Source: an uncultured Desulfobacteraceae bacterium
Lineage (GTDB): Bacteria > Desulfobacterota > DSM-4660 > Desulfatiglandales > Desulfatiglandaceae
Direction: 5' to 3'
Assembly: GCA_964483185.1 (NCBI GenBank)
Contig: CAZACO010000001.1
Span: 1 to 26,575 of the forward strand
Length of the DNA: 26,575 nucleotides
In this document: positions 1-26,575 of the stretch, piece after piece
Position numbering within the stretch: the stretch's first letter is position 1
Layout: each line of letters opens with the position of its first letter
The notes under the pieces: model-generated
Databases searched by the model: none
Seen by the model: the letters and a program-made list of their open reading frames with translations, nothing else
What the model was told of the DNA's origin: nothing
Translations under genes and position numbers: made by a program

Positions 1-2
1 CC

Positions 3-95
3 AACGGGGTGAAAAACATGGTTTTGAAATTTGCTTACCGGATAAACAGACTGGACGCCATCATCTCGCGACAGCACGTGCCGGTAGCCTTTTAG
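3..95 (+). CDS. rnfG: Probable C-terminal end of Rnf complex subunit G (partial, 5' truncated by window)
   Basis: Frame 3 reads NGVKNMVLKFAYRINRLDAIISRQHVPVAF-stop (TAG 93-95). 'NGVK' resembles the end of the RnfG FMN-binding helix (…SSRAVxNGVK), and the position directly upstream of rnfE fits the rnfCDGEAB order. The sequence available is very short. Confidence 0.5.
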   Translation, partial: NGVKNMVLKFAYRINRLDAIISRQHVPVAF

Positions 96-146
96 TACAG
101 ACCTGGTCAACGACTCAACTGTTCAACTATTTCTGAGGAAAGGACA

Positions 147-773
147 TTGCCTGCTACCACAAAAACAAATTTCCAGTTGGTCTCCAATGGCATCCTGAAC
201 GAGAATCCGATCTTTCGTCTGGCCCTTTCCATGTGCCCGGCCGTGGGAATCAGCACGACGGTCATGAATGGACTCATGTTAGGGATTGCCGTCCTCTTCG
301 TACAGGTGTTTTCAAGTTGCACAATAGCGGCCATCAAGGACTATATTCACCCCAGGATCAGGATTCCCACCTATACCCTGACGATTGCCACATGGGTGAC
401 GGTGATTGATCTGGTCCTGGCAGCATACATGCCTGCGGCCTACAAGGAGATGGGAATTTTCGTTAAGCTGATCGTGGCCTTTGCCATTATAACTATGAGA
501 TTAGAGATTTTCGCATGCAAAAACACGGTGTCCGCCTCTTTCTGGGATGGCATCGGCATGGGTCTGGGGTTTATGTTCGGCATGATGGCGCTCGGTTTTG
601 TAAGAGAATTATTGGGAATGGGGACGATTTTAGGGCACGACGTTTTAGGATTCCGGCCGCTCCTTTTCTTTGTCCTCCCGGCAGCCGGATTCTTCTGCGT
701 AGGCATTATGATGGCGTTGTTCAACTATATGGAGATTCTTTATAACCGGAAGAAAAGGGCCGAAGAGATATGA
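147..773 (+). CDS. rnfE: Rnf electron transport complex subunit E (divergent RsxE/RnfE)
   Basis: TTG start after an AGGA RBS. ENPIFRLALSMCP, RIRIP, GIFVKLIV…R.E.FA.KN, DGIGMGLGF and VRELLG motifs match the RnfE/NqrD family. Hydrophobic multi-TM protein whose stop overlaps the rnfA start (ATGA). Confidence 0.93.
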   Translation: MPATTKTNFQLVSNGILNENPIFRLALSMCPAVGISTTVMNGLMLGIAVLFVQVFSSCTIAAIKDYIHPRIRIPTYTLTIATWVTVIDLVLAAYMPAAYKEMGIFVKLIVAFAIITMRLEIFACKNTVSASFWDGIGMGLGFMFGMMALGFVRELLGMGTILGHDVLGFRPLLFFVLPAAGFFCVGIMMALFNYMEILYNRKKRAEEI

Positions 774-1732
774 AATTTCCCGGGCGAAGATATCTATTCC
801 CAGGCATTTTGGTTATTATCGCGATCTTCTGTATCAGCGGGTGTAAATCCGAGCACCGTTTTGTAAAGAAAACGGCCTTTAAAGAGGCCAACCAGATCGT
901 CATCGAGTTTGCCGGGCCGGTTGACGAGACCTGGGCAAAGGATCCTTCCAATTATATTGCTTGCGAAAAGCCTGACCCGGATATCAGGCTGAAGATTCAA
1001 CAGGTAACCGTCAGCGCGGACAAAAAAAACGTCACGTTGACATTTGCAGATGACCTCAATAAAAACCAGCCGCATGGGGTGACGGTCAACAATATTTCTT
1101 CTGAAGGGAGAGCATTGGGCACAGCCATCCTCAATGTTAAGAAGGTCTACCTCGGATATCTTTTTTCAATTCTTATCGGCGCGATGATTATCAATAACTT
1201 CGTTTTTACCAAGTATTTAGGTCTGTGTGTGTTTTTCGGGACATCTCAGAAGAAGTCCACTGCGGTGGGCATGGGGATCACATTTACCATCGTCATCATT
1301 GTCAGTGCAATGATGTCTTGGTTCCTCTACCAGTTTGTGCTACAACCTTACCGGTTGGACTTTTTGCAGATCGTTGTCTTTATCGGATTGGTTTCTTTAT
1401 CGGTTCAGGCGGTTGATACCATCTTAAGGAAGGTCAACCCGCTTCTGTTCAAGGCATTCGGGGTTTACCTGGTACTGGTCATCGCAAATTGTATTATTAT
1501 TGCCGTTCCCCTGATCCTTGCGGACAATCAATATAATGCATTTGAGAGTCTTATGCTTGCCCTTGGGGCCGGGCTCGGATTTTTGATTGCCCTGTTCCTG
1601 ATGTCCTCTGTCCGTGAAAGGCTGGAATTGGCCAATGTTCCCCCTACATACCGGGGCCTCCCCATCGCTTTTGTCGTGGCTGGCCTGTTCGCGCTGGCCT
1701 TTTTGGGATTTTCGGGAATGTCTATCTTTTAG
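770..1732 (+). CDS. rnfA: Rnf subunit A with an extra ~125-aa N-terminal lipoprotein/Ig-like domain
   Basis: The C-terminal ~195 aa have the RnfA motifs NNFVFTKYLGLC, AVGMG, LQIVVFI, ANCII, GAGLGF and RERL…VP. The N-terminus has a basic n-region, a hydrophobic h-region and a lipobox ISG-C (Cys25), then a beta-rich soluble domain. Confidence 0.93.
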   Translation: MKFPGRRYLFPGILVIIAIFCISGCKSEHRFVKKTAFKEANQIVIEFAGPVDETWAKDPSNYIACEKPDPDIRLKIQQVTVSADKKNVTLTFADDLNKNQPHGVTVNNISSEGRALGTAILNVKKVYLGYLFSILIGAMIINNFVFTKYLGLCVFFGTSQKKSTAVGMGITFTIVIIVSAMMSWFLYQFVLQPYRLDFLQIVVFIGLVSLSVQAVDTILRKVNPLLFKAFGVYLVLVIANCIIIAVPLILADNQYNAFESLMLALGAGLGFLIALFLMSSVRERLELANVPPTYRGLPIAFVVAGLFALAFLGFSGMSIF

Positions 1733-1733
1733 A

Positions 1734-1925
1734 AGTGACTAAAATAAGGTAAAGTGCCTAAAATGCCTAAAGTTTGGAGTGCCTAAAATTGCAAATGCCT
1801 AAAATGAGCTGGGGTGACTAAAGTTTCGTTCGCTCAAAATCCCGGGGTTTAATAAAAGGCTGACGCCTGAATTCCTTTTTAAGTTTAGCTCACTTTAGAC
1901 ACTTTAGACACTTTAGCTCACTTAA
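1734..1925. repeat. Intergenic inverted array of ~9-11-nt units (consensus GTG[C/A/T]CTAAA[G/A]T on the left, reverse complement ACTTTAG[A/CT]CAC on the right)
   Basis: Left arm units: AGTGACTAAAAT (1734), AGTGCCTAAAATGCCTAAAGT (1753), AGTGCCTAAAAT (1778), AATGCCTAAAAT (1794), GTGACTAAAGT (1814). Right arm 1881-1925: AAGTTTAGCTCACTTTAGACACTTTAGACACTTTAGCTCACTTAA. Confidence 0.85.
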
Positions 1926-1938
1926 CCAAGGAGAATTG

Positions 1939-2805
1939 ATGGATCCAATATTGGTAAAACTGGCACTTGGCGGGTTAGCCGTATTGGGGTGCATTGGCCT
2001 GTTTTTTGGTATCGGTCTCGCCCTTGCCGCACACAAGTTTGCCGTGGAGGCCAATCCCAAGGTCGAGGAGGTATTGGAGGTTTTGGCAGGGGCCCAGTGA
2101 GGGGGATGCGGCTTCCCAGGGTGTGAAGCGTATGCCGAAGCGGTGGTGACTGCTCCCGATGTTCCCCCCAACCTCTGCTTCCCCGGCAAGGCGGAAGTAG
2201 CCAAAATGGTTGCAGAGATAACGGGCAAAAAAATGGCCGCTGTAGAAGATGTGGTAGCGACTGTCCGCTGTTCAAGAATCGAGGGAAAGGTCAAAAAGAA
2301 GCTGAACTATATCGGCTATGGGTCATGTACCGCTGCGACATTAGCCTTTGGGGGCCCATCTTCATGCCGGTACGCGTGCGTGGGCTTAGGTGAATGCGCT
2401 GAAGACTGCCCTTTTGACGCCATCGACATGGTGGACGGTTTTCCGGTTGTTGATTCAGCCCTCTGCGTTGGCTGCGGGACCTGTGTCCGCGTCTGCCCAA
2501 AGGGGATTATCGAATTGATCCCCTTGAAGGCCAGGGTCTGGGTCCCGTGCAGCACCAGAGATCCGGGCAAGGCCGTAAAACAGACCTGCGAGGTGGGTTG
2601 CATCTCGTGCAAAATGTGCGTCAAGACGTGCCCCGCAGAGGCAGTTACATTGGAGGACGGCATTGTCAGGATCGATCACCGGAAGTGTATGGAATTCGGT
2701 CCTGAGTGCGGTGAGATATGTATTGAGAAGTGCCCCAGGGGTATCTTCAGAAGCTATTCAGGGAGCCAAAAGTCAGTCCAACAGACAACCATGGCGGCGG
2801 CCTGA
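1939..2805 (+). CDS. rnfB: Rnf subunit B (polyferredoxin), probable selenoprotein (UGA = Sec54), 288 aa
   Basis: ATG 1939 follows AAGGAG. The frame reads MDPILVKLALGGLAVLGCIGLFFGIGLALAAHKFAVEANPKVEEVLEVLAGAQ-TGA(2098-2100)-GGCGFPGCEAYAEAV…PNLC and continues in frame into the 2143..2805 ORF with multiple CxxCxxCxxxCP motifs. The TGA sits at the first Cys of the RnfB 'N-C-G-x-C-G-x-x-G-C' motif. Confidence 0.9.
2101..2136 (+). promoter_or_regulatory. Candidate bacterial SECIS hairpin directly 3' of the in-frame UGA
   Basis: Folded by eye: AUGCG(2106-2110)/CGUAU(2129-2133), bulged G2111, CUUC(2112-2115)/GAAG(2125-2128), and a G-rich apical loop CCAGGGUGU starting about 15 nt after the UGA. Not computed. 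Confidence 0.6.
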
Positions 2806-2822
2806 GGAAATGGAGGAAAATA

Positions 2823-3896
2823 ATGGAAAGAAATGGACGATTACATCATACATCGGGAATTATGAGTCGAAGGTCTTTTCTGAAGCTTTCGGGAATTCTC
2901 GGTATCGGTTTTGTCTCTGCTACAGTCATCCCCACCCGGGCGGAGGCCGTGAGGTTTAACAGCAGGCTCTACAAGATCTCCAAGACCCGGTTGGCCATGG
3001 GAACGTTTGTCTCCATGACACTCCTTCACGAATCGAAGGACCAGGCCCAAGAGGCGATGGGAGAGGCCTTTCTTGAAATCGACCGGCTGGCGCGGACCAT
3101 CAGCCGTTTTGATGAGACAACGGCCGTTGCGCAGCTCAACCGGGAGGGGTATCTGAAAGATATTCCCCCTGAGGTGGGAGAGGTGGTTGCCAGGTCGTTA
3201 GCGTACTACCGAATCAGCAACGGGGCCTTTGATATATCTGTCAAACCGGTCGTCGACCTGTTCAAAGAAAAGTTTTCCAAGGGTAAAAAAATGCCGCCCA
3301 CTGAAGCAGAGCTGAGGGAGGCGCTCAGGCTGGTCAATGCGTCCGATATCGAATTTGGGAGACGCGACGTCCGTTTCAAGCGTCCGGGTATGGGGATTAC
3401 ATTAGATGGCATTGCAAAGGGATATATTGTGGACAGGGCCTCCGGGGTCCTTGCCGGGCACCGGATAACGAATCACCTGATCAATGCCGGTGGTGACATC
3501 CGTACAATGGGCCACCGCCTTGACAAGAAGCCATGGACCATTGCGGTTCAGGATCCTCAGAAAGAGAAACATTATCCCGGCATTATTCATCTGACGGACG
3601 GGGCGGTTGCCACGTCAGGTAACTATGAGATCTATTTTGACCGGGAAAAGATGTTTCATCATATCGTGAACCCCCATACCGGGTTATCTCCCGAAGAGAG
3701 CACGAGCGTGTCGGTCTTGGCAGACACGGCCATGGAGGCAGATGCCCTCTCTACGAGTGTATTTGTCATGGCGCCCGAGCACGGCACACGCTTTATTAAC
3801 TCGCTTCCCAGATGTGAATCTCTCGTGGTAGCTAAGGGGAACATAAAGATCGAATCGGAGGGATGGAAAAGCGCGGCGATTTCAGGAATGAGTTGA
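2823..3896 (+). CDS. apbE: FAD:protein FMN transferase (ApbE) with a twin-arginine signal peptide
   Basis: ATG 2823 follows a GGAGG RBS, so the ORF-track start at 2730 is too far upstream. Motifs: MGT, LDGIAKGYIVD, NAGGDI, ATSGNYE, HIVNPHTG, ADALST. N-terminus SRRSFLK + hydrophobic stretch + AEA. Adjacent to rnf, whose RnfD/RnfG need covalent FMN. Confidence 0.93.
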   Translation: MERNGRLHHTSGIMSRRSFLKLSGILGIGFVSATVIPTRAEAVRFNSRLYKISKTRLAMGTFVSMTLLHESKDQAQEAMGEAFLEIDRLARTISRFDETTAVAQLNREGYLKDIPPEVGEVVARSLAYYRISNGAFDISVKPVVDLFKEKFSKGKKMPPTEAELREALRLVNASDIEFGRRDVRFKRPGMGITLDGIAKGYIVDRASGVLAGHRITNHLINAGGDIRTMGHRLDKKPWTIAVQDPQKEKHYPGIIHLTDGAVATSGNYEIYFDREKMFHHIVNPHTGLSPEESTSVSVLADTAMEADALSTSVFVMAPEHGTRFINSLPRCESLVVAKGNIKIESEGWKSAAISGMS

Positions 3897-3927
3897 GGGG
3901 TTGAATCGTCTGAAAAGTGCCTGATGT

Positions 3928-5292
3928 TTACATCGGGACATCTTCCTGCGTGTAGTTTCTGAACCGTGTGAGTTCTTTCTGGAAGGTTAGTTTAAAAAAG
4001 CCGGTAGGTCCGTTCCGCTGCTTCCCGATAATAATTTCGGCGATATTTTTGTTTTCTTCTGAATTCGGATTGTAAATCTCGTCCCTGTAAATAAAGGCAA
4101 TCACATCCGCATCCTGTTCAATGGCTCCACTCTCTCTCAGGTCTGCCAACTGGGGTCGCTTGTTGGGTCTGTCTTCCACCTTTCGGTTTAACTGTGACAG
4201 GGCTATCACAGGCACATCAAGGTCTTTGGCCAACCCTTTTAAAGATCTTGATATCTCTGACATCTCCAATTGTCTGGATTCGGCCGATCGCCGACCCTGG
4301 ATCAACTGCATATAGTCCACAATAACAAGTGCCAGATCGCTCCGTTTCTTCAATCTCCGGCACTTCGCCTTCATTTCGAGCACACTGATGGCAGAGGTGT
4401 CGTCGATGAATATCGGCATTTCCGACAACCGGTCGGCCGATTCGGTAAGGCGCGGCCAGTCGTTGCTCCTCAGGCTTCCGGTTCTCAGTTTGGTGGCATT
4501 TATCCCGGAATCAAATCCCAATAACCGGATACCCAACTGCTGCTTTGACATCTCTAATGAAAAAACGGCCACCACATTCCCGGTTTTCTTGGCAGCGTTG
4601 TACCCGATGTTCAGGGCCAGGGCGGTTTTTCCCATGCTCGGTCTTCCGGCAACAATGATCAGGTCTGAGGGTTGCAGCCCGGCTGTCAGGCGGTCAAACT
4701 GTTCGAATCCGGTCGGGACGCCGGTCACATAGCCTTCAAATTCGGCTGCACTCTCAAGTTTTTTGAAACTTCCGTCGATGACCTGTTTCAGGCTCTGAAA
4801 CCCTTCTTTGATCTGGTCCTCGGCGATATCGAATATGGACTGCTCGGCCGTTTCAAGAAGATCTGCCGTGCTTTGTTGATCCTGAAAGCAGAGTTCGGAA
4901 ATCGTAGAACATTGGCTGATCAATCTCCTTCGAACCGCCAAGTTCCTGACAATCTCGGCGTGGTAAGTGATTCCGGCAGAGGTTGACACTGCCTGGACCA
5001 ACAGCGCCAAGTAATCGGTGCCGCCTACCTTTTCCAGGCTCTTTTTTTGGGTAAGGACCTCGGACAGGGTGATAATATCTATCGGTTCGCCGCGTTGATA
5101 TAACTGGGCCATCCCGTCGAAGAGCGCAACGTGAGCTTCCCGGTAAAAATCGTCAGACGAGAGAATGTCCACAACCTGGTTCATGGCGTCATTATTTATT
5201 AATATGCCGCCCAATATGGCCTGTTCAGCCTCAACATTATGAGGGGGAACTTTCAAATAGGAAACAGGGGCTTTCTCTCTTACCTGAGACAT
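3928..5292 (-). CDS. dnaB: Replicative DNA helicase DnaB
   Basis: PPHNVEAEQAILG, Walker A AGRPSMGKT, SLEMS, VDYMQL, LSQLNR and DLRESGAIEQDAD. The start is ATG 5292, or TTG 5304. No intein. Confidence 0.98.
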   Translation of the reverse strand: MSQVREKAPVSYLKVPPHNVEAEQAILGGILINNDAMNQVVDILSSDDFYREAHVALFDGMAQLYQRGEPIDIITLSEVLTQKKSLEKVGGTDYLALLVQAVSTSAGITYHAEIVRNLAVRRRLISQCSTISELCFQDQQSTADLLETAEQSIFDIAEDQIKEGFQSLKQVIDGSFKKLESAAEFEGYVTGVPTGFEQFDRLTAGLQPSDLIIVAGRPSMGKTALALNIGYNAAKKTGNVVAVFSLEMSKQQLGIRLLGFDSGINATKLRTGSLRSNDWPRLTESADRLSEMPIFIDDTSAISVLEMKAKCRRLKKRSDLALVIVDYMQLIQGRRSAESRQLEMSEISRSLKGLAKDLDVPVIALSQLNRKVEDRPNKRPQLADLRESGAIEQDADVIAFIYRDEIYNPNSEENKNIAEIIIGKQRNGPTGFFKLTFQKELTRFRNYTQEDVPM

Positions 5293-5331
5293 AGCGACCT
5301 TCAATCCCTCAATTCCTCAATAGGCAATGGG

Positions 5332-5799
5332 TCAATTCGCCGGGGCCTTCTGCTCTTCTTCAGCCGACACGACGACCTTCACAGAGCCGGTTACCCCGGG
5401 ATAAATCTTGACGGCGACCTCATACTCTCCTAATGTCTTTATCGGTTTGTCTAAGACGATCTTCCGCCTGTCTATTTCAATCCCCTGGGCGTCCAGGTGT
5501 GAAGCGATGTCCATCGTGGTCACGGAGCCGTACAGCTTTCCTTCTTCACCCGCCTTCTGCGAAAGGTTGACCACAATCTCTGCCATCTTTTCTTTGACTT
5601 TTTCGGCATTCTGTCTGCCTTTCAGTCGTTTCACCTCAATCTTTTTCCTTTGCAGTTCAAGTGCCTTCATGTTTTGAGGTGTGGCTTCAAGGGCAACCTG
5701 ATTGGGCACCAAATAGTTCCGTGCGTAGCCCTTTGCAACGTTGACGATATCCCCTTCCAAACCCAATTCATCCACATCCTGACGCAAAATCACTTCCAT
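5332..5799 (-). CDS. rplI: 50S ribosomal protein L9
   Basis: MEVILRQDVDELG…VAKGYARNYLVP, GKLYGSVT, PIKTLGEY; GGAGG RBS. Confidence 0.98.
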   Translation of the reverse strand: MEVILRQDVDELGLEGDIVNVAKGYARNYLVPNQVALEATPQNMKALELQRKKIEVKRLKGRQNAEKVKEKMAEIVVNLSQKAGEEGKLYGSVTTMDIASHLDAQGIEIDRRKIVLDKPIKTLGEYEVAVKIYPGVTGSVKVVVSAEEEQKAPAN

Positions 5800-5814
5800 C
5801 GGTATTTTCCTCCA

Positions 5815-6762
5815 TCACGTAGATGGGCTATCCGCTCTCCTGTGAATTTTCCTGAAATCAACCCATTGGTCGAAGAGCCCGGCAAAGGTCAGCACGGCCA
5901 ACAAAAGCTGTTGGACGATAATCAAGAAATAGATGCCGAGCCTGATCCAGGAAGGAACATGGTATTTGTTTAAAAAAAACACAGTAATGGATAGCCCATG
6001 AAATAAATAAATGGCCAATATGACAATTAGGGTGTTGATAGCTAAAAATTTTATACTCCCCGACGACAAAAATAAAGCAAAACCCGCAGCAATCAGACCC
6101 CAGACCAGAGTGTCAGGCGCCTGCCAGCGATCCATTGAAATGAAGTCCGGGTAAGCGAGATCCCGCATTTTAAAGAGTGGTTTGGCAATAACGACATTCA
6201 GCCAGAGCGCAAATCCTGTCCCGATAATCATGAGGGAGGGGTAGATCTGTGAAATCGTCGCCATGAAGGCCCTCGCATATGCCTTCAACTCAAGGGCATT
6301 CTGATCGGCCAGGTTTGCACCCTCGTAGGTCTGTATCGCAGTATTGAGCTGCGCCCTCAAATAGTCGAGAACCATCTCAATCGGCCCCATATTTTTTGAA
6401 AGGCCGATGATAAAAAGCATCCCCAAGCCGAGAAGCAGCATAAATAGGGTTGCGAAAAATATGGTCTGCCCGAGGCTGAGATTCCTGCGGAAAAGCTCGC
6501 CCAACCCTATCCCTACGAGGCTGAATTCCAGGGCCAAAAGCGTGATCTGCGGATAGCCTGCAAAGTGGGCTATAAAGCCGATGGTACAGACGACCACTGC
6601 CGCAACCTTAATACCCTCAAAAAGGCCCAACCTGGTTGAATAATAGAGAAATGGTAACGGTGTCAGCAGGCTGAAGAAAGGGCCGACAAACGGGATCACG
6701 ATGGACGCCAAGAGAAGAGATACAGTCCCACCGAGACACCCCAATACATCAGTCATTTTCAT
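5815..6762 (-). CDS. YybS/DUF2232-family membrane protein
   Basis: Multi-TM 315-aa protein with LLTPLP, QG-like 'HGLS' and GLFDQWVDFRK C-terminal signature. It occupies the usual position between rpsR and rplI. Confidence 0.85.
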   Translation of the reverse strand: MKMTDVLGCLGGTVSLLLASIVIPFVGPFFSLLTPLPFLYYSTRLGLFEGIKVAAVVVCTIGFIAHFAGYPQITLLALEFSLVGIGLGELFRRNLSLGQTIFFATLFMLLLGLGMLFIIGLSKNMGPIEMVLDYLRAQLNTAIQTYEGANLADQNALELKAYARAFMATISQIYPSLMIIGTGFALWLNVVIAKPLFKMRDLAYPDFISMDRWQAPDTLVWGLIAAGFALFLSSGSIKFLAINTLIVILAIYLFHGLSITVFFLNKYHVPSWIRLGIYFLIIVQQLLLAVLTFAGLFDQWVDFRKIHRRADSPST

Positions 6763-6834
6763 GGGATTTCAAGAATGGTAAAAGCCCCCGAACCATCGAG
6801 AAGCCAGGGTCAGGATAATTGCAAGGGCTTAAGA

Positions 6835-7131
6835 TCAGTTCACAATGGATGTTGTATAGGGTAATAAGGCAATATTCCTGGCCCTCTTAATGGCCACGGC
6901 CAGCAACCGCTGGTGCTTGGCACAGTTGCCGGAAATCCTGCAGGGCGTGATCTTGCCCCGTTCAGTTGTAAAATACCTGAGAATTTTGACATCCTTGTAA
7001 TCAATCGTAAGGCTGGTGTCAGCGCAGAATTTGCATACCTTTCTTCTGTGATACGTTCTCCTGAACTTACCCCTGGCGCCCTTGTTTCTGCTATCACTCC
7101 CGTCTCTACTGTATGTCCTATTGTATGCCAT
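6835..7131 (-). CDS. rpsR: 30S ribosomal protein S18 (Zn-binding C+ type)
   Basis: RRKVCKFC…IDYKD…[33 protein letters not shown]. The start is ATG 7131 after a GAGGGGG RBS, overlapping the rpsF stop. Confidence 0.97.
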
Positions 7132-7528
7132 TTTCCCCCTCATCCTCTGTGCCGATTTCGTCAGTAGTTTCCTTCGCTTCTGCTCCGGTCTCCACCTTAC
7201 TACTCGCCTCTGCCTCGGCCTTTAACGCCTCAGGATCCGCGTCGTCACTCAGCTTGATCGTCTGATATTTGATAACCCTGTCATCTAAGCTCATTTCCCG
7301 TTTGATTTCTTCTATAATGCCCTGTTCGCCACAATATTGCAGGAGTACATAACTGCCTTTGTCAAATTTCTTTACTTCATAAGCCAGTGTTTTTTTCCCC
7401 CATTCGTCAACCCTGGTGACCACGCCCTTCTCTTTTTCGACGAGGGTGTTAAATTTGGCGACAACCTCTCGATAGTCATCGTCAGTCAGATCAGGATTAA
7501 TGATATAGAGGGTTTCATAATACCTCAT
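7118..7528 (-). CDS. rpsF: 30S ribosomal protein S6
   Basis: [14 protein letters not shown]…[18 protein letters not shown]…; acidic C-terminal tail. Confidence 0.97.
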
Positions 7529-7534
7529 GCTTGT

Positions 7535-7636
7535 TCTCTCCCTTCGGCCTTTTTCCTGATAAGGATGTTGTTGGTCCCGCTAAACCGGTCCAGGCGGGGT
7601 TTGGCCCTGTGGATCGGTCCAGAGGACAAGGAGCCA
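7535..7636 (-). promoter_or_regulatory. Candidate S6:S18 autoregulatory mRNA leader
   Basis: The minus strand reads GGCUCCUUGUCC…GGGCCAAA…AAGGGAGAG-AUG. An anti-SD CUCCUU can pair with the rpsF SD, followed by a hairpin and CCA, resembling the S6:S18 leader layout (CUCCUU-P2-CCR). Confidence 0.5.
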
Positions 7637-7654
7637 TTTAAATTTAAACTATTA

Positions 7655-7683
7655 ATACTATCAGCCAAACCCTCTGATGTCAA
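7655..7683 (-). promoter_or_regulatory. Sigma70-type promoter of the rpsF operon
   Basis: Minus strand TTGACA (7683-7678), a 17-nt spacer, then TAGTAT (7660-7655), upstream of rpsF. Confidence 0.7.
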
Positions 7684-7707
7684 GGTATTAATTTCAGTCG
7701 TCAGACC

Positions 7708-8793
7708 CTATTCAAAAAAATTCCGTACAATAAAGCCCTCCCTTCGACAGAGCAGATCTCGTTCCGCCTCTCGAAGGTCCTGGGCCACCATCTCGGCCAC
7801 CATCTCGTCAAACGACGTTTTGGGTTCCCAGCCGAGTTCATTTCTTGCGAGGCTGGCGTCGCCTAAAAGGGCATCTACCTCGGTCGGCCGGAAATACCTG
7901 GGATCAACCGCCACGATGCACTGGCCGGTCTTCCGATCGTACCCCTTTTCCTCAACGCCTTCCCCTTCCCATCGGATATCAAGGCCGAGTTCCTTCCCCG
8001 CAATATTTACGAACTCCCGCACGGAACGCTGTATCCCTGTGGCAACGACATAGTCCTTCGGATTTTCCTGCTGGAGCATCAGCCACATAAGTTCGACATA
8101 ATCACGCGCATGGCCCCAGTCCCTCTTTCCGTCAAGGTTGCCCAGATAAAGCGACTTCTGAAACCCGAGCTTAATTCTTGCCAGGCCTCTGGTAATCTTT
8201 CGGGTGACAAATGTTTCCCCCCGCAAGGGGGATTCGTGATTGAACAGGATTCCATTGCATCCGAAAATCCCGTAAGCCTCCCTATAGTTGACCGTAATCC
8301 AGTAGGCATACAATTTGGCCACGGCATAAGGGGAACGTGGATAAAAGGGGGTCTTCTCGCTCTGGGGCACCTCCCGGACGAAGCCGAAGAGTTCGGAGGT
8401 GGAGGCCTGGTAGAATCGGGTCTTTTTTTCCAGCCCCAGGATCCGAATCGCTTCGAGCAGACGGAGGGCCCCTAAGGCATCTGCATTGGCTGTGTACTCC
8501 GGGGTCTCGAAAGAGACCTTGACATGGCTCTGGGCCGCCAGATTATAGATTTCATCAGGCTGAACCTGCTGGATAATCCGGATGAGATTGGTGGAATCGG
8601 TCAGATCCCCGTAATGGAGCACGAATCTCCTCTCGGATTCGTGCGGATCCTGGTAGAGGTGGTCAATCCTGTCTGTGTTGAACAGCGATGCCCTCCGTTT
8701 GATGCCGTGGACCTCATACCCCTTTTTCAGCATAAACTCGGCCAGGTACGCCCCGTCCTGGCCGGTAATTCCTGTAATCAGCGCCTTTTTCAT
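7708..8793 (-). CDS. gmd: GDP-mannose 4,6-dehydratase
   Basis: [82 protein letters not shown]. The start is ATG 8793 after GGGAG. Confidence 0.97.
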
Positions 8794-8807
8794 GACTTCT
8801 CCCATCT

Positions 8808-9767
8808 TTATCCTGCCCTTTCTGCTTCCACCATCATCCTTGCCACGTCCCGCATCTTATGCCTGGCCTTCCATCCCAGTTTTTGTTCCGCCTTGCCCGG
8901 ATTTGCCCTGGCGGTAAGGATATCCGTGGGCCGGAAAAGGTCCTGTCTCGTTTCCACATGGTCCTGCCAATTCAGGCCGAGGGCCGTGAAGACACCGTCA
9001 ACGAAATCCTCTAATCTGTTGGTCTCGCCAGTGGCGATGACATAATCATCAGGGGTGTCCTGTTGAAGCATGCGCCACATGGCCTCGACATATTCAGGGG
9101 CCCAGCCCCAGTCCCTCTCAACGGATATGTTCCCCAGCTCAAGTGTTTCATGGCTCCCTTTTGCAATGCGGCAGGCTGCACTGACGATTTTCCGGGTCAC
9201 AAACCGCTCGGGTCTGAGGGGGGATTCATGGTTGAACAGAAGACCGGAGCAGGCAAAAAGGCCATAGGCCTCACGGTAGTTGGCCATTTGCCAGAAGGCG
9301 GCCGCCTTGGCAACCGCATAGGGACTTCTGGGCCGAAATGGCGTCAGCTCGTCGGCCGGCCGACCGTCGGTATTGCCGAAACATTCGCTGGAACCGGCAT
9401 TATAGATCCTGATCGGCGCTTCTAAAAACCGTATCGCCTCCAGGAGATTGAGTGTCCCGATGCTGATGCTCTCAAAAGACTCCACCGGCTGCTCGAATGA
9501 AAGCCCCACCGAACTCTGCCCGGCGAGGTTGTAGACCTCATCGGGCCGAACCTTTTTGAGCACCTGGAGTACGCTCCGAAAGTCGTTTAGAGAGGCCGAT
9601 TCCACCTCCACTTGATCCCTGATCTCCAATCGAATCAGATTTGAAAACTGAGACATCTGGGCATCCCGGGAAGACCCGACGACTCTGTATCCCTTTGTCA
9701 GAAGCAACCGGGCCAAATATGATCCGTCCTGCCCGGAAATGCCGAAAATCAGTGCGCTCTTTCCCAT
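8808..9767 (-). CDS. Second GDP-mannose 4,6-dehydratase-like extended SDR (short Gmd paralog)
   Basis: [65 protein letters not shown]. 319 aa; GAGGAGG RBS. Confidence 0.88.
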
Positions 9768-9998
9768 AACCTCCTCATGTGCGGAGTGATGTTAACAACC
9801 TTGAAAATCCGGTATGGTACTGAATACCCTTCTTTGAGCGAGTTGTCAATTGTCCATTCGATCCCGCACAACCATTGCCGGAACACCTCTGCCTGTAGGT
9901 GCGGCTTTCAGCGGCGAAACATCGTGGTATGATGCCGCTCACGCCCCACCCCGGGGCCGATTCAAATTCATAATCAGAATTTCTGCAAATGCCTCGGT

Positions 9999-11255
9999 TC
10001 ATGGCAGATCGGCACTGCCCGACTGACGCCTTCGGATCGCCTTGATCCGGTCAAGGACAGGGGGATGACTGTAGCTCAGGAACACCTTGAGTGGATGGGG
10101 TGTCAGGTTGGACAGGTTATCGACGCTCAGCTTTTTCAGCGCCGAGATCATGGACCGGGGGCTCCCATAGGTGGCCACCGCGAAGTCATCGGCCTCATAT
10201 TCATGTCTGCGGGACAGCATGTTCCCGAAAACAGAGAGGATCATCTCTATAGGGGCATACAGAAACCCGAAAAAGAAGAGGCTTGCATAAATAGAGGCAT
10301 GGTCCATGCGAAATGCCGCAAACAGCTCCCTGTTGTTGATGAAAAGAGATAGGATATAAAACATCAGCCCGGTGGTCAGAATAGAAATGACGATCGATTT
10401 TAGTATGTGCTTTTTCTTGTAATGCCCCACTTCATGGGCAAGCACCGAAACAAGCTCGTCCTGGGTATGTTTCTCAATCAGGGTATCAAAAAGGACAATC
10501 CTTCTGAATCTTCCAAATCCCGTGAAGAAGGCATTCGATTTGGTAGAGCGTTTGGAGCCATCCATGGTGAAGACCCCCTTCATCTTGAAATCCTGTTTTT
10601 TTGCATACGCCTCAATAGCCGGCCTTAACTCGCCGTCGGCCAAAGGCACAAATTTGTTGAAAATCGGCATGATGACCACCGGAGCCACAAACATGAGGAA
10701 TATCTGAAACAGGGTCACGGCCATCCAGCAGTAGGCCCAGGCCGATGGCCCTGCCTTGTCAAAAAACCAGAGCACCCCGGAAAACAGGACGCCCCCGATC
10801 ACGGCTGCCAAGAGCCAGGTTTTGAGGATGTCAAGGACAAAGGTCCCGGCCGTGGTCTGATTAAATCCGTATTTCTCTTCAATGACGAATGTGCTGTAAA
10901 TGGAAAAGGGTATGGAGACAATTTGAGATGCAAACATGAGCACACCGGCAAAGATGAGACCGGTCGGGATATGGGTCAGGTGAAAGCTTCGGGCGAACTG
11001 ATCGACCAGATTAAATCCCCCAAAGAGTATGAAGGCAATGATAAGCGGGGTTGTAATGGAATTGGTGATGAAACCGAACCGGGTGGTTTCCTTGAGATAT
11101 TTCTGGGATTTTTTGTATTTCTCCCTGTCATAGTAACCCGAGAACTCCTCGGGCAGATCGGTGCTCAGATGCCGTATATTCTGGGTGTCGACGATCAGGT
11201 TTAACAGATAGTCCCCGATCAGGATCGCAAGAATGATAATAAGAAAGAGATTCAT
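9999..11255 (-). CDS. M48 family Zn metallopeptidase (Ste24/CAAX prenyl protease-like)
   Basis: N-terminal TM helices, DGSKRSTKSNAFFTG, RRIVLFDTL, HEVGH (HExxH), SRRHEYEAD, YSHPP. Confidence 0.95.
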   Translation of the reverse strand: MNLFLIIILAILIGDYLLNLIVDTQNIRHLSTDLPEEFSGYYDREKYKKSQKYLKETTRFGFITNSITTPLIIAFILFGGFNLVDQFARSFHLTHIPTGLIFAGVLMFASQIVSIPFSIYSTFVIEEKYGFNQTTAGTFVLDILKTWLLAAVIGGVLFSGVLWFFDKAGPSAWAYCWMAVTLFQIFLMFVAPVVIMPIFNKFVPLADGELRPAIEAYAKKQDFKMKGVFTMDGSKRSTKSNAFFTGFGRFRRIVLFDTLIEKHTQDELVSVLAHEVGHYKKKHILKSIVISILTTGLMFYILSLFINNRELFAAFRMDHASIYASLFFFGFLYAPIEMILSVFGNMLSRRHEYEADDFAVATYGSPRSMISALKKLSVDNLSNLTPHPLKVFLSYSHPPVLDRIKAIRRRQSGSADLP

Positions 11256-11321
11256 ACCTGTCTACCCGTGTCGTCTCTGCGCTCTATTTCAAGGCCTTCC
11301 GGCGTGATCCCCACAACCTTT

Positions 11322-11486
11322 GTCCCGATCCTGTAATCCTCCTGCAAAACCAAAGGGAACGTTGAAGGCCGGATCAGTGTCGGCAATACTATTTCCAAAC
11401 GAATCGTAGTCGATCCATTTTATCACATTCCCGGACGCATCCGCAACCACCCTTAAAGATCCCACCGGGTCGTAGGTCAGATAGAT
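11322..11486 (-). pseudogene. Isolated fragment of an RHS repeat-associated core domain
   Basis: IYLTYDPVGSLRVVADASGNVIKWIDYDSFGNSIADTDPAFNVPFGFAGGLQDRD matches the RHS core (YD..GS.R…G….YD.FG…FGFAGGL.D.DTG). The similarity stops before the ARxYDP…GRW…DP end, and there is no YD-repeat body upstream. Confidence 0.85.
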
Positions 11487-11548
11487 ACATGAAGGTCTGG
11501 CAATCACTAAACCCCTGTTATCGCTGACGCTGTCAAGAGACTTTTTTG

Positions 11549-11578
11549 TTGACAAATATATGATATATGATATAGAAT
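11549..11578 (+). promoter_or_regulatory. Sigma70-type promoter for gntR with an overlapping heptamer direct repeat
   Basis: TTGACA 11549-11554 and TAGAAT 11573-11578 (18-nt spacer). The spacer holds ATATATG-ATATATG-ATATAG. Confidence 0.55.
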
Positions 11579-11701
11579 GGAAAGAATTCAGTCCTCGTCT
11601 TTAAACAGCGAGGAGATAAAAAGCGCAAAAACTTCCAAGAATACGTAATGAAATAAAACATTAAACGGTCAAGCGAACTTATAGGGAGTGCAATAGATAA
11701 G

Positions 11702-12361
11702 ATGGCAGAAACTGCGATTAACACCTATAAAACGAAGACCGAACTGGTCTACGATTACCTCCGAACGAATATTTTGCAGAAACATTTTAAACCCGGGGAT
11801 AAGATCATCATCCGCGAAATTTCCAAAATGTTAAACCTCAGCGATATCCCGGTGAGGGAGGCCATCAAGAAACTGGAGACCCAGGGGTTGCTTCATGTGG
11901 TTCCCCACACCGGAGCGCGGGTGGCCGAAATCGACCGAAAGGAGATGGAGGAGATTTATATCATTCGCAGCACCCTCGAGGCCCTAGCCACGCAATTAGC
12001 CTGCCCCTATATAAAGTCGGAAGACTTCCAGAGGCTGGAGAAAATATTGGGAAAGTACGAGGATACGTTTCGCGCTGGGAAATATGAGGCTCTAAGTGAA
12101 TTGAATAAAGAATTTCATCTGGAAATCTACAGATGTTCCCCCTACAAGAGCCTCTTCAAAATGATTGTGGAAATATGGGAGCGGTCAAAGATGATCCGCC
12201 ATGCCTTTTCTCTGCCCAGTTCTTTGCGGGAGCAGTCGATGAAAGAACATCGATTGATATTGCAATTGTTGCGAAAGGGGAACGGCGAAGAGGCGGCCGA
12301 ACTCGTGCGGAAGCAGAAAATTGCCTCGTGGAAGGTAATTTCAACGCTCATGGAAGAATGA
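11702..12361 (+). CDS. GntR family transcriptional regulator (wHTH + FCD domain)
   Basis: VYDYLRTNIL…KPGDKI…SDIPVREAIKKLETQGLL…PHTGARV (GntR HTH); FCD-type C-terminus (LNKEFH…EH..I). Confidence 0.95.
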   Translation: MAETAINTYKTKTELVYDYLRTNILQKHFKPGDKIIIREISKMLNLSDIPVREAIKKLETQGLLHVVPHTGARVAEIDRKEMEEIYIIRSTLEALATQLACPYIKSEDFQRLEKILGKYEDTFRAGKYEALSELNKEFHLEIYRCSPYKSLFKMIVEIWERSKMIRHAFSLPSSLREQSMKEHRLILQLLRKGNGEEAAELVRKQKIASWKVISTLMEE

Positions 12362-12486
12362 GGTTCTTTTAAACGGCATACCCGATACGATGGTTTTTCA
12401 ATTTGGTGTGATCAAGGAAGAGGCCCAGAAAAGATTGAGAAAACCATGAATGTCAGTTGCCGAAAATACAAAACAGGAGGTGCATT

Positions 12487-13473
12487 ATGGCAAAGGGAAG
12501 AAATTGGTCAAAAAGTAAATCTTGTTTCGTTTTAGTGGCATTGCTCATGGTACTATTTTACGCCTTTCCAGGGTTCGGAGAGGAATACCCATCCCAGACC
12601 ATCAAAATCATCGTGCCATATCCCCCAGGAGGAGTTACGGATTTAATCAGCCGATCCATGGCAGATACGATGGCCAAAGTGCTGGGGCAGCCGGTAATCA
12701 TCGAGAATAAGCCGGGTGGAGGAACGACTGTGGCTTATTCCCTTGTGGCCAACTCCAAGCCCGATGGGTATACAATCGGACATCTTGCCGTGGGGACTTT
12801 GGTTGGTAATTTTTTGGCTTATGACGTTGCTTACAACCCACTGAAGAGCTTTGACTACATTGGAGAAGTTGGGATCTATGCACAATCCATCATTGTTAAA
12901 TCAGATGCCCCCTGGAAGACGTGGGATGAATTTGTTGACTACTCCAAGAAACATCCCCAGAAGATCCGTATGGGCCTTACTAACCAGGTAAGCACCAATG
13001 CCATCCCTACCAAATGGATTAATCATCGATTGGGAAATCCATGGAAAGAAGTGGCCTTTCGTGGTGACACTCCATGTATTACCGCTCTATTAGGCGGGCA
13101 TATCGATGCTTTTGCGGGGGGAGGCGCCCATAACATATTGGTGAACGACGGCCGAGCAAGAATGCTTCTGGCTTTGACGAACAATCCGATCCCTGGTCAT
13201 CCAAATGTTCCGACCTTCAAGCAGGTATACGGCAAACCCGTAGGCAACTTTGCGGGTTACATGGCTCCGGCGGGACTACCTGCCGACGTCCTCAAAAAAC
13301 TGGAAAAGGCAACGAATGAAGCGACCAAGGCTCCGGAATTCCTCAAAGTGATGGAGAAGATGTCCATGACCCCGCTGTGGCGGAACGGTGAGGAACTGAC
13401 CGAGGAGGTGAAAACCCTGCTCTCAACTCTTGAAACATTTTATAAAGATTTAGGTAAACTGAAAAAGAAGTAA
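12487..13473 (+). CDS. tctC: Tripartite tricarboxylate transporter substrate-binding protein (TctC/Bug family)
   Basis: ATG 12487 follows AGGAGG. Signal peptide, then YPSQTIKIIVPYPPGGVTD, GQPVIIENKPGGG, KPDGYT, ALLGGHID, PNVPTF, APAGLP. Confidence 0.93.
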   Translation: MAKGRNWSKSKSCFVLVALLMVLFYAFPGFGEEYPSQTIKIIVPYPPGGVTDLISRSMADTMAKVLGQPVIIENKPGGGTTVAYSLVANSKPDGYTIGHLAVGTLVGNFLAYDVAYNPLKSFDYIGEVGIYAQSIIVKSDAPWKTWDEFVDYSKKHPQKIRMGLTNQVSTNAIPTKWINHRLGNPWKEVAFRGDTPCITALLGGHIDAFAGGGAHNILVNDGRARMLLALTNNPIPGHPNVPTFKQVYGKPVGNFAGYMAPAGLPADVLKKLEKATNEATKAPEFLKVMEKMSMTPLWRNGEELTEEVKTLLSTLETFYKDLGKLKKK

Positions 13474-13551
13474 AATTTTTGGACCTGTGTGATCAGTTTA
13501 TCGCAGCCTGGAAACAACCGGATTTGAGCGCATGAGTCGTCCGGTCACACA

Positions 13552-13609
13552 CGTGAAAAGTGAAGAATGAAACGTGAAATCTCCTTTACTCATGGAGTTT
13601 CACGTTTCA
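13552..13609. repeat. Intergenic hairpin built from 7-nt units
   Basis: CGTGAAA-AGTGAAG-AATGAAA-CGTGAAA (13552-13579). TGAAACGTGAAA(T)CTCC pairs with GGAGTTTCACGTTTCA (13594-13609) around a 9-nt loop. Confidence 0.8.
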
Positions 13610-13742
13610 GAACCCAGAAGTTCAGCACACGAGGAGGATTTGTTTGGTGCATTGTCGATATCTCAGGTCTAACCGTACAGGTCCAGATTTCTGGTTCATC
13701 CAAACGAATCTTTGACCTCTCCATAGAGAAGAGGAGGGCTAG

Positions 13743-14624
13743 GTGTCCAGGAAATTACCCAGGTTTGAATATTTCCGGCCAGAGAGTTTCCAAGAGGCGA
13801 TGGAAATTTTGAAGAAGCACGAGCACAAGATCCGCCCCCTGGCTGGCGGGACGGATCTGTTCATTGCGATGAAAGAAAAGGGGGCCGCATGGGAAAACGT
13901 TTTGGATTTGAAGGGCATCCCTGACTACGATTACATTCGAGAAGTGGACGGCGGGATCGAGATCGGGGCCCTGGCCACGATCCGTTCCGTGGAAACTTCC
14001 CCCTTGATTAAAGAGAAGATTCCTCTTCTGGCCTCTGCTGCGGGAACGATTGGATCCATCCAAATTCGAAACAGGGCCACCATAGGAGGGAATCTATGCA
14101 ATGCGGCTCCCTCAGCAGATACGGCCCCAGCCCTCCTTTGCCTGAGAGCCGAAGTGGAAATCATCGAGGAAGCGGGAGTAAGAAGGATTCCCCTTGACGA
14201 ATTTTTTGTGGGTCCGGGCAAAACACTACTCCGGGAGACTGCCCTTCTGAAGAAGATTTTTGTTCCCTTTCAACCTTTGAATAGTGCCGGCATTTATTTC
14301 AAAGAAAGTCCGCGCCGGGCCATGGATTTGGCTGTGGCCGGGGTGTCCTGCCTCATGACGTTCGATTCGGCCAAAAAGAAATGCCTTGATTGCCGAATCG
14401 CTTTGGGGGCTGTGGCCCCAACCCCCATGCGGGCGAAGAATGCTGAAAAACTTATGATGAACCAACAGATAACAGAAAAGGAAATCGCCGCAGCAGGAGA
14501 AACGGCCAGTGGAGAATGCAGTCCCATCAGCGATGTAAGGGGGTCTGCACAGTTCCGTCGAGAAATGGTGAGAGTATTTGTTGAAAAAGGTTTGCGTGAG
14601 TTATGGAGTGAGGTAAGGTCTTAA
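13743..14624 (+). CDS. Xanthine dehydrogenase family FAD-binding (medium) subunit, CoxM/CutM-like
   Basis: FEYFRP, LAGGTDL, IRNRATIGGNLCNAAPSAD, FFVGPGKT, ALGAVAPTP, PISDVRGSA. No 4Fe-4S insertion. GTG start after GAGGAGG. Confidence 0.94.
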   Translation: MSRKLPRFEYFRPESFQEAMEILKKHEHKIRPLAGGTDLFIAMKEKGAAWENVLDLKGIPDYDYIREVDGGIEIGALATIRSVETSPLIKEKIPLLASAAGTIGSIQIRNRATIGGNLCNAAPSADTAPALLCLRAEVEIIEEAGVRRIPLDEFFVGPGKTLLRETALLKKIFVPFQPLNSAGIYFKESPRRAMDLAVAGVSCLMTFDSAKKKCLDCRIALGAVAPTPMRAKNAEKLMMNQQITEKEIAAAGETASGECSPISDVRGSAQFRREMVRVFVEKGLRELWSEVRS

Positions 14625-14648
14625 CCTTGTTCTCCGAGGTATGGAAGC

Positions 14649-15200
14649 ATGAAACATTCTATTAAAATGGTTGTGAATGGGGAAGATTATGAGCTTGTGG
14701 TAAACCCAAATGAACTGCTCATTGATGTCCTGAGGGATCGATTGGATTTGACGGGGACGAAGGAGGGGTGCGGAACAGGGGATTGCGGGGCCTGCACGGT
14801 CCTGGTGGACGGCAAAGCCATCAATTCCTGCCTGACCTTGGCGATCGAGATGAACGACAAGGAGATCTTCACCATAGAAGGGATGGCCCCTGGGGGAAAA
14901 CTGAATCCGATCCAAGAGGCTTTTATCGATGAAGGAGCCGTCCAGTGCGGGTTCTGCACCCCCGGAATGATCCTATCTGCTAAGGCCCTGCTACAGGAAA
15001 AGCGCCTTCCCTCAGAAGACGAGATCAAGAGGGGAATCGCGGGCAATCTCTGCCGATGTACCGGCTATAAGAAAATCATTCAGGCCATTCAAACGGCAAG
15101 CCTGCGTTTGGGAAAAGAGAGCAATGCAACTGCTGGGCAATCCCGGGAAGCATGCCTTCGATCTGCGCCCCAGCAAGGGACCTGCCTTAGTTCGGAGTAA
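14649..15200 (+). CDS. Xanthine dehydrogenase family 2x[2Fe-2S] (small) subunit, CoxS-like
   Basis: GTKEGCGTGDCGACTV…NSCL, QCGFCTPG, GNLCRCTGY. Confidence 0.95.
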   Translation: MKHSIKMVVNGEDYELVVNPNELLIDVLRDRLDLTGTKEGCGTGDCGACTVLVDGKAINSCLTLAIEMNDKEIFTIEGMAPGGKLNPIQEAFIDEGAVQCGFCTPGMILSAKALLQEKRLPSEDEIKRGIAGNLCRCTGYKKIIQAIQTASLRLGKESNATAGQSREACLRSAPQQGTCLSSE

Positions 15201-15205
15201 TTCCA

Positions 15206-17482
15206 ATGAATAATTTTCAATTTATAGGGAAAAGGATACCCGTCATTGATGCCAAGGAGAAGGTAACTGGCGAGGCCAAGTATACAGCCGATCTGAAATT
15301 TCCCCATATGCTTTACGGTAAAATTCTACGGAGCCCCCACCCCCACGCAAGAGTCCTGAATATCGATATCAGCCGCGCACAAAAGATCCCCGGAGTCAAA
15401 GCCATCGTGACCGGAGAACAGATCCCTAAGAAAAAAATAGGCGCCTTTATCGAAGATCAATATATCCTGGCCGTGGATAAAGTACGTTATATCGGAGAAG
15501 AAATCGCGGCGGTAGCGGCCATCGATGAAGAGACAGCAGAGGAAGCCTGTAATCTGATCGAAGTAGACTACGAGGTTCTCCCGGCAGTTTTTGATGTGGA
15601 AAAGGCCATCTTGCCGGATGCTCCGCGGATCCACGAGGAAGCCGTGAACAACATTGCCATGCGGCTAGATATCAATCGGGGAGATGTCAAGACAGGGTTT
15701 GAAGAATCTGATTATATCTTTGAGGAACGCTTTAGCACACCAAGTGTACATCAGGGTTATATGGAGCCCATGGCTGCGATTGCTTCGTTTGATATCCATG
15801 GCAGAATGACCCTGTGGGCTCCGGTTCAACATATCTACTTGGCCCGGGCTCATTTAGCCAAGGCCTTGAGTATGCCGGTGAGCGCCATCCGCGTCATCCA
15901 ACCTAAAGTGGGCGGCGGATTCGGTGGTAAAACTGCTGATCAGATGAGCATCCCGATTTGTTGTGTGCTGGCCAAAGCGACCCAAAAACCTGTGAAGCTT
16001 GTCTTGACCCGAAAGGAGGAGTTTATTTCAGGCAGGCCACGAGTGGCAACCGTTATTTATTTAAAGATGGGTGTAAAAAGCGACGGGACCTTCATGGCCA
16101 AGGAAGCCAGAATTTTTTCGGACAATGGAGCTTATTCAGGGAAAAGTCCCTCCATTATGACGACCACTGCAATCCGCGCTGATGCCCTTTATCAATACAA
16201 GAATGTCAAAGCCGAAGCCAACTTGGTCTATACAAACAAAGTGCCCACAGGAGGCTATCGCGGATTTGGGAATCCCCAGATGGCCTTTGCGGTTGAAAGT
16301 CTTATTGACACCATTGCCCACCAGCTTGAATTGGACCCACTCGAGATTCGTCTGAAGAATGCTGTCGAACCGGGTATGACAACAGTCCACGGATGGAAGA
16401 TCAAGAGCTGCGGCTATCGGGAGTGTATTACAAAAGCGGCGGCCGCCGCAGAATGGAACAGGTATAAAAAAGGGAAGCGTACTGCCAAGATCGGCGTAGG
16501 GATCGCCGGGGCTGCGGATGTAAGCGGGAATAAGCACTTCGGCTATGATGGTTCGAACATTCTCCTAAAAATAACCGAAGATGGAAAAGCCAGGATCATC
16601 TCTGGCGAAGGAGATATCGGCCAGGGTGGAACAACCATATTGACACAGATTGTCGCTGAGGAATTGGGGATTCCTTTGGAAGAGATAGAGGTCTCGGTGG
16701 CCGATACAGATTCAACCCTCTTTTGCTTGGGTGCCTTTGCAAGCCGTTTAACTACGCTGGCTGGCAATGCGGTAAAATTAGCAGCGGCGGATGCTAAAAG
16801 ACAGCTTTTTGATATCGCTGCAAAGGTTCTGGAAGCGAATCAGGAGGATTTATTGTGTAAAAATGGAAAAGTATTTGTGCAGGGGTCTTTAGAAAAAAAG
16901 TTGACGATAGCCGAAGTCATGCAGGCAGGACTTCTGAAATTGGGGAAATTCGGCAATATCAATATCCTGGGCCGAGGTTCTTTTGACCCGGATTCTGAAG
17001 TATGGGACCCTAAGAGCAAATATGGAAATATCGCCAGCACCTATCAATTTGCGGCCCATGTCGCGGTGGTGAAAGTATGCGAGGAAACTGGCCACATACA
17101 GATATTGGATTATGCGGCTGCGCACGATGTTGGCCGGGCCATTAACATGCTGACTTTGGAAGGTCAAATTGAAGGAGGGGTTACCCAGGGAATCGGATAT
17201 GCCCTATGGGAAAATTATTTGTTTAAAGACGGCAAGCTTCTCAATCCTAATTTTACTGACTTCAAAATCCCTCTGGCCCCGGATTTACCACCCATCAAAA
17301 ACATCATTGTCGAACCTGGGGATCCTGTAGGCCCATTTGGGGCGAAAGGCGTGGGTCAGACCCCCTTGGTTCCTGCGGCACCGGCAATTGCCAACGCTAT
17401 CTTTGATGCGGTGGGGGTAAGGATTACCGATTTACCCATCACTTCCGGTAAAATCCTGCAGGCCTTACGGGAAAGAAAATGA
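15206..17482 (+). CDS. Xanthine dehydrogenase family molybdopterin-binding (large) subunit 1
   Basis: KVTGEAKYTAD, LRSPHPHA, HQGYMEP, VGGGFGGK, GYRGFGNPQ, DIGQG, GAFASR, EGQIEGGVTQGIG, GPFGAKGVGQ. Confidence 0.95.
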   Translation: MNNFQFIGKRIPVIDAKEKVTGEAKYTADLKFPHMLYGKILRSPHPHARVLNIDISRAQKIPGVKAIVTGEQIPKKKIGAFIEDQYILAVDKVRYIGEEIAAVAAIDEETAEEACNLIEVDYEVLPAVFDVEKAILPDAPRIHEEAVNNIAMRLDINRGDVKTGFEESDYIFEERFSTPSVHQGYMEPMAAIASFDIHGRMTLWAPVQHIYLARAHLAKALSMPVSAIRVIQPKVGGGFGGKTADQMSIPICCVLAKATQKPVKLVLTRKEEFISGRPRVATVIYLKMGVKSDGTFMAKEARIFSDNGAYSGKSPSIMTTTAIRADALYQYKNVKAEANLVYTNKVPTGGYRGFGNPQMAFAVESLIDTIAHQLELDPLEIRLKNAVEPGMTTVHGWKIKSCGYRECITKAAAAAEWNRYKKGKRTAKIGVGIAGAADVSGNKHFGYDGSNILLKITEDGKARIISGEGDIGQGGTTILTQIVAEELGIPLEEIEVSVADTDSTLFCLGAFASRLTTLAGNAVKLAAADAKRQLFDIAAKVLEANQEDLLCKNGKVFVQGSLEKKLTIAEVMQAGLLKLGKFGNINILGRGSFDPDSEVWDPKSKYGNIASTYQFAAHVAVVKVCEETGHIQILDYAAAHDVGRAINMLTLEGQIEGGVTQGIGYALWENYLFKDGKLLNPNFTDFKIPLAPDLPPIKNIIVEPGDPVGPFGAKGVGQTPLVPAAPAIANAIFDAVGVRITDLPITSGKILQALRERK

Positions 17483-17545
17483 AAAACTAGGATTGGCGTT
17501 CTCCGGTTGCCCGAAAGGGTCAGACAATCTGCTGAGAGATGAGAT

Positions 17546-18001
17546 ATGAAGGAATATGACCTTTACGGTGGTCTGTTCTGGCTGCTCATGGCCATTTTTG
17601 TGAGCGTCATGGGGGTGAAGTTTGGCCTGGGGACCCTCGGATATCCCGGCCCCGGATTTTTCCCCTTTCTGGTGGGTCTAATATTGTTCTGCTTCTCTTT
17701 CGGCATCATCATTATTGCCTTTAAAGAAAAAGCCAAAGGGCCAGGGTTTACGGAATGGCCGTTTTTCGGAAAAAAGGTCTTTGCTACCCTGGCCATTCTA
17801 TTCGCCTACTCTTTTTCCCTTGAATATCTCGGATTCATTATTGGTTCATCTCTCTTAATGTTTTATCTCTTCAAGGTACCCGGGGCCCAAAAGTGGTGGC
17901 TTTCCGCGACCGCCACAGTGGTTACAATTGCCCTGGCGTACTATTTTTTCGTAGTCCTGCTGAAGGCGCAGTTACCGAAAGGGCTCTTGGATATGGGTTA
18001 G
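17546..18001 (+). CDS. tctB: Tripartite tricarboxylate transporter small membrane subunit TctB
   Basis: Four TM helices, GPGFFP motif, LEYLGF, C-terminal L..QLPKG; directly upstream of tctA. Confidence 0.88.
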   Translation: MKEYDLYGGLFWLLMAIFVSVMGVKFGLGTLGYPGPGFFPFLVGLILFCFSFGIIIIAFKEKAKGPGFTEWPFFGKKVFATLAILFAYSFSLEYLGFIIGSSLLMFYLFKVPGAQKWWLSATATVVTIALAYYFFVVLLKAQLPKGLLDMG

Positions 18002-18116
18002 GCGCCGATATAGAGGTGGTCCAATCCCGGATGGCTCATCACTATAGAACCTTGAGAAAATGAAAACCGGTAACTGCCTGAAGTTGCTTGGCATTTACTT
18101 CTTTAGGGATATTAGA

Positions 18117-19655
18117 TTGGATACTTACAGCAGCATCGTTTTAGGATTAGAAATCGGGCTGTTGCCGATGAATTTACTCTTTTGTTTTATAGGGGTACTG
18201 ACTGGAACTCTAGTGGGAGTGCTTCCGGGGGTCGGACCGGTGGCGGCGATGGCCCTGCTTTTGCCCGCTACGTTCCACATAGCCCCGGCGGCTGCTATCA
18301 TCATGCTGGCCGGAATCTATTACGGGTCGATGTACGGCGGATCAACCACCTCCATCTTGGTCAATATCCCCGGGGAAGCAGGTTCCGTGATTACCTGCCT
18401 GGATGGATATCAGATGGCCCGCAAGGGGAGAGCGGGCCCCGCCTTAGGCATATCCGCCTTTGGTTCTTTCATCGCCGGAACGTTCGGGGTGTTGATCCTG
18501 ATGCTAATCGCCAATCCGATGGCGGAATTTGTATTGAAATTCGGCCCTCCTGAATATTCTGCCGTCATGGTCCTTGGCTTGAGCTTATTGATTTATCTTG
18601 CTCAGGGATCCAGAATTAAGGCGCTGGTGATGGCCTGTTTTGGTTTGATTCTCAGCTTTATCGGCATTGACGTTTTGACCGGGCAGCATCGGTTGAATTT
18701 CGGATCGATGAACTTCGCGGAAGGCGTCGGGTTGGTCCCCGTGATTATGGGAGTCTTCGGCATCTCCGAAGTATTGATCAACATGGAACAGATGACGAAG
18801 CAGGAGATCTATGAGACGAAAATCCGCGGGCTTTTCCCATCATTGAACGACTGGGCGAGGTCGAAATGGCCGATCATTCGTGGTTCGGTCCTGGGTTTCA
18901 TTCTGGGGGTTCTCCCCGGAGGCGGGCCAACCCTGGCGGCCTTTGCGAGTTACGCCCTGGAAAAAAAGATATCCAAGCACCCGGAAACATTTGGAACCGG
19001 TGCCATTGAGGGAGTCGCAGGACCCGAGTCTGCCAACAATTCCGCCACGTCAGGAGGTTTTATTCCCTTGTTTCTCATCGGGATTCCCACCAATGGGATT
19101 CTGGCAATGCTTTTCAGCGCCCTTCTGATTCACGGCCTTCAGCCTGGACCGTTATTGCTGCAGCAGAACCCCGAGGTCTTTTGGGGAGTAGTGATGAGCA
19201 TGTATATCGGGAACGTGATGCTTCTCGTATTAAACCTGCCTTTGATCGGAGTCTGGATAAAAATATTGAAGATACCCTATCCGATTCTATTTCCCCTGAT
19301 CATATTCTTTTGCTTAATCGGCTCCTACAGCATTAACAACAACGCATTGGACGTAATCGTCATGTTGATTTTTGGCTTGATCGGTTATGTCATGAGAAAG
19401 TTCGGTTACGAGGGTGCCCCGCTGATTCTGGCCCTTATTCTGGGTCCGATGCTGGAGCGGTCCTTCATTCAATCCCTGAACATGTCTGGGGGGACCTATC
19501 AGATATTCTTCGGGAGCGTCATTTCCGCCGTAACGATGATCATTGCATTGGGCGTGATCTTTTCCTCGTTAATCCCGCTTTTACGAAAGAGAAGTCCAGT
19601 AACCGAGAGTTTTTCGAAGAAATGCTCAGAGGACCGTGTTACTGTTGAGGACTAG
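18117..19655 (+). CDS. tctA: Tripartite tricarboxylate transporter large membrane subunit TctA
   Basis: GTLVGVLPGVG, YYGSMYGGS, NIPGE, DGYQMARKG, GPESANN, GIPT, GLQPGP. The likely start is TTG 18117 (MDTYSS…); the ORF track uses 18060. Confidence 0.95.
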   Translation: MDTYSSIVLGLEIGLLPMNLLFCFIGVLTGTLVGVLPGVGPVAAMALLLPATFHIAPAAAIIMLAGIYYGSMYGGSTTSILVNIPGEAGSVITCLDGYQMARKGRAGPALGISAFGSFIAGTFGVLILMLIANPMAEFVLKFGPPEYSAVMVLGLSLLIYLAQGSRIKALVMACFGLILSFIGIDVLTGQHRLNFGSMNFAEGVGLVPVIMGVFGISEVLINMEQMTKQEIYETKIRGLFPSLNDWARSKWPIIRGSVLGFILGVLPGGGPTLAAFASYALEKKISKHPETFGTGAIEGVAGPESANNSATSGGFIPLFLIGIPTNGILAMLFSALLIHGLQPGPLLLQQNPEVFWGVVMSMYIGNVMLLVLNLPLIGVWIKILKIPYPILFPLIIFFCLIGSYSINNNALDVIVMLIFGLIGYVMRKFGYEGAPLILALILGPMLERSFIQSLNMSGGTYQIFFGSVISAVTMIIALGVIFSSLIPLLRKRSPVTESFSKKCSEDRVTVED

Positions 19656-19666
19656 CTTAGGAGAGG

Positions 19667-20461
19667 ATGAACTCTATGATAATCTTGCGATACCAGTGGA
19701 AGGGGATGATCAGGTGGGGCATTCTGGAAGGGGAAGAGAAGATCTTCGCGTTGGAAGGAGATCTTTACGGCGATTTTGGAAAAGGCAAAGAAGTCTGCCG
19801 TTTGGCTGATGTCAAGCTCCTCGCCCCTGCAGAACCGACCATCATGGTAGCCTGCGGCATGAACTATCGGGCACGGTTCCTAGAAGGCGGGTTGAAGGAG
19901 GAGCCGCAGGAGCCAATCCTTTTCTTTAAGCCTGCAACAGCGGTGATCGGTTCTTTTGAAGACGTGGTTTTTCCGGCGATTGCGCGAGAAATGCGCTATG
20001 AGGGTGAGCTATGCGTGGTCATGAAGAGGCATGCCAGAAATGTATCGGAGAAAGATGCAATGCGTTATGTATTAGGATACACCTGCGGGAATGAGTTGGG
20101 GGCAATGGATCTAATGAAGAAGGACCGTTGGATGACAAGGGCCAAAGGCTTCGACACCTCCGGCCCCCTGGGTCCTTTTCTTGTCACGGATCTCAATCCT
20201 CATGGCCTGTCGATCAAGAGCCGGCTCAATGGCCAAACCAGACAAGACAGCCATACGAGCCTCATGATTTTTCGGGTGGAAAAGCTGATCAGTTATATTT
20301 CGGAGTTTATGACCCTTCGCCCCGGAGACGTCATCTGGACAGGTACCCCTGCTGGGAACAGCAATGTGAAGGTGGGGGATCTCATGGAAGTCGAGATCGA
20401 AGGAATCGGAATCCTTAGCAACAGGGTTGTTGCGTCGAGTAATTCTGGAAAAAGAGCGTGA
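19667..20461 (+). CDS. Fumarylacetoacetate hydrolase (FAH) family protein
   Basis: EPILFFKP, YEGEL, GYTCGNE, RAKGFDTSGPLGP, TLRPGDVIWTGTP, GDLMEVEIEGIGILSN. Confidence 0.92.
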   Translation: MNSMIILRYQWKGMIRWGILEGEEKIFALEGDLYGDFGKGKEVCRLADVKLLAPAEPTIMVACGMNYRARFLEGGLKEEPQEPILFFKPATAVIGSFEDVVFPAIAREMRYEGELCVVMKRHARNVSEKDAMRYVLGYTCGNELGAMDLMKKDRWMTRAKGFDTSGPLGPFLVTDLNPHGLSIKSRLNGQTRQDSHTSLMIFRVEKLISYISEFMTLRPGDVIWTGTPAGNSNVKVGDLMEVEIEGIGILSNRVVASSNSGKRA

Positions 20462-20520
20462 GGAAGAAAACTTGGTGATAAAAGGAAATGCAGTGCACAA
20501 GAAATACAAGGAGTATTTAC

Positions 20521-21309
20521 ATGGAGCAAATTACGGGAAATGTATTCTATGAGAATAGATTTCGGGGATGCAATCTTGGCCTTGTGGTCACCGATGATGG
20601 TGTTGTCCTGATCGATACCCCTGTGGATTTTGAAGTTGCCCAAGGGTGGATGGGGGAGATTGCCAAACGAGGGGAAGTTCGCTGTATCATCAATACGGAA
20701 CATCACATGGACCACTGGTTGTGCAACGGGCTCTTTGCGGGGGACATCATCGCCCATGAAGCAACCCGGGAGACCATGCTGACCATGGATCTCGATTTCA
20801 TCGCCAAGCGAACACAGATCCTCTATCTTGAGCCCCACCAAATCCCGGAGGGGTATCAACTGAAGTATCCAAACATGACCTACCACGGGAGGATGACACT
20901 CTATTTTGGGAAACACACCTTTCATCTCATTCATACTCCTGGCCACACTCCCGGAGTCACGGCCGTTTATATTCCTGAAGAGAGGGTAGTCTTCACGGGT
21001 GATAACGTCGTCGGCGGGACCCGTACAGCCTACCACGATGCCCTGCCCGAAAAATGGATCGAGTCCCTCAAGCGGCTGCAAGACCTGGATATCCAAACAG
21101 TGCTTCCCGGCCATGGAAAGGTGTGCGATAAAGCATATTTGAAGCAGCAGGCGGAGATCGTACACGGATGGTGGCAAGGAACACAAAAAGCCAAGACCGA
21201 AGGCATCCCTTTTGACGATGAGGCGAAACGCAAAATCGATCCCTTTTTCGATTTTCGAGACACCGGGATCAGACCTACGGTGACTTTGACCGCCACATCG
21301 GCCCGATAA
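20521..21309 (+). CDS. Metallo-beta-lactamase-fold hydrolase (cyclase-like group)
   Basis: ATG 20521 follows AAGGAG. NLGLV…GVVLIDTP, INTEHHMDH, HTPGHT, FTGDN, PGHG. Confidence 0.9.
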   Translation: MEQITGNVFYENRFRGCNLGLVVTDDGVVLIDTPVDFEVAQGWMGEIAKRGEVRCIINTEHHMDHWLCNGLFAGDIIAHEATRETMLTMDLDFIAKRTQILYLEPHQIPEGYQLKYPNMTYHGRMTLYFGKHTFHLIHTPGHTPGVTAVYIPEERVVFTGDNVVGGTRTAYHDALPEKWIESLKRLQDLDIQTVLPGHGKVCDKAYLKQQAEIVHGWWQGTQKAKTEGIPFDDEAKRKIDPFFDFRDTGIRPTVTLTATSAR

Positions 21310-21353
21310 GGTCAGCCAATGATCATCAACCAGGCAAAGGAGGAGAATTGGAG

Positions 21354-22583
21354 ATGTCACAAGGTAAAGATGAAAGCCCATGGGTAGCGCCGGGGAAGTG
21401 GTCTGTCAGTCCCTACTGCTACGAGCCTGAGGTAAGAACTGATTGGCGGCTGCCCAAGGAGATTGCTATTCATGATGTTACTCTCAGAGATGGGGAGCAG
21501 ACGCCGGGGGTTGTCTTCCGAAAGGATGAAAAATTGAAAATAGCTCATGCCCTGGAGGATGCCGGCGTGCAGCGCATCGAGGGAGGCATGATTTCCACCT
21601 CCGAGGAAGATTTCGATGCAATCCGGGCCATGGTACGGGAAATCAAAAGATCCGAGGTGGCCTGCTTCTGCAGGGCACGACGCGACGACCTAGAACGGTC
21701 TCTCAAGGCCGGGGTACACCGGGTCATCATGGAGATAACCGCCCAGGATCCGATCATTAGAAAGATTTGGGGGAGCCGGGGGAAGGCGGTAGAAGAGATC
21801 ATCAAATTGGCTCAATTTGCTAAGACCAACGGTCTCAAGGTTACTTTCTTCCTCATGGAAAGCAGCCGAAGCCCACTGGATCTCCTGCGGGATTTCATTG
21901 TCCCGGTTGTTCGGGAGGGGAAGGTAGACCATGTCACGATCGTGGATACACGCGGATCAGCTTTCCCCCCCGCTTTCGCCTGGATAGTCTCCCAGGTCAA
22001 GCAATGGGTGCAGATTCCGGTTGAGGTCCATTGCCATAACAACTGGGGGCTGGCTACGGCTGCGACTCTGGCTGGAATCACGGCCGGGGCCGAGGTGGTT
22101 CACACCTGCATTAACGGGATGGGTGGCAACGCATCGCTGGATGAAATCGTTATGGGCGCCGAAGCTCTCTTGGGGGTGAAGACCGGCGTGAAGACGGAAA
22201 TGTTCCAGGAGATGTCCGCGAGGGTCAGAGAGATGTCCGGGGCCGACTGGTACAAGCCTTTTGTTGGGTCCCTGACTTCCCAGGTAGAGGTGGGCATCGC
22301 CACCCGGCAGATGTGGGATCGACGCAATGAAAAGGGGTATGGGCGGGCAGAACCGCTCAATTATGAGGTTGTTGGGGGGAAGGCGGTCGAGTTGGCGCTA
22401 GGGAAAAAGAGTGGAAGGTATTCGATGATGCTGAAGGCATGGGAGCACGGCCTGCCTCAACCTTCTGAAGAGCAGGCAACCGAAATGGTGAGTAGGGTGA
22501 AAAAGATTTCGGAAGCCGAAAAACGTCTGGTCACGGACGAGGAATTCAAGAAGATATACACCCAGGTCTGCGATGCTGGATAG
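21354..22583 (+). CDS. DRE-TIM metallolyase (HMGL-like; homocitrate/isopropylmalate synthase-like catalytic domain, no regulatory domain)
   Basis: IHDVTLRDGEQTPG, EVHCHNNWGLA.A..LAG..AGA, GMGGNA, LGKKSG. The start is ATG 21354, or TTG 21348. Confidence 0.88.
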   Translation: MSQGKDESPWVAPGKWSVSPYCYEPEVRTDWRLPKEIAIHDVTLRDGEQTPGVVFRKDEKLKIAHALEDAGVQRIEGGMISTSEEDFDAIRAMVREIKRSEVACFCRARRDDLERSLKAGVHRVIMEITAQDPIIRKIWGSRGKAVEEIIKLAQFAKTNGLKVTFFLMESSRSPLDLLRDFIVPVVREGKVDHVTIVDTRGSAFPPAFAWIVSQVKQWVQIPVEVHCHNNWGLATAATLAGITAGAEVVHTCINGMGGNASLDEIVMGAEALLGVKTGVKTEMFQEMSARVREMSGADWYKPFVGSLTSQVEVGIATRQMWDRRNEKGYGRAEPLNYEVVGGKAVELALGKKSGRYSMMLKAWEHGLPQPSEEQATEMVSRVKKISEAEKRLVTDEEFKKIYTQVCDAG

Positions 22584-22713
22584 GTTCTTTTCGTGGCTTA
22601 TTGGGCATTCCCCTTTTTAGAAAATCTTCTCCAGCAGCGTATTAAGGGCTTCCCCTTGCCTGAAGGGAATTTGCCCCAGGGCGAGGACTTTTAAGAGAGG
22701 GAGGGACGAATCC

Positions 22714-23295
22714 ATGGCGCCTGTGAGGAAATCCGAGGAGAGGAAAAAGTTGCGGAATCATTCCGTGGCCGAGAAGAAAGATAATCTGCCCAGGTTGGTT
22801 CGGCGCCTTTCAGTAAACGTGAACGGAAAGCAGGTTGAACTGGATGTCGATTCCCGCATGACCCTGGCTGAGTTCTTGCGCGAAAAGCTGGGTTTGACCG
22901 GCACGAAAGTGGGCTGCAACCGTGCCGAGTGCGGGAGCTGCACGGTCCTGCTTGACGGGAATCCCGTATATTCCTGCACTACATTGGCCGTGGAAGCGGC
23001 TGGCAGGAAAGTTGTGACCATTGAAGGGTTGGCAGTCAATGGTCAACTCCATCCGATTCAAGAAGCCTTCATTGAGCTGGACGCTCTCCAGTGCGGATTC
23101 TGCACACCCGGGATGATTCTGTCCCTTAAAGCCTTTCTGGAAAACAAGTTCCGGCCTACAGACGAAGAGATTAGAATTGCTATCGACGGAAACCTTTGTC
23201 GCTGCGGCTGCTATCCCAATATCATCCATGCAGCCAAAACCGCAGCCGAAAAAATGACACCTATCCGGGGTGGGGGAGAGGGAAAGGATGGATAG
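22714..23295 (+). CDS. Xanthine dehydrogenase family 2x[2Fe-2S] subunit (PaoA/YagT-like)
   Basis: GTKVGCNRAECGSCTV…YSCT, QCGFCTPG, GNLCRCGCYPNI. Charged N-terminal extension without a hydrophobic signal. Confidence 0.94.
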   Translation: MAPVRKSEERKKLRNHSVAEKKDNLPRLVRRLSVNVNGKQVELDVDSRMTLAEFLREKLGLTGTKVGCNRAECGSCTVLLDGNPVYSCTTLAVEAAGRKVVTIEGLAVNGQLHPIQEAFIELDALQCGFCTPGMILSLKAFLENKFRPTDEEIRIAIDGNLCRCGCYPNIIHAAKTAAEKMTPIRGGGEGKDG

Positions 23296-25624
23296 GAACA
23301 AACTGCTCGTGGTAGGGACTCCCCCTCCCCCTTTGAGCAGAAAGTATACTATCGTCGGCAGGTCGCTGAACCGCAGAGACGGGCTGGAGAAGGTTACTGG
23401 ACGTGCTGAGTATGCGGGTGATATAAGGCTGCCTGATATGCTCTATGGAAAGATTCTCCGTTGTCCCCATCCGCGGGCCAGGATTTTGAAAATTGATACT
23501 CGCAAGGCGGAAAGTCTGCCGGGCATCCACGCTGTATTAACGACAGAGAACACCAAGGGTTGGCGCACCTACTGGTACGAAATTCCCCAGATAGCCTTTC
23601 CGGAGTGCCTCACCTACGAGGGTCAGGAAGTAGCCGCAGTTGCGGCCGAGGACGTGGATATCGCGCAAAGGGCCTTGGAACTCATCGAGGTAGAGTATGA
23701 GATCCTAACCCCGATGCTGAATGCGGAGGAAGTGCTGAATAGTCCACCCATCCCCTGCATTGCCGATGAAGAGTATCCCGGAAGGGAGCTTTTCGACCGA
23801 AAAAAAATGGTCGTAAAGCGAGGAGATGTGAAGAAAGGCTTTGCCGAAGCCGACGTCATCATTGAAGAGACCTATACAACCCAGACTTCCTACCATGGGA
23901 CGATCCAGACCCGGGCCTGTGTTGCCCATTGGGATGGGAAAAACCTTACCATTTGGGATGCCACCCAGGGGGTATGGAACTCAAAAGGAGCGCTGGCCAG
24001 GGCCTTCGACCTCAATCCGGAGAACGTCCGGGTAATTGTAAAGTACTTAGGAGGAGGGTTCGGCTCCAAGGCCTGGTCGCAGAGGATCTCTTTTTATGCG
24101 GCCAAACTTTCACTCATGACGGCGAGACCTGTCCGAATAGAGCGGACAAGGAGAGAGGAATTCTTGGCCCATCCTCACCGATGGGATATTAAATTCTATC
24201 TGAAGATGGGGGCCAGGAGAGATGGAACCCTGACCGCCATCTCCCAAAGAGCCATTGTAAATATCGGCGCGGCCGCGGCTGAAACCAATTACTATGCCAT
24301 CAGCATCAACTGGCATGCCTCCAATCTTTATGCCTGCCCGAACGTGGATCTCGAACAAACCGGGGTGTTCACCAACCTGCAACTCACAGGGCCGACCCGT
24401 GCTCCCTTCAATATGGCGGCGATCTTTGTAATTGAATCGCACATAGACAAATTGGCCCGTCGGTTGGGCATAGACCCGTTGCAATTGAGACTGAAGAACT
24501 ACACCGACTTCGGCAAAACGCATCTCGCTCCAGCCCTTTATGGTCAGGAGGTTAACATTCGATACGGGAGCAAAAAGCTGGACGAATGCATGAAGTGGGT
24601 GACGGAAGCGGTCGGGTGGGAGAGACGAAAAGATCTAAACAATCCTCCGGAAAGCCAAAAACGACGTGGAATTGGTATGGCGGCTTTTATCGCCAACCAG
24701 GGAAGCGGCCGAACGCCGAATACCGCCCATGCGGATGTGATCATCAAAAATGACGGAACCATCCATTTGTTGATCGGTGTGGTGGATATCGGCGCCGGAC
24801 AGCAAACGGTCTTTTCCATGATCGCGGCCGAGGAACTTGGGGTTAATTTCGAAGATGTCATTCCGATGGTCGGAGATACGAAGGATACGAAATATGCTCC
24901 TTCCTCCCACTCTTCACGTGTAACCGCCGAGATGGGCCCGGCCGTATTGATGGCGGCTGCGGAAGCCAGAGACCGACTCTTTGCCCTCGCCGGTAAAATG
25001 CTGGGAGTGAAACCGAATCTGCTCGAATCTAGATACGGGGAAATCTATCTGAAATCAGATAATTCCAAGTCTATCCCCTTTAAGGATGTGTGCAGAAAAA
25101 TAGATCCGAACCGGCCCATTAAAGGGAGTGGAAGCAGAGCGACCAATCCTGATGATCCCATGTTTGCCACATTCGGTGCCCACGCTGCAGAAGTAGAAGT
25201 GGATATGGGGACAGGGGAGGTGACCCTCTTGAGGATGGCCGCTGCACATGATTTCGGAAAGGCGATCAACCCAAAGCTTTGTGTATCACAAATCTACGGC
25301 GGTATAGAATTCGGCGTAGGATACGCCCTGATGGAAGAGGGTATCTTCGACCGGAGAACGGGAAAGATGCTCAATGCCAACCTGCATCATTACCGCATGC
25401 CCACTTCCCTCGATTTCCCTCCTGTAGAGGTCTTTCTGCTTGAAAGTGAGAATCCATGGTTCGCTTATTCTGCAAAGGGGGGGGCGGAAGTCACAAACAC
25501 CCCTACCCCGGCAGCCATAGGAAATGCCATCGCGAACGCACTGGGGGAAATCCGACTTAATGATTTGCCTCTGACAACAGATAAGATCATTCAGGCGATC
25601 CGTAACAAAAACAAAGAGGGTTAG
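23288..25624 (+). CDS. Xanthine dehydrogenase family molybdopterin-binding subunit 2 (PaoC/YagR-like)
   Basis: KVTGRAEYAGD, LGGGFGSK, TRAP (RAPG-type loop), DIGAGQ, SHSSRVT, QIYGG…GVG, AKGGAE. The start is ATG 23288, overlapping the stop of the small subunit. Confidence 0.94.
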   Translation: MDRNKLLVVGTPPPPLSRKYTIVGRSLNRRDGLEKVTGRAEYAGDIRLPDMLYGKILRCPHPRARILKIDTRKAESLPGIHAVLTTENTKGWRTYWYEIPQIAFPECLTYEGQEVAAVAAEDVDIAQRALELIEVEYEILTPMLNAEEVLNSPPIPCIADEEYPGRELFDRKKMVVKRGDVKKGFAEADVIIEETYTTQTSYHGTIQTRACVAHWDGKNLTIWDATQGVWNSKGALARAFDLNPENVRVIVKYLGGGFGSKAWSQRISFYAAKLSLMTARPVRIERTRREEFLAHPHRWDIKFYLKMGARRDGTLTAISQRAIVNIGAAAAETNYYAISINWHASNLYACPNVDLEQTGVFTNLQLTGPTRAPFNMAAIFVIESHIDKLARRLGIDPLQLRLKNYTDFGKTHLAPALYGQEVNIRYGSKKLDECMKWVTEAVGWERRKDLNNPPESQKRRGIGMAAFIANQGSGRTPNTAHADVIIKNDGTIHLLIGVVDIGAGQQTVFSMIAAEELGVNFEDVIPMVGDTKDTKYAPSSHSSRVTAEMGPAVLMAAAEARDRLFALAGKMLGVKPNLLESRYGEIYLKSDNSKSIPFKDVCRKIDPNRPIKGSGSRATNPDDPMFATFGAHAAEVEVDMGTGEVTLLRMAAAHDFGKAINPKLCVSQIYGGIEFGVGYALMEEGIFDRRTGKMLNANLHHYRMPTSLDFPPVEVFLLESENPWFAYSAKGGAEVTNTPTPAAIGNAIANALGEIRLNDLPLTTDKIIQAIRNKNKEG

Positions 25625-25628
25625 GCCC

Positions 25629-26575
25629 TTGCTTTACGAAATCCCTATTTTGAAACATATCGATGCGCAGAATGTCCAGGAGGCGATTTTCTGGCTACAC
25701 GATTATCTGCCGAGAGCAAAAGTGATAGCTGGGGGTACGGATCTGTTAAGTCTGATAAAAGACCGGGTGGAGGTCCCCGAACTTCTGGTCAACATTAAAC
25801 CGATTCCCCAGGCGAACCGGATGGATTATGACGAAAAACAAGGCTTACGCATAGGCGCTGCAGTTTCCTTGAAACAGCTGCAGTCGTGTAAGGTGATCCA
25901 AAAAAAATATCCTCTTTTAGCGGTCACCGCTCAGCAAGTCGGTACGACGCAGATTCGAAATATGGGCACAATCGGAGGGAATATCCTTCAGAGACCTCAG
26001 TGCATGTACTTTAGAAATCCTGATTTTTTTTGCCGCAAGAAGGGGAAAACCAGATGTTACGCCGTCACCGGGGAACACCGGGACTATTATGCCATTTTTG
26101 ACCATGGAAAATGCATCATGGCCCATCCCTCGGACATGGCTCCGGCTCTTGTTGCCCTAAGGGCCAAAGCCGTCGTGGTCAACAGGGAGGGAGAAAGGCA
26201 GGTCCCTTTAGAGGATCTGTTCGTGGGGCCGAATCACTTACAGGAGACGGTCCTGCAACCGGATGAATTGCTGTTAGGCTTCCATGTGCCGAACCCTGAC
26301 GGGCTGGCTTTTCAATCCTTCCTCAAACATCGAATCAGACGATCATTCGATTTTGCTCTAGCGAGCGTCGCCGTGGCTGCGAACCTATCAGACGGAATCT
26401 GTCTGGATATCAGGGTCGTCCTTGGGGGCGTCGCCCCTTTTCCGTACCTGAATTCAGATCTTTCGAAAATGCTTCAGGGAAAAAGGCTCACCCGGGAAAT
26501 CGCTCAGGAAACCGCAGAGGCATCAGTCAAAGGGGCCCGTCCGCTTCCTATGAACCGCTATAAGGTTGAACTGAC
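25629..26575 (+). CDS. Xanthine dehydrogenase family FAD subunit with [4Fe-4S] insertion (PaoB/YagS-like), 3' end outside the window; missed by the ORF track
   Basis: TTG 25629 after AAGAGGG; the frame is open to the window end. IAGGTDL, QIRNMGTIGGNILQRPQCMYFRNPDFFCRKKGKTRCYAVTGEHRDYYAIFDHGKCIMAHPSD (4 Cys), SFDFALAS, LGGVAP, ARPLPMNRYKVEL. Confidence 0.94.
   Translation, partial: MLYEIPILKHIDAQNVQEAIFWLHDYLPRAKVIAGGTDLLSLIKDRVEVPELLVNIKPIPQANRMDYDEKQGLRIGAAVSLKQLQSCKVIQKKYPLLAVTAQQVGTTQIRNMGTIGGNILQRPQCMYFRNPDFFCRKKGKTRCYAVTGEHRDYYAIFDHGKCIMAHPSDMAPALVALRAKAVVVNREGERQVPLEDLFVGPNHLQETVLQPDELLLGFHVPNPDGLAFQSFLKHRIRRSFDFALASVAVAANLSDGICLDIRVVLGGVAPFPYLNSDLSKMLQGKRLTREIAQETAEASVKGARPLPMNRYKVEL

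Follow-up and report, generated by a model that had tools for sequence, protein, structure and literature searches.

An RnfA with a predicted lipoprotein-type export signal and an N-terminal Ig-like domain in Desulfobacterota

Can RnfA, a membrane subunit of the Rnf complex, carry an additional folded domain at its N-terminus, and if so, what might that domain do? In anaerobes, the Rnf complex is central to energy conversion. Its RnfA/E heart was described in a recent review as exceptionally well conserved. The question is raised by a gene cluster at the start of contig CAZACO010000001.1 of an uncultured Desulfobacteraceae bacterium (assembly GCA_964483185.1). We refer to the whole stretch of DNA that was analysed, positions 1–26,575 of the forward strand, as the window. 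A first-pass annotation had claimed that about 125 extra in-frame residues precede the RnfA core in this cluster. A literature search for an RnfA fusion, an RnfA lipoprotein or an Ig-like domain on RnfA found no description.

The rnfA fusion gene and its operon

The cluster in the window runs in the order rnfG tail, rnfE, rnfA, rnfB, apbE, with the following features.

3..95, + strand: 3' end of rnfG, comprising its final 30 codons and the stop; the frame-3 translation, NGVKNMVLKFAYRINRLDAIISRQHVPVAF*, matches the C-terminal end of RnfG (304 aa) from related locus L001
147..773, + strand: rnfE, 208 aa, TTG start as listed; Pfam Rnf-Nqr, E = 2.2e-51; stop overlaps the rnfA start
770..1732, + strand: rnfA fusion ORF, 320 aa plus stop, open throughout; Pfam and TIGR01943 matches
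770..841, + strand: predicted signal peptide, residues 1–24, with an n-region (K2, R6, R7), an h-region and the lipobox residues I22-S23-G24
842..844, + strand: Cys25 codon (tgt), predicted to encode the lipidated first residue of the mature protein, from the sequence and the aligned Cys in relatives
845..1144, + strand: putative periplasmic Ig-like (Big_5-type) beta-sandwich domain, residues 26–125, from AF2, Foldseek, profile search and dN/dS
1154..1729, + strand: RnfA core, six TM helices, residues 129–320, with C153 and C241, from end-to-end alignment with solved RnfA chains
1733..1935, no strand: rnfA–rnfB spacer, containing GTGCCTAAA(A/G)T as forward repeats and CACTTTAGA as inverted repeats
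1936..2805, + strand: rnfB, with an in-frame TGA at 2098–2100 (probable selenocysteine; translation LAGAQ*GGCGFPGC)
2823..3896, + strand: apbE, encoding a flavin transferase whose signal is of Tat type; start at 2823 or 2862, listed ORF from 2730; Pfam ApbE, E = 6.8e-76

The 320-aa product has three parts: a signal (residues 1–24), an all-beta domain (residues 26 to about 125) and a complete RnfA core (residues 129–320). Pfam PF02508 (Rnf-Nqr) matched residues 132–317 (E = 7.5e-46; 156.8 bits against a cutoff of 23.8), and TIGR01943 (rnfA) matched residues 131–317, corresponding to positions 3–189 of its 190, with a score of 191.8 bits, which is below the curated cutoff of 229.3. RnfA models far outscored RnfE and NqrD models on this core, and the product of the adjacent rnfE scored 212 bits with NF009070 (RsxE), above the cutoff of 184. 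About 128 residues precede the complete core as Pfam and TIGR01943 define it, in agreement with the extension first annotated. Two core cysteines, C153 (in GLCVFFG) and C241 (in ANCII), were invariant in 79 of 79 sequences and, by homology (PMC12174285), presumably help to bind the intramembrane [2Fe-2S] cluster together with RnfE.

The loops of the core fit a predicted topology of six TM helices with both the N-terminus and the C-terminus outside. Lys plus Arg numbered 2, 3 and 3 in loops 1–2, 3–4 and 5–6 and 1, 0 and 0 in the remaining loops and tail, a positive-inside pattern. RnfA and RnfE are mutually inverted in the membrane (Saaf 1999, as cited in PMC12174285). Both the loop charges and this inversion agree with the earlier suggestion that an N-terminal fusion is topologically compatible with RnfA.

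A survey of relatives bore out the clade conservation of the extension that the first-pass annotation had raised. The domain was encoded in at least 96 species genomes, and the full fusion was aligned from 79 of these; the architecture was kept in at least 79 species-level Desulfobacterota genomes, including that of the cultured Desulfonema magnum, and the fusion, at about 320 aa, was present in at least 120 protein clusters. The carriers are a group of sulfate-reducing and syntrophic bacteria. Because the domain falls below Pfam and NCBIfam thresholds, these proteins are labelled plain RnfA or ‘NADH-quinone reductase.’

An extension of this kind could be an artefact, namely an untranslated upstream ORF, an assembly chimera or a missed stop, and the evidence leaves this a negligible probability. 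The ORF contains no stop codon. Residues 120–138 include zero ATG, GTG or TTG codons, and the first such codon is M139, within TM1; thus, an internal start cannot yield a canonical RnfA. The rnfA ATG at 770 overlaps the rnfE stop (ATGA, 770–773), coupling the start of the fusion to rnfE. The linker from the domain to TM1 is only about 4 residues long (K124–Y127), and the junction residue K125 was invariant among 79 aligned sequences. The identical architecture was found in independent assemblies, complete genomes among them. Finally, purifying selection acts on the Ig-like domain (dN/dS ∼0.1): its dN/dS was 0.08–0.13 against most of the nearest relatives and 0.29 against L002, compared with 0.01–0.03 for the RnfA core. 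Where the first-pass annotation had allowed for an internal start, an extension peculiar to one genome, or a chimera or missed stop near the junction, we found no usable internal start, an extension kept in relatives, and neither chimera nor missed stop. The fusion is real and is conserved across relatives far beyond chance.

The operon around the fusion is also conserved. Every related locus reaching far enough had the order rnfD-G-E-A-B, and rnfC was found upstream by tblastn in every locus reaching far enough except L064 and L066. RnfC of the related loci has its usual domains. Loss or interruption of rnfC in part of the relatives, as a first clustering had hinted, was rejected on these tblastn matches, which contain no in-frame TGA; L016 has one frameshift. 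The gene ribF precedes the rnf cluster in approximately 22 of about 80 loci.

The in-frame TGA of rnfB falls at an Fe-S ligand position. At the same position, related loci had TGA in 56 cases and TGC or TGT in 16, and a Cys-form RnfB orthologue passed NF005503 (RnfB, small type). This conserved TGA probably encodes selenocysteine. A search for a SECIS element gave a predicted hairpin no better than shuffled sequence and no Rfam match, and a literature search for a selenocysteine RnfB found nothing relevant.

The export signal and the Ig-like domain

The N-terminus of the fusion reads MKFPGRR, followed by a hydrophobic stretch (peak 19-mer hydrophobicity of 2.04) and I-S-G ahead of Cys25. I22-S23-G24-C25, following a charged n-region and an h-region, fits the core lipobox [LVI][ASTVI][GAS]C. 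The first-pass annotation had read this as a lipoprotein-type export signal, and the relatives bear that reading out: the G/A/S-Cys junction is kept in nearly all Desulfobacterales-type relatives, with a Cys aligned at the domain start in L001–L071 except L069, and G24 and C25 are invariant among close relatives. A strict PROSITE PS51257-style pattern was failed by the window sequence, only at position −4 (Cys21), and passed by 72 of 79 relatives, including a few passes in distant subclades that are probably spurious (Cys inside the h-region). The distant subclades lack an aligned Cys and have an AxA-type (signal peptidase I-like) site at the same place. Since an AxA-type signal replaces the Cys in these subclades, export is the conserved property.

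It might be argued that the hydrophobic N-terminus stays uncleaved and forms a seventh TM helix (a signal anchor), with the Ig-like domain as a periplasmic loop before TM1. Topology is equally consistent with this arrangement, and both the mismatch of the window sequence at position −4 and the distant subclades without an aligned Cys could be taken in its favor. However, in about 70 species the [GAS]-Cys junction has stayed in one alignment column despite a fast-evolving signal (dN/dS 0.2–0.7, the level expected of signal peptides), and the Cys-less subclades carry their AxA-like sites where the Cys would be. As both observations point to cleavage, we consider a signal anchor unlikely. The sequence data support a lipoprotein-type export signal on RnfA, with a predicted lipid anchor at Cys25.

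The domain that follows was modelled by AF2 as all-beta, with seven to eight strands, at moderate confidence (pLDDT 70–86, widening to 65–86 across all models). The TM part of the full-length model was poor (pTM 0.35), and an alignment of 122 sequences brought no improvement for the domain or for the arrangement of domain and core (pTM 0.35). When the PDB was searched with Foldseek, the best matches were the S-layer domains SbsC, Sap and SbsB (E = 1e-7 to 1e-5; 90–98 aligned columns), with CopC next, and a sequence search of the domain gave a weak match to Sap. A profile of the domain retrieved multi-repeat proteins at E = 1e-34 to 1e-44; the two of these that were scanned, P0010 and P0011, were Big_5 proteins (1e-29 to 1e-44), and hhalign of the domain against one P0011 repeat gave 92% probability. 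Pfam Big_5 (PF13205) scored the domain alone at 18.1 bits, below the gathering threshold of 23.6, and among the relatives 20 of 79 matched at E up to 0.1 (best, 3.7e-4), none significantly. Thus, the proposed resemblance to Big_5/SbsA-type Ig-like domains holds by fold and by profile, with a sub-threshold score in Pfam itself. No stand-alone version of the domain was seen among the profile matches, the short ones being contig-truncated fused RnfA running into TM1.

The domain and the Big_5 repeat have in common the motif F-x-x-P-V-D ... N-Y ... E-x-x-D-P-x-I. Most of the invariant residues of the domain (F47, P50, V51, D52, A56, E66, D69, P70 and I72) are common to the generic Big_5 repeat, and few conserved residues are family-specific in this comparison. 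Neither CxxCH nor any other cofactor motif occurs in the domain, whose Cys65 in the window sequence was not conserved among 79 sequences. A special metal or cofactor site, prompted by the presence of CopC among the fold matches, was rejected; the conserved residues are mostly those of generic Big_5, H29 is missing from distant subclades, and acylation is expected at the mature N-terminus. A redox role of the domain is unlikely.

Possible roles at the periplasmic face

In the available structures, the main contact of RnfG is the periplasmic cavity of RnfA/E, and RnfG must move (PMC11889175, PMC12174285). One current model places Na+ release at the periplasmic face where RnfG docks. In the clade described here, RnfG is about 304 aa long, against 187–190 positions in the family models, making it approximately 110 residues longer than usual. 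The fused RnfA, this longer RnfG and a mostly probable-selenocysteine RnfB make up a distinct Rnf subtype.

Because the N-terminus of canonical RnfA is outside and almost tail-less, a folded N-terminal domain would need its own export signal. The sequence strongly suggests that a Sec-type signal with a lipobox exports the RnfA N-terminus through the inner membrane; cleavage by signal peptidase II ahead of Cys25 would leave this residue to be lipidated. The Ig-like beta-sandwich of Big_5 type, roughly 100 residues long, then leads straight into TM1 of a complete RnfA core. Pinned by the Cys25 lipid and by TM1, the domain should, given the linker lengths, lie near the outer leaflet beside the RnfA/E dimer. 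There it could support the mobile FMN domain of the long RnfG or steer its movement; alternatively, it could shield the RnfA/E-RnfG interface. As the domain has no cofactor motif and its invariant residues are mostly generic, a structural or protein-contact module is the most likely assignment. In mirror-tree analyses, the Ig domain gave a partial correlation of 0.43 with the RnfG extension, and ApbE, the control, gave a barely lower 0.37 with that extension; with RnfD, the Ig domain gave 0.39 and the ApbE control 0.42. We word the overall reading with some reserve: this is probably an RnfA of the Rnf complex (ferredoxin:NAD+ oxidoreductase) that gained an exported N-terminal Ig-like module with a structural or contact role at the periplasmic RnfA/E-RnfG face.

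Other roles for the domain can be envisaged. A redox partner in the periplasm, for example a cytochrome c, hydrogenase or formate dehydrogenase, might dock onto it, which would link Rnf to periplasmic carriers. Protein binding is a common job of Ig-like domains, the domain would sit on the periplasmic face beside the flavin-carrying RnfG (PMC11889175), and rnf clusters of other Desulfobacterales and of Desulfovibrio contain a cytochrome gene (PMC5109826, PMC4841214). However, no cytochrome or hydrogenase gene occurred among the annotated recurrent neighbors across about 80 loci, in nearly all of which the order is rnfCDGEAB followed by apbE. This, together with the missing cofactor motif, the variable Cys65 and the scarcity of family-specific residues, makes a docking site improbable. 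The domain might also serve biogenesis, by recruiting a soluble, Tat-exported ApbE to RnfG and RnfD or by otherwise aiding assembly of the periplasmic flavin sites. In keeping with this, apbE lies directly 3' of rnfB in nearly all related loci reaching far enough. The ApbE encoded here begins with a Tat-type SRRSFLK signal (a weak match to Pfam TAT_signal) and has no lipobox Cys; it would thus have no membrane anchor of its own, unlike ApbE of Salmonella, which is a lipoprotein (Beck & Downs 1999, as cited in PMC4841214). Yet apbE is also linked to rnf operons with canonical RnfA, for example as rnfF in Desulfovibrio (PMC4841214), which means that this linkage is no peculiarity of fused RnfA, and in the mirror-tree analysis the Ig domain showed a low partial correlation (0.18) with ApbE. 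We hold a biogenesis role to be quite doubtful. It is similarly a long shot that the Ig-like domain and the enlarged RnfG form a periplasmic platform coupling this Rnf subtype to some partner there, for instance a cytochrome c, hydrogenase or formate dehydrogenase, or the outer-membrane/peptidoglycan layer; if they did, Rnf would exchange electrons or signals with the periplasm, beyond looping electrons back to NAD+.

In the preferred structural or contact reading, a folded domain stands at the periplasmic end of RnfA TM1 throughout a clade whose sulfate reducers and syntrophs are abundant in the environment, and the subtype may bear on the control of RnfG movement.

Comparison with known systems

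A lipoprotein signal with a lipidated N-terminal Cys, TM helices and a periplasmic beta-sandwich also occur together in haem-copper oxidase subunit II, e.g., E. coli CyoA. That family is unrelated, and its periplasmic domain comes after the TM helices, whereas in fused RnfA it comes before them. Big_5/SbsA-type domains (SbsC, 2ra1/4uic; Sap, 8rw9/6qx4; SbsB, 4aq1) are alike in beta-sandwich fold and in motif, but elsewhere they form tandem arrays in surface and S-layer proteins, while RnfA bears a single copy on a polytopic respiratory subunit.

Within the Rnf/Nqr family, residues 129–320 align end to end (E = 1e-57 to 1e-41) with the solved RnfA chains of A. woodii (9eri_A), C. tetanomorphum (7zc6_A) and A. 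vinelandii (8ahx_A) and with NqrE of V. cholerae (7xk3_E). As in canonical RnfA/NqrE, the half-helices binding the intramembrane [2Fe-2S] cluster contain C153 and C241, and the operon context rnfCDGEAB is shared with canonical RnfA. In contrast to the fused protein, which carries a signal and a roughly 100-residue periplasmic domain in addition, the solved RnfA chains are all 190–191 aa long and NqrE is 198 aa, without a soluble domain. A parallel in kind is the Desulfobacula toluolica Tol2-type Rnf2 of Desulfobacteraceae (PMC5109826), likewise an elaboration of Rnf specific to one lineage of this order of sulfate reducers. There the changes are cytoplasmic (RnfB reaches about 700 aa, and RnfC is truncated) and accompanied by a cytochrome gene; the present Rnf has a small RnfB (NF005503) and the usual RnfC domains, and its change is periplasmic, in RnfA and RnfG.

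An exported Ig-like domain is fused to a complete RnfA

The rnf genes at the start of the window are as follows.

3..95, + strand: 3' end of rnfG (last 30 codons), at the window start
147..773, + strand: rnfE, preceding the fusion ORF
770..1732, + strand: rnfA fusion ORF, 320 codons, its ATG overlapping the rnfE stop (ATGA)
1936..2805: rnfB, with an in-frame TGA at 2098-2100

Residues 132–317 of the fusion ORF matched Pfam Rnf-Nqr (E 7.5e-46), and residues 131–317 matched NCBIfam TIGR01943 (rnfA) over model positions 3–189 of 190; the RnfA core is thus complete, with ∼128 in-frame residues ahead of it. At the N-terminus, MKFPGRRYLFPGILVIIAIFCISG is followed by Cys25, whose codon (842–844) lies where the first-pass annotation had put it. 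That annotation had allowed for an internal start that would leave the extension unused. This was ruled out: there is no start codon from residue 120 up to M139, and because M139 is already within TM1, the first transmembrane helix of the core, an internal start cannot yield normal RnfA.

A search with the extension alone matched five metagenomic proteins (54–86% identity to the extension), three of which run on into Rnf-Nqr. In a scan of one genome per species, the domain was encoded in 96 genomes, and the best 80 of these were examined in detail. Domain and RnfA core were in a single ORF in all 80, as well as in one further metagenomic contig, with a length of 312–332 aa where the ORF was complete. 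Genomes with the fusion belong to Desulfobacterales, Desulfatiglandales, Desulfomonilaceae and Syntrophaceae, and include the complete genome of cultured Desulfonema magnum 4be13. The full-length protein retrieved 2,932 relatives; the best 120 of them were nearly all 316–323 aa (a few were truncated, at ∼300 aa) and bore no annotation beyond “RnfA,” “NADH-quinone reductase” or “Rnf-Nqr domain containing protein.” Against its nearest relatives, the window gene had a dN/dS of 0.01–0.03 in the RnfA core and 0.2–0.7 in the signal peptide; in the domain it was 0.08–0.13 against most of them and 0.29 against one (L002). The junction residue K125 was invariant in 79 aligned sequences. The conserved single ORF, the dN/dS values and the invariant K125 exclude an untranslated leader, as well as the missed stop or assembly chimera that had been considered initially; the fusion is real. 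These data show a complete RnfA to which an exported Ig-like domain is fused, encoded within a complete rnf operon and under selection; we have high confidence in this anatomy.

Export signal and fold of the domain

The window signal runs from a positively charged n-region (K2, R6, R7) through a hydrophobic core to the lipobox I-S-G-C, an arrangement in which cleavage would fall before Cys25, which would then be lipidated. It fails a strict PROSITE-like lipobox pattern solely through Cys21 at position −4; most relatives pass. Among the examined loci, a Cys is aligned at the domain start in L001–L071 except L069, and is absent in the most distant subclades, which are Desulfomonilaceae, Syntrophaceae and unassigned metagenomic proteins (Desulfomonile-like loci L072–L080; proteins P0028, P0031, P0032, P0033, P0037 and P0042). 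These have AxA-like signal peptidase I sites instead. Thus, the signal type switched within the fused-RnfA family while the fusion was retained; what the family conserves is export of the domain, the lipid anchor being peculiar to one lineage. The lipoprotein signal proposed by the first-pass annotation stands as to lipobox and aligned Cys, but not as to the strict pattern.

In canonical RnfA the N-terminus faces outward and has almost no tail, so that placing a folded domain there would call for a cleavable signal. K+R counts in the core are 2, 3 and 3 in predicted cytoplasmic loops and 1, 0 and 0 in periplasmic ones, a positive-inside pattern that agrees with a predicted external N-terminus of the core. 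Together with the inverted topologies of RnfA and RnfE (Saaf et al. 1999, as cited in PMC12174285), this upholds the topological compatibility originally suggested for the fusion.

AlphaFold2 modelled an all-beta domain at residues ∼32–123, with pLDDT of 70–86 using a shallow alignment and 65–79 using 122 sequences; the transmembrane part and the orientation of domain relative to core were poorly modelled (pTM 0.35). Foldseek against the PDB ranked Ig-like domains from the S-layer proteins SbsC, Sap and SbsB first (E 1e-7 to 1e-5) and CopC next (∼1e-4), and the whole-family sequence profile matched Sap weakly (E 0.0026). A domain profile retrieved giant multi-repeat proteins (E 1e-34 to 1e-44), two of which, P0010 and P0011, proved to be Big_5 repeat proteins in a Pfam scan; hhalign of the domain against one such repeat gave 92% probability. 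Most of the residues that are invariant in the 79 sequences (F47, P50, V51, D52, A56, E66, D69, P70 and I72) also occur in that generic repeat, and the domain contains no CxxCH motif, conserved Cys pair or family-specific metal-ligand cluster. The Big_5/SbsA-type assignment made at first reading is therefore borne out by structure and profile matches, but not by Pfam, where the window domain falls short of the Big_5 threshold (18.1 vs 23.6 bits) and none of the 79 relatives gives a significant match (20 matches, best E 3.7e-4), which is why the domain goes unannotated. It is a plain, divergent Big_5-type Ig-like module.

The surrounding rnf operon

The order rnfD-rnfG-rnfE-rnfA(fused)-rnfB held in every locus reaching far enough, with apbE next in nearly all. 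rnfC, with its usual domains (RnfC_N, Complex1_51K, Fer4), lies upstream in all loci but L064 and L066 (D. magnum), where none adjoins rnfD; the D. magnum locus instead has genes for a methyltransferase, a DUF1638 protein and a flavin oxidoreductase upstream. ribF lies ahead of rnfC in ∼22 loci, and no cytochrome or hydrogenase genes were found among the recurrent annotated neighbours. In the window, ApbE (2823–3896, downstream of rnfB) bears the Tat-type signal SRRSFLK and lacks a lipobox Cys, so it is probably not a lipoprotein but a soluble flavin transferase of the periplasm. Its listed GTG start at 2730 overlaps rnfB, which makes ATG 2823 or 2862 the likelier true start.

RnfG of this clade (rnfG at 3–95 of the window, 3' end; 2037–2951 of locus L001; 6365–7270 of locus L078) is long, at ∼304 aa versus family models of 187–190 positions and solved chains of 189–207 aa. 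Its extra residues number ∼70 ahead of the FMN-binding domain and ∼28–35 within it, and the protein scores under the TIGR01947 cutoff.

RnfB is of the small, A. woodii-like type (NF005503), unlike the large Tol2-type RnfB reported for Desulfobacteraceae (PMC5109826). Its gene is one frame broken by a single TGA (LAGAQ*GGCGFPGC), which stands where the N-terminal CxxCxxxxC motif of the flexible [4Fe-4S] ferredoxin domain (PMC9588780) would have its first Cys. Across related loci this codon is TGA in 56 and TGC/TGT in 16, a classic Sec/Cys pair; judged from these codons, most members of the clade probably make RnfB as a selenoprotein. A SECIS element for this TGA was sought and could not be shown, and we found no published account of TGA or selenocysteine in RnfB.

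In the rnfA-rnfB spacer (1733..1935), some six copies of GTGCCTAAA(A/G)T run forward, opposite three reverse-complement copies in tandem (CACTTTAGA). These form inverted arms of 32 nt, 81% complementary, which may fold in the mRNA or serve as an array of protein-binding sites. Elsewhere the window carries ordinary chromosomal genes (dnaB, rpsF-rpsR-rplI, GDP-mannose dehydratase, M48 peptidase). At 11702–25624, a GntR/FCD regulator and TctC, TctB and TctA are interleaved with two xanthine-dehydrogenase-family molybdoenzyme gene sets (FAD-binding subunit, 2Fe-2S subunit, two MoCo subunits of 758 and 784 aa), probably an aromatic/heterocyclic acid catabolic cluster unconnected with the RnfA fusion.

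Possible role and comparison with known systems

The linkers on either side of the domain are short, with only ∼6 residues between Cys25 and the first strand and only ∼4 (K124–Y127) between the last strand and TM1; they would keep the domain near the outer leaflet beside RnfA/E. In published structures of the complex (PMC11889175; PMC9588780; PMC12174285), the RnfG FMN domain docks chiefly in the cavity on the periplasmic side of RnfA/E and must shuttle between RnfA/E and RnfD, and one model has Na+ exit through RnfA/E. The Ig-like domain would thus sit at the RnfG-contact face of RnfA/E. The reading we favour, although we consider it somewhat less likely than not, is that the domain has a structural or contact role, bracing or guiding RnfG or shielding the RnfA/E-RnfG interface.

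Every solved RnfA chain has 190–191 aa and NqrE has 198; in alignment, these chains cover residues ∼130–317 of the fused family. The accessible text of a 2025 RNF/NQR review (PMC12174285) has neither “fusion” nor “additional domain” and describes no extended RnfA. Literature searches on RnfA with lipoprotein, Ig-like domain, signal peptide or Desulfonema returned nothing relevant; the fused sequences are already in databases, and a published description of the architecture was not found. The nearest analogy in principle to fused RnfA may be subunit II of haem-copper oxidases, for example CyoA, an integral membrane subunit that is lipid-modified and carries a beta-sandwich in the periplasm.

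Follow-up and report, generated by a model that had tools for sequence, protein, structure and literature searches.

An Rnf subtype of the Desulfobacterota whose RnfE lacks the second cysteine of the intramembrane cluster site

Introduction

The Rnf complex is an energy-converting ferredoxin:NAD+ oxidoreductase of the membrane that translocates Na+ or H+. Its membrane subunits RnfA and RnfE, like NqrE and NqrD of Na+-NQR, together contribute four cysteines to an intramembrane iron-sulfur centre. Strict conservation, without variation, has been described for these residues, and their mutation is sufficient to kill canonical Rnf and Nqr. In RnfE the cluster ligands have been named as Cys26 and Cys109 (PMC9588780) and, in the Acetobacterium woodii protein, as Cys25 and Cys108 (PMC11889175). 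The NqrD variant C29A is devoid of the cluster (PMC10643135), and in A. woodii mutation of the cluster cysteines costs the complex two Fe and abolishes its activity (PMC11889175). In current pumping models the cluster is the element that links the passage of electrons both with the binding of cations and with the inward/outward switch. Other described features of A. woodii RnfE are an Arg67-Glu115 pair at the cytoplasmic surface and the gate leucines L22 and L103 (PMC11889175).

Departures from this plan have been recognised in other subunits. The ‘Tol2-type' Rnf of Desulfobacteraceae is a variant with a large RnfB (PMC5109826); the changes affect its RnfB and RnfC, and the cysteines of its RnfA and RnfE are canonical. 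In the published literature, including an Rnf/Nqr review and a paper on the evolution of these complexes, we found no description of an RnfE that lacks the second cysteine. Here we describe such an RnfE, encoded in an uncultured Desulfobacteraceae bacterium, and the clade of Desulfobacterota proteins to which it belongs.

Results

A complete Rnf operon with an unusual RnfE

The window, by which we mean the whole 26,575-nucleotide stretch of DNA that was analysed (contig CAZACO010000001.1, positions 1 to 26,575), begins within rnfG. The 3' end of this gene (positions 3-95; all features lie on the forward strand) reads in frame 3 as NGVKNMVLKFAYRINRLDAIISRQHVPVAF followed by a stop, and corresponds to the C-terminal end of RnfG (304 aa) from a relative, L005. 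Downstream are rnfE (147-773; 208 aa, TTG start), rnfA (770-1732; 320 aa), an rnfB of the small polyferredoxin type (1940-2805; 329.9 bits against NF005503) that contains an in-frame TGA, and apbE (2823-3896; 255.7 bits against Pfam PF02424), encoding the transferase that supplies RnfG and RnfD with flavin. The genes rnfC and rnfD and the remainder of rnfG occupy the end of another contig from this genome, C302, and the window resumes at the rnfG tail. In L005 the operon order is rnfC-D-G-E-A-B with apbE then in the same position as here, and all six Rnf subunit genes are intact both in this relative and, across the two contigs, in the window genome. RnfC contains Complex1_51K, SLBB and Fer4 domains, RnfG has an FMN_bind domain with the covalent-FMN motif TGATISS, and the corresponding motif of RnfD is STATPL or SSATPL. 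No conserved cytochrome or other periplasmic redox gene was found in the gene content of the operon.

The protein encoded by rnfE matches Pfam PF02508 at 174.8 bits (cut-off 23.8) over profile positions 2-174 of 174, and NCBIfam NF009070 (RsxE) at 212.2 bits, above the 184-bit cut-off; with TIGR01948 (rnfE), however, it scores 171.8 bits, under the cut-off of 213.4. It shares family, length and operon position (rnfCDGEAB) with canonical RnfE, as represented by chain E of the A. woodii (9ERI), Clostridium tetanomorphum (7ZC6) and Azotobacter vinelandii (8AHX) structures, and matches the first two over nearly its full length (E 4e-41 for 9eri_E and 4e-45 for 7zc6_E). Identity to canonical Desulfobacterota RnfE is approximately 38-43%. 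Vibrio cholerae NqrD (7XK3 chain D), which forms half of the NqrD-NqrE [2Fe-2S] pair, has a homologous fold and is matched with E 1e-27. The complex is nonetheless of the Rnf and not the Nqr type, as it possesses the RnfC NADH/FMN domain and the RnfB polyferredoxin.

The sequence-only reading had proposed that RnfE retains the first cluster cysteine but carries alanine in place of the second, and both the codons and the alignment to solved structures bear this out. Cys30 (TGC, 234-236) belongs to LSMCP, the counterpart of the family motif L-G-x-C-P at the TM1 kink, and corresponds to Cys26 of 7zc6_E and Cys25 of 9eri_E. The region from 103 to 113, which in canonical RnfE/NqrD reads GIFIPLIVVNC and ends in the V/T-N-C motif of the TM4 kink, is here GIFVKLIVAFA, with Lys107 encoded by AAG (465-467), Ala111 by GCC (477-479), Phe112 by TTT (480-482) and Ala113 by GCC (483-485). 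In HMMER alignments ‘livafa' (108-113) is placed against ‘livvnc' of 7zc6_E (ending at Cys109) and 9eri_E (Cys108), ‘liitnc' of 7xk3_D and ‘livtnc' of 8ahx_E; the alignment of the motif is free of gaps and is flanked by the conserved G103, I109, V110 and E120. Ala113 thus occupies the column of ligand Cys109 in C. tetanomorphum RnfE, Cys108 in A. woodii RnfE and Cys112 in V. cholerae NqrD, the last of which, unlike the window protein, has both Cys29 and Cys112. As also proposed, both cysteines of RnfA are retained, Cys153 in LGLCVF (1226-1228) and Cys241 in VIANC (1490-1492), and in an alignment of 54 sequences the two are invariant.

The AFA motif defines a clade under purifying selection

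That the AFA motif might mark a distinct Rnf subtype, as opposed to decay, was suggested when the gene was first read, and the comparative data support it. All 120 nearest homologues contain GIF[VI]KLIVAFA. A MAFFT alignment was built from 92 full-length family members, comprising the query, three close relatives and 88 of the 150 nearest representatives at 50% identity; its ligand column holds Cys in 80 sequences, and Ala in every member of the query clade. In its wider form, K-L-I-V-[AVT]-F-[AS], the motif delineates a single monophyletic group of Desulfobacterota RnfE (SH-aLRT 99), which is nested within canonical RnfE in a tree rooted on RnfA and subtended by a stem of 1.06 substitutions per site. 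The motif was present in 80/80 of the species loci retrieved and is carried by 241 protein clusters, from Desulfatiglandales, Desulfobulbia, Desulfomonilaceae and other groups; the Desulfomonilaceae version is KLIVVFA, and one subgroup has Ser at the ligand position ([KR]LIVTFS). Identity falls sharply, from 55% to 43%, at the border that separates the clade from the remaining Desulfobacterota RnfE. Database annotation of the clade proteins is plain RnfE or RsxE.

The rnfE genes display dN values of 0.04-0.18, with dS saturated and a median dN/dS of 0.07. Codons 107, 111, 112 and 113 vary synonymously while the residues stay unchanged, and at position 113 all four Ala codons are in use across the clade. 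With the complete operon, these data indicate that AFA-type RnfE is, almost certainly, a real and selected Rnf subtype. The sequence-only reading had also allowed for the motif being common and already shown to house a normal cluster; common it proved to be, but no demonstration of a normal cluster in an AFA-type RnfE was found.

Changes that accompany loss of the cysteine

Loss of the ligand is always associated with G28S, L53Q, P68H and N112F, and usually with P107K. Position 28 is Ser in 92/92 clade sequences and position 53 is Gln in the same number, whereas the 21 canonical Desulfobacterota RnfE proteins have, without exception, Gly and Leu, respectively; at position 68 His is found in 91/92 clade sequences, compared with Pro in all 21. 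These three residues are always accompanied by F112 and A113 and never occur separately, and no intermediate (Ser28 with Cys113, or Gly28 with Phe112) was present among the 150 nearest representatives. In the window, Ser28 (TCC, 228-230) opens the Ser28-Met29-Cys30 segment (228-236), Gln53 (303-305) is in TM2 at mid-membrane depth, and His68 (348-350) precedes Arg72 by four residues in the loop that joins TM2 and TM3 on the cytoplasmic side. The segment K107-L-I-V-A-F-A113 (465-485) represents a remodelled TM4 kink in which the Pro that opens TM4a in canonical RnfE has become Lys and the Asn adjacent to the lost cysteine has become Phe. Helix-breaking residues have disappeared from both subunits, Pro107 and Gly117 from RnfE and Pro154 and Pro235 from RnfA. 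Canonical family members have six TM helices, of which TM1 and TM4 are unwound centrally; in the low-confidence AlphaFold2 monomer of the window RnfE (mean pLDDT 62) TM4 is drawn as a single helix spanning 96-123, with pLDDT of about 60.

Other elements of the canonical protein are preserved. LS.CP is found in 241/241 clade proteins, and the gate leucines are conserved as L27 and L108 (equivalent to L22 and L103 of A. woodii). Glu120 (504-506) and its partner Arg72 (360-362), which correspond to the Glu115-Arg67 pair of A. woodii RnfE, are invariant in both alignments in which they were scored (A2 and A4). The three remaining cluster cysteines and the flavin sites are likewise retained, and the remainder of the electron path is conserved under strong purifying selection.

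The partner subunits also depart from the canonical form. RnfA has a lipoprotein signal and an exported beta-sandwich of ~110 aa ahead of the core that contains Cys153 and Cys241, and such an exported extra domain is found on RnfA throughout the clade; in the AlphaFold2 model this N-terminal domain has pLDDT of 81-89, and the core around Cys153 falls below 50. Clade RnfG proteins are 280-320 aa long, approximately 100 aa longer than the canonical subunit. The in-frame TGA of rnfB (2098-2100) falls at the leading ligand position of a membrane-proximal cluster motif, U-x2-C-x4-C-x17-C, and among 69 related loci the same codon is TGA in 37 and TGC or TGT in 32, such that this cluster ligand is Sec or Cys. 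By comparison with the Tol2-type complex, RnfB of the AFA subtype is small and its RnfC complete, and the changes are in RnfE, RnfA and RnfG.

Candidate replacements for the missing ligand

It had been suggested that another cysteine of RnfE, Cys59 (in fact Cys58) or Cys124, could substitute for the missing ligand. The window protein has three further cysteines, Cys58, Cys124 and Cys184, and none of them is conserved: Cys58 is replaced by Val or Ile in 9/92 clade sequences, Cys124 (FAC[KR]) is present in 106/241 clade proteins and Cys184 (GFFC) in 96/241. Indeed, in five clade members Cys30 is the sole cysteine. These residues were rejected as replacement ligands. A role for Lys107, either as a ligand or as an obligatory fixed charge, is weakened by the occurrence of Ala in 9/120 Desulfomonilaceae proteins, Gln in P0150 and P0189, both distant members, and, in a small number of further proteins, Arg; as Ala and Gln are tolerated in some members, Lys107 is not essential. 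The lineage of P0181, the single other lineage with Cys at position 28 (C-L-C-P), which it combines with AVG[VG], resembles a natural swap of the ligand to that position. Its RnfA, however, is without both cysteines (LGIDP and ALNTAV), and no rnfB follows; the lineage was therefore ruled out as clean support and does not argue for position 28 as a ligand.

Discussion

With one of the four cluster cysteines absent from RnfE, the electron and ion relay of the AFA-type complex must differ in build from that of canonical Rnf. Since canonical complexes fail when a single ligand is lost, the subtype needs compensation in order to work. Conservation of the other three cysteines suggests that a metal centre is probably still held between the two subunits, by RnfA Cys153 and Cys241 and RnfE Cys30. 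The fuller proposal, a functional Rnf in which this three-cysteine cluster is completed by a non-cysteine fourth ligand, is the reading we favour on the comparative sequence data, although with slightly less assurance because it requires every step of the reasoning to hold. There are precedents for such chemistry. [2Fe-2S] clusters with three Cys and one non-Cys ligand include those of mitoNEET (3Cys-1His, with a CxC pair) and biotin synthase (3Cys-1Arg), and the auxiliary cluster of LipA provides an example of serine ligation. An O or N donor can complete a three-Cys cluster, and one Fe can be held by two residues spaced as i and i+2; natural serine ligation of [2Fe-2S] clusters is, however, rare. 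These proteins have unrelated folds, are soluble or peripheral and contain no intramembrane site, and thus the likeness is one of mechanism only.

In the proposed site the fourth position would be taken by an oxygen donor. The likeliest is the clade-invariant Ser28, two residues ahead of Cys30, although it is a tentative candidate; its distance from the site, like those of Gln53 and His68, was estimated from topology and from published descriptions of homologues. Alternatively, Gln53, which by this estimate sits on the face of TM2 that points inwards, level with the cysteine that was lost, could hold a water or hydroxide as the donor. Electrons would pass from the membrane-proximal cluster of RnfB, with its Sec or Cys ligand, to the RnfA/RnfE centre and on to the FMN of RnfG. 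An asymmetric site, less rich in thiolate and adjacent to a putatively straighter TM4 in RnfE, would be expected to have a shifted midpoint potential, and cluster reduction would be coupled differently to the binding of cations and the inward/outward switch. Altered redox or ion coupling in AFA-type Rnf is likely. We would go further only as a conjecture, and put forward still more cautiously than the assignment of Ser28 the combined proposal that a centre with three Cys and one O-donor, beside a de-kinked TM4, coevolved with the Sec-ligated RnfB cluster and the new periplasmic domains of RnfA and RnfG, and that both the potential and the mode of coupling have changed (H+ for Na+, a different stoichiometry, or a periplasmic partner).

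It could be argued that the intramembrane cluster has simply been lost, leaving RnfA and RnfE as a scaffold or ion path, with RnfG and RnfD fed by another route such as a periplasmic partner docking on the extra domains of RnfA and RnfG. Abolition of the cluster by single ligand mutations in canonical complexes (PMC10643135; PMC11889175) is consistent with this view, as is the additional periplasmic mass found in every clade member. It should be emphasized, however, that the three ligand cysteines that remain do not vary in approximately 240 protein clusters, even where identity is 55% or lower, which is hard to account for if nothing is bound. Furthermore, rnfB, including its membrane-proximal cluster domain, is retained beside rnfA, and the operon offers no conserved cytochrome or other periplasmic redox gene. 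Loss of the cluster is, in our view, improbable.

A second alternative keeps the cluster but completes it with His68, generating a 3Cys-1His centre that would have a higher, pH-dependent potential and could support proton-coupled electron transfer. The histidine replaces an otherwise invariant Pro in nearly all clade sequences, the IHP motif is present in 237/241 clade proteins, and centres of this composition exist, as the example of mitoNEET illustrates. The position of the residue argues against such a role. His68 aligns with Pro63 of A. woodii RnfE, four residues before Arg67, the partner of Glu115 at the cytoplasmic surface (PMC11889175), and its proximity to the Arg-Glu pair would therefore, from the topology, place it at the membrane surface, far from the mid-membrane site. 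We thus consider ligation by His68 more doubtful even than loss of the cluster.

Two further explanations are very unlikely. The window genome encodes a second Rnf, on contig C148, with canonical RnfE and RnfA cysteines, and the AFA-type protein could in principle be a decaying or non-functional paralogue tolerated beside it. In contrast with this view, the median dN/dS is approximately 0.07, the six subunit genes are intact and fixation of the motif extends to hundreds of sequences; moreover, in 5/16 AFA-type genomes, sampled evenly across the phylum, no second RnfE or NqrD homologue (E <= 1e-10) was found. The C148 complex is also of another kind, being Tol2-type, with a large RnfB that has a GltD-like NAD(P)-binding part, and thus no Rnf other than the AFA-type complex was found in the genome to have a small RnfB of the classical kind. 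An alignment artefact, whereby one of the three further cysteines of the window RnfE in reality occupies the ligand position, is equally implausible given the gap-free alignment of the motif between conserved flanks, the lack of conservation of these residues and the five single-cysteine clade proteins.

A widespread and selected three-cysteine variant of this site constitutes a natural experiment on the coupling mechanism. The functional Rnf with a non-cysteine fourth ligand that we favour would, should the combined proposal set out above prove true, represent a third functional class next to canonical Rnf and Nqr. The AFA variant identifies dispensable parts of the site and the changes that travel together, and it may also reveal how potential and ion specificity are set. 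Its carriers, in Desulfatiglandales, Desulfobulbia and Desulfomonilaceae, are abundant sediment sulfate reducers, syntrophs and dehalogenators. Candidate cultured carriers are Desulfomonile tiedjei and Hydrosulfovibrio ferrireducens CB1MN, and some Desulfomonilaceae genomes showed no second Rnf. As several of the sampled genomes contain no other such Rnf or Nqr that could be found, the ferredoxin/NADH energetics of these organisms may be mis-modelled when a canonical Rnf is assumed.

RnfE lacks the second cluster cysteine

The RnfE encoded in the window (147-773, + strand) retains Cys30 in the motif LSMCP (234-236). Where canonical RnfE reads GIFIPLIVVNC, however, the protein reads GIFVKLIVAFA, with Ala113 (483-485) at the position of the second cysteine. 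In HMMER alignments, gap-free here, Ala113 falls on Cys109 of Clostridium tetanomorphum RnfE (7zc6_E), Cys108 of Acetobacterium woodii RnfE (9eri_E) and Cys112 of Vibrio cholerae NqrD (7xk3_D), and also aligns with the equivalent cysteine of Azotobacter vinelandii RnfE (8ahx_E). The structure papers assign the RnfE cysteine at this TM4 position as a cluster ligand (PMC9588780, PMC11889175); in A. woodii, RnfA (C25, C113) and RnfE (C25, C108) together ligate [2Fe2S] cluster AE1 (PMC11889175). Alignment to the solved chains thus confirms the sequence-only reading that RnfE has lost one cluster cysteine, while RnfA (770-1732, +), as also proposed, keeps both of its own (Cys153 and Cys241). RnfE contains further cysteines at positions 58, 124 and 184; the earlier reading placed Cys124 correctly but numbered Cys58 as Cys59. 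The protein scores below the TIGR01948 cut-off. Its profile match, its operon context and the majority of its functional residues identify it as RnfE, although it lacks one feature considered defining, the second ligand cysteine.

The window opens inside rnfG (last 31 codons, 3-95, +); rnfE and rnfA are followed by rnfB (1940-2805, +) and, 3' of it, apbE (2823-3896, +). A relative (locus L005) has the complete operon in the order ribF, rnfC, rnfD, rnfG, rnfE, rnfA, rnfB, apbE, encoding RnfC of 440 aa (Complex1_51K, SLBB and Fer4 domains), RnfD of 338 aa (motif STATPL) and RnfG of 304 aa (FMN_bind domain, TGATISS). In the genome that carries the window, the end of contig C302 contains rnfC, rnfD (SSATPL) and the beginning of rnfG. 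By eye, short repeats fill the rnfA-rnfB spacer (1734-1925) in the raw sequence, GTGCCTAAAAT-like units followed by CACTTTAGA-like units in opposite orientation. In Desulfomonilaceae loci L086-L092 (genomes G295, G267, G081, G239, G369, G148 and G179) apbE lies away from the operon. An in-frame stop splits rnfB in these loci, as in the window, and their RnfE carries a conserved additional C-terminal tail, TGKIP[AT]SGG[GA]H.

The variant defines a clade under purifying selection

GIF[VI]KLIVAFA and LSMCP occur together in all 120 nearest homologues (82-94% identity), from metagenome-assembled genomes labelled Desulfacyla, Desulfatiglandaceae and Deltaproteobacteria. When each species was represented by a single genome, at least 542 candidate loci emerged, and all of the best 80, which were examined, were of the AFA type (48 GIFVKLIVAFA, 29 GIFIKLIVAFA and 3 GIFVKIIVAFA); they derive from Desulfobacterales, Desulfatiglandales and Desulfobulbales, and also from the cultured Hydrosulfovibrio ferrireducens CB1MN. 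A sister family within the same order has [KR]LIVTFS, and 120 Desulfomonilaceae RnfE at 55-60% identity read KLIVVFA (109), ALIVVFA (9) or KLIVAFA (2). KLIVAFA also occurs in P0122 (57% identity), and QLIVAFA in P0150 and P0189. Of 400 genomes sampled evenly across the phylum, 165 encoded a homologue of RnfE or NqrD and 16 carried the AFA type, with identity to the query dropping sharply from 55% to 43%. A tree of 118 RnfE, rooted with RnfA, placed the 19 sampled clade members in a single group (SH-aLRT 99), nested among cysteine-bearing canonical RnfE, with a stem 1.06 substitutions per site long. The motif therefore marks a clade, a point that the earlier reading had proposed to check.

Among 18 orthologues dN was 0.04-0.18 and dS was saturated; the median dN/dS over 56 usable pairs was 0.07. 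Synonymous variation extends to the altered sites, Ala113 using all four GCN codons, Phe112 TTT or TTC and Lys107 AAG or AAA. Five of the 16 sampled carriers (G295, G081, G148, G179 and G251; 92-99% complete) have no second RnfE/NqrD homologue at E <= 1e-10. A decaying gene is contradicted by the dN/dS, the complete operon and these carriers of the AFA type alone; together with clade-wide fixation, the first two uphold the earlier proposal of a distinct subtype.

Changes accompanying the loss

Comparison of 92 RnfE from the clade with 21 canonical ones from Desulfobacterota revealed replacements at positions where the canonical residue is invariant (21/21): G28S, L53Q, P107K/R, N112F, C113A/S and G117M/S in 92/92 clade sequences, P68H in 91 and N57S in 90. 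A119L occurs in 91/92, against Ala in 19/21 canonical proteins. Among family representatives S28, Q53, H68, F112 and A113 never occur apart from one another. Retained are Cys30, Leu27 and Leu108 (the A. woodii gate residues L22 and L103), and Arg72-Glu120 (A. woodii R67-E115).

In clade RnfA both cluster cysteines are invariant, and the T110-T111 pair (A. woodii numbering), which contributes to a buried Na+ site (PMC11889175), becomes I-A, or T-N or V-N in some subgroups; A. woodii E88 corresponds to Asp216. In every clade RnfA the core is preceded by a signal peptide or lipobox and by a beta-sandwich of ~110 aa (AF2 pLDDT 81-89); in the window (770-1150) a lipoprotein signal, ISGC, precedes the sandwich. 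This exported domain has an invariant His102 and Pro70-Asp71, and a near-invariant EKPDPDI loop; the conserved residues could form a binding site or contact the enlarged RnfG. RnfG is 280-320 aa long in L005 (8840-9751) and in 77/82 related loci, ~100 aa more than the canonical protein, the additional segment being inserted N-terminal to the FMN-binding domain, with TGATISS retained.

An in-frame TGA in the window's rnfB (2098-2100) stands at the first ligand of U-x2-C-x4-C-x17-C, the membrane-proximal RnfB cluster. Of 69 related loci, 37 have TGA at this codon and 32 have TGC or TGT, an alternation that, judged from the codons, is the usual Sec/Cys pattern. The domain bearing this motif is mobile and hands electrons to the RnfA/E cluster (PMC9588780, PMC11889175); thus, the cluster donating to the altered site is likewise modified.

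A proposed fourth ligand and a possible change in ion coupling

Removal of one ligand in V. cholerae NqrD-C29A abolishes the cluster (PMC10643135), and A. woodii cluster-cysteine variants lose both cluster and all activity (PMC11889175). Three cysteines have stayed invariant despite the deep divergence of the clade, and the cofactor sites on the donor and acceptor sides are preserved; we therefore infer that RnfA and RnfE continue to bind a metal centre between them, with a non-cysteine group occupying the fourth position. The suggestion that Cys59 (in fact Cys58) or Cys124 could substitute is not supported, neither being conserved: Cys58 is Val or Ile in 9/92 clade sequences, Cys124 and Cys184 are each absent in more than half, and five members have one cysteine only.

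Clade-invariant polar residues of RnfE are candidate fourth ligands. Ser28, two residues N-terminal to Cys30, would fall in the unwound segment that separates gate Leu27 from the ligand. Cys-x-Cys pairs chelate a single iron in other [2Fe-2S] proteins, and the RnfE Ser-x-Cys resembles these. On one face of TM2 (positions 49, 53 and 57) canonical T-L-N becomes V-Q-S, which would shift the polar group to the middle of the membrane, level with the lost cysteine; Gln53 could retain a water or hydroxide ligand or touch the cluster. His68, which aligns four residues ahead of a surface arginine, is probably too distant. Lys107 is not essential, being Ala in 9 Desulfomonilaceae proteins.

Helix breakers are replaced by helix formers in RnfE (P107K, N112F, C113A, G117M) and RnfA (P154V, P235V), which suggests a less unwound RnfE TM4. 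An AF2 monomer of RnfE draws TM4 as a single helix (96-123) at pLDDT of ~60, but with a mean pLDDT of 62 it is too uncertain to bear on these proposals. According to the A. woodii model, Na+ is carried through the membrane by the backbone carbonyl of RnfE V106, in the TM4 loop, and the N107A variant retains only part of its function (PMC11889175). V106 corresponds to A111 here. Given these roles, an altered ion site or coupling in AFA-type Rnf is plausible.

Relation to other Rnf complexes

Among the nearest 150 representatives, scattered long-branch RnfE outside the clade also lack the second cysteine: P0231 and P0242 (VSS), P0249 and P0258 (VNA), P0230 (VNG) and P0181 (VGV). The P0181 group (P0181, P0391 and P0392; L119:5001-6214, an ENA metagenome contig) has RnfE with C-L-C-P in an rnfCDGEA context, and two unknown genes where rnfB is expected. 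Its adjacent RnfA lacks both cluster cysteines (LGIDP, ALNTAVLG), a more radical loss and not a clean ligand swap.

The window's genome has a second Rnf operon on contig C148 (L001, L002 and L118), with canonical cysteines in RnfE and RnfA (motifs LGLCP/IVVNC and LGNCP/ITTNC) and a large RnfB (at least 445 aa; Fer4_20 and an NAD(P)-binding Rossmann part). It is the 'Tol2-type' Rnf known from Desulfobacteraceae, a variant of RnfB and RnfC (PMC5109826) and the only one described for the phylum. In contrast, the window complex combines a small RnfB with a complete RnfC, and is thus the only such complex found in this genome. A literature search found no publication on RnfE without the second ligand cysteine. 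The AFA type runs against the stated invariance of the cluster cysteines, and provides a naturally occurring test of how coupling works.

Follow-up and report, generated by a model that had tools for sequence, protein, structure and literature searches.

The window analysed here, a stretch of 26,575 nucleotides, carries, on sequence grounds, the distal genes of a ribF-rnfCDGEAB-apbE operon; its host is an uncultured member of the Desulfobacterota that resembles the Desulfatiglandales. We consider it probable that the operon encodes a working ferredoxin:NAD+ ion-translocating oxidoreductase that belongs to a divergent Rnf lineage, and that the selenocysteine (Sec) predicted in its RnfB is an ordinary Sec/Cys exchange. 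The comparisons presented below identify RnfE with an AFA motif, an extended RnfA and an enlarged RnfG as the marks of a distinct, old Rnf lineage, and AFA-type Rnf is a widespread variant that is apparently undescribed in the literature. A literature search returned no paper linking RnfB with Sec and none on a three-Cys RnfA/E site.

The gene order in the window is rnfG(3' end)-rnfE-rnfA-rnfB-apbE with all genes on the forward strand, as the original prediction had it. The features are:

1–95, forward strand: 3' end of rnfG (30 codons and TAG); the C-terminus, ending in GVKNMVLKFAYRINRLDAIISRQHVPVAF before the stop, matches the 304 aa RnfG of L001
147–773, forward strand: rnfE, 208 aa, TTG start, AFA type (PF02508, E=2e-51)
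234–236, forward strand: RnfE Cys30 codon, first [2Fe-2S] ligand, kept (LSMCPAV; aligned to the MCP Cys of 7zc6_E, 9eri_E and NqrD)
480–485, forward strand: RnfE Phe112-Ala113 codons, in place of Asn-Cys, the second [2Fe-2S] ligand (aligned to vvNC of 7zc6_E, C109, and 9eri_E, C108)
770–1732, forward strand: rnfA, 320 aa, N-terminally extended (PF02508 covers aa 132–317 only)
770–844, forward strand: putative RnfA lipoprotein signal, read from the sequence, with MKFPGRR n-region, hydrophobic core and lipobox ISGC (Cys25 at 842–844)
857–1144, forward strand: predicted RnfA periplasmic Ig-like beta-sandwich domain, aa 30–125 (AF2 model, seven strands, block-mean pLDDT 72–85)
1160–1729, forward strand: RnfA membrane core, both ligand Cys kept (Cys153 at 1226–1228, Cys241 at 1490–1492; aligned to 9eri_A, 7zc6_A and 8ahx_A)
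1733–1935, no strand: rnfA-rnfB spacer with short direct and inverted repeats, outside the functional claim
1939–2805, forward strand: rnfB, 288 codons including one UGA (Sec54); read through the TGA, 434 bits against NCBIfam NF005503 (cutoff 252)
2098–2100, forward strand: RnfB UGA, by alignment the putative Sec codon for the first Cys of U-x2-C-x4-C-x17-C (membrane-proximal [4Fe-4S])
2111–2129, forward strand: candidate SECIS upper stem-loop (stem 2111–2117/2123–2129, loop AGGGU), its base 10 nt past the UGA
2823–3896, forward strand: apbE, FAD:protein FMN transferase, 357 aa (PF02424, E=5e-76)
2865–2885, forward strand: ApbE twin-arginine motif SRRSFLK (TIGR01409, 17.4 against a cutoff of 16.7)

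The window is syntenic with L001, a locus with a 93% identical RnfA and the order ribF-rnfC-D-G-E-A-B(TGA)-apbE-dnaB, and 'Ca. Desulfacyla' is among the nearest loci to the window operon. The original prediction had pointed upstream to rnfC, rnfD and rnfG, which are present in L001 (ribF-rnfC-D-G), and to a cytochrome c gene, which was found upstream of rnfC in none of the four relatives checked there. RnfC is 440 aa, with Complex1_51K and SLBB domains, and RnfB is a polyferredoxin. RnfG is approximately 100 residues longer than solved RnfG, and the FMN site of the relatives' RnfG is LTGATISS. The rnfA-rnfB spacer, which contains CACTTTAGA three times together with inverted partners, ranges from 8 to 501 nt among relatives, its length independent of the Sec/Cys state. 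In a sediment metatranscriptome, two 151 nt contigs match rnfA at 98–99%.

RnfE had been described as Cys-less. It has four Cys (30, 58, 123 and 183), including ligand Cys30, and what stands of that description is the loss of the second ligand Cys alone, aa 111–113 being A-F-A rather than the canonical V-N-C. When the 150 best RnfE representatives and the window were aligned (n=151), NC was present in 130 sequences, the N and the C each being 100% conserved among these, and FA was found in every AFA clade. The companion substitutions G28S, L53Q and P68H are fixed in AFA-type RnfE; the residue two before Cys30 is Ser in all AFA clades and Gly in 98% of canonical RnfE. The protein scores 212 bits against NF009070 (cutoff 184) and 172 bits against TIGR01948 (rnfE), which is under the cutoff of 213. 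In the AF2 model the fold is kept (TM 0.70 to 9eri_E and 7zc6_E, 0.68 to NqrD), and the helix around AFA is drawn as continuous, so the site could have been rebuilt more deeply than by one ligand swap.

The proposal that RnfA is a lipoprotein agrees with its lipobox, ISGC, which is followed by an Ig-like domain of approximately 100 aa. Approximately 105 extra residues separate the lipobox from the first residue of the Rnf-Nqr core, aa 131, and the 120 best database homologs of RnfA are 299–323 aa long. Gly24 and Cys25 do not vary among 38 close homologs, while an ordinary AxA-type signal takes the place of the lipoprotein signal in the Desulfobulbales, Syntrophus and Eisenbacteria-type branches, making the lipobox specific to a sub-branch. 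Loci were sampled by the AFA pattern, and the RnfA extension was thus counted only beside AFA-type RnfE. Foldseek matched the Ig-like domain to the S-layer SbsC and Sap Ig-like domains (rmsd 1.4 Å, 95 columns); matches to Pfam Big_5 and SWM_repeat were under threshold. Its universal residues are E66, P70 and D71. As a search of the periplasmic domain for a conserved Cys, heme motif or Fe-S motif found none, its suggested role as an extra electron input or output is unlikely. In the core, ligand Cys C153 and C241 are invariant, and Val has replaced both of the Pro that adjoin them (CP, YLP). RnfA scores under the TIGR01943 cutoff.

One way to read these changes is that AFA-type RnfA/E has no [2Fe-2S] cluster, holding a mononuclear Fe or nothing, and that electrons take another path or the complex is not a ferredoxin:NAD+-coupled ion pump. 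One of the four 'strictly conserved' ligands is absent, and no replacement Cys is conserved across clades; the prolines beside the RnfA ligands are lost too, the AF2 model has no helix break at AFA, and RnfE and RnfA both fall under their TIGR cutoffs. However, the three remaining RnfA/E ligand Cys are invariant, sequence conservation between orders is very high, and the RnfB clusters, the RnfG FMN site, RnfD, the RnfC NADH module and ApbE are intact. The distance from RnfB to RnfG is, moreover, unbridgeable without a membrane relay (PMC12174285). We therefore regard the loss of the cluster as unlikely, and favour a working Rnf with an altered site.

That the window represents a distinct Rnf subtype, as originally proposed, is upheld: AFA, the extended RnfA and the enlarged RnfG mark a real lineage, with the AFA motif present in at least 537 species genomes from several phyla. 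The best 80 AFA RnfE, which are 80–96% identical, come from Desulfatiglandales-like MAGs, Desulfurivibrionaceae, Desulfobulbia and Syntrophus. Cultured carriers, in which AFA-type Rnf is testable, include Syntrophus gentianae, Desulfofustis limnaeus and Hydrosulfovibrio ferrireducens. A second AFA clade (57% identical) comes from MAGs of Ca. Eisenbacteria, Acidobacteriota and Bacteroidota. Its RnfA, of 302–319 aa, has a signal peptide and a beta domain, its RnfG is long and its RnfB is of the Cys type, and its operons are flanked by genes for 2-oxoacid:ferredoxin oxidoreductases and a ferredoxin. A third (P0150, P0189 and P0225) is known from protein sequences without genomic context.

In RnfB, the position of the sole in-frame TGA corresponds to the first Cys of 'GANCGGCGFAGC' when the protein is aligned with the solved chains 7zc6_B and 9eri_B. 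The Sec-RnfB of the original prediction is borne out to the extent that the TGA falls exactly at a [4Fe-4S] ligand Cys and is followed by an fdhF-like hairpin. The gene has the ribosome binding site AAGGAG 6 nt 5' of its ATG, and aa 15–268 align with 7zc6_B. Codon 54 is readable in 74 AFA-type operons, and is TGA in 40 species-level genomes and TGY in 34; TGA is found at the same codon in 38 metagenome contigs. Since TGA also stops rnfE, rnfB and apbE, there is no genome-wide recoding. The protein database has no full-length RnfB more than 79% identical to that of the window, which would be expected were closer ones split at the TGA.

Most gene callers do split rnfB, giving products of 53 and 219 aa in L001, as they should if the TGA were a real stop that leaves a 53 aa membrane anchor and a soluble polyferredoxin, or a defect in a decaying gene. 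The hairpin has no significant thermodynamic signal either, the MFE of the 66 nt past the TGA being not better than that of shuffles (z = -0.03). Nonetheless, a stop or defect is very improbable. Relatives encode a Cys cluster ligand at exactly the codon that is TGA here, 78 independent sequences share this TGA in frame while their downstream protein is 70–90% identical, and a restart at GTG 2143, the next start codon, would lose three of the four ligands. In GCA_034522175.1, the recorded gene call crosses the TGA (287 residues), and the hairpin geometry is compatible with a bacterial SECIS.

As the MFE is not better than shuffles, the evidence for the SECIS is comparative, not thermodynamic. 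Across the 40 Sec loci 90.5% of cells can pair, against 24–49% when the partners are slid. The set of five core pairs is complete in 32/40 Sec loci and in 1/34 Cys loci, and 38/40 Sec loci have the loop NGG[GA]U. The hairpin follows the clade as closely as the TGA does, and lacks compensatory double changes because it lies within coding sequence. Five Cys members within the Sec branch keep 5–7 of the 7 stem pairs, resembling fossil SECIS elements. No Rfam family matched the candidate at the gathering threshold, and a bulged U was not identified in it.

The original prediction went on to propose that the Se ligand of RnfB and the missing Cys of RnfE are co-adapted neighbours that define the subtype and re-tune it, e.g. 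for reverse electron transport. Its structural premise holds. In the canonical architecture the N-terminal [4Fe-4S] domain of RnfB adjoins the RnfA/E [2Fe-2S] site and is its direct electron donor (PMC12174285). Some of the hosts are syntrophs, whose Rnf is believed to operate in reverse, and all interpretable Sec-RnfB that were found belong to the AFA lineage (40 species loci, 38/38 interpretable metagenome matches). The co-occurrence check therefore recovered a one-way nesting of Sec within AFA, but no coupling of Sec to the Cys loss. RnfB is Cys in 34 of the 74 AFA operons, where the RnfE motifs are the same and RnfA is likewise extended, and in all basal branches (Eisenbacteria-type, Desulfobulbales and Syntrophus), so the Cys loss long predates Sec. 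Sec-RnfB lies inside one sub-branch, where Fitch counts on an NJ tree give at least two Sec/Cys changes, with reversions, and RnfE is unaltered alongside. With only one or two origins of Sec, there is no statistical power for dependence and the nesting cannot separate it from shared ancestry. Co-adaptation is thus improbable, slightly more so than the absence of a cluster. On the unbootstrapped NJ tree and Fitch counts, the Cys loss and the RnfA extension are the oldest of these changes, followed by the lipobox and finally by Sec, which we prefer to read as an ordinary Sec/Cys exchange.

The call of ApbE as a Tat protein agrees with its SRRSFLK motif, but this does not mark the subtype: the RR motif is present in every relative for which the start of ApbE was read, and the Tat signal is, on this sampling, generic. 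The apbE gene lies 3' of rnfB in relatives with contigs long enough, and upstream of rnfC in the Eisenbacteria-type branch.

[2Fe-2S] clusters held by three Cys and one other ligand are a known mode, e.g. mitoNEET-type and Rieske-type sites. We infer that the intramembrane RnfA/E cluster is bound by three Cys and a non-Cys ligand or solvent, a ligand set that should alter the potential of the cluster and perhaps also its redox-linked inward/outward switching. As a structural element, the Ig-like domain would carry no cofactor; together with the enlarged RnfG it may reshape the periplasmic side of the complex, on which the FMN domain of RnfG docks to RnfA/E. SelB-dependent insertion of Sec would give the RnfB [4Fe-4S] one selenolate ligand, fine-tuning the cluster that passes electrons to the membrane site rather than compensating for the Cys loss in RnfE. 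Exported ApbE would flavinylate RnfG and RnfD, as in other Rnf/Nqr systems. Syntrophus aciditrophicus membranes have ferredoxin:NAD+ oxidoreductase activity that has been ascribed to Rnf (PMC8805022), possibly of another subtype.

Canonical RnfABCDGE (Acetobacterium woodii 9ERI, Clostridium tetanomorphum 7ZC6, Azotobacter vinelandii 8AHX) has the same six subunits, gene order and accessory ApbE; RnfE is 39–42% and RnfA 40–43% identical, RnfB aligns end-to-end including its cluster motifs, and the expected reaction, by analogy, is ferredoxin:NAD+ oxidoreduction coupled to ion transport. The window lineage differs in RnfE (NC to FA and the three companion substitutions), in the two Pro, signal peptide and Ig-like domain of RnfA and in RnfG length, and, in the window branch, in the Sec predicted for one RnfB [4Fe-4S] ligand. 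NqrD/NqrE of Na+-NQR (Vibrio cholerae 7XK3, 8A1T) are a homologous inverted-topology pair, but their intramembrane [2Fe-2S] keeps all four Cys, NqrE has no periplasmic extension, and NqrF and quinone take the place of RnfB and RnfC.

In E. coli fdhF-type SECIS elements, the stem-loop lies approximately 10–11 nt past the UGA within coding sequence and exposes a G and a U in the apical loop. The RnfB hairpin, a candidate for SelB binding, is alike in geometry and unrelated in sequence. Sec and Cys also interchange, with Cys orthologs in close relatives, in HdrA (Sec197), VhuD/MvhD/BamF and the 'RnfC' selenoprotein family (Peng 2016), redox proteins of anaerobes among the Desulfobacterota and methanogens; RnfB is absent from the portion of the published selenoprotein family list available to us. 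In HdrA and BamF the Sec is near a cluster and a selenylsulfide has been proposed, whereas in the window RnfB it would replace one of exactly four cubane ligands. Another Desulfobacterota variant, the Desulfobacula toluolica Tol2-type Rnf, has a large RnfB and a truncated RnfC (PMC5109826). While the Tol2 type changes the cytoplasmic input/output modules, the window lineage has normal-sized RnfB (288 aa) and RnfC and changes the membrane core and periplasmic face.

The 5′ end of the window carries the 3′ half of an rnf operon. The rnfG remnant was recognised from the ORF listing and its translation, and the other rnf genes and apbE from ORF listings combined with Pfam, NCBIfam and PDB sequence searches.

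Features of the window
1–95, + strand: 3′ end of rnfG, last 30 codons
147–773, + strand: rnfE
770–1732, + strand: rnfA
1733–1935: 203 nt spacer between rnfA and rnfB
1939–2805, + strand: rnfB
2823–3896, + strand: apbE
Downstream of apbE: dnaB, rplI, a DUF2232 gene and rpsR/rpsF on the other strand
Remainder of the window: sugar-nucleotide dehydratases, an M48 peptidase and a GntR/TctCBA/xanthine-dehydrogenase-family catabolic cluster

The part of the operon missing from the window, ribF-rnfC-rnfD-rnfG, is seen upstream in L001, a syntenic relative whose RnfA is 93% identical; the window's own RnfA had no exact match on record in the contig collection. The original prediction had pointed beyond the window for rnfC, rnfD and rnfG, and for any cytochrome c gene. 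All three rnf genes are present in L001 and in a second relative, L002 (GCA_034522175.1), which completes the six-subunit set of which the window holds rnfG only as a 3′ end, and in the four relatives examined the region upstream of rnfC has no cytochrome c gene. At positions 5869–9350 of the L002 contig (JAXHLQ010000001.1), rnfC, rnfD and rnfG were each called in two pieces, with frame changes in the translations. As the adjoining rnfE, rnfA, rnfB and apbE are intact, these splits resemble indel errors of a long-read assembly, not biology.

Across the window, Rfam gave zero matches at the gathering threshold and ARAGORN found neither tRNA nor tRNA-Sec. The rnfA-rnfB spacer is made of short repeats, with CACTTTAGA present three times in tandem and TGCCTAAA(A/G)T-like units upstream, and the two repeat sets are mutually inverted (32 nt arms, 81% complementary). 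Its length ranges from 8 to 501 nt among relatives, where it shows no association with Sec, and L001 has a longer insert there whose ends are the same, which points to a small mobile or REP-like element. The catabolic cluster (11702–25624) includes a GntR/FCD regulator, a TctC/TctB/TctA tripartite transporter and two xanthine-dehydrogenase-family sets, the first comprising FAD, 2Fe-2S and MoCo subunits and the second 2Fe-2S and MoCo subunits. An FAH-family hydrolase, a metallo-beta-lactamase-fold protein and an HMGL-like lyase also belong to it, and the cluster may serve the degradation of an aromatic or heterocyclic acid.

RnfE has the six-helix membrane fold of the Rnf-Nqr type (PF02508, E=2e-51; AlphaFold2 model with TM 0.70 to 9eri_E and 7zc6_E), and scored 212 bits against NF009070 (cutoff 184) and 172 bits against TIGR01948 (cutoff 213). 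In a 2025 RNF/NQR review, the intramembrane [2Fe-2S] cluster is bound by four Cys, one per inner half-helix, the membrane cofactors are described as strictly conserved, and the coupling mechanism is built on the redox state of this cluster (PMC12174285). Of the two Cys expected in RnfE or NqrD, one in each inner half-helix, the window protein keeps Cys30 and has Ala113 at the second site. Residues 111–113 read A-F-A in place of V-N-C, and the Asn preceding the ligand Cys is accordingly Phe. RnfE is therefore not 'Cys-less' as predicted: the second ligand Cys has indeed been replaced (NC to FA), but the protein contains four Cys and retains ligand Cys30. Cys58, Cys123 and Cys183 were considered as replacement ligands and rejected, because none of the three is conserved across clades; Cys58 and Cys123 are absent in other branches. 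In the AlphaFold2 model, the helix is continuous through AFA and broken at Cys30, in a region of moderate confidence.

The window RnfE was compared with 1.84 billion cluster representatives, and the 150 best matches were aligned with it. Canonical NC was found in 130/151 aligned sequences. AFA was found in the window's own clade and in two remoter ones, represented by P0122/P0199 (57% identity) and P0150/P0189/P0225 (about 40%). All AFA clades share substitutions at sites that are near-invariant in canonical RnfE, namely G28S, L53Q, P68H, S61A, M45L and F83W, the first of which lies two positions before Cys30. When one genome per GTDB species was scanned with the AFA peptide pattern, at least 537 genomes contained a relative, and the best 80 loci were analysed. 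Since loci were picked by the AFA motif, the RnfE motifs are the same in 80/80 by construction.

In RnfA, the membrane core (PF02508) occupies residues 132–317, and both ligand Cys, C153 and C241, are present and invariant in the homolog alignment. The TIGR01943 score of 192 bits is below the cutoff of 229. The prolines beside the ligand Cys have been lost in the lineage (CP to CV or CI; YLP to YLV or YLM). As predicted, RnfA carries a lipoprotein signal, MKFPGRRYLFPGILVIIAIFCISGC, with lipobox ISGC (Cys25; fits [LVI][ASTG][GAS]C), and an extension of about 105 residues. Neither Gly24 nor Cys25 varies among 38 close homologs, and the lipobox is missing from other branches. Among the best 80 of at least 537 loci, every complete rnfA encodes an N-terminal signal and an extension, the core beginning at residue 121–175 depending on start-codon choice. 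Topology studies of Nqr and Rnf place the N-terminus of RnfA in the periplasm, and a signal peptide and domain ahead of TM1 are thus topologically consistent. Three Sec-type loci (L063, L074 and L077) have RnfA leaders that end ...VLSQVCWAGLANRF and lack a canonical lipobox; the lipoprotein signal has seemingly been lost or altered again inside the Sec branch.

AlphaFold2 folds the extra residues as a seven-strand beta sandwich (block-mean pLDDT 72–85). Its nearest structural matches are Ig-like domains in two S-layer proteins, SbsC and Sap (rmsd 1.4–1.9 Å, probability 1.0), and the Pfam scores for Big_5 (18.0 bits, cutoff 23.6) and SWM_repeat (18.1 bits, cutoff 27) are both sub-threshold. A CopC-like identity was rejected, as the corresponding fold matches reflect generic Ig-fold likeness and are weaker than the S-layer ones. 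A cofactor site in this domain was considered and rejected, and the idea that it provides a redox input or output is unlikely: E66, P70 and D71 are its only universal residues, Cys and heme motifs are absent, and its His residues are not universal.

The ApbE domain is nearly complete (PF02424, E=5e-76, 263/266 profile positions). It is preceded by the expected Tat signal, SRRSFLKLSGILGIGFVSATVIPTRAEA, which has the twin-arginine motif SRRSFLK, a hydrophobic region and an AxA site, and which scored narrowly over the TIGR01409 cutoff (17.4 against 16.7). Among the best 80 of at least 537 loci, the RR motif is present in every apbE whose N-terminus was read. RnfG of L001 (2689–3603) is 304 aa long, compared with 189–207 aa in solved structures, and aligns with solved RnfG only at residues 155–216 and 244–282. 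Approximately 100 residues past its TM helix and an insert of approximately 30 residues have no match in solved RnfG.

rnfB contains one in-frame TGA (2098–2100), which aligns to the first Cys of GANCGGCGFAGC in solved RnfB chains (7zc6_B and 9eri_B). Read through, RnfB is full length (NF005503, 434 bits with TGA taken as Cys) and has the N-terminal TM helix, the Cx2Cx4Cx16C-type Fe-S domain and the polyferredoxin of the family (PF04060 and Fer4 present), with UGA at the first motif position. The sequence around codon 54 is VLAGAQ-U-GGCGFPGCEAYAEAVV. The motif, U-x2-C-x4-C-x17-C, supplies exactly four ligands to the membrane-proximal [4Fe-4S] cluster, and Sec would be one of these. TGA also terminates rnfE, rnfB and apbE, hence it is not globally recoded in this organism. 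In the best 80 of at least 537 loci, 40 species-level genomes have TGA at codon 54 and 34 others from this Rnf lineage have TGC or TGT. A further 38 metagenome contigs likewise have TGA at this codon. The protein database holds no full-length RnfB of >79% identity, which fits with closer entries being split at the TGA; the UGA codon accounts for the two-fragment rnfB calls of many MAGs. In GCA_034522175.1, one gene call runs across it. Cys18 of RnfB (1990–1992, in LAVLGCIGLFFG) lies in the middle of the N-terminal transmembrane helix; it is kept in L001, L002, L125 and L126, the Desulfobacterota members looked at, and absent from the Eisenbacteria-type clade.

A candidate SECIS hairpin lies at +14 to +32 from the UGA (2111–2129), with a 5–7 bp stem that begins ten nt past it; in the window its arms are 2111–2117 and 2123–2129, and the loop contains GGGU. 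The loop is NGG[GA]U in 38/40 Sec loci, and 90.5% of stem cells are paired in Sec loci, compared with 24–49% when the partners are slid. All five core pairs are present in 32/40 Sec loci and in 1/34 Cys loci (Fisher p = 3e-12, kinship ignored), and the hairpin is largely missing from distant Cys loci. The difference extends to the protein, with G-F-x-G-C-E-A in the Sec forms and G-Y-P-G-C-E-G in the distant Cys forms, and the hairpin constrains the RnfB sequence. Five Cys members that branch within the Sec group or at its base retain 5–7/7 stem pairs and the loop, and their hairpins look like fossil SECIS left after Sec-to-Cys reversion. There are no compensatory double changes in the hairpin among Sec loci, hence the covariation test was uninformative, and the folding free energy of the post-UGA stretch was no better than that of shuffles. 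No tRNA-Sec or sel genes lie within the 26.6 kb window. With an in-frame UGA at a ligand Cys position and a hairpin downstream, the sequence evidence agrees with the predicted Sec-RnfB, which is probably a new selenoprotein.

We then asked how far these traits travel together. Counting lipobox and codon 54 jointly, 38 loci have Sec and the lipobox, 32 have Cys and no lipobox, five have Cys and the lipobox, and two have Sec without a clear lipobox. In an unbootstrapped neighbour-joining tree of concatenated RnfE, RnfA and RnfB, the Eisenbacteria-type, Desulfobulbales and Syntrophus branches are basal, all with Cys-RnfB and a signal of the signal-peptidase-I type. They are followed by a lipobox branch with Cys early offshoots and then an all-Sec crown, and the minimum number of changes is two for Sec/Cys and three for the lipobox. 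Taken with the tree, the counts indicate that the traits are nested, neither independent nor obligatorily joined. The single subtype originally proposed thus stands in so far as its traits are not independent, but not as a fixed combination, as AFA operons with Cys-RnfB (34) are almost as numerous as those with Sec (40). In order of gain, AFA-RnfE, extended RnfA and long RnfG preceded the lipobox, and Sec was last.

The cultured Syntrophus gentianae, Desulfofustis limnaeus and Hydrosulfovibrio ferrireducens (L038) have the same trait set with Cys-RnfB and non-lipoprotein RnfA signals. The second AFA clade (L083 and L084, Ca. Eisenbacteria-like) has AFA-RnfE, long RnfG, Cys-RnfB and a 302–319 aa RnfA with an ordinary signal peptide and the beta domain. 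In this clade (L083, 58–13112; L084, 145–13020), apbE precedes rnfC, giving the order apbE-rnfCDGEAB, and the operon sits between two 2-oxoacid:ferredoxin oxidoreductase gene sets and a small ferredoxin, a neighbourhood that would both produce and consume ferredoxin.

Metagenomes were scanned for TGA-RnfB with the common CG-x-CGY-x-GC-xx-YA motif, and the 38 interpretable matches all fall within the AFA lineage. One further match, L088, was dismissed as due to chance. The lone match outside the lineage, L108 (OQWA01016146.1, 1–1555), was rejected as an inverted palindromic chimera with a composition break and a breakpoint beside the TGA. It contains canonical rnfE and rnfA and the rnfB N-terminus, then inverts into an RnfB-like segment, PAGR*GGCGYSGC. 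L108 hints at Sec-RnfB beyond the AFA lineage and is unusable as evidence.

In Rnf, electrons pass from the RnfB [4Fe-4S] cluster to the RnfA/E [2Fe-2S] cluster, the RnfG FMN domain, RnfD, RnfC and NAD+; the RnfG FMN domain swings periplasmically between RnfA/E and RnfD, and ApbE flavinylates both RnfG and RnfD (PMC12174285). The donor to RnfA/E is a flexible [4Fe-4S] domain of RnfB (PMC12174285), in line with the predicted adjacency of the RnfB N-terminal domain and the RnfA/E site. In the AFA type, three Cys together with a non-Cys ligand or solvent would hold the RnfA/E cluster, whose potential or gating would be altered. The Ig-like domain, which would carry no cofactor, and the approximately 100 extra RnfG residues may create a new contact on the periplasmic side, around the site where RnfG docks. 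Sec54 would ligate the RnfB cubane and fine-tune it, presumably as a late, reversible Sec/Cys exchange of the usual kind.

A further-reaching reading, which we consider rather unlikely, is that AFA-type Rnf forms a class of Rnf/Nqr pump with a distinct mechanism. Such a pump would combine a cluster held by three Cys and a non-thiolate ligand (possibly Ser28, Gln53 or His68), with altered potential and inward/outward switch, a new periplasmic docking module made of the RnfA Ig-like domain and enlarged RnfG and, in the Sec branch, a selenolate-ligated RnfB [4Fe-4S] cluster matched to the altered acceptor. If true, this would be the first naturally occurring Sec-ligated Fe-S cubane of a respiratory pump. 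Membranes of S. aciditrophicus have Fd:NAD+ oxidoreductase activity that was ascribed to Rnf, and the authors proposed reverse operation in vivo (PMC8805022). Such activity coupled to ion transport is a candidate function here, with the AFA subtype known from S. gentianae and the activity from S. aciditrophicus. Evidence of expression consists of two 151 nt contigs on rnfA from one metatranscriptome, too thin to address read-through, the other runs being DNA metagenomes.

An AFA lineage present in hundreds of species challenges the 'strictly conserved' four-Cys picture (2025 review, PMC12174285). Its hosts include key sediment sulfate reducers, sulfur-cycling Desulfobulbales and syntrophs, and AFA-type Rnf is tractable because it is carried by cultured strains. 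Because the periplasmic face of the pump has been rebuilt in this lineage as well, the lineage offers a natural experiment on the interdependence of cluster ligation, RnfG docking and ion coupling. We found no description in the literature searched of RnfE without a ligand Cys, of an extended RnfA or of RnfB paired with selenocysteine or selenoprotein, though absence there is no proof of absence; the accessible part of a published list of bacterial selenoprotein families has an entry for RnfC and none for RnfB. Among known systems, the solved Rnf complexes and Na+-NQR come nearest. Where Sec has been placed near a cluster elsewhere, as in HdrA (Sec197) and BamF (Sec19), it lies beside the cluster and a selenylsulfide has been proposed, whereas in the RnfB described here Sec would occupy a ligand position. 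Sec-RnfB is likely a selenoprotein family in which Sec replaces a ligand of the cubane itself.

Follow-up and report, generated by a model that had tools for sequence, protein, structure and literature searches.

The rnfB gene located at positions 1939 to 2805 of the window, i.e., the whole 26,575-nucleotide stretch of DNA that was analyzed, very probably encodes a 288-residue selenoprotein, in which a SECIS-directed selenocysteine (Sec54) occupies the first ligand position of the [4Fe-4S] motif in the FdI domain. The single in-frame TGA codon of this gene almost certainly encodes selenocysteine. Comparisons at the sequence level showed that a UGA codon is conserved opposite a ligand cysteine, that the gene is translated on both sides of it, that the TGA forms have a hairpin which distant Cys forms lack, and that the gene has the identity and context of rnfB. 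The dependence on SelB, the chemical identity of residue 54 (incorporation of selenium), and the Se-Fe bond are what we infer.

Identification of rnfB and its genomic context

The rnfB frame on the forward strand begins with an ATG codon at position 1939, comprises 288 codons, and ends with its own stop codon, TGA at 2803 to 2805. The sole in-frame interruption is the TGA at 2098 to 2100, which represents codon 54, and the surrounding residues read ...VLAGAQ-U-GGCGFPGCEAYAEAVV... An earlier note on this DNA had described a frame open from the ATG to position 2805 except for this TGA and preceded by a ribosome-binding site, and re-reading of the frame with the upstream AAGGAG at 1929 to 1934 gave the same result. 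The note had also stated that the open reading frame track starts the gene at 2143; in the mechanical list rnfB is in fact shortened to 2143 to 2805, with a GTG start codon at 2143 and a product of 220 amino acids.

When U54 was read as Cys, the product matched the NCBIfam family NF005503 ("RnfABCDGE type electron transport complex subunit B") over residues 8 to 281 with 434.3 bits, compared to a curated cutoff of 252. A PF04060 match was obtained at residues 49 to 81, together with several Fer4 (4Fe-4S ferredoxin) domains. Alignment to solved RnfB chains covered residues 15 to 268 with an E value of 1e-59. The translation and the alignment to 7zc6_B and 9eri_B, which runs from residue 12 to 15 on, revealed an N-terminal transmembrane (TM) anchor followed by the FdI domain and the polyferredoxin module, in agreement with the membrane anchor that the earlier note had recognized.

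The features of the locus are listed in Table 1. The product of rnfA has an N-terminal extension of ~130 amino acids, consisting of a lipoprotein-like signal (...IFCISGC) and a subsequent soluble domain, and the length of ~320 codons is kept in relatives. The genes rnfC, rnfD, and rnfG lie beyond the edge of the window. They are found in a Cys-type relative, L082, whose contig is longer and syntenic with the window and shows the order rnfC-D-G-E-A-B-apbE, followed by dnaB-rplI-DUF2232-rpsR-rpsF. The rnf neighbors, the family matches, and the synteny with L082 therefore identify the gene as rnfB.

TABLE 1 Genes, cluster ligand codons, and candidate recoding elements of the rnf locus
Feature	Positions	Strand	Evidence or remark
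rnfE	147-773	+	PF02508, 2.2e-51; NF009070 RsxE/RnfE, 212 bits; start codon uncertain, mechanical ORF from TTG
rnfA	770-1732	+	PF02508 over residues 132-317; TIGR01943 rnfA
Shine-Dalgarno-like AAGGAG, 5-10 nt 5′ of the rnfB ATG	1929-1934	+	Sequence reading
rnfB, full-length selenoprotein reading with U at codon 54	1939-2805	+	Domain matches, alignments, orthologues of the TGA clade
UGA, proposed Sec codon (residue 54), first Cys-ligand position of the FdI [4Fe-4S] cluster	2098-2100	+	TGA/Cys codon counts; solved RnfB chains
Cys57 codon, second cluster ligand of the motif	2107-2109	+	Translation, alignment
Candidate SECIS hairpin core: 5′ arm GGCUUC 2111-2115(6), 3′ arm GAAGC 2125-2129, inner pairs C2117-G2123 and A2118-U2122	2111-2129	+	Pairing counts, energy of the named hairpin
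GGG of the apical loop, nt 22-24 with the U of UGA as nt 1	2119-2121	+	GG at 22-23 invariant; fits bSECIS loop and spacing
Cys62 codon, third cluster ligand	2122-2124	+	Translation, alignment
Second GAAGC repeat, with which GGCUU pairs instead in the RNAalifold consensus	2137-2141	+	RNAalifold
Cys80 codon, fourth ligand of the cluster, separated from Cys62 by x17	2176-2178	+	Translation, motif in the structure paper
apbE (flavin transferase maturing RnfG/RnfD), last gene of the cluster	2823-3896	+	PF02424, 6.8e-76; same place in the syntenic locus L082

Position of the UGA codon in the cluster motif

The cluster motif of the window protein reads U54-G-G-C57-G-F-P-G-C62-x17-C80, corresponding to U-x2-C-x4-C-x17-C. 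In phmmer alignments, residue 54 was located opposite the first Cys of the sequence CGGCGxxGC in the solved RnfB chains 7zc6_B, 9eri_B, and 8ahx_B. This confirmed the claim that the TGA falls on the first Cys of the RnfB motif, whereas the spacing of 16 residues before the last Cys given along with it has to be corrected to 17. In the structure from C. tetanomorphum, the motif CxxCx(4-5)Cx17C was assigned to the small and highly mobile FdI domain with the cluster [4Fe-4S]RnfB-1, for which a swinging movement from the fixed polyferredoxin module to the metal center held by RnfA/RnfE and back was proposed (PMC9588780). According to a 2025 review, every structurally characterized RnfB has one [4Fe-4S] cluster in its flexible domain, which feeds electrons to the intramembrane [2Fe-2S] cluster of RnfA-E (PMC12174285). 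As the FdI domain is poorly resolved across all solved Rnf structures (PMC9588780, PMC12174285), the assignment of its ligands rests on the motif and on models. From the homology to the Cys forms we infer that Sec54 would be a ligand of the FdI [4Fe-4S] cluster.

The earlier note had suggested looking for orthologues in which TGA is aligned to Cys. Across 160 related loci, codon 54 was TGA in 35 cases and TGC or TGT in 125. Of these loci, 80 came from a scan of genomes with one representative per species (20 with TGA, 47 with TGC, and 13 with TGT), and 80 further ones came from a metagenome scan with Syntrophus gentianae RnfB as query (15 with TGA, 52 with TGC, and 13 with TGT). No TGA locus contained a second in-frame stop codon. 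All 21 orthologues of the window's clade with TGA had an ATG start codon and a single internal stop at codon 54 and were open to about codon 289. The four motif positions were invariant across Sec and Cys forms.

Selenocysteine might be inserted at position 54 without serving as a plain cluster ligand, for example if U54 and C57 formed a redox-active selenenylsulfide or if the UGA acted as a regulatory checkpoint coupling the synthesis of Rnf to the selenium supply, with the cluster being bound differently. UxxC is the classic redox motif of thiol-oxidoreductase selenoproteins (PMC9312934, PMC13188914), the domain in question has never been well resolved experimentally (PMC9588780, PMC12174285), and the 2026 review points out that a role of Sec in metal binding has almost always been deduced from Cys homologues (PMC13188914). 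However, all four motif positions are invariant in both Sec and Cys forms. The motif moreover matches the [4Fe-4S]-binding sequence CxxCx4-5Cx17C, which is found also in the corrinoid Fe-S protein, and RnfB of T. maritima consists of this domain alone, so that the cluster is functionally required there (PMC9588780). We consider a nonligand role of Sec54 improbable and retain the reading in which Sec54 is predicted to ligate the cluster.

Candidate SECIS hairpin downstream of the UGA codon

For the description of the hairpin, the U of UGA was numbered as nt 1. In the general pairing, GGCUUC (nt 13/14 to 18) is paired with GAAGC(N) (nt 28 to 32/33), and the base pair C20-G26 and often also A21-U25 close a loop in which G22-G23 is invariant. 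The local fold of nt 9 to 37 had an energy of −7.8 kcal/mol in the window and presented the GGG in the apical loop, and a window-specific lower stem lengthened the hairpin to positions 2106 to 2133, so that it begins ~6 nt after the UGA. The hairpin with a G-rich loop 6 nt downstream that had been noted earlier was thus recovered, but its folding energy did not exceed chance expectation, with a z score of −0.03 relative to shuffled sequences. The minimum free energy (MFE) of the whole segment was the same in the TGA and Cys clades. Folding energy was therefore rejected as a discriminator, and the named structure was tested instead. A strict SECIS scan with an ungapped stem was discarded as too crude, as it missed the variants with Pro codons, including the window; the strict rule was satisfied by 13% of codon-shuffled controls.

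In the 21 TGA genes, each of the five core pairs was formed in 95 to 100% of the sequences, whereas in the more distant clade, represented by 53 distinct Cys genes, the pair 14-32 was possible in none and the pair 17-29 in two. The mean energy of the named hairpin was −9.6 kcal/mol in the TGA genes compared to +3.4 kcal/mol in the Cys genes of the distant clade. In all 21 TGA genes, the local MFE fold had a GG in its apical loop, and in 15 of them the named helix had an energy of −7.5 kcal/mol or below. The published bSECIS model, which is permissive, calls for a loop of the form N1-G-[G|U]-N-N2 and a distance of 16 to 37 nt between UGA and loop. In agreement with this model, the loop in the window reads A-GGG-U and the spacing is 17 to 18 nt. 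The candidate SECIS hairpin fits the published bacterial model in all of the TGA genes and is absent from the distant Cys genes. A search of the window against Rfam at the gathering threshold gave no match.

RNAalifold preferred an alternative register, in which nt 14 to 18 pair with nt 40 to 44 (GGCUU with the second GAAGC), which was weaker, at −6.8 kcal/mol. The register with nt 28 to 32 is favored, because it is more stable, presents the GG at the canonical distance, and is the only one in which the C32 supplied by Ala64 is paired. No compensatory double changes were found in the hairpin, i.e., no pair was changed on both sides. The close Cys relatives L081 and L082 kept seven of the eight hairpin pairs, and the hairpin is therefore not strictly tied to the TGA. 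The helix results from the residues encoded at these positions, i.e., Gly-Phe (GGC TTC) and Glu-Ala (GAA GCN) in the TGA forms, compared to Gly-Tyr and Glu-Gly in the distant Cys forms. Among 179 sequences, Phe59 was found in 33 of 36 U forms and 8 of 143 C forms, Ala64 in 35 of 36 and 10 of 143, respectively, and both residues together in 32 U forms but only 2 C forms. In place of covariation, the helix is supported by the contrast between the clades and by the way in which Ala64 and Phe59 follow the TGA.

The evidence for translation across the UGA is silent on the identity of the inserted residue, and a standard amino acid (Cys, Trp, or Gly) might be incorporated by near-cognate decoding or local recoding. 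In favor of this explanation, no Sec machinery was seen in the window: selA, selB, selC, and selD were not found within the 26.6 kb, nor was a sel gene found in the flanks of 22 related loci. ARAGORN gave no hit for the window and did not detect a tRNA-Sec in the 22 loci. Against it, a TGA aligned to Cys and followed by a hairpin of SECIS geometry represents the signature of selenocysteine, Desulfobacterota are called Sec-rich in published selenoprotein catalogues, and according to the 2026 review the family carries U in the RefSeq annotation (PMC13188914). Furthermore, UGA is the commonest true stop codon of the window, being used by 10 of its 24 main open reading frames, including rnfB itself, and a reassignment of UGA in the genetic code was rejected on the basis of the same count. 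A scan of the window for other genes with in-frame TGA gave only gene ends and out-of-frame noise. Insertion of a standard residue appears quite unlikely, slightly more so than the nonligand role discussed above, and selenocysteine remains the residue that we assign to codon 54.

Selection on the codons flanking the UGA

In the 21 TGA genes synonymous sites were near saturation (mean pS of 0.71), and the pN/pS ratio was 0.086 for codons 1 to 53 and 0.18 for codons 55 to 270. For the 14 codons following the TGA (codons 55 to 68), which encode two of the cluster ligands ahead of any possible restart, the ratio was only 0.038, and third positions made up 13 of the 16 variable columns. No conserved restart codon was present after the TGA, and 9 of the 21 genes were devoid of an in-frame ATG, GTG, or TTG within 19 codons. 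The constraint on codons 55 to 68 and the lack of a conserved restart argue that this stretch is translated in frame and that the UGA must therefore be decoded.

A genuine stop at codon 54 (split gene, pseudogene, or sequencing error), leaving a 53-residue membrane peptide and perhaps a separate C-terminal protein starting from GTG 2143, would agree with the mechanical calling of 2143 to 2805 and with the fact that the TGA loci have no full-length product in public protein collections, where the top full-length matches are Cys forms with at most 79% identity, but it is effectively refuted by these comparisons, since the TGA is common to 35 independent assemblies, the codons on both sides are under purifying selection (for codons 1 to 53 at saturated pS, for codons 55 to 68 strongly and with no conserved restart), and a product from 2143 would have neither the membrane anchor nor two of the four FdI ligands. 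Taken together, the distribution of the TGA, the selection pattern, and the stop codon usage exclude sequencing error, pseudogene, split gene, and variant code. The earlier note had named a nonsense mutation as an alternative, for which all close orthologues should carry Cys and no hairpin should be conserved; the 35 TGA loci and the conservation of the core pairs in the 21 TGA genes are at variance with this expectation. Its reading of the gene as encoding a 288-residue selenoprotein was favored by every suggested check that was carried out and gained support from the Sec/Cys pairs, from the selection on both sides of the UGA, and from the hairpin of the TGA forms.

Evolution of the Sec and Cys forms

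The relationship of the Sec and Cys forms was analyzed with a neighbor-joining tree in which residues 50 to 70 were masked; the tree carries no support values and does not fix the number of events. U forms were found in at least three places, namely, in the large clade of the window, at L084, and at L085 to L087 within a Syntrophus-like clade. The Syntrophus-like metagenomic loci L084 to L087 all have TGA at codon 54. A total of 34 Cys forms fall under the common ancestor of the U forms. Within the Syntrophus-like clade, the closest Cys sisters show Y..EG at the hairpin-encoding positions, and some Cys forms nested in the clade of the window keep F..EA or Y..EA. This pattern fits a history in which Sec was repeatedly replaced by Cys and the hairpin then decayed, or one in which Sec was gained several times independently. 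The Sec/Cys state appears to have switched several times within Desulfobacterota, with the hairpin codons for Phe59 (TTC) and Ala64 (GCN) tracking the TGA.

A more far-reaching and tentative interpretation, which we regard as possible but doubtful, is that the exchange of Sec and Cys at the first FdI ligand is an adaptive, repeatedly toggled switch that tunes the cluster or ties the synthesis of Rnf to selenium. In this case, the last cytoplasmic cluster ahead of the membrane step would be tuned in its potential, its electron transfer rate, or its robustness against oxidation, and the stepwise decay from F..EA via Y..EA to Y..EG would record selection acting on an Fe-S cluster with a selenium ligand within a primary ion pump. 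We know of no biochemical study of a Sec/Cys switch at the FdI ligand of RnfB, and none was found in the literature searched.

Proposed mechanism and implications

In the mechanism that we propose, SelB and Sec-tRNA(Sec) would recognize the small hairpin within the coding region 10 to 30 nt after the UGA at 2098 to 2100. The hairpin would display the GG at a distance of ~22 to 23 nt, counted from the U of the UGA, and at UGA54 selenocysteine would be inserted in place of termination. Sec54 would then replace the first Cys of U-x2-C-x4-C-x17-C and ligate one Fe of the FdI [4Fe-4S] cluster, and the FdI domain would serve as an electron shuttle that links the polyferredoxin module at the C terminus to the intramembrane Fe-S center of RnfA/RnfE. 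This would place selenium at a ligand position of an Fe-S cluster in the arm through which electrons enter Rnf, a widespread ion-translocating ferredoxin:NAD+ oxidoreductase, and the many interleaved Sec and Cys forms would offer a natural comparison set for the effect of a selenium ligand on a [4Fe-4S] cluster.

Gene callers cut the TGA-bearing rnfB genes at the UGA, and the public annotation of these loci is systematically shortened. No full-length product of a TGA locus was found among the best matches in a collection of billions of predicted proteins. Metabolic reconstructions of such Desulfobacterota metagenome-assembled genomes may consequently score Rnf as being without an intact B subunit.

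Comparison with known systems

Sec forms of this family are already catalogued and hence not new. The 2022 catalogue of Zhang et al. lists PRK07118 as a predicted selenoprotein family with a UxxC motif and the exemplar ABC78902.1 (PMC9312934), and the 2026 catalogue of Zhang et al. lists the same family under NF005503 as a predicted selenoprotein family with UxxC, one Sec, and the exemplar WP_258165141.1 (PMC13188914). The window protein clearly belongs to NF005503, with one Sec and with U54-G-G-C57 matching the UxxC motif; this context and the TGA at codon 54 of the Syntrophus-like metagenomic loci suggest that the exemplars may carry Sec at the same position. The accession series of ABC78902.1 is presumably that of Syntrophus aciditrophicus; a search with S. 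gentianae RnfB yielded no entry from S. aciditrophicus. Neither of the two catalogues names the family RnfB or discusses the cluster (PMC9312934, PMC13188914). Further Rnf/Nqr subunits have been listed as selenoproteins as well, namely, RnfC and an NqrE-like protein.

In the accessible text and supplements of the 2008 GOS paper cited by both reviews, the family does not appear. Within the literature searched, the papers mentioning both RnfB and selenocysteine contained no link between the two, and the structural, biochemical, and bioenergetic publications on Rnf made no mention of a Sec form of RnfB. The genome paper of D. multivorans lists five selenoprotein genes, and rnfB is not among them.

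The Cys-type RnfB proteins of C. tetanomorphum (7ZC6), A. woodii (9ERI), and A. vinelandii (8AHX) show the same arrangement of TM helix, FdI domain, and polyferredoxin module as the window protein and the same operon context. They differ in having a Cys at the first ligand position, where rnfB of the window has the UGA.

The candidate hairpin resembles the SECIS of the E. coli fdhF type and the bSECISearch consensus in that it is located just 3′ of the UGA within the coding region and has a small loop starting with G-G at a spacing of 17 to 18 nt. In E. coli fdhF, the essential loop bases G23 and U24 are located at nearly the same distance from the UGA. Unlike the fdhF-type SECIS, the hairpins of the window's clade show no conserved equivalent of the bulged U, the stem of the variants with Pro codons, including the window, is split by a C·U mismatch, and an alternative register with the second GAAGC is available.

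The proposed position of Sec in RnfB has parallels in HdrA, FrhD/VhuD, the HgcB ferredoxin, and the large subunit of [NiFeSe] hydrogenase, in which Sec likewise occupies a metal or cluster ligand position of the Cys homologues (PMC13188914). These are families distinct from RnfB, and, as in RnfB, the role of Sec as a ligand has mostly been deduced from the Cys homologues (PMC13188914). Like RnfB, these proteins function in low-potential anaerobic electron transfer in Desulfobacterota and methanogens (PMC13188914).

Hairpins downstream of codon 54 in Sec- and Cys-type rnfB genes

Two relatives with TGC at codon 54, L081 and L082, are positioned inside the clade of rnfB genes that carry TGA at this codon, and both still have the residues F..EA as well as 7 of the 8 hairpin pairs. 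This suggests a recent reversion from selenocysteine to cysteine in each, with the SECIS persisting as a relic. A different hairpin, UAUCCC/GGGAUA, which is unlike that of the TGA form, was found in 11 of 54 distant Cys-type genes (for example in L053, L055, and L041). It lies at nucleotides 16 to 36 after the Cys codon, with the GG of its apical loop at the same distance as in the TGA form, and it arises because the peptide Y-P-G-C-E-G-Y is quasi-palindromic. This site of rnfB may have been predisposed toward SECIS evolution.

In the window, the sequence GAAGC occurs twice, at 2125-2129 and at 2137-2141, both copies being encoded within the peptide C-E-A-Y-A-E-A. The 5′ arm GGCUU of the proposed SECIS therefore has two mutually exclusive partners, of which the distal one was chosen by RNAalifold. 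The RNA might alternate between the two GGCUU/GAAGC folds.

The selenoprotein family PRK07118/NF005503, to which the RnfB of the window belongs, has been credited to a 2008 GOS paper (PMC2398784) by two reviews, PMC9312934 and PMC13188914. As the family is mentioned neither in the text of PMC2398784 nor in those of its supplements that were searched, the first report of Sec-RnfB could not be traced to this paper on that basis.

Surroundings of rnfB

Features of the window outside rnfB
Feature	Position	Remarks
rnfA N-terminal extension	770-1160	~130 codons; lipoprotein-type signal, then soluble domain
rnfA-rnfB spacer	1733-1938	206 nt; short tandem repeats at 1750-1805 and 1891-1916
GntR/FCD regulator	within 11702-25624
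TctC-TctB-TctA	within 11702-25624	tripartite tricarboxylate transporter genes
Molybdenum hydroxylase, set 1	13743-17482	xanthine dehydrogenase family; FAD, 2Fe-2S, and MoCo subunits
Molybdenum hydroxylase, set 2	22714-25624	xanthine dehydrogenase family; 2Fe-2S and MoCo subunits
FAA-hydrolase, metallo-beta-lactamase-fold protein, HMGL-like protein	within 11702-25624

Judged by its genes, the region 11702-25624 resembles a catabolic island. A labile selenium cofactor is known from some Mo hydroxylases of clostridia. In the Cys-type locus L082, a HigB-like toxin/HTH_3 antitoxin gene pair (918-1537) is located 5′ of the rnf operon.

The rnfA-rnfB spacer is unusually long. Its repeats are TAAAATGCC-like or consist of 2.9 copies of CACTTTAGA inside TTTAGCTCAC/TTTAGACAC units, and CACTTTAG-like motifs are also present 5′ of rnfB in four related loci (L003, L005, L006, and L074), whereas the spacers of other relatives measure only 8 to 21 nt. 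The spacer of the window might act as a regulatory site or represent a small repeat element.

The N-terminal extension of RnfA has the lipoprotein-type signal MKFPGRRYLFPGILVIIAIFCISGC..., and the soluble domain following it had no Pfam match. Whereas a typical RnfA has ~190 amino acids, a length of ~320 codons is found in the window and is kept in Sec- and Cys-type relatives alike.

Follow-up and report, generated by a model that had tools for sequence, protein, structure and literature searches.

The DNA analyzed here, a window of 26575 nt that is an entire contig, carries a block of 13 genes, with its own promoter, which in line with the prediction makes up a coherent catabolic operon and is kept together in relatives. 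Its core consists of a tripartite tricarboxylate transporter (TTT), a first molybdoenzyme (MoA), an adjacent FAH-superfamily enzyme and MBL-fold metallohydrolase (the FAH-MBL pair), and a second molybdoenzyme (MoB). With a probability of roughly 0.4, this operon allows an anionic heteroaromatic carboxylate, most likely of the pyridine- or pyrone-2-carboxylate type, to be degraded without O2. The original prediction recognized no named pathway in this gene combination; every NCBIfam match across the cluster falls under its curated cut-off, and literature searches on candidate pathways found no described pathway with this gene set.

Thirteen open reading frames, all on the plus strand, fill positions 11702-26575 with intergenic gaps of 125, 269, 24, 5, 63, 58, 11, 59, 44, 130, -26 and 5 nt, bearing out the co-oriented arrangement with mostly short gaps or overlaps described earlier. 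Their order is GntR/FCD, TctC, MoA (FAD/2Fe-2S/Mo), TctB, TctA, FAH, MBL, DRE-TIM and MoB (2Fe-2S/Mo/FAD). The domain identities first noted also hold: Pfam supports genes 1-10 (GntR and FCD; TctC; FAD_binding_5 and CO_deh_flav_C; Fer2 and Fer2_2; Ald_Xan_dh_C and MoCoBD_1/2; TctB; TctA; Rv2993c_N and FAA_hydrolase; Lactamase_B; HMGL-like), NCBIfam identifies genes 11 and 12 as the second 2Fe-2S and second Mo subunits, and gene 13 is a FAD subunit cut by the contig end. Since the window is the whole contig, the proposed reading of genes past 26575 was done in the relative L001, where gene 13 encodes 333 aa and the next genes lie on the opposite strand. Revised starts place MBL at 20521 (262 aa, the length in all homologues), DRE-TIM at 21354 (409 aa; P0001) and FADb at the TTG at 25629, not 25630. 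The TctC frame opens at 12457, with translation probably starting at 12487 (the L001 orthologue has 328 aa), and the true start of TctA may lie about 19 codons downstream (512 aa in L001).

Table 1. Coordinates of the operon's genes and control elements in the window, with the evidence for each.
Feature	Position	Strand	Evidence
Sigma-70-like promoter, TTGACA-18-TAGAAT	11549..11578	+	11/12 consensus positions
GntR/FadR-type regulator, wHTH and FCD effector domain, 219 aa	11702..12361	+	Pfam GntR 54 bits, FCD 78 bits
TctC, periplasmic solute-binding protein of tripartite tricarboxylate transporter	12487..13473	+	Pfam TctC 159 bits
Intercistronic RNA hairpin, 12-bp perfect inverted repeat, no U tract	13568..13609	+	Lies after tctC
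FADa, FAD-binding medium subunit of MoA, 293 aa, no Cys insert	13743..14624	+	Pfam FAD_binding_5, CO_deh_flav_C
FeSa, 2x[2Fe-2S] small subunit of MoA	14649..15200	+	Pfam Fer2, Fer2_2; both Cys motifs in translation
MoA, molybdopterin-binding large subunit, 758 aa	15206..17482	+	Closest to HcrA: 1rm6_A 468 bits
TctB, small membrane subunit	17546..18001	+	Pfam TctB 72 bits
TctA, large membrane subunit	18060..19655	+	Pfam TctA 547 bits
FAH-superfamily enzyme, HpcE/HpaG-like, Rv2993c_N and FAA_hydrolase	19667..20461	+	Pfam; 1gtt 207 bits
MBL-fold metallohydrolase, 262 aa, E-x-H-x-D-H motif (NTEHHMDH)	20521..21309	+	Pfam Lactamase_B
DRE-TIM protein, IPMS/homocitrate-synthase clade, 409 aa	21354..22583	+	Pfam HMGL-like
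FeSb, 2x[2Fe-2S] small subunit of MoB	22714..23295	+	NCBIfam, translation
MoB, second molybdopterin large subunit, 784 aa	23270..25624	+	1rm6_A 309 bits
FADb, FAD subunit of MoB, 315 of ~333 aa (contig end)	25629..26575	+	Corrected frame

An AT-rich palindromic repeat, ATATGATATATGATATA, occupies the promoter spacer and -10 element; promoter and repeat are both kept in L001, and the repeat is a candidate operator for the GntR regulator. Nucleotide homology between the window and L001 begins at 11516, just 5' of this conserved promoter, and the flank further upstream is unshared. The hairpin after tctC (-27.1 kcal/mol, z = -4.5 by folding), whose arms are kept in L001, may serve as an mRNA-stabilizing or processing element.

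The cluster recurs in two further MAGs; one of them has an upstream flank that can be compared, and there the genomic surroundings differ. L001, whose DRE-TIM protein is 96% identical, has the same 13-gene order and its block ends after gene 13; L006 repeats the order, except that only a remnant of DRE-TIM separates MBL from FeSb, and the stretch of it that was analyzed gave no GntR hit. Together with fragments in matching order on five short contigs (L095, L096, L098, L099 and L104), these genomes establish the co-occurrence on which the prediction depended. The full cluster is rare, being present at 1 of the best 80 loci in a scan of GTDB species representatives that confirmed 547 MBL relatives. 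The host, an uncultured Desulfobacteraceae relative akin to sediment sulfate reducers, is an anaerobe: the nearest MAG is Desulfobacteraceae, the same contig encodes rnfE/A/B (a partial rnf set) and apbE, and the metagenomes come from salt marsh and sediment. Searches for RNA runs and for a cultured carrier of the cluster found neither.

The regulator is 92% identical in L001, and L007 holds paralogues at 58% and 46%. Because Pfam finds a complete TctABC set, the cluster is expected to import a carboxylate. The MoA genes lie between tctC and tctBA both here and in a sister cluster, termed type II, whose TctC (L091) is 55% identical to that of the window. Type II clusters hold a Glu-retaining sister clade of MoA (65-72% identity) beside an Asp-aminotransferase-like gene, a DoeB-like N-acyl-amino-acid deacylase, a NadB/TfrA-like flavoprotein, an OadA-like carboxyltransferase and an AFOR.

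Four non-standard active sites had been singled out, and alignments verify all of them as conserved, namely those of MoA, FAH, MBL and the DRE-TIM protein. In MoA, Q718 stands in place of the catalytic Glu and D438 in place of an invariant His (alignments and clade survey), whereas the Glu is retained in all aligned solved family members (five PDB chains) and in all more distant homologues examined. Without this Glu, MoA may not be a conventional hydroxylase. Given that Glu replacement in the E730 variants of R. capsulatus XDH reportedly abolishes hydroxylase activity, a hydroxylation step by MoA is uncertain. FADa scores best in NCBIfam against XdhB, at 240 bits where the cut-off is 310.

MoB, in contrast, keeps the catalytic Glu (KGGAEVT; the C-terminal motif was checked in the window, L001 and L006), and its other PDB scores are 260 bits for 8uem, 247 for 5y6q_C and 236 for PaoC. 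FeSb matches the glyceraldehyde DH gamma, XdhC and HcrC models of NCBIfam, each under cut-off, and has a basic N-terminal extension of ~30 aa with no Tat-like hydrophobic region; lacking a Tat signal on its small subunit, MoB should be cytoplasmic. FADb (89% identity in L001, 68% in L006) carries an insert, C-x9-C-x7-C-x18-C, whose four Cys align with the [4Fe-4S] cysteines of PaoB, and its L001 orthologue finds its best PDB match in 5y6q_B (Methylobacillus aldehyde oxidase, 157 bits), with PaoB at 111 and HcrB at 89. With such a PaoB-type subunit, MoB may be an aldehyde oxidoreductase; its MoA-like similarity to HcrA makes action on a ring instead of an aldehyde possible. Of the two Mo-hydroxylases originally predicted, both Mo enzymes stand, but designating both as hydroxylases is an oversimplification, since MoA lacks the Glu and the FAD subunit of MoB is of the PaoB/aldehyde-oxidase type. 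A putative aldehyde-oxidizing partner recurs, as MoB here, as AFOR in the type II cluster and as an ALDH in a Rhodococcus cluster.

The nearest relatives of the FAH protein are HpaG/HpcE and FAHD1-type enzymes, whose substrates are 2-oxo-dicarboxylates, and its best PDB match is the HpaG C-terminal domain. The E-x-E and K/D motifs of the FAH protein are intact; the His of G-x-N-Y-x-x-H is replaced by Arg, and GMNYxxR is found in 7/7 MBL-linked FAH orthologues. Acylpyruvate hydrolases use a His/Glu dyad (FAHD1), and absence of the dyad His thus weakens a C-C hydrolase role. In the neighboring MBL, E60, H62, D64, H65, H142, D161 and H198 are invariant in 20 sequences, and its structure model (pLDDT 92; Foldseek matches 8d2z, chlorothalonil dehalogenase (Chd) and B1 lactamases) is similar to lactamases and to Chd, a dehalogenase that acts hydrolytically on aromatic compounds. 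The two genes are adjacent in the window, L001, L006, L007 (twice), L095, L096 and L104, and on two Rhodococcus plasmids, one reading GntR-FAH-MBL(ExHxDH)-MFS-ALDH with a TRZ/ATZ-like amidohydrolase and the other SDR-FAH-MBL adjoining a BVMO-like flavoprotein. FAH-MBL with TTT forms the conserved heart of the cluster and is also found in the absence of Mo enzymes, as in L007. Distant MBL homologues in Dehalococcoidia lie among acyl-CoA genes and have no conserved partner.

The DRE-TIM protein, whose NCBIfam matches are all under cut-off (~257 bits to LEU1_arch), retains the metal ligands (TLRDGEQ, HxH) and has VEVGIA for HxSGxH in alignment to 3rmj; xVEVGIA occupies the position of the synthases' HESGIH in 113/113 family members. 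The Claisen-condensation histidines, including the catalytic His that is H379 in M. tuberculosis LeuA, are thus absent here. A DRE-TIM protein is present as predicted, but it is not part of the core: the gene is missing from L095 and L098, degraded in L006, and accessory to the cluster.

An O2-independent catabolic route, as first proposed, is consistent with the coherent operon, the anaerobic host and the lack of any oxygenase among the 13 genes; we infer the substrate class, the step order and each reaction of what follows. An anionic substrate is plausible because of the loss of a negative residue in MoA (E to Q), the gain of a positive one in FAH (H to R) and the tricarboxylate-type importer, and an N-heterocycle because nitrogen-type genes adjoin the sister clade of MoA in clusters with a 55% identical TctC. 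With GntR repressing the operon, the Desulfobacteraceae-type host would degrade the acid without O2 and without CoA activation; the substrate is most plausibly a pyridine-2-carboxylate of the picolinate, quinolinate or dipicolinate family or else a pyrone/furan analogue. After import by TctCBA, MoA (Moco/2x[2Fe-2S]/FAD) would use water to oxidize one carbon of the aromatic ring, giving a cyclic (vinylogous) amide or ester that resembles a pyridone or pyrone; the changes at the MoA active site (Glu to Gln, His to Asp) would make room for the substrate carboxylate or move the catalytic base. The E-x-H-x-D-H MBL would then open the ring hydrolytically, enamine hydrolysis releasing ammonia in the case of an N-heterocycle. 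FAH (His to Arg) would next decarboxylate, tautomerize or cleave the 2-oxo or 2,4-dioxo polycarboxylate so formed, the products being a short acid or semialdehyde together with pyruvate or oxaloacetate. MoB would oxidize the semialdehyde/aldehyde or a second ring position, its [4Fe-4S]-FAD subunit handing the electrons to ferredoxin, from which they may go on to an Rnf complex, and DRE-TIM, where present, would carry out an aldol-type reaction, as opposed to an acetyl-CoA Claisen condensation, on the final 2-oxo acid. Picolinate, for example, would proceed via 4-pyridone-2-carboxylate to formylacetyl-pyruvate and NH3, then to pyruvate and malonate semialdehyde, the latter oxidized to malonate. 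We know of no precedent for direct hydrolysis of aromatic pyridones, which counts against this route, and the cluster contains no dedicated deaminase or amidase for an N-heterocycle.

It is possible, but we think unlikely, that the operon instead serves an aliphatic or sugar-derived lactone, with both Mo enzymes as aldehyde oxidoreductases (glyceraldehyde-dehydrogenase or PaoABC-like), MBL as lactonase, FAH as 2-keto-3-deoxy-acid dehydratase or 2,4-diketo-acid hydrolase, compare non-phosphorylative pentose/deoxyhexose pathways, and DRE-TIM as terminal aldolase. The small and medium subunits score well, under cut-off, against glyceraldehyde dehydrogenase beta/gamma models, FADb is nearest aldehyde oxidase subunits, FAH matches L-2,4-diketo-3-deoxyrhamnonate hydrolase (110-136 bits), and R. 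ruber offers a BVMO-lactone style FAH-MBL context. Yet the cluster has no sugar-acid dehydratase, sugar dehydrogenase or kinase, solved structures put both large subunits nearer HcrA than any aldehyde oxidoreductase, the type II sister cluster looks nitrogenous (aminotransferase, deacylase) and the DRE-TIM gene is dispensable.

That same affinity to HcrA, the top solved-structure match and best NCBIfam model for both large subunits, could point to a phenolic (carbocyclic) acid, with one or both Mo enzymes acting like 4-hydroxybenzoyl-CoA reductase on free acids: low-potential electrons would remove or shift ring hydroxyls by reductive dehydroxylation, and MBL and FAH would process the dearomatized or ring-opened product. 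The four-Cys insert of FADb, as in HcrB, and the lost general base of MoA, which could fit a non-hydroxylating direction, agree with this. We nevertheless consider it improbable: MoA and MoB score 667 and 477 bits against the 4-HBCR alpha model, far under the equivalog cut-off of 995; the insert belongs to MoB's subunit, which is nearer PaoB/aldehyde oxidase than HcrB, and FADa has none; HcrA itself has the Glu; and CoA ligase, ring reductase and beta-oxidation-like genes are lacking.

Similarly improbable is the absence of any single linear pathway, with semi-independent modules merely co-transcribed (TTT, FAH and MBL for one acid; MoA; MoB; an unrelated DRE-TIM passenger) and the Mo enzymes funnelling different precursors or detoxifying aldehydes. 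This would explain FAH-MBL-TTT without Mo enzymes, MoA-type enzymes with entirely different partners, DRE-TIM homologues of 72-75% identity in unrelated neighborhoods, and the mosaic identity to L001 (81% versus 91% nucleotide identity, and just 74% amino-acid identity for MoA). Against it, the Gln variant of MoA occurs solely with FAH-MBL-MoB where the context is known (3/3) and the Glu variant solely in type II clusters (5/5 loci), MBL-FeSb-MoB is directly contiguous in five contigs, L095 and L098 among them, and one promoter and short gaps tie the genes together. A chance juxtaposition or assembly chimera, suggested by a metagenomic contig with a rare full cluster, is effectively refuted by the same order in independent assemblies from different studies at different divergence levels and by the stretch's presence in reads or contigs of at least 12 metagenome runs.

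Among known systems, the two large subunits have their nearest solved relative in 4-hydroxybenzoyl-CoA reductase (HcrCAB/HbaBCD; 1rm6), which shares the three-subunit Moco/2x[2Fe-2S]/FAD architecture, the occurrence in anaerobes and, in one FAD subunit here, the four-Cys insert. It differs in that the cluster's subunits miss all three NCBIfam equivalog cut-offs, its Glu and His are Gln and Asp in MoA, the MoA FAD subunit lacks the [4Fe-4S] insert, and a free acid enters via TTT with no CoA ligase or benzoyl-CoA pathway context. PaoABC (E. coli; 5g5g) and the Methylobacillus aldehyde oxidase (5y6q) share the [4Fe-4S] insert with FADb and the catalytic Glu with MoB; MoB, however, is cytoplasmic by its lack of a Tat signal, scores slightly better against HcrA and lies in a catabolic operon beside FAH-MBL.

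The nicotinate fermentation cluster of Eubacterium barkeri encodes NdhFSLM (3hrd), 6-hydroxynicotinate reductase, enamidase and further enzymes. Like the route proposed here, it hydroxylates a pyridine carboxylate anaerobically with a water-dependent Mo enzyme and then opens the ring by hydrolysis, but NdhL/M match MoA more weakly than HcrA does, and here MBL would be the ring hydrolase, with FAH acting after it. The absence of nicotinate-fermentation genes, the CoxL motif and CoA ligases from the cluster, noted at the outset, is confirmed; Pfam and NCBIfam find no homologue of the reductase, enamidase (amidohydrolase), B12 mutase or dimethylmalate lyase in the block. In the aerobic picolinate (pic) and dipicolinate (dip) clusters of Alcaligenes faecalis JQ135, a three-component Mo picolinate dehydrogenase starts the pic route (10.1101/530550), and in the dip cluster a GntR/FadR repressor senses pyridine dicarboxylate (PMC11472048), both features with counterparts here. 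Their later steps, in contrast, need O2-dependent mono- and dioxygenases, and the dip pathway is independent of Moco (PMC11472048); the texts of 10.1101/530550 and PMC11472048 make no mention of a tripartite/tricarboxylate transporter, nor that of PMC11472048 of a hydrolase in the dip pathway.

HpaG/HpcE and FAHD1-type enzymes share their fold and metal-binding E-x-E/D and Lys motifs with FAH, which differs by the Arg in every MBL-linked orthologue and misses all equivalog cut-offs. Isopropylmalate, homocitrate and citramalate synthases share the TLRDGEQ and HxH metal-site motifs of the DRE-TIM protein, which lacks HESGIH and a regulatory domain. Finally, the uncharacterized plasmid locus of Rhodococcus sp. 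USK13 likewise unites a GntR-type regulator, an FAH-MBL pair whose MBL is of the ExHxDH subtype (32% identity), an aldehyde oxidizer and a transporter of the carboxylate type. Its host, however, is aerobic; MFS takes the place of TTT, an NAD-dependent ALDH that of MoB and a nearby FMN monooxygenase that of MoA, and the FAH belongs to another subfamily (34% identity).

The stretch from 11702 to 26575 holds 13 open reading frames on the forward strand, and the family that the original prediction gave to each, without database searches, is borne out by Pfam and NCBIfam. The start codons of four genes (TctC, MBL, DRE-TIM and FADb) were adjusted, and the intergenic gaps come to 125, 269, 24, 5, 63, 58, 11, 59, 44, 130, -26 and 5 nt. 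By Pfam, the cluster encodes TctA, TctB and TctC, a full set for a tripartite tricarboxylate transporter (TTT). In a scan of 10 of the proteins, all but TctB, TctA and the truncated FADb, none reaches an NCBIfam equivalog cut-off. Rfam returns neither a riboswitch nor another RNA family in the window, and the region ahead of the Mo genes contains no Moco riboswitch.

Genes of the cluster, with their positions, strand and assignment
Gene	Position	Strand	Assignment
GntR	11702-12361	+	GntR/FCD regulator
TctC	12487-13473	+	TTT solute-binding protein
FADa	13743-14624	+	FAD subunit of MoA, 293 aa, standard, without Cys insert
FeSa	14649-15200	+	2x[2Fe-2S] subunit of MoA
MoA	15206-17482	+	molybdopterin subunit
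TctB	17546-18001	+	small membrane subunit of the TTT
TctA	18060-19655	+	large membrane subunit of the TTT
FAH	19667-20461	+	fumarylacetoacetate hydrolase (FAH)-family protein
MBL	20521-21309	+	metallo-beta-lactamase (MBL)-fold protein
DRE-TIM	21354-22583	+	HMGL-like protein
FeSb	22714-23295	+	second 2x[2Fe-2S] subunit
MoB	23270-25624	+	second molybdopterin subunit
FADb	25629-26575	+	second FAD subunit; gene cut by the contig end

All 13 genes recur in unchanged order in L001 (= L010, GCA_964639275.1), an uncultured Desulfobacteraceae metagenome-assembled genome (MAG). There FADb is 333 aa long and the genes that follow lie on the opposite strand; the operon therefore ends with FADb, and, the window being the entire contig, it is this relative that answers the call to read beyond 26575. 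A more divergent MAG contig, L006 (GCA_975956325.1; 68-85% amino-acid identity), preserves the order from TctC to FADb with a mere DRE-TIM remnant between MBL and FeSb. FADb itself is 89% identical to its counterpart in L001 and 68% to that in L006. Fragments of the order also occur on short JGI contigs, as FAH-MBL-FeSb-MoB (L095), MBL-FeSb-MoB (L098), FAH-MBL (L096 and L104) and TctCBA-TctC-MBL (L099). The original prediction had staked itself on co-occurrence of these genes in other genomes, which is what the two MAG contigs and the JGI fragments display. The full cluster is rare: in a scan of GTDB species representatives, with 547 MBL relatives confirmed, L010 alone among the best 80 loci carries it. 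The stretch was found in salt-marsh and freshwater-sediment metagenomes, a metatranscriptome search for the FAH-MBL stretch listed no RNA runs, and all carriers are metagenome-assembled. We judge the cluster to be a genuine and self-contained operon for anaerobic catabolism, rare and so far uncharacterised.

Nucleotide homology between the window and L001 starts at 11516, slightly upstream of a strong promoter-like site (11549-11578) whose spacer contains an AT-rich repeat, ATATGATAT, kept in both; this repeat is a candidate GntR operator. The upstream neighbour in the window, an M48 peptidase gene, is not found in L001, a result that concerns this one gene among the window's upstream genes in the L001/L010 flank. 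From the unshared flank and the start of homology beside the promoter we therefore deduce a block with its own promoter that sits in different genomic contexts. The reverse strand from 3928 to 11255 encodes DnaB helicase, ribosomal protein L9, DUF2232, GDP-mannose 4,6-dehydratase, a second GDP_Man_Dehyd/epimerase-family protein and the M48/Ste24-type peptidase, housekeeping genes that are unrelated to the cluster. At 147-3896 (+) lies the 3' part of an rnf operon, with two Rnf-Nqr membrane subunits (RnfE/RnfA-like), an RnfB-like polyferredoxin and an ApbE flavin transferase; these genes fit a ferredoxin-based anaerobic energy metabolism and could accept electrons from MoB.

Identity to L001 is mosaic, at 81% of nucleotides over 11516-17492 (GntR to MoA) versus 91% over 17546-26570 (TctB to FADb). 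At the amino-acid level MoA is 74% and FADa 80% identical, the remaining proteins 85-96%, and the homologues P0242 and P0243, at 81%, come nearer to MoA than the MoA of L001 does. Such a pattern suggests that the MoA module has recombined or has evolved faster. The 269-nt gap downstream of tctC contains a 12-bp inverted repeat without mismatches (TGAAACGTGAAA / TTTCACGTTTCA; 13568-13609), which gives a stable RNA hairpin (-27 kcal/mol, z = -4.5) lacking a U tract; its arms are kept in L001 with a different loop. FeSb begins with a conserved, very basic extension of about 30 residues (MAPVRKSEERKKLRNHSVAEKKDNLPRLVRR..., encoded at 22714-22810) that is not Tat-like and that FeSa lacks. An antisense ORF of 362 aa at 20293-21381 (-), spanning the end of FAH and the whole of MBL, is probably spurious, lying as it does opposite coding sequence.

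Non-standard active sites had been claimed for four of the enzymes, MoA, MBL, FAH and DRE-TIM, and alignments together with family conservation verify all four. MoA is a large subunit of the xanthine oxidase/dehydrogenase family by its Ald_Xan_dh_C and MoCoBD_1/2 domains and its adjoining 2x[2Fe-2S] and FAD subunits (Pfam, NCBIfam, PDB), with the alpha subunit of 4-hydroxybenzoyl-CoA reductase (HBCR) as its best solved relative (468 bits). At the family's catalytic Glu site it reads GVGQTP rather than G-x-G-E. This Gln occupies what we take to be the position of E1261, the catalytic glutamate of bovine XDH; in our alignment the residue is Glu in E. barkeri NdhM, the HBCR subunit HcrA, KdhL, CoxL-like 8uem and 4zoh. 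Gln is kept in the 10 closest MoA orthologues (71-81% identity, L001 and L006 among them), and Glu is present in every more distant homologue examined, including a 'type II' clade at 65-72% identity. The Gln clade further replaces an invariant His by Asp at 438 (His in HcrA and in 40/40 distant homologues), Ala by Gly beside the RGFG motif and Phe211 by Tyr. Its clade-specific positions presumably fall within or close to three segments of the bovine XDH active site, E802, R912-F914 and F1005-L1014. These co-occurring substitutions count as one phylogenetic event, not as independent replicates, and genomic context is known for three Gln-clade and five Glu-clade MoA loci. A MoA homologue on a Caballeronia plasmid (42% identity) was considered as a clue and set aside as uninformative, its context being that of an aerobic dioxygenase.

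The alpha-beta/beta-alpha fold of MBL is confirmed by a model (pLDDT 92) with Foldseek E-values of 1e-13 to 1e-17 to MBL structures, the nearest being an uncharacterised Burkholderia protein, a chlorothalonil hydrolytic dehalogenase and B1 lactamases; a literature search on the PDB code of the nearest structure returned unrelated papers only. Its metal motif is E-x-H-x-D-H, not H-x-H-x-D-H. The Glu, E60, is invariant in 20 sequences and also present in a Rhodococcus homologue, and the ligands H142, D161 and H198 are retained; with Glu as a ligand, Fe or Mn would be the expected metal. In the neighbourhoods of 72 loci with more distant MBL homologues (40-47% identity, mostly Dehalococcoidia) no partner recurs in more than 12 loci, and the commonest partners are acyl-CoA-type enzymes, so that these distant relatives offer no useful hint. 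FAH possesses an FAA_hydrolase domain (Pfam, 201 bits), is closest to HpaG/HpcE and retains the E-x-E/D ligands and the Lys (YEGEL, AKGFD). The His of the G-x-N-Y-x-x-H motif belongs to a His/Glu dyad in hydrolase members of the FAH superfamily; it is Arg in the window and in all six other MBL-linked orthologues covering the motif, and His in the HpaG C-terminal domain, 3rr6, 4pfz, 3qdf and 2dfu.

DRE-TIM keeps its metal site, with TLRDGEQ and HCH invariant across 113 sequences. In isopropylmalate (IPMS), homocitrate and citramalate synthases an H-x-S-G-x-H motif carries the catalytic His for acetyl-CoA enolisation. Here VEVGIA aligns with HESGIH of 3rmj, the motif is replaced in all 113 family members, and the best NCBIfam match scores 257 bits against cut-offs of at least 463. 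Both histidines are also gone at the aligned positions in the DRE-TIMs of L007, L094 and L011, read by eye from translations. The enzyme is therefore unlikely to catalyse a Claisen condensation with acetyl-CoA and may more plausibly act as an aldolase or a lyase. The family is widespread, with at least 113 IPMS-like members of about 410 aa that all lack the HxSGxH histidines and that are probably not synthases; homologues at 72-75% identity (L002-L005) stand in unrelated loci beside class III aminotransferases, RidA, 2-hydroxyacid dehydrogenases and creatinase/M24-type hydrolases. DRE-TIM is absent or degraded in L095, L098 and L006, and it is accessory to the cluster. As a main model, a DRE-TIM aldolase feeding MoB was dropped because MoB is kept where DRE-TIM is absent. 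An exact-sequence look-up of the protein from two start codons gave no match, the window protein being represented by this contig alone.

MoB has the domains, the partner subunits and the catalytic Glu of the xanthine oxidase family (NCBIfam, PDB), reading KGGAEVT in the window, L001 and L006. FADb is closest to the medium subunit of Methylobacillus aldehyde oxidase (5y6q_B) and to PaoB of the E. coli aldehyde oxidoreductase PaoABC, with the HBCR subunit HcrB lower; four Cys that align with the [4Fe-4S] cysteines of PaoB and 5y6q_B are present in the window's fragment. FeSb starts with a basic stretch that lacks a hydrophobic region, unlike the Tat signal of a PaoABC-type enzyme, and the NCBIfam matches to PaoA and PaoC are far below cut-off. 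MoB looks like a ferredoxin-linked enzyme of the aldehyde-oxidase type.

Parts of the cluster occur in other settings. L007, a 25.6-kb contig, carries within positions 1-18670 two FAH-MBL pairs (MBL 70% and 59% identical), at least three tctBA pairs together with four tctC genes, and genes for two GntR/FCD regulators and for a distant DRE-TIM. The 18.7 kb examined encode no Mo enzyme; FAH-MBL-TTT sets thus exist without Mo enzymes. The larger, TTT-linked and uncharacterised type II cluster (L090-L094; for example L091, 3350-22271) is built round a Glu-bearing sister of MoA. It encodes an IclR regulator, an Asp-aminotransferase-like protein, an IPMS-like DRE-TIM, an OadA/PycB-type carboxyltransferase, a DoeB-like deacylase, a TfrA/NadB-like flavoprotein with an SdhB N-domain, MoA, TctB, a class II aldolase/PhtC-like protein, an FAD subunit, a tungsten-type aldehyde:ferredoxin oxidoreductase (AFOR), an Ldh_2 dehydrogenase, TctA, TctC, a 2Fe-2S subunit and a second TctC (55% identical to that of the window), and it has the look of an anaerobic pathway for an N-heterocycle or an N-acyl-aspartate. 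An aerobic counterpart lies on plasmid pUSK13_1 of the cultured Rhodococcus sp. USK13 (541917-560693), ordered GntR / FAH / ExHxDH-MBL / MFS / ALDH / two amidohydrolases, one of them TRZ/ATZ-like, and adjoined by an NtaA-type FMN monooxygenase and flavin reductases. FAH-MBL chemistry is thereby genetically testable in culture. A second Rhodococcus plasmid locus places SDR-FAH-MBL beside a flavoprotein with a Baeyer-Villiger fingerprint. Because FAH-MBL pairs recur in such varied settings, we regard a ring hydrolase with an oxo-acid enzyme, often joined by an aldehyde oxidiser, as a portable module. If our reading is right, the pair in Desulfobacteraceae-type MAGs, unassigned metagenome contigs and Rhodococcus would be a movable unit for opening rings and then processing the resulting oxo-acids.

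An anaerobic route for a heterocyclic, aromatic or sugar-derived carboxylate, as originally proposed, is plausible, with refinements on three points: MoA departs from a canonical hydroxylase, MoB resembles a ferredoxin-linked enzyme of the aldehyde-oxidase kind, and DRE-TIM is accessory. The type of the TTT importer suggests a poly-anionic substrate, as do the negative residue lost in MoA and the Arg gained in FAH. The type II cluster looks built to yield aspartate or oxaloacetate from an N-acyl amino acid, and this apparent route, with its similar TctC, points to N-heterocyclic carboxylates for the MoA family. Relatives of FAH act on 2-oxo and 2,4-dioxo dicarboxylates, and in three independent settings FAH-MBL or MoA is found together with an aldehyde oxidiser, which is MoB in this cluster, an ALDH in Rhodococcus and an AFOR in type II. 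From the importer and residue changes, the type II context, the FAH relatives and the recurring aldehyde oxidiser we infer the order of steps, and every reaction in it by inference likewise. After import of the carboxylate, MoA would oxidise a ring carbon with water to a pyridone- or pyrone-type ring, which MBL would open hydrolytically; FAH would then decarboxylate, tautomerise or cleave a C-C bond, and MoB would oxidise the freed semialdehyde (or a second ring position), passing electrons to ferredoxin. In a worked scheme that uses each core enzyme once, picolinate would become 4-pyridone-2-carboxylate, then formylacetyl-pyruvate and NH3, then pyruvate and malonate semialdehyde, and finally malonate. 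More generally, pyruvate, oxaloacetate, malonate or its semialdehyde, and NH3 are what MBL and FAH acting together would be predicted to yield. Quinaldic acid 4-oxidoreductase is a precedent for C-4 hydroxylation of a pyridine-2-carboxylate. Modules free of Mo enzymes, such as that of L007, could accept already oxygenated analogues (comanate, chelidonate, chelidamate).

In its most specific form, to which we give a probability of roughly one in five, the Gln-718/Asp-438 clade of MoA would be a new catalytic subtype of the xanthine oxidase family that does without the universal Glu, using a relocated Asp base or assistance by the substrate carboxylate. It would take part, with the ExHxDH MBL, the His-to-Arg FAH and the ferredoxin-linked PaoABC-like enzyme, in a new CoA- and O2-independent, fully hydrolytic cleavage of pyridine-carboxylate rings. 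Candidate substrates would be picolinate, quinolinate and spore-derived dipicolinate in anoxic sediments. If so, MoA is a natural member of its family lacking the Glu regarded as indispensable for hydroxylation, and MoA with its Glu-bearing sisters (65-72% identical) forms a ready pair with which to dissect the family mechanism. The genes would also mark, in sediments, the degradation of heteroaromatic carboxylates by anaerobes. For several such compounds, dipicolinate included, our literature search returned only aerobic, oxygenase-dependent gene clusters. An argument has been made that dipicolinate forms a very large pool of carbon in sediments (PMC11472048).

Among the alternatives, a sugar-acid or lactone route with both Mo enzymes acting as aldehyde oxidoreductases survives best, and we hold it to be unlikely. 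Somewhat more doubtful is a phenolic-acid route by HBCR-like reductive dehydroxylation; the enzymes do not group with HBCR by score or by context, and the [4Fe-4S] insert is found in the MoB system. HBCR alpha scores 667 bits with MoA and 477 with MoB against a cut-off of 995, HBCR beta 126 with FADa against 405, and HBCR gamma 182 and 170 against 258. FADa, which partners MoA, the more HcrA-like of the two large subunits, lacks the insert, and FADb has it but is nearer PaoB and 5y6q_B than HcrB; neither an aryl-CoA ligase nor benzoyl-CoA pathway genes occur in the window block, L001 or L006. No better placed than the phenolic route is a co-transcribed set of semi-independent modules; the Gln-variant MoA is strictly paired with FAH-MBL-MoB and the Glu variant with type II clusters, and MBL, FeSb and MoB are directly adjacent, both of which argue for a single pathway. 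Chance assembly is excluded by the gene order repeated in the independent contigs L001, L006 and the short JGI contigs, and we rate it as exceedingly improbable.

The MoB system has in common with PaoABC the four-Cys [4Fe-4S] FAD subunit and differs in lacking the periplasmic Tat signal. Nicotinate fermentation in E. barkeri employs 6-hydroxynicotinate reductase, enamidase, 2-methyleneglutarate mutase and dimethylmalate lyase together with a Mo hydroxylase. The partner domains are absent among the 13 genes (Pfam, NCBIfam) and downstream in L001, in agreement with the original prediction that nicotinate-fermentation genes were lacking. In the aerobic picolinate and dipicolinate clusters of A. 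faecalis, O2-dependent mono- and dioxygenases follow the Mo step or take its place (10.1101/530550; PMC11472048); the window block is free of any oxygenase domain (Pfam, NCBIfam). A search of the literature on combinations of the cluster's genes and on quinolinate and dipicolinate clusters, incomplete in its coverage and so no more than an absence of evidence, returned no described pathway with this gene set. Mo-enzyme-initiated anaerobic catabolism is a known kind of metabolism, within which this cluster has a fair chance of harbouring new enzyme chemistry.

Follow-up and report, generated by a model that had tools for sequence, protein, structure and literature searches.

MoL1, the molybdenum-binding large subunit of a three-subunit enzyme encoded by an uncultured Desulfobacteraceae bacterium, is by fold and cofactor motifs a homologue of the xanthine oxidase family, but by the criterion of the catalytic glutamate it is not a canonical hydroxylase: it has glutamine (Gln718) in that place. 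Gln718 is the true sequence, neither an error nor a recent change. We conclude with high confidence that glutamine replaced glutamate once, in the ancestor of a clade, that it has since been held by selection, and that the cofactor-binding enzyme is intact. As the glutamine is inherited and conserved under selection, and is accompanied by a few other changes at the active site, the MoL1 enzyme probably differs in its mode of action from the textbook members of the family.

Family membership and the residue at position 718

Within the window, which is the whole stretch of 26,575 nucleotides that was analysed (Table 1), MoL1 matches PF01315, PF02738 and PF20256, each far over its cut-off, corresponding to an a/b-hammerhead and two Mo-cofactor domains. 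Its AF2 model (pLDDT 91.7) is superimposed by Foldseek on structures of the family with TM-scores of 0.83-0.94, the value of 0.94 being to 1rm6. The Mo-site motifs are present: Q208, G236-K242 (GGGFGGK), R352-G-F-G355 and G509-A-F-A-S-R514 (G-x-[FY]-x-S-R). The best NCBIfam model, TIGR03194, scores 666.9 bits against a cut-off of 994.55, and FAD1 scores 126 bits against the 404.55 of TIGR03195; both partner subunits, FeS and FAD, are complete. A gene for XdhC-type maturation (PF02625) was not found in the 90%-complete MAG, a result that does not by itself show its absence.

Table 1. Features of the window, with positions counted from its first letter.
Feature	Position	Strand	Remarks
GntR/FCD regulator	11702-12361	+	Upstream of the MoL1 enzyme; syntenic in L013, L020
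TctC solute-binding protein	12457-13473	+	Upstream of the MoL1 enzyme; syntenic in L013, L020
FAD1, FAD-binding medium subunit, 293 aa	13743-14624	+	FAD_binding_5 and CO_deh_flav_C; without 4-Cys insertion
FeS1, two-[2Fe-2S] small subunit	14649-15200	+	Fer2 and Fer2_2; CGTGDCGACTV...C, CGFCTPG and CRCTGY present
MoL1 (P0001), Mo/MCD-binding large subunit, 758 aa	15206-17482	+	Pfam Ald_Xan_dh_C, MoCoBD_1 and MoCoBD_2
Gly350 in TGGYRGFGNPQ (family TGA[YF]RGFGNPQ)	16253-16255	+	Ala in the family; Gly in 9/9 of the Gln clade
Asp438 (GAT)	16517-16519	+	His in 109/110 Glu-bearing homologues; Asp in 9/9 of the Gln clade
Met648	17147-17149	+	Pro of the I-N-P motif (107/110 homologues) absent; clade has M/R/G/K
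AKGVGQ motif (A713-K-G-V-G-Q718; GCG AAA GGC GTG GGT CAG)	17342-17359	+	Family consensus AKG[LVI]GE
Gln718 codon CAG	17357-17359	+	Column of the family's catalytic Glu; Gln in 9/9 clade members
TctB and TctA, membrane parts of a tripartite tricarboxylate transporter	17546-19655	+	Directly 3' of MoL1
HpcE/HpaG-like FAH-family enzyme, MBL-fold hydrolase and HMGL-like (DRE-TIM) enzyme	19667-22583	+	
Second Mo enzyme: 2Fe-2S, large and FAD2 (4-Cys insertion) subunits	22714-26573	+	Exceeds the window end
Large subunit of the second Mo enzyme	23270-25624		AKGGAE; Glu740 = GAA at 25487-25489

In phmmer alignments, Q718 pairs with the glutamate of 4-hydroxybenzoyl-CoA reductase (1rm6_A, AKEASE; Glu726 in the numbering of the alignment), of Mycobacterium smegmatis CoxL (8uem, AKGIGE) and of 6-hydroxypseudooxynicotine dehydrogenase (7dqx, AKGLGE); it therefore occupies the position of the family's catalytic glutamate, the column of bovine XOR Glu1261. 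This glutamate, beside Mo-OH, is called conserved and essential in reviews up to 2026 (PMC10420851, PMC13653126). The substitution had been proposed in a sequence-only reading of the window, and the sequence and the alignment confirm it, as they do the accompanying observation that the second large subunit has kept glutamate; the stretch cited there, 17342-17365, extends past the motif to include T719 and P720.

The same reading had allowed for a recent inactivating mutation of GAG to CAG, or for a sequencing error. The codon is indeed one base from the GAG of the sister clade, and the assembly that holds the window is a fragmented MAG of 753 contigs. This explanation is refuted by the criterion set in that reading, since every close homologue carries KG[VI]GQ too: glutamine is found in 8/8 of the closest protein clusters (71-81% identity; 24 member sequences), which come from at least five independent metagenome or MAG assemblies, and in each it lies within G-A-K-G-[VI]-G-Q. 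Its codon is mostly CAA (loci L013, L018, L019, L020 and L022), whereas the window has CAG and the sister clade encodes its glutamate with GAG. At 17357 itself, Logan contigs from two salt-marsh runs have no letter other than that of the window, one (X1, 17299-17482) having 0 differences and the other (X2, 17177-17441) a single difference, at 17311; these are assembled contigs, about 3 deep, and the window's assembly may itself derive from one of the two runs. A sequencing or assembly error, or a very recent private mutation, has next to no probability.

Descent, selection and co-fixed changes

The Gln clade (nine members including the window's protein) is monophyletic with SH-aLRT support of 100, and a single E-to-Q change on the tree leads to it. 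Its fixation throughout a monophyletic group, with both Gln codons in use, makes the glutamine more than chance. The relatives in this clade all come from metagenomes, plus one Desulfobacteraceae MAG, and the host group is Desulfobacteraceae-type bacteria of sediment and peat. Across 40 related genomes from its family or order, the search yielded no orthologue above 44% identity, and a degenerate DNA pattern for F-G-A-K-G-x-G-Q matched the window's genome alone among 401 genomes of the phylum, a count of the Gln version only, with no Glu denominator, that serves as a rough indication of rarity.

Within the Gln clade, pairwise dN/dS of the Mo large subunit is 0.08-0.10, with dS of 1.2-1.9; values for neighbouring genes (0.06-0.29) span this range. 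Relaxed constraint on MoL1, expected as faster evolution than that of its neighbours, was ruled out, dN/dS not being raised. The low identity of MoL1 to its counterpart in locus L013 is accounted for by a dS of 1.87 against about 0.3 in neighbouring genes, which indicates allele replacement.

Conservation was judged against 189 positions at which 110 Glu-bearing homologues show conservation of at least 95%. The Gln clade retains 176 of these, among them Q208, GGGFGGK, R352-G-F-G, R514, E669 and K714. Four changes are fixed in 9/9 members, E718Q, H438D, A350G and the loss of Pro648, and S513N is found in 8/9; the window's own protein departs from two signatures of the clade, having Ser513 (not Asn) and Pro720 (not Cys). 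Cys720 as an essential new ligand was ruled out by this Pro720. By their placement in the aligned sequences, the fixed changes line or border the predicted Mo pocket, and nearly all other cofactor-holding positions are unaltered. The Y-R-G-F loop, part of the lining of the Mo site, starts one residue after Gly350.

Asp438 may be equivalent to Phe1009 of bovine XOR. Residue 438 is a probable substrate-pocket position, as His443 of 4-hydroxybenzoyl-CoA reductase corresponds to F458 of the urolithin dehydroxylase UcdO, which appears in a published substrate-pocket list based on a docking model (PMC13753352). When 150 representatives of 50%-identity clusters were compared, only three had an acid at 438, each of them with Glu718, and the combination of D438 with Q718 is confined to the Gln clade. 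Asp or Glu at this position also occurs in the Glu-bearing CoxL and Pno; D438 therefore need not be a substitute base.

The sequence-only reading had called the glutamate near-invariant, which is right for characterised enzymes but not for environmental sequences: it is missing from 14 of the 150 cluster representatives near MoL1, in the 4-hydroxybenzoyl-CoA reductase-like radiation. Judged from these representatives, loss of glutamate at this column is not unique to MoL1's clade. Glutamine arose at least four times in a tree of 157 sequences; clusters of other origin, independent of the MoL1 clade, include P0202, P0227 and P0267, and these lineages have His or Phe at 438 and different motif variants. 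Some Glu-less lineages are also without Mo-site motifs, P0239 and P0268 lacking R-G-F-G. No description of a natural clade with Gln for Glu was found in the literature searched, a search outside which many subscription papers fell.

Gene neighbourhood and proposed mechanism

The window shares with loci L013 and L020/L022 the order TctC, FAD, FeS, MoL1, then TctB, TctA and the FAH-family enzyme, together with the second Mo enzyme, which accompanies the Gln-clade enzyme in L013 and L020; TctB and TctA follow MoL1 in L013, L018, L020 and L022. The Glu-bearing sister clade (L021, L024) has a different set of neighbours, among them AFOR, class II aldolase and Ldh_2.

The sequence-only reading's remaining alternative was a different reaction or mechanism, and this finds indirect support in the purifying selection, the cofactor motifs, the co-fixed pocket changes and the clade-specific neighbourhood. 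We consider it reasonably probable that MoL1 is the Mo subunit of a functional enzyme in which the glutamine is inherited and selected and which acts on an imported carboxylate by non-canonical proton handling. Mo-centred redox chemistry would still be performed, the carboxylate being imported by the surrounding TTT transporter, but residue 718 would no longer deprotonate Mo-OH. More tentatively, the most likely role of the Gln718 amide would be to hydrogen-bond either the oxygen on Mo or an anionic substrate group, instead of repelling it, and either the substrate itself or the newly gained Asp438 would deal with the proton. The HpcE-like enzyme, the hydrolase, the lyase and the second Mo enzyme, which bears Glu, would then receive the product. 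[quoted passage not shown]

Reduction, given as an example in the sequence-only reading, is not specifically supported. Were the MoL1 enzyme a reductase (a deoxygenase or dehydroxylase), an oxygen of the substrate would bind Mo, there would be no Mo-OH to deprotonate, and Gln718 would position or polarise that oxygen. In favour of this, the reductive 4-hydroxybenzoyl-CoA reductase supplies both the closest solved structure and the top NCBIfam model, the host is an anaerobe that carries Rnf, and the second Mo enzyme of the cluster has a 4-Cys FAD subunit of the kind found in 4-hydroxybenzoyl-CoA reductase and PaoB, for which it is typical. Both characterised reductive members, however, have the glutamate, as Glu726 in 4-hydroxybenzoyl-CoA reductase and as E741, termed essential, in UcdO (PMC13753352); the FAD subunit that partners MoL1 has no [4Fe-4S] loop, the low-potential electron input of 4-hydroxybenzoyl-CoA reductase; and the 26.6-kb window and the syntenic L013 contain neither CoA ligase nor benzoyl-CoA reductase genes. 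A reductase is unlikely.

Still less probable is a pseudo-enzyme, dead at the Mo site and serving as a structural, electron-transfer or ligand-sensing partner. Such a role would fit the reported loss of activity in engineered canonical enzymes deprived of the general base, which reviews call essential (PMC10420851, PMC13653126), and the recurrence of Glu loss in the radiation, including the lineages in which Mo-site motifs have gone as well. Against it, the Gln clade has lost virtually none of the cofactor-binding motifs and comes with FeS and FAD subunits of its own, dN/dS of MoL1 is as low as that of the flanking genes, and the changes are fixed and clustered at pocket positions, a pattern of retuning rather than decay.

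With a functional enzyme as the favoured reading, the Gln clade, in which the glutamate has been replaced naturally under strong selection with few pocket residues retuned, offers a system for probing the role of this residue. If the clade is a distinct subclass, the four or more origins of glutamine would be natural 'experiments' in which the glutamate is dispensable for some substrates. Current automatic annotation names such genes '4-hydroxybenzoyl-CoA reductase alpha subunit' or 'xanthine dehydrogenase', which is probably wrong for the genes of the Gln clade, as well as for those related clusters, about one in ten, that lack the glutamate. The MoL1 enzyme also marks a putative cluster for anaerobic carboxylate degradation in relatives of sulfate reducers from marsh and peat.

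Comparison with known systems

The 4-hydroxybenzoyl-CoA reductase of Thauera aromatica (HcrA of HcrCAB; 1RM6/1SB3; TIGR03194) is the best sequence match to MoL1 (E 4.7e-139) and also its best fold match (TM 0.94, 37% identity). The two enzymes have in common a three-domain Mo subunit, separate 2Fe-2S and FAD subunits and most Mo-site motifs. They differ in that HcrA has the catalytic glutamate (AKEASE) where MoL1 has glutamine, and in that the FAD subunit of the reductase carries a [4Fe-4S] insertion, which is missing from FAD1; furthermore, the MoL1 genes are in the order FAD-FeS-Mo, inside a TTT transporter operon, with no aryl-CoA genes nearby.

The canonical molybdenum hydroxylases (bovine XOR, CoxL, quinoline 2-oxidoreductase, PaoC and nicotinate dehydrogenase) have the same fold and cofactors as MoL1 and share with it Gln208 (the Mo=O partner), GGGFGGK and R-G-F-G, but all have the general-base glutamate where the Gln clade has glutamine. 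Variants of canonical enzymes in which this glutamate is changed to Gln or Ala are reportedly inactive, as in the work on E730 of Rhodobacter capsulatus XDH.

A further comparison is with the Glu-bearing sister clade (P0013-P0022; L021, L024), which is 65-72% identical, is sister to the Gln clade in the tree, and shares its three-subunit make-up and the adjoining TTT transporter genes. In contrast to the Gln clade, it has kept Glu718 (GAG), His438, Ala350, Pro648 and Ser513, and in its neighbourhood the FAH-family enzyme and the second Mo enzyme give way to a class II aldolase, Ldh_2 and a tungsten AFOR.

Gln718 and its inheritance

The catalytic Glu of three solved structures, namely 1rm6_A (4-hydroxybenzoyl-CoA reductase, 4-HBCR; AKEASE), 8uem (M. 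smegmatis CoxL) and 7dqx (6-hydroxypseudooxynicotine dehydrogenase), aligns by phmmer with Gln718 of MoL1, the Mo large subunit P0001. The sequence-only reading had reported this Gln in AKGVGQ, as well as a Glu kept in the second large subunit of the window, and every detail of codon, coordinates and alignment was borne out.

Features of the Gln enzyme and its neighbours in the window
Feature	Coordinates	Strand	Description
FAD subunit of Gln enzyme (FAD1)	13743-14624	+	no four-Cys insertion / [4Fe-4S] loop
2Fe-2S subunit of Gln enzyme (FeS1)	14649-15200	+	
MoL1 ORF (P0001, 758 aa)	15206-17482	+	Pfam: three domains, xanthine-oxidase-family molybdenum subunit
AKGVGQ motif	17342-17359	+	sequence: GCG AAA GGC GTG GGT CAG
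Gln718 codon	17357-17359	+	sequence: CAG
FAH-family protein	19667-20461	+	best PDB match 1gtt (E 1.9e-60), C-terminal half of HpaG/HpcE
Second large subunit	23270-25624	+	sequence: AKGGAE; Glu740 = GAA at 25487-25489
FAD subunit of second Mo enzyme	25629-26573		~45-residue insertion, four Cys (QRPQC...FFC...TRC...HGKC)

A search of 5.8 billion proteins yielded 120 homologues, which were then aligned. G-A-K-G-[VI]-G-Q is uniform across P0005-P0012, the eight clusters nearest to MoL1 (71-81% identity), whose 24 member sequences come from assemblies of JGI, ENA, Logan and NCBI; Glu occupies column 718 in P0013-P0022, the ten that follow at 65-72% identity, as well as in all 100 others. The Gln codon is CAG in the window and CAA in five relatives (L018, L019, L020, L022 and the Desulfobacteraceae MAG locus L013), and the Glu sister clade has GAG (L021, L024). 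On the maximum-likelihood tree, the ten Gln sequences form one clade (SH-aLRT 100), sister to the Glu clade, with MoL1 branching near its base, and one E-to-Q change suffices. Pairwise dN/dS within the clade is 0.08-0.10 at dS 1.2-1.9 (Nei-Gojobori); thus, the Gln has outlived saturating synonymous divergence. Among related genomes, the best family matches carry Glu in all 11, and of 401 genomes of the phylum the window's own is the only one with the FGAKGxGQ DNA pattern. CAG at position 17357 recurs in contigs of two salt-marsh runs, a partial answer to the proposed read check because these are assembled Logan contigs rather than raw reads and one run may be the assembly's own source. Sequence comparison thereby shows the Gln to be ancestral to its clade and under selection, and the suggestion of an error or recent mutation is refuted by the uniform Gln of close homologues, its two codons, its single clade and the low dN/dS.

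Between the window and the syntenic locus L013, cluster genes differ at dS 0.22-0.35 (~90% nucleotide identity), except for MoL1 (dS 1.87; ~70-75% nucleotide identity) and the FAD subunit, whose N-terminal two thirds have dS 0.78; the divergent stretches are 15260-17660 and 13460-14360 of the window versus L013:8641-10944. The excess in MoL1 indicates a recombinational swap of the Mo subunit allele among lineages of the Gln clade; both alleles carry the Gln.

Residues changed with Gln718

The Gln clade keeps 176 of the 189 alignment positions that are at least 95% conserved among 110 Glu-bearing homologues. Retained are Gln208 (in the family, the residue that partners Mo=O), GGGFGGK, the R352-G-F-G loop, R514, E669 and K714. 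The AF2 model of MoL1 has pLDDT 91.7 and TM 0.94 to 1rm6. The sequence comparison shows that, apart from these changes, cofactor binding in MoL1 is intact, as are its electron-transfer partners.

Changes in the Gln clade at positions at least 95% conserved in Glu-bearing homologues, plus F211Y (Phe in 94/100 non-sister homologues)
Position	Homologues	Gln-clade members
718	Glu in 110/110	Gln in 9/9
438	His in 109/110	Asp in 9/9
350	Ala in 105/110	Gly in 9/9
648	Pro of I-N-P in 107/110	M/R/G/K; Pro lost in 9/9
513	family Ser	Asn in 8/9; Ser in window
610	family Ser	Ala in 7/9
211	family Phe	Tyr in 9/9

Further signatures lie at less conserved sites (R216H, D391M, P505L, L668W, T720C). Two clade signatures are missing from the window's MoL1, which has Ser513 (16742-16744) and Pro720 (17363-17365; Cys in 8/9).

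Position 350 immediately precedes the Y-R-G-F loop, positions 511-513 fall within the G-x-[FY]-x-S-R segment, and residue 438, presumably the counterpart of Phe1009 in bovine XOR, aligns by phmmer with His443 of 4-HBCR. The published pocket residues of the urolithin dehydroxylase UcdO include F458, A371 and Y536/G537 (PMC13753352). UcdO and 4-HBCR numbering differ by a constant 15 at three anchors (A371/A356, Y536/Y521, E741/E726), so these residues are the counterparts of 438, 350 and 511/512 in MoL1, which would therefore be pocket positions.

Gene neighbourhood and host

The three Gln-enzyme genes lie downstream of a GntR/FCD regulator, between tctC and tctB-tctA of a tripartite tricarboxylate transporter (TTT), followed by an HpcE/HpaG-like FAH-family enzyme, an MBL-fold hydrolase, an HMGL-like DRE-TIM enzyme and the second Mo enzyme, which combines a Glu-bearing large subunit with a FAD subunit whose four-Cys insertion resembles the [4Fe-4S] loop of HcrB/PaoB. 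All 13 genes recur in L013 in identical order. In L020 and L022, TctC-FAD-FeS-MoL1-TctB-TctA leads on to an Amidohydro_2 protein and the FAH enzyme, and the second Mo enzyme lies upstream in divergent orientation; just downstream of this lineage's cluster is a 1128-aa protein consisting almost entirely of HEAT/PBS-lyase repeats (L022:5943-9329). HpaG/HpcE is a decarboxylase/isomerase acting on unsaturated oxo-tricarboxylates from ring meta-cleavage, and the likeness of the FAH-family protein to it hints at the kind of intermediate that the cluster may handle.

The Glu sister clade is also found near TTT genes, but with tungsten aldehyde:ferredoxin oxidoreductase (AFOR), class II aldolase, Ldh_2 and others; no FAH enzyme or second Mo enzyme lies within 10 kb. 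At L021:14234-16468 and L024:8158-8829, AFOR genes and several TTT sets stand beside this clade, whose neighbourhood is another uncharacterised anaerobic carboxylate cluster. The different neighbours imply that the E-to-Q replacement went together with a switch of pathway.

The host, an anaerobe, carries Rnf, and its nearest named relative is an uncultured Desulfobacteraceae MAG; DNA near-identical to the window is present in salt-marsh metagenomes. The 90%-complete MAG has seven matches to the Mo-cofactor-binding domain PF02738, yet a search of it for PF02625, the XdhC/CoxI type of Mo-cofactor insertion/sulfuration gene, found none.

Proton handling and recurrent loss of the Glu

Reviews call deprotonation of Mo-OH by the Glu essential (PMC10420851, PMC13653126). 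We infer that the MoL1 enzyme is catalytically active without residue 718 as this base. In the favoured model, Gln718 would hydrogen-bond the Mo-bound oxygen or, on a carboxylate substrate, an anionic group, and either the substrate or the newly gained Asp438 would take over proton abstraction. In support of this model, an acid at 438 is rare (3/150 cluster representatives, all three with Glu718) and the D438/Q718 pair is exclusive to the Gln clade among the 150 representatives and the clade. Asp438 is a candidate base, against which stand CoxL and Pno, combining Glu or Asp at this position with the catalytic Glu, and other Gln lineages, which have His or Phe there.

A different mechanism or reaction, as the sequence-only reading proposed, is upheld indirectly by selection, the intact cofactor protein, the co-fixed changes and the gene neighbourhood peculiar to the clade; its example of reduction gains no specific support. 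A reductive reaction is possible, but 4-HBCR and UcdO retain the catalytic Glu, and the FAD subunit partnering MoL1 has no [4Fe-4S] loop. That MoL1 is a pseudo-enzyme fits poorly with changes that are fixed and pocket-focused, and equally with a dN/dS that matches the low values of neighbouring genes.

When the 150 nearest 50%-identity clusters were taken from a phmmer search of 1.84 billion cluster representatives, 136 had Glu at column 718; the other 14 (P0132, P0150, P0202, P0216, P0225, P0227, P0229, P0239, P0261, P0265, P0267, P0268, P0269, P0271) had Gln (3), Met (3), Asp (3), Asn (2), Ala, Arg or Ile (1 each). On a tree of these representatives and the Gln clade, Glu loss requires at least 13 changes and Gln at least four origins, confirming, at the level of sequence, that Glu-to-Gln replacement is recurrent. 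Some Glu-lacking lineages have also lost Mo-site motifs (P0239 and P0268 lack the R-G-F-G loop), whereas the Gln clade keeps them; phylogenetically, it stands among Glu-bearing relatives as an origin of its own, small and recent. No published description of a natural Gln variant was found in a literature coverage that is incomplete.

On these comparisons, Gln718 is a genuine, inherited feature that is probably of functional importance. That the clade is one instance of recurrent Glu loss tempers the weight of the finding. The clade nevertheless goes against the textbook "essential residue", and with its Glu sister clade it offers a clean comparison for experiments.
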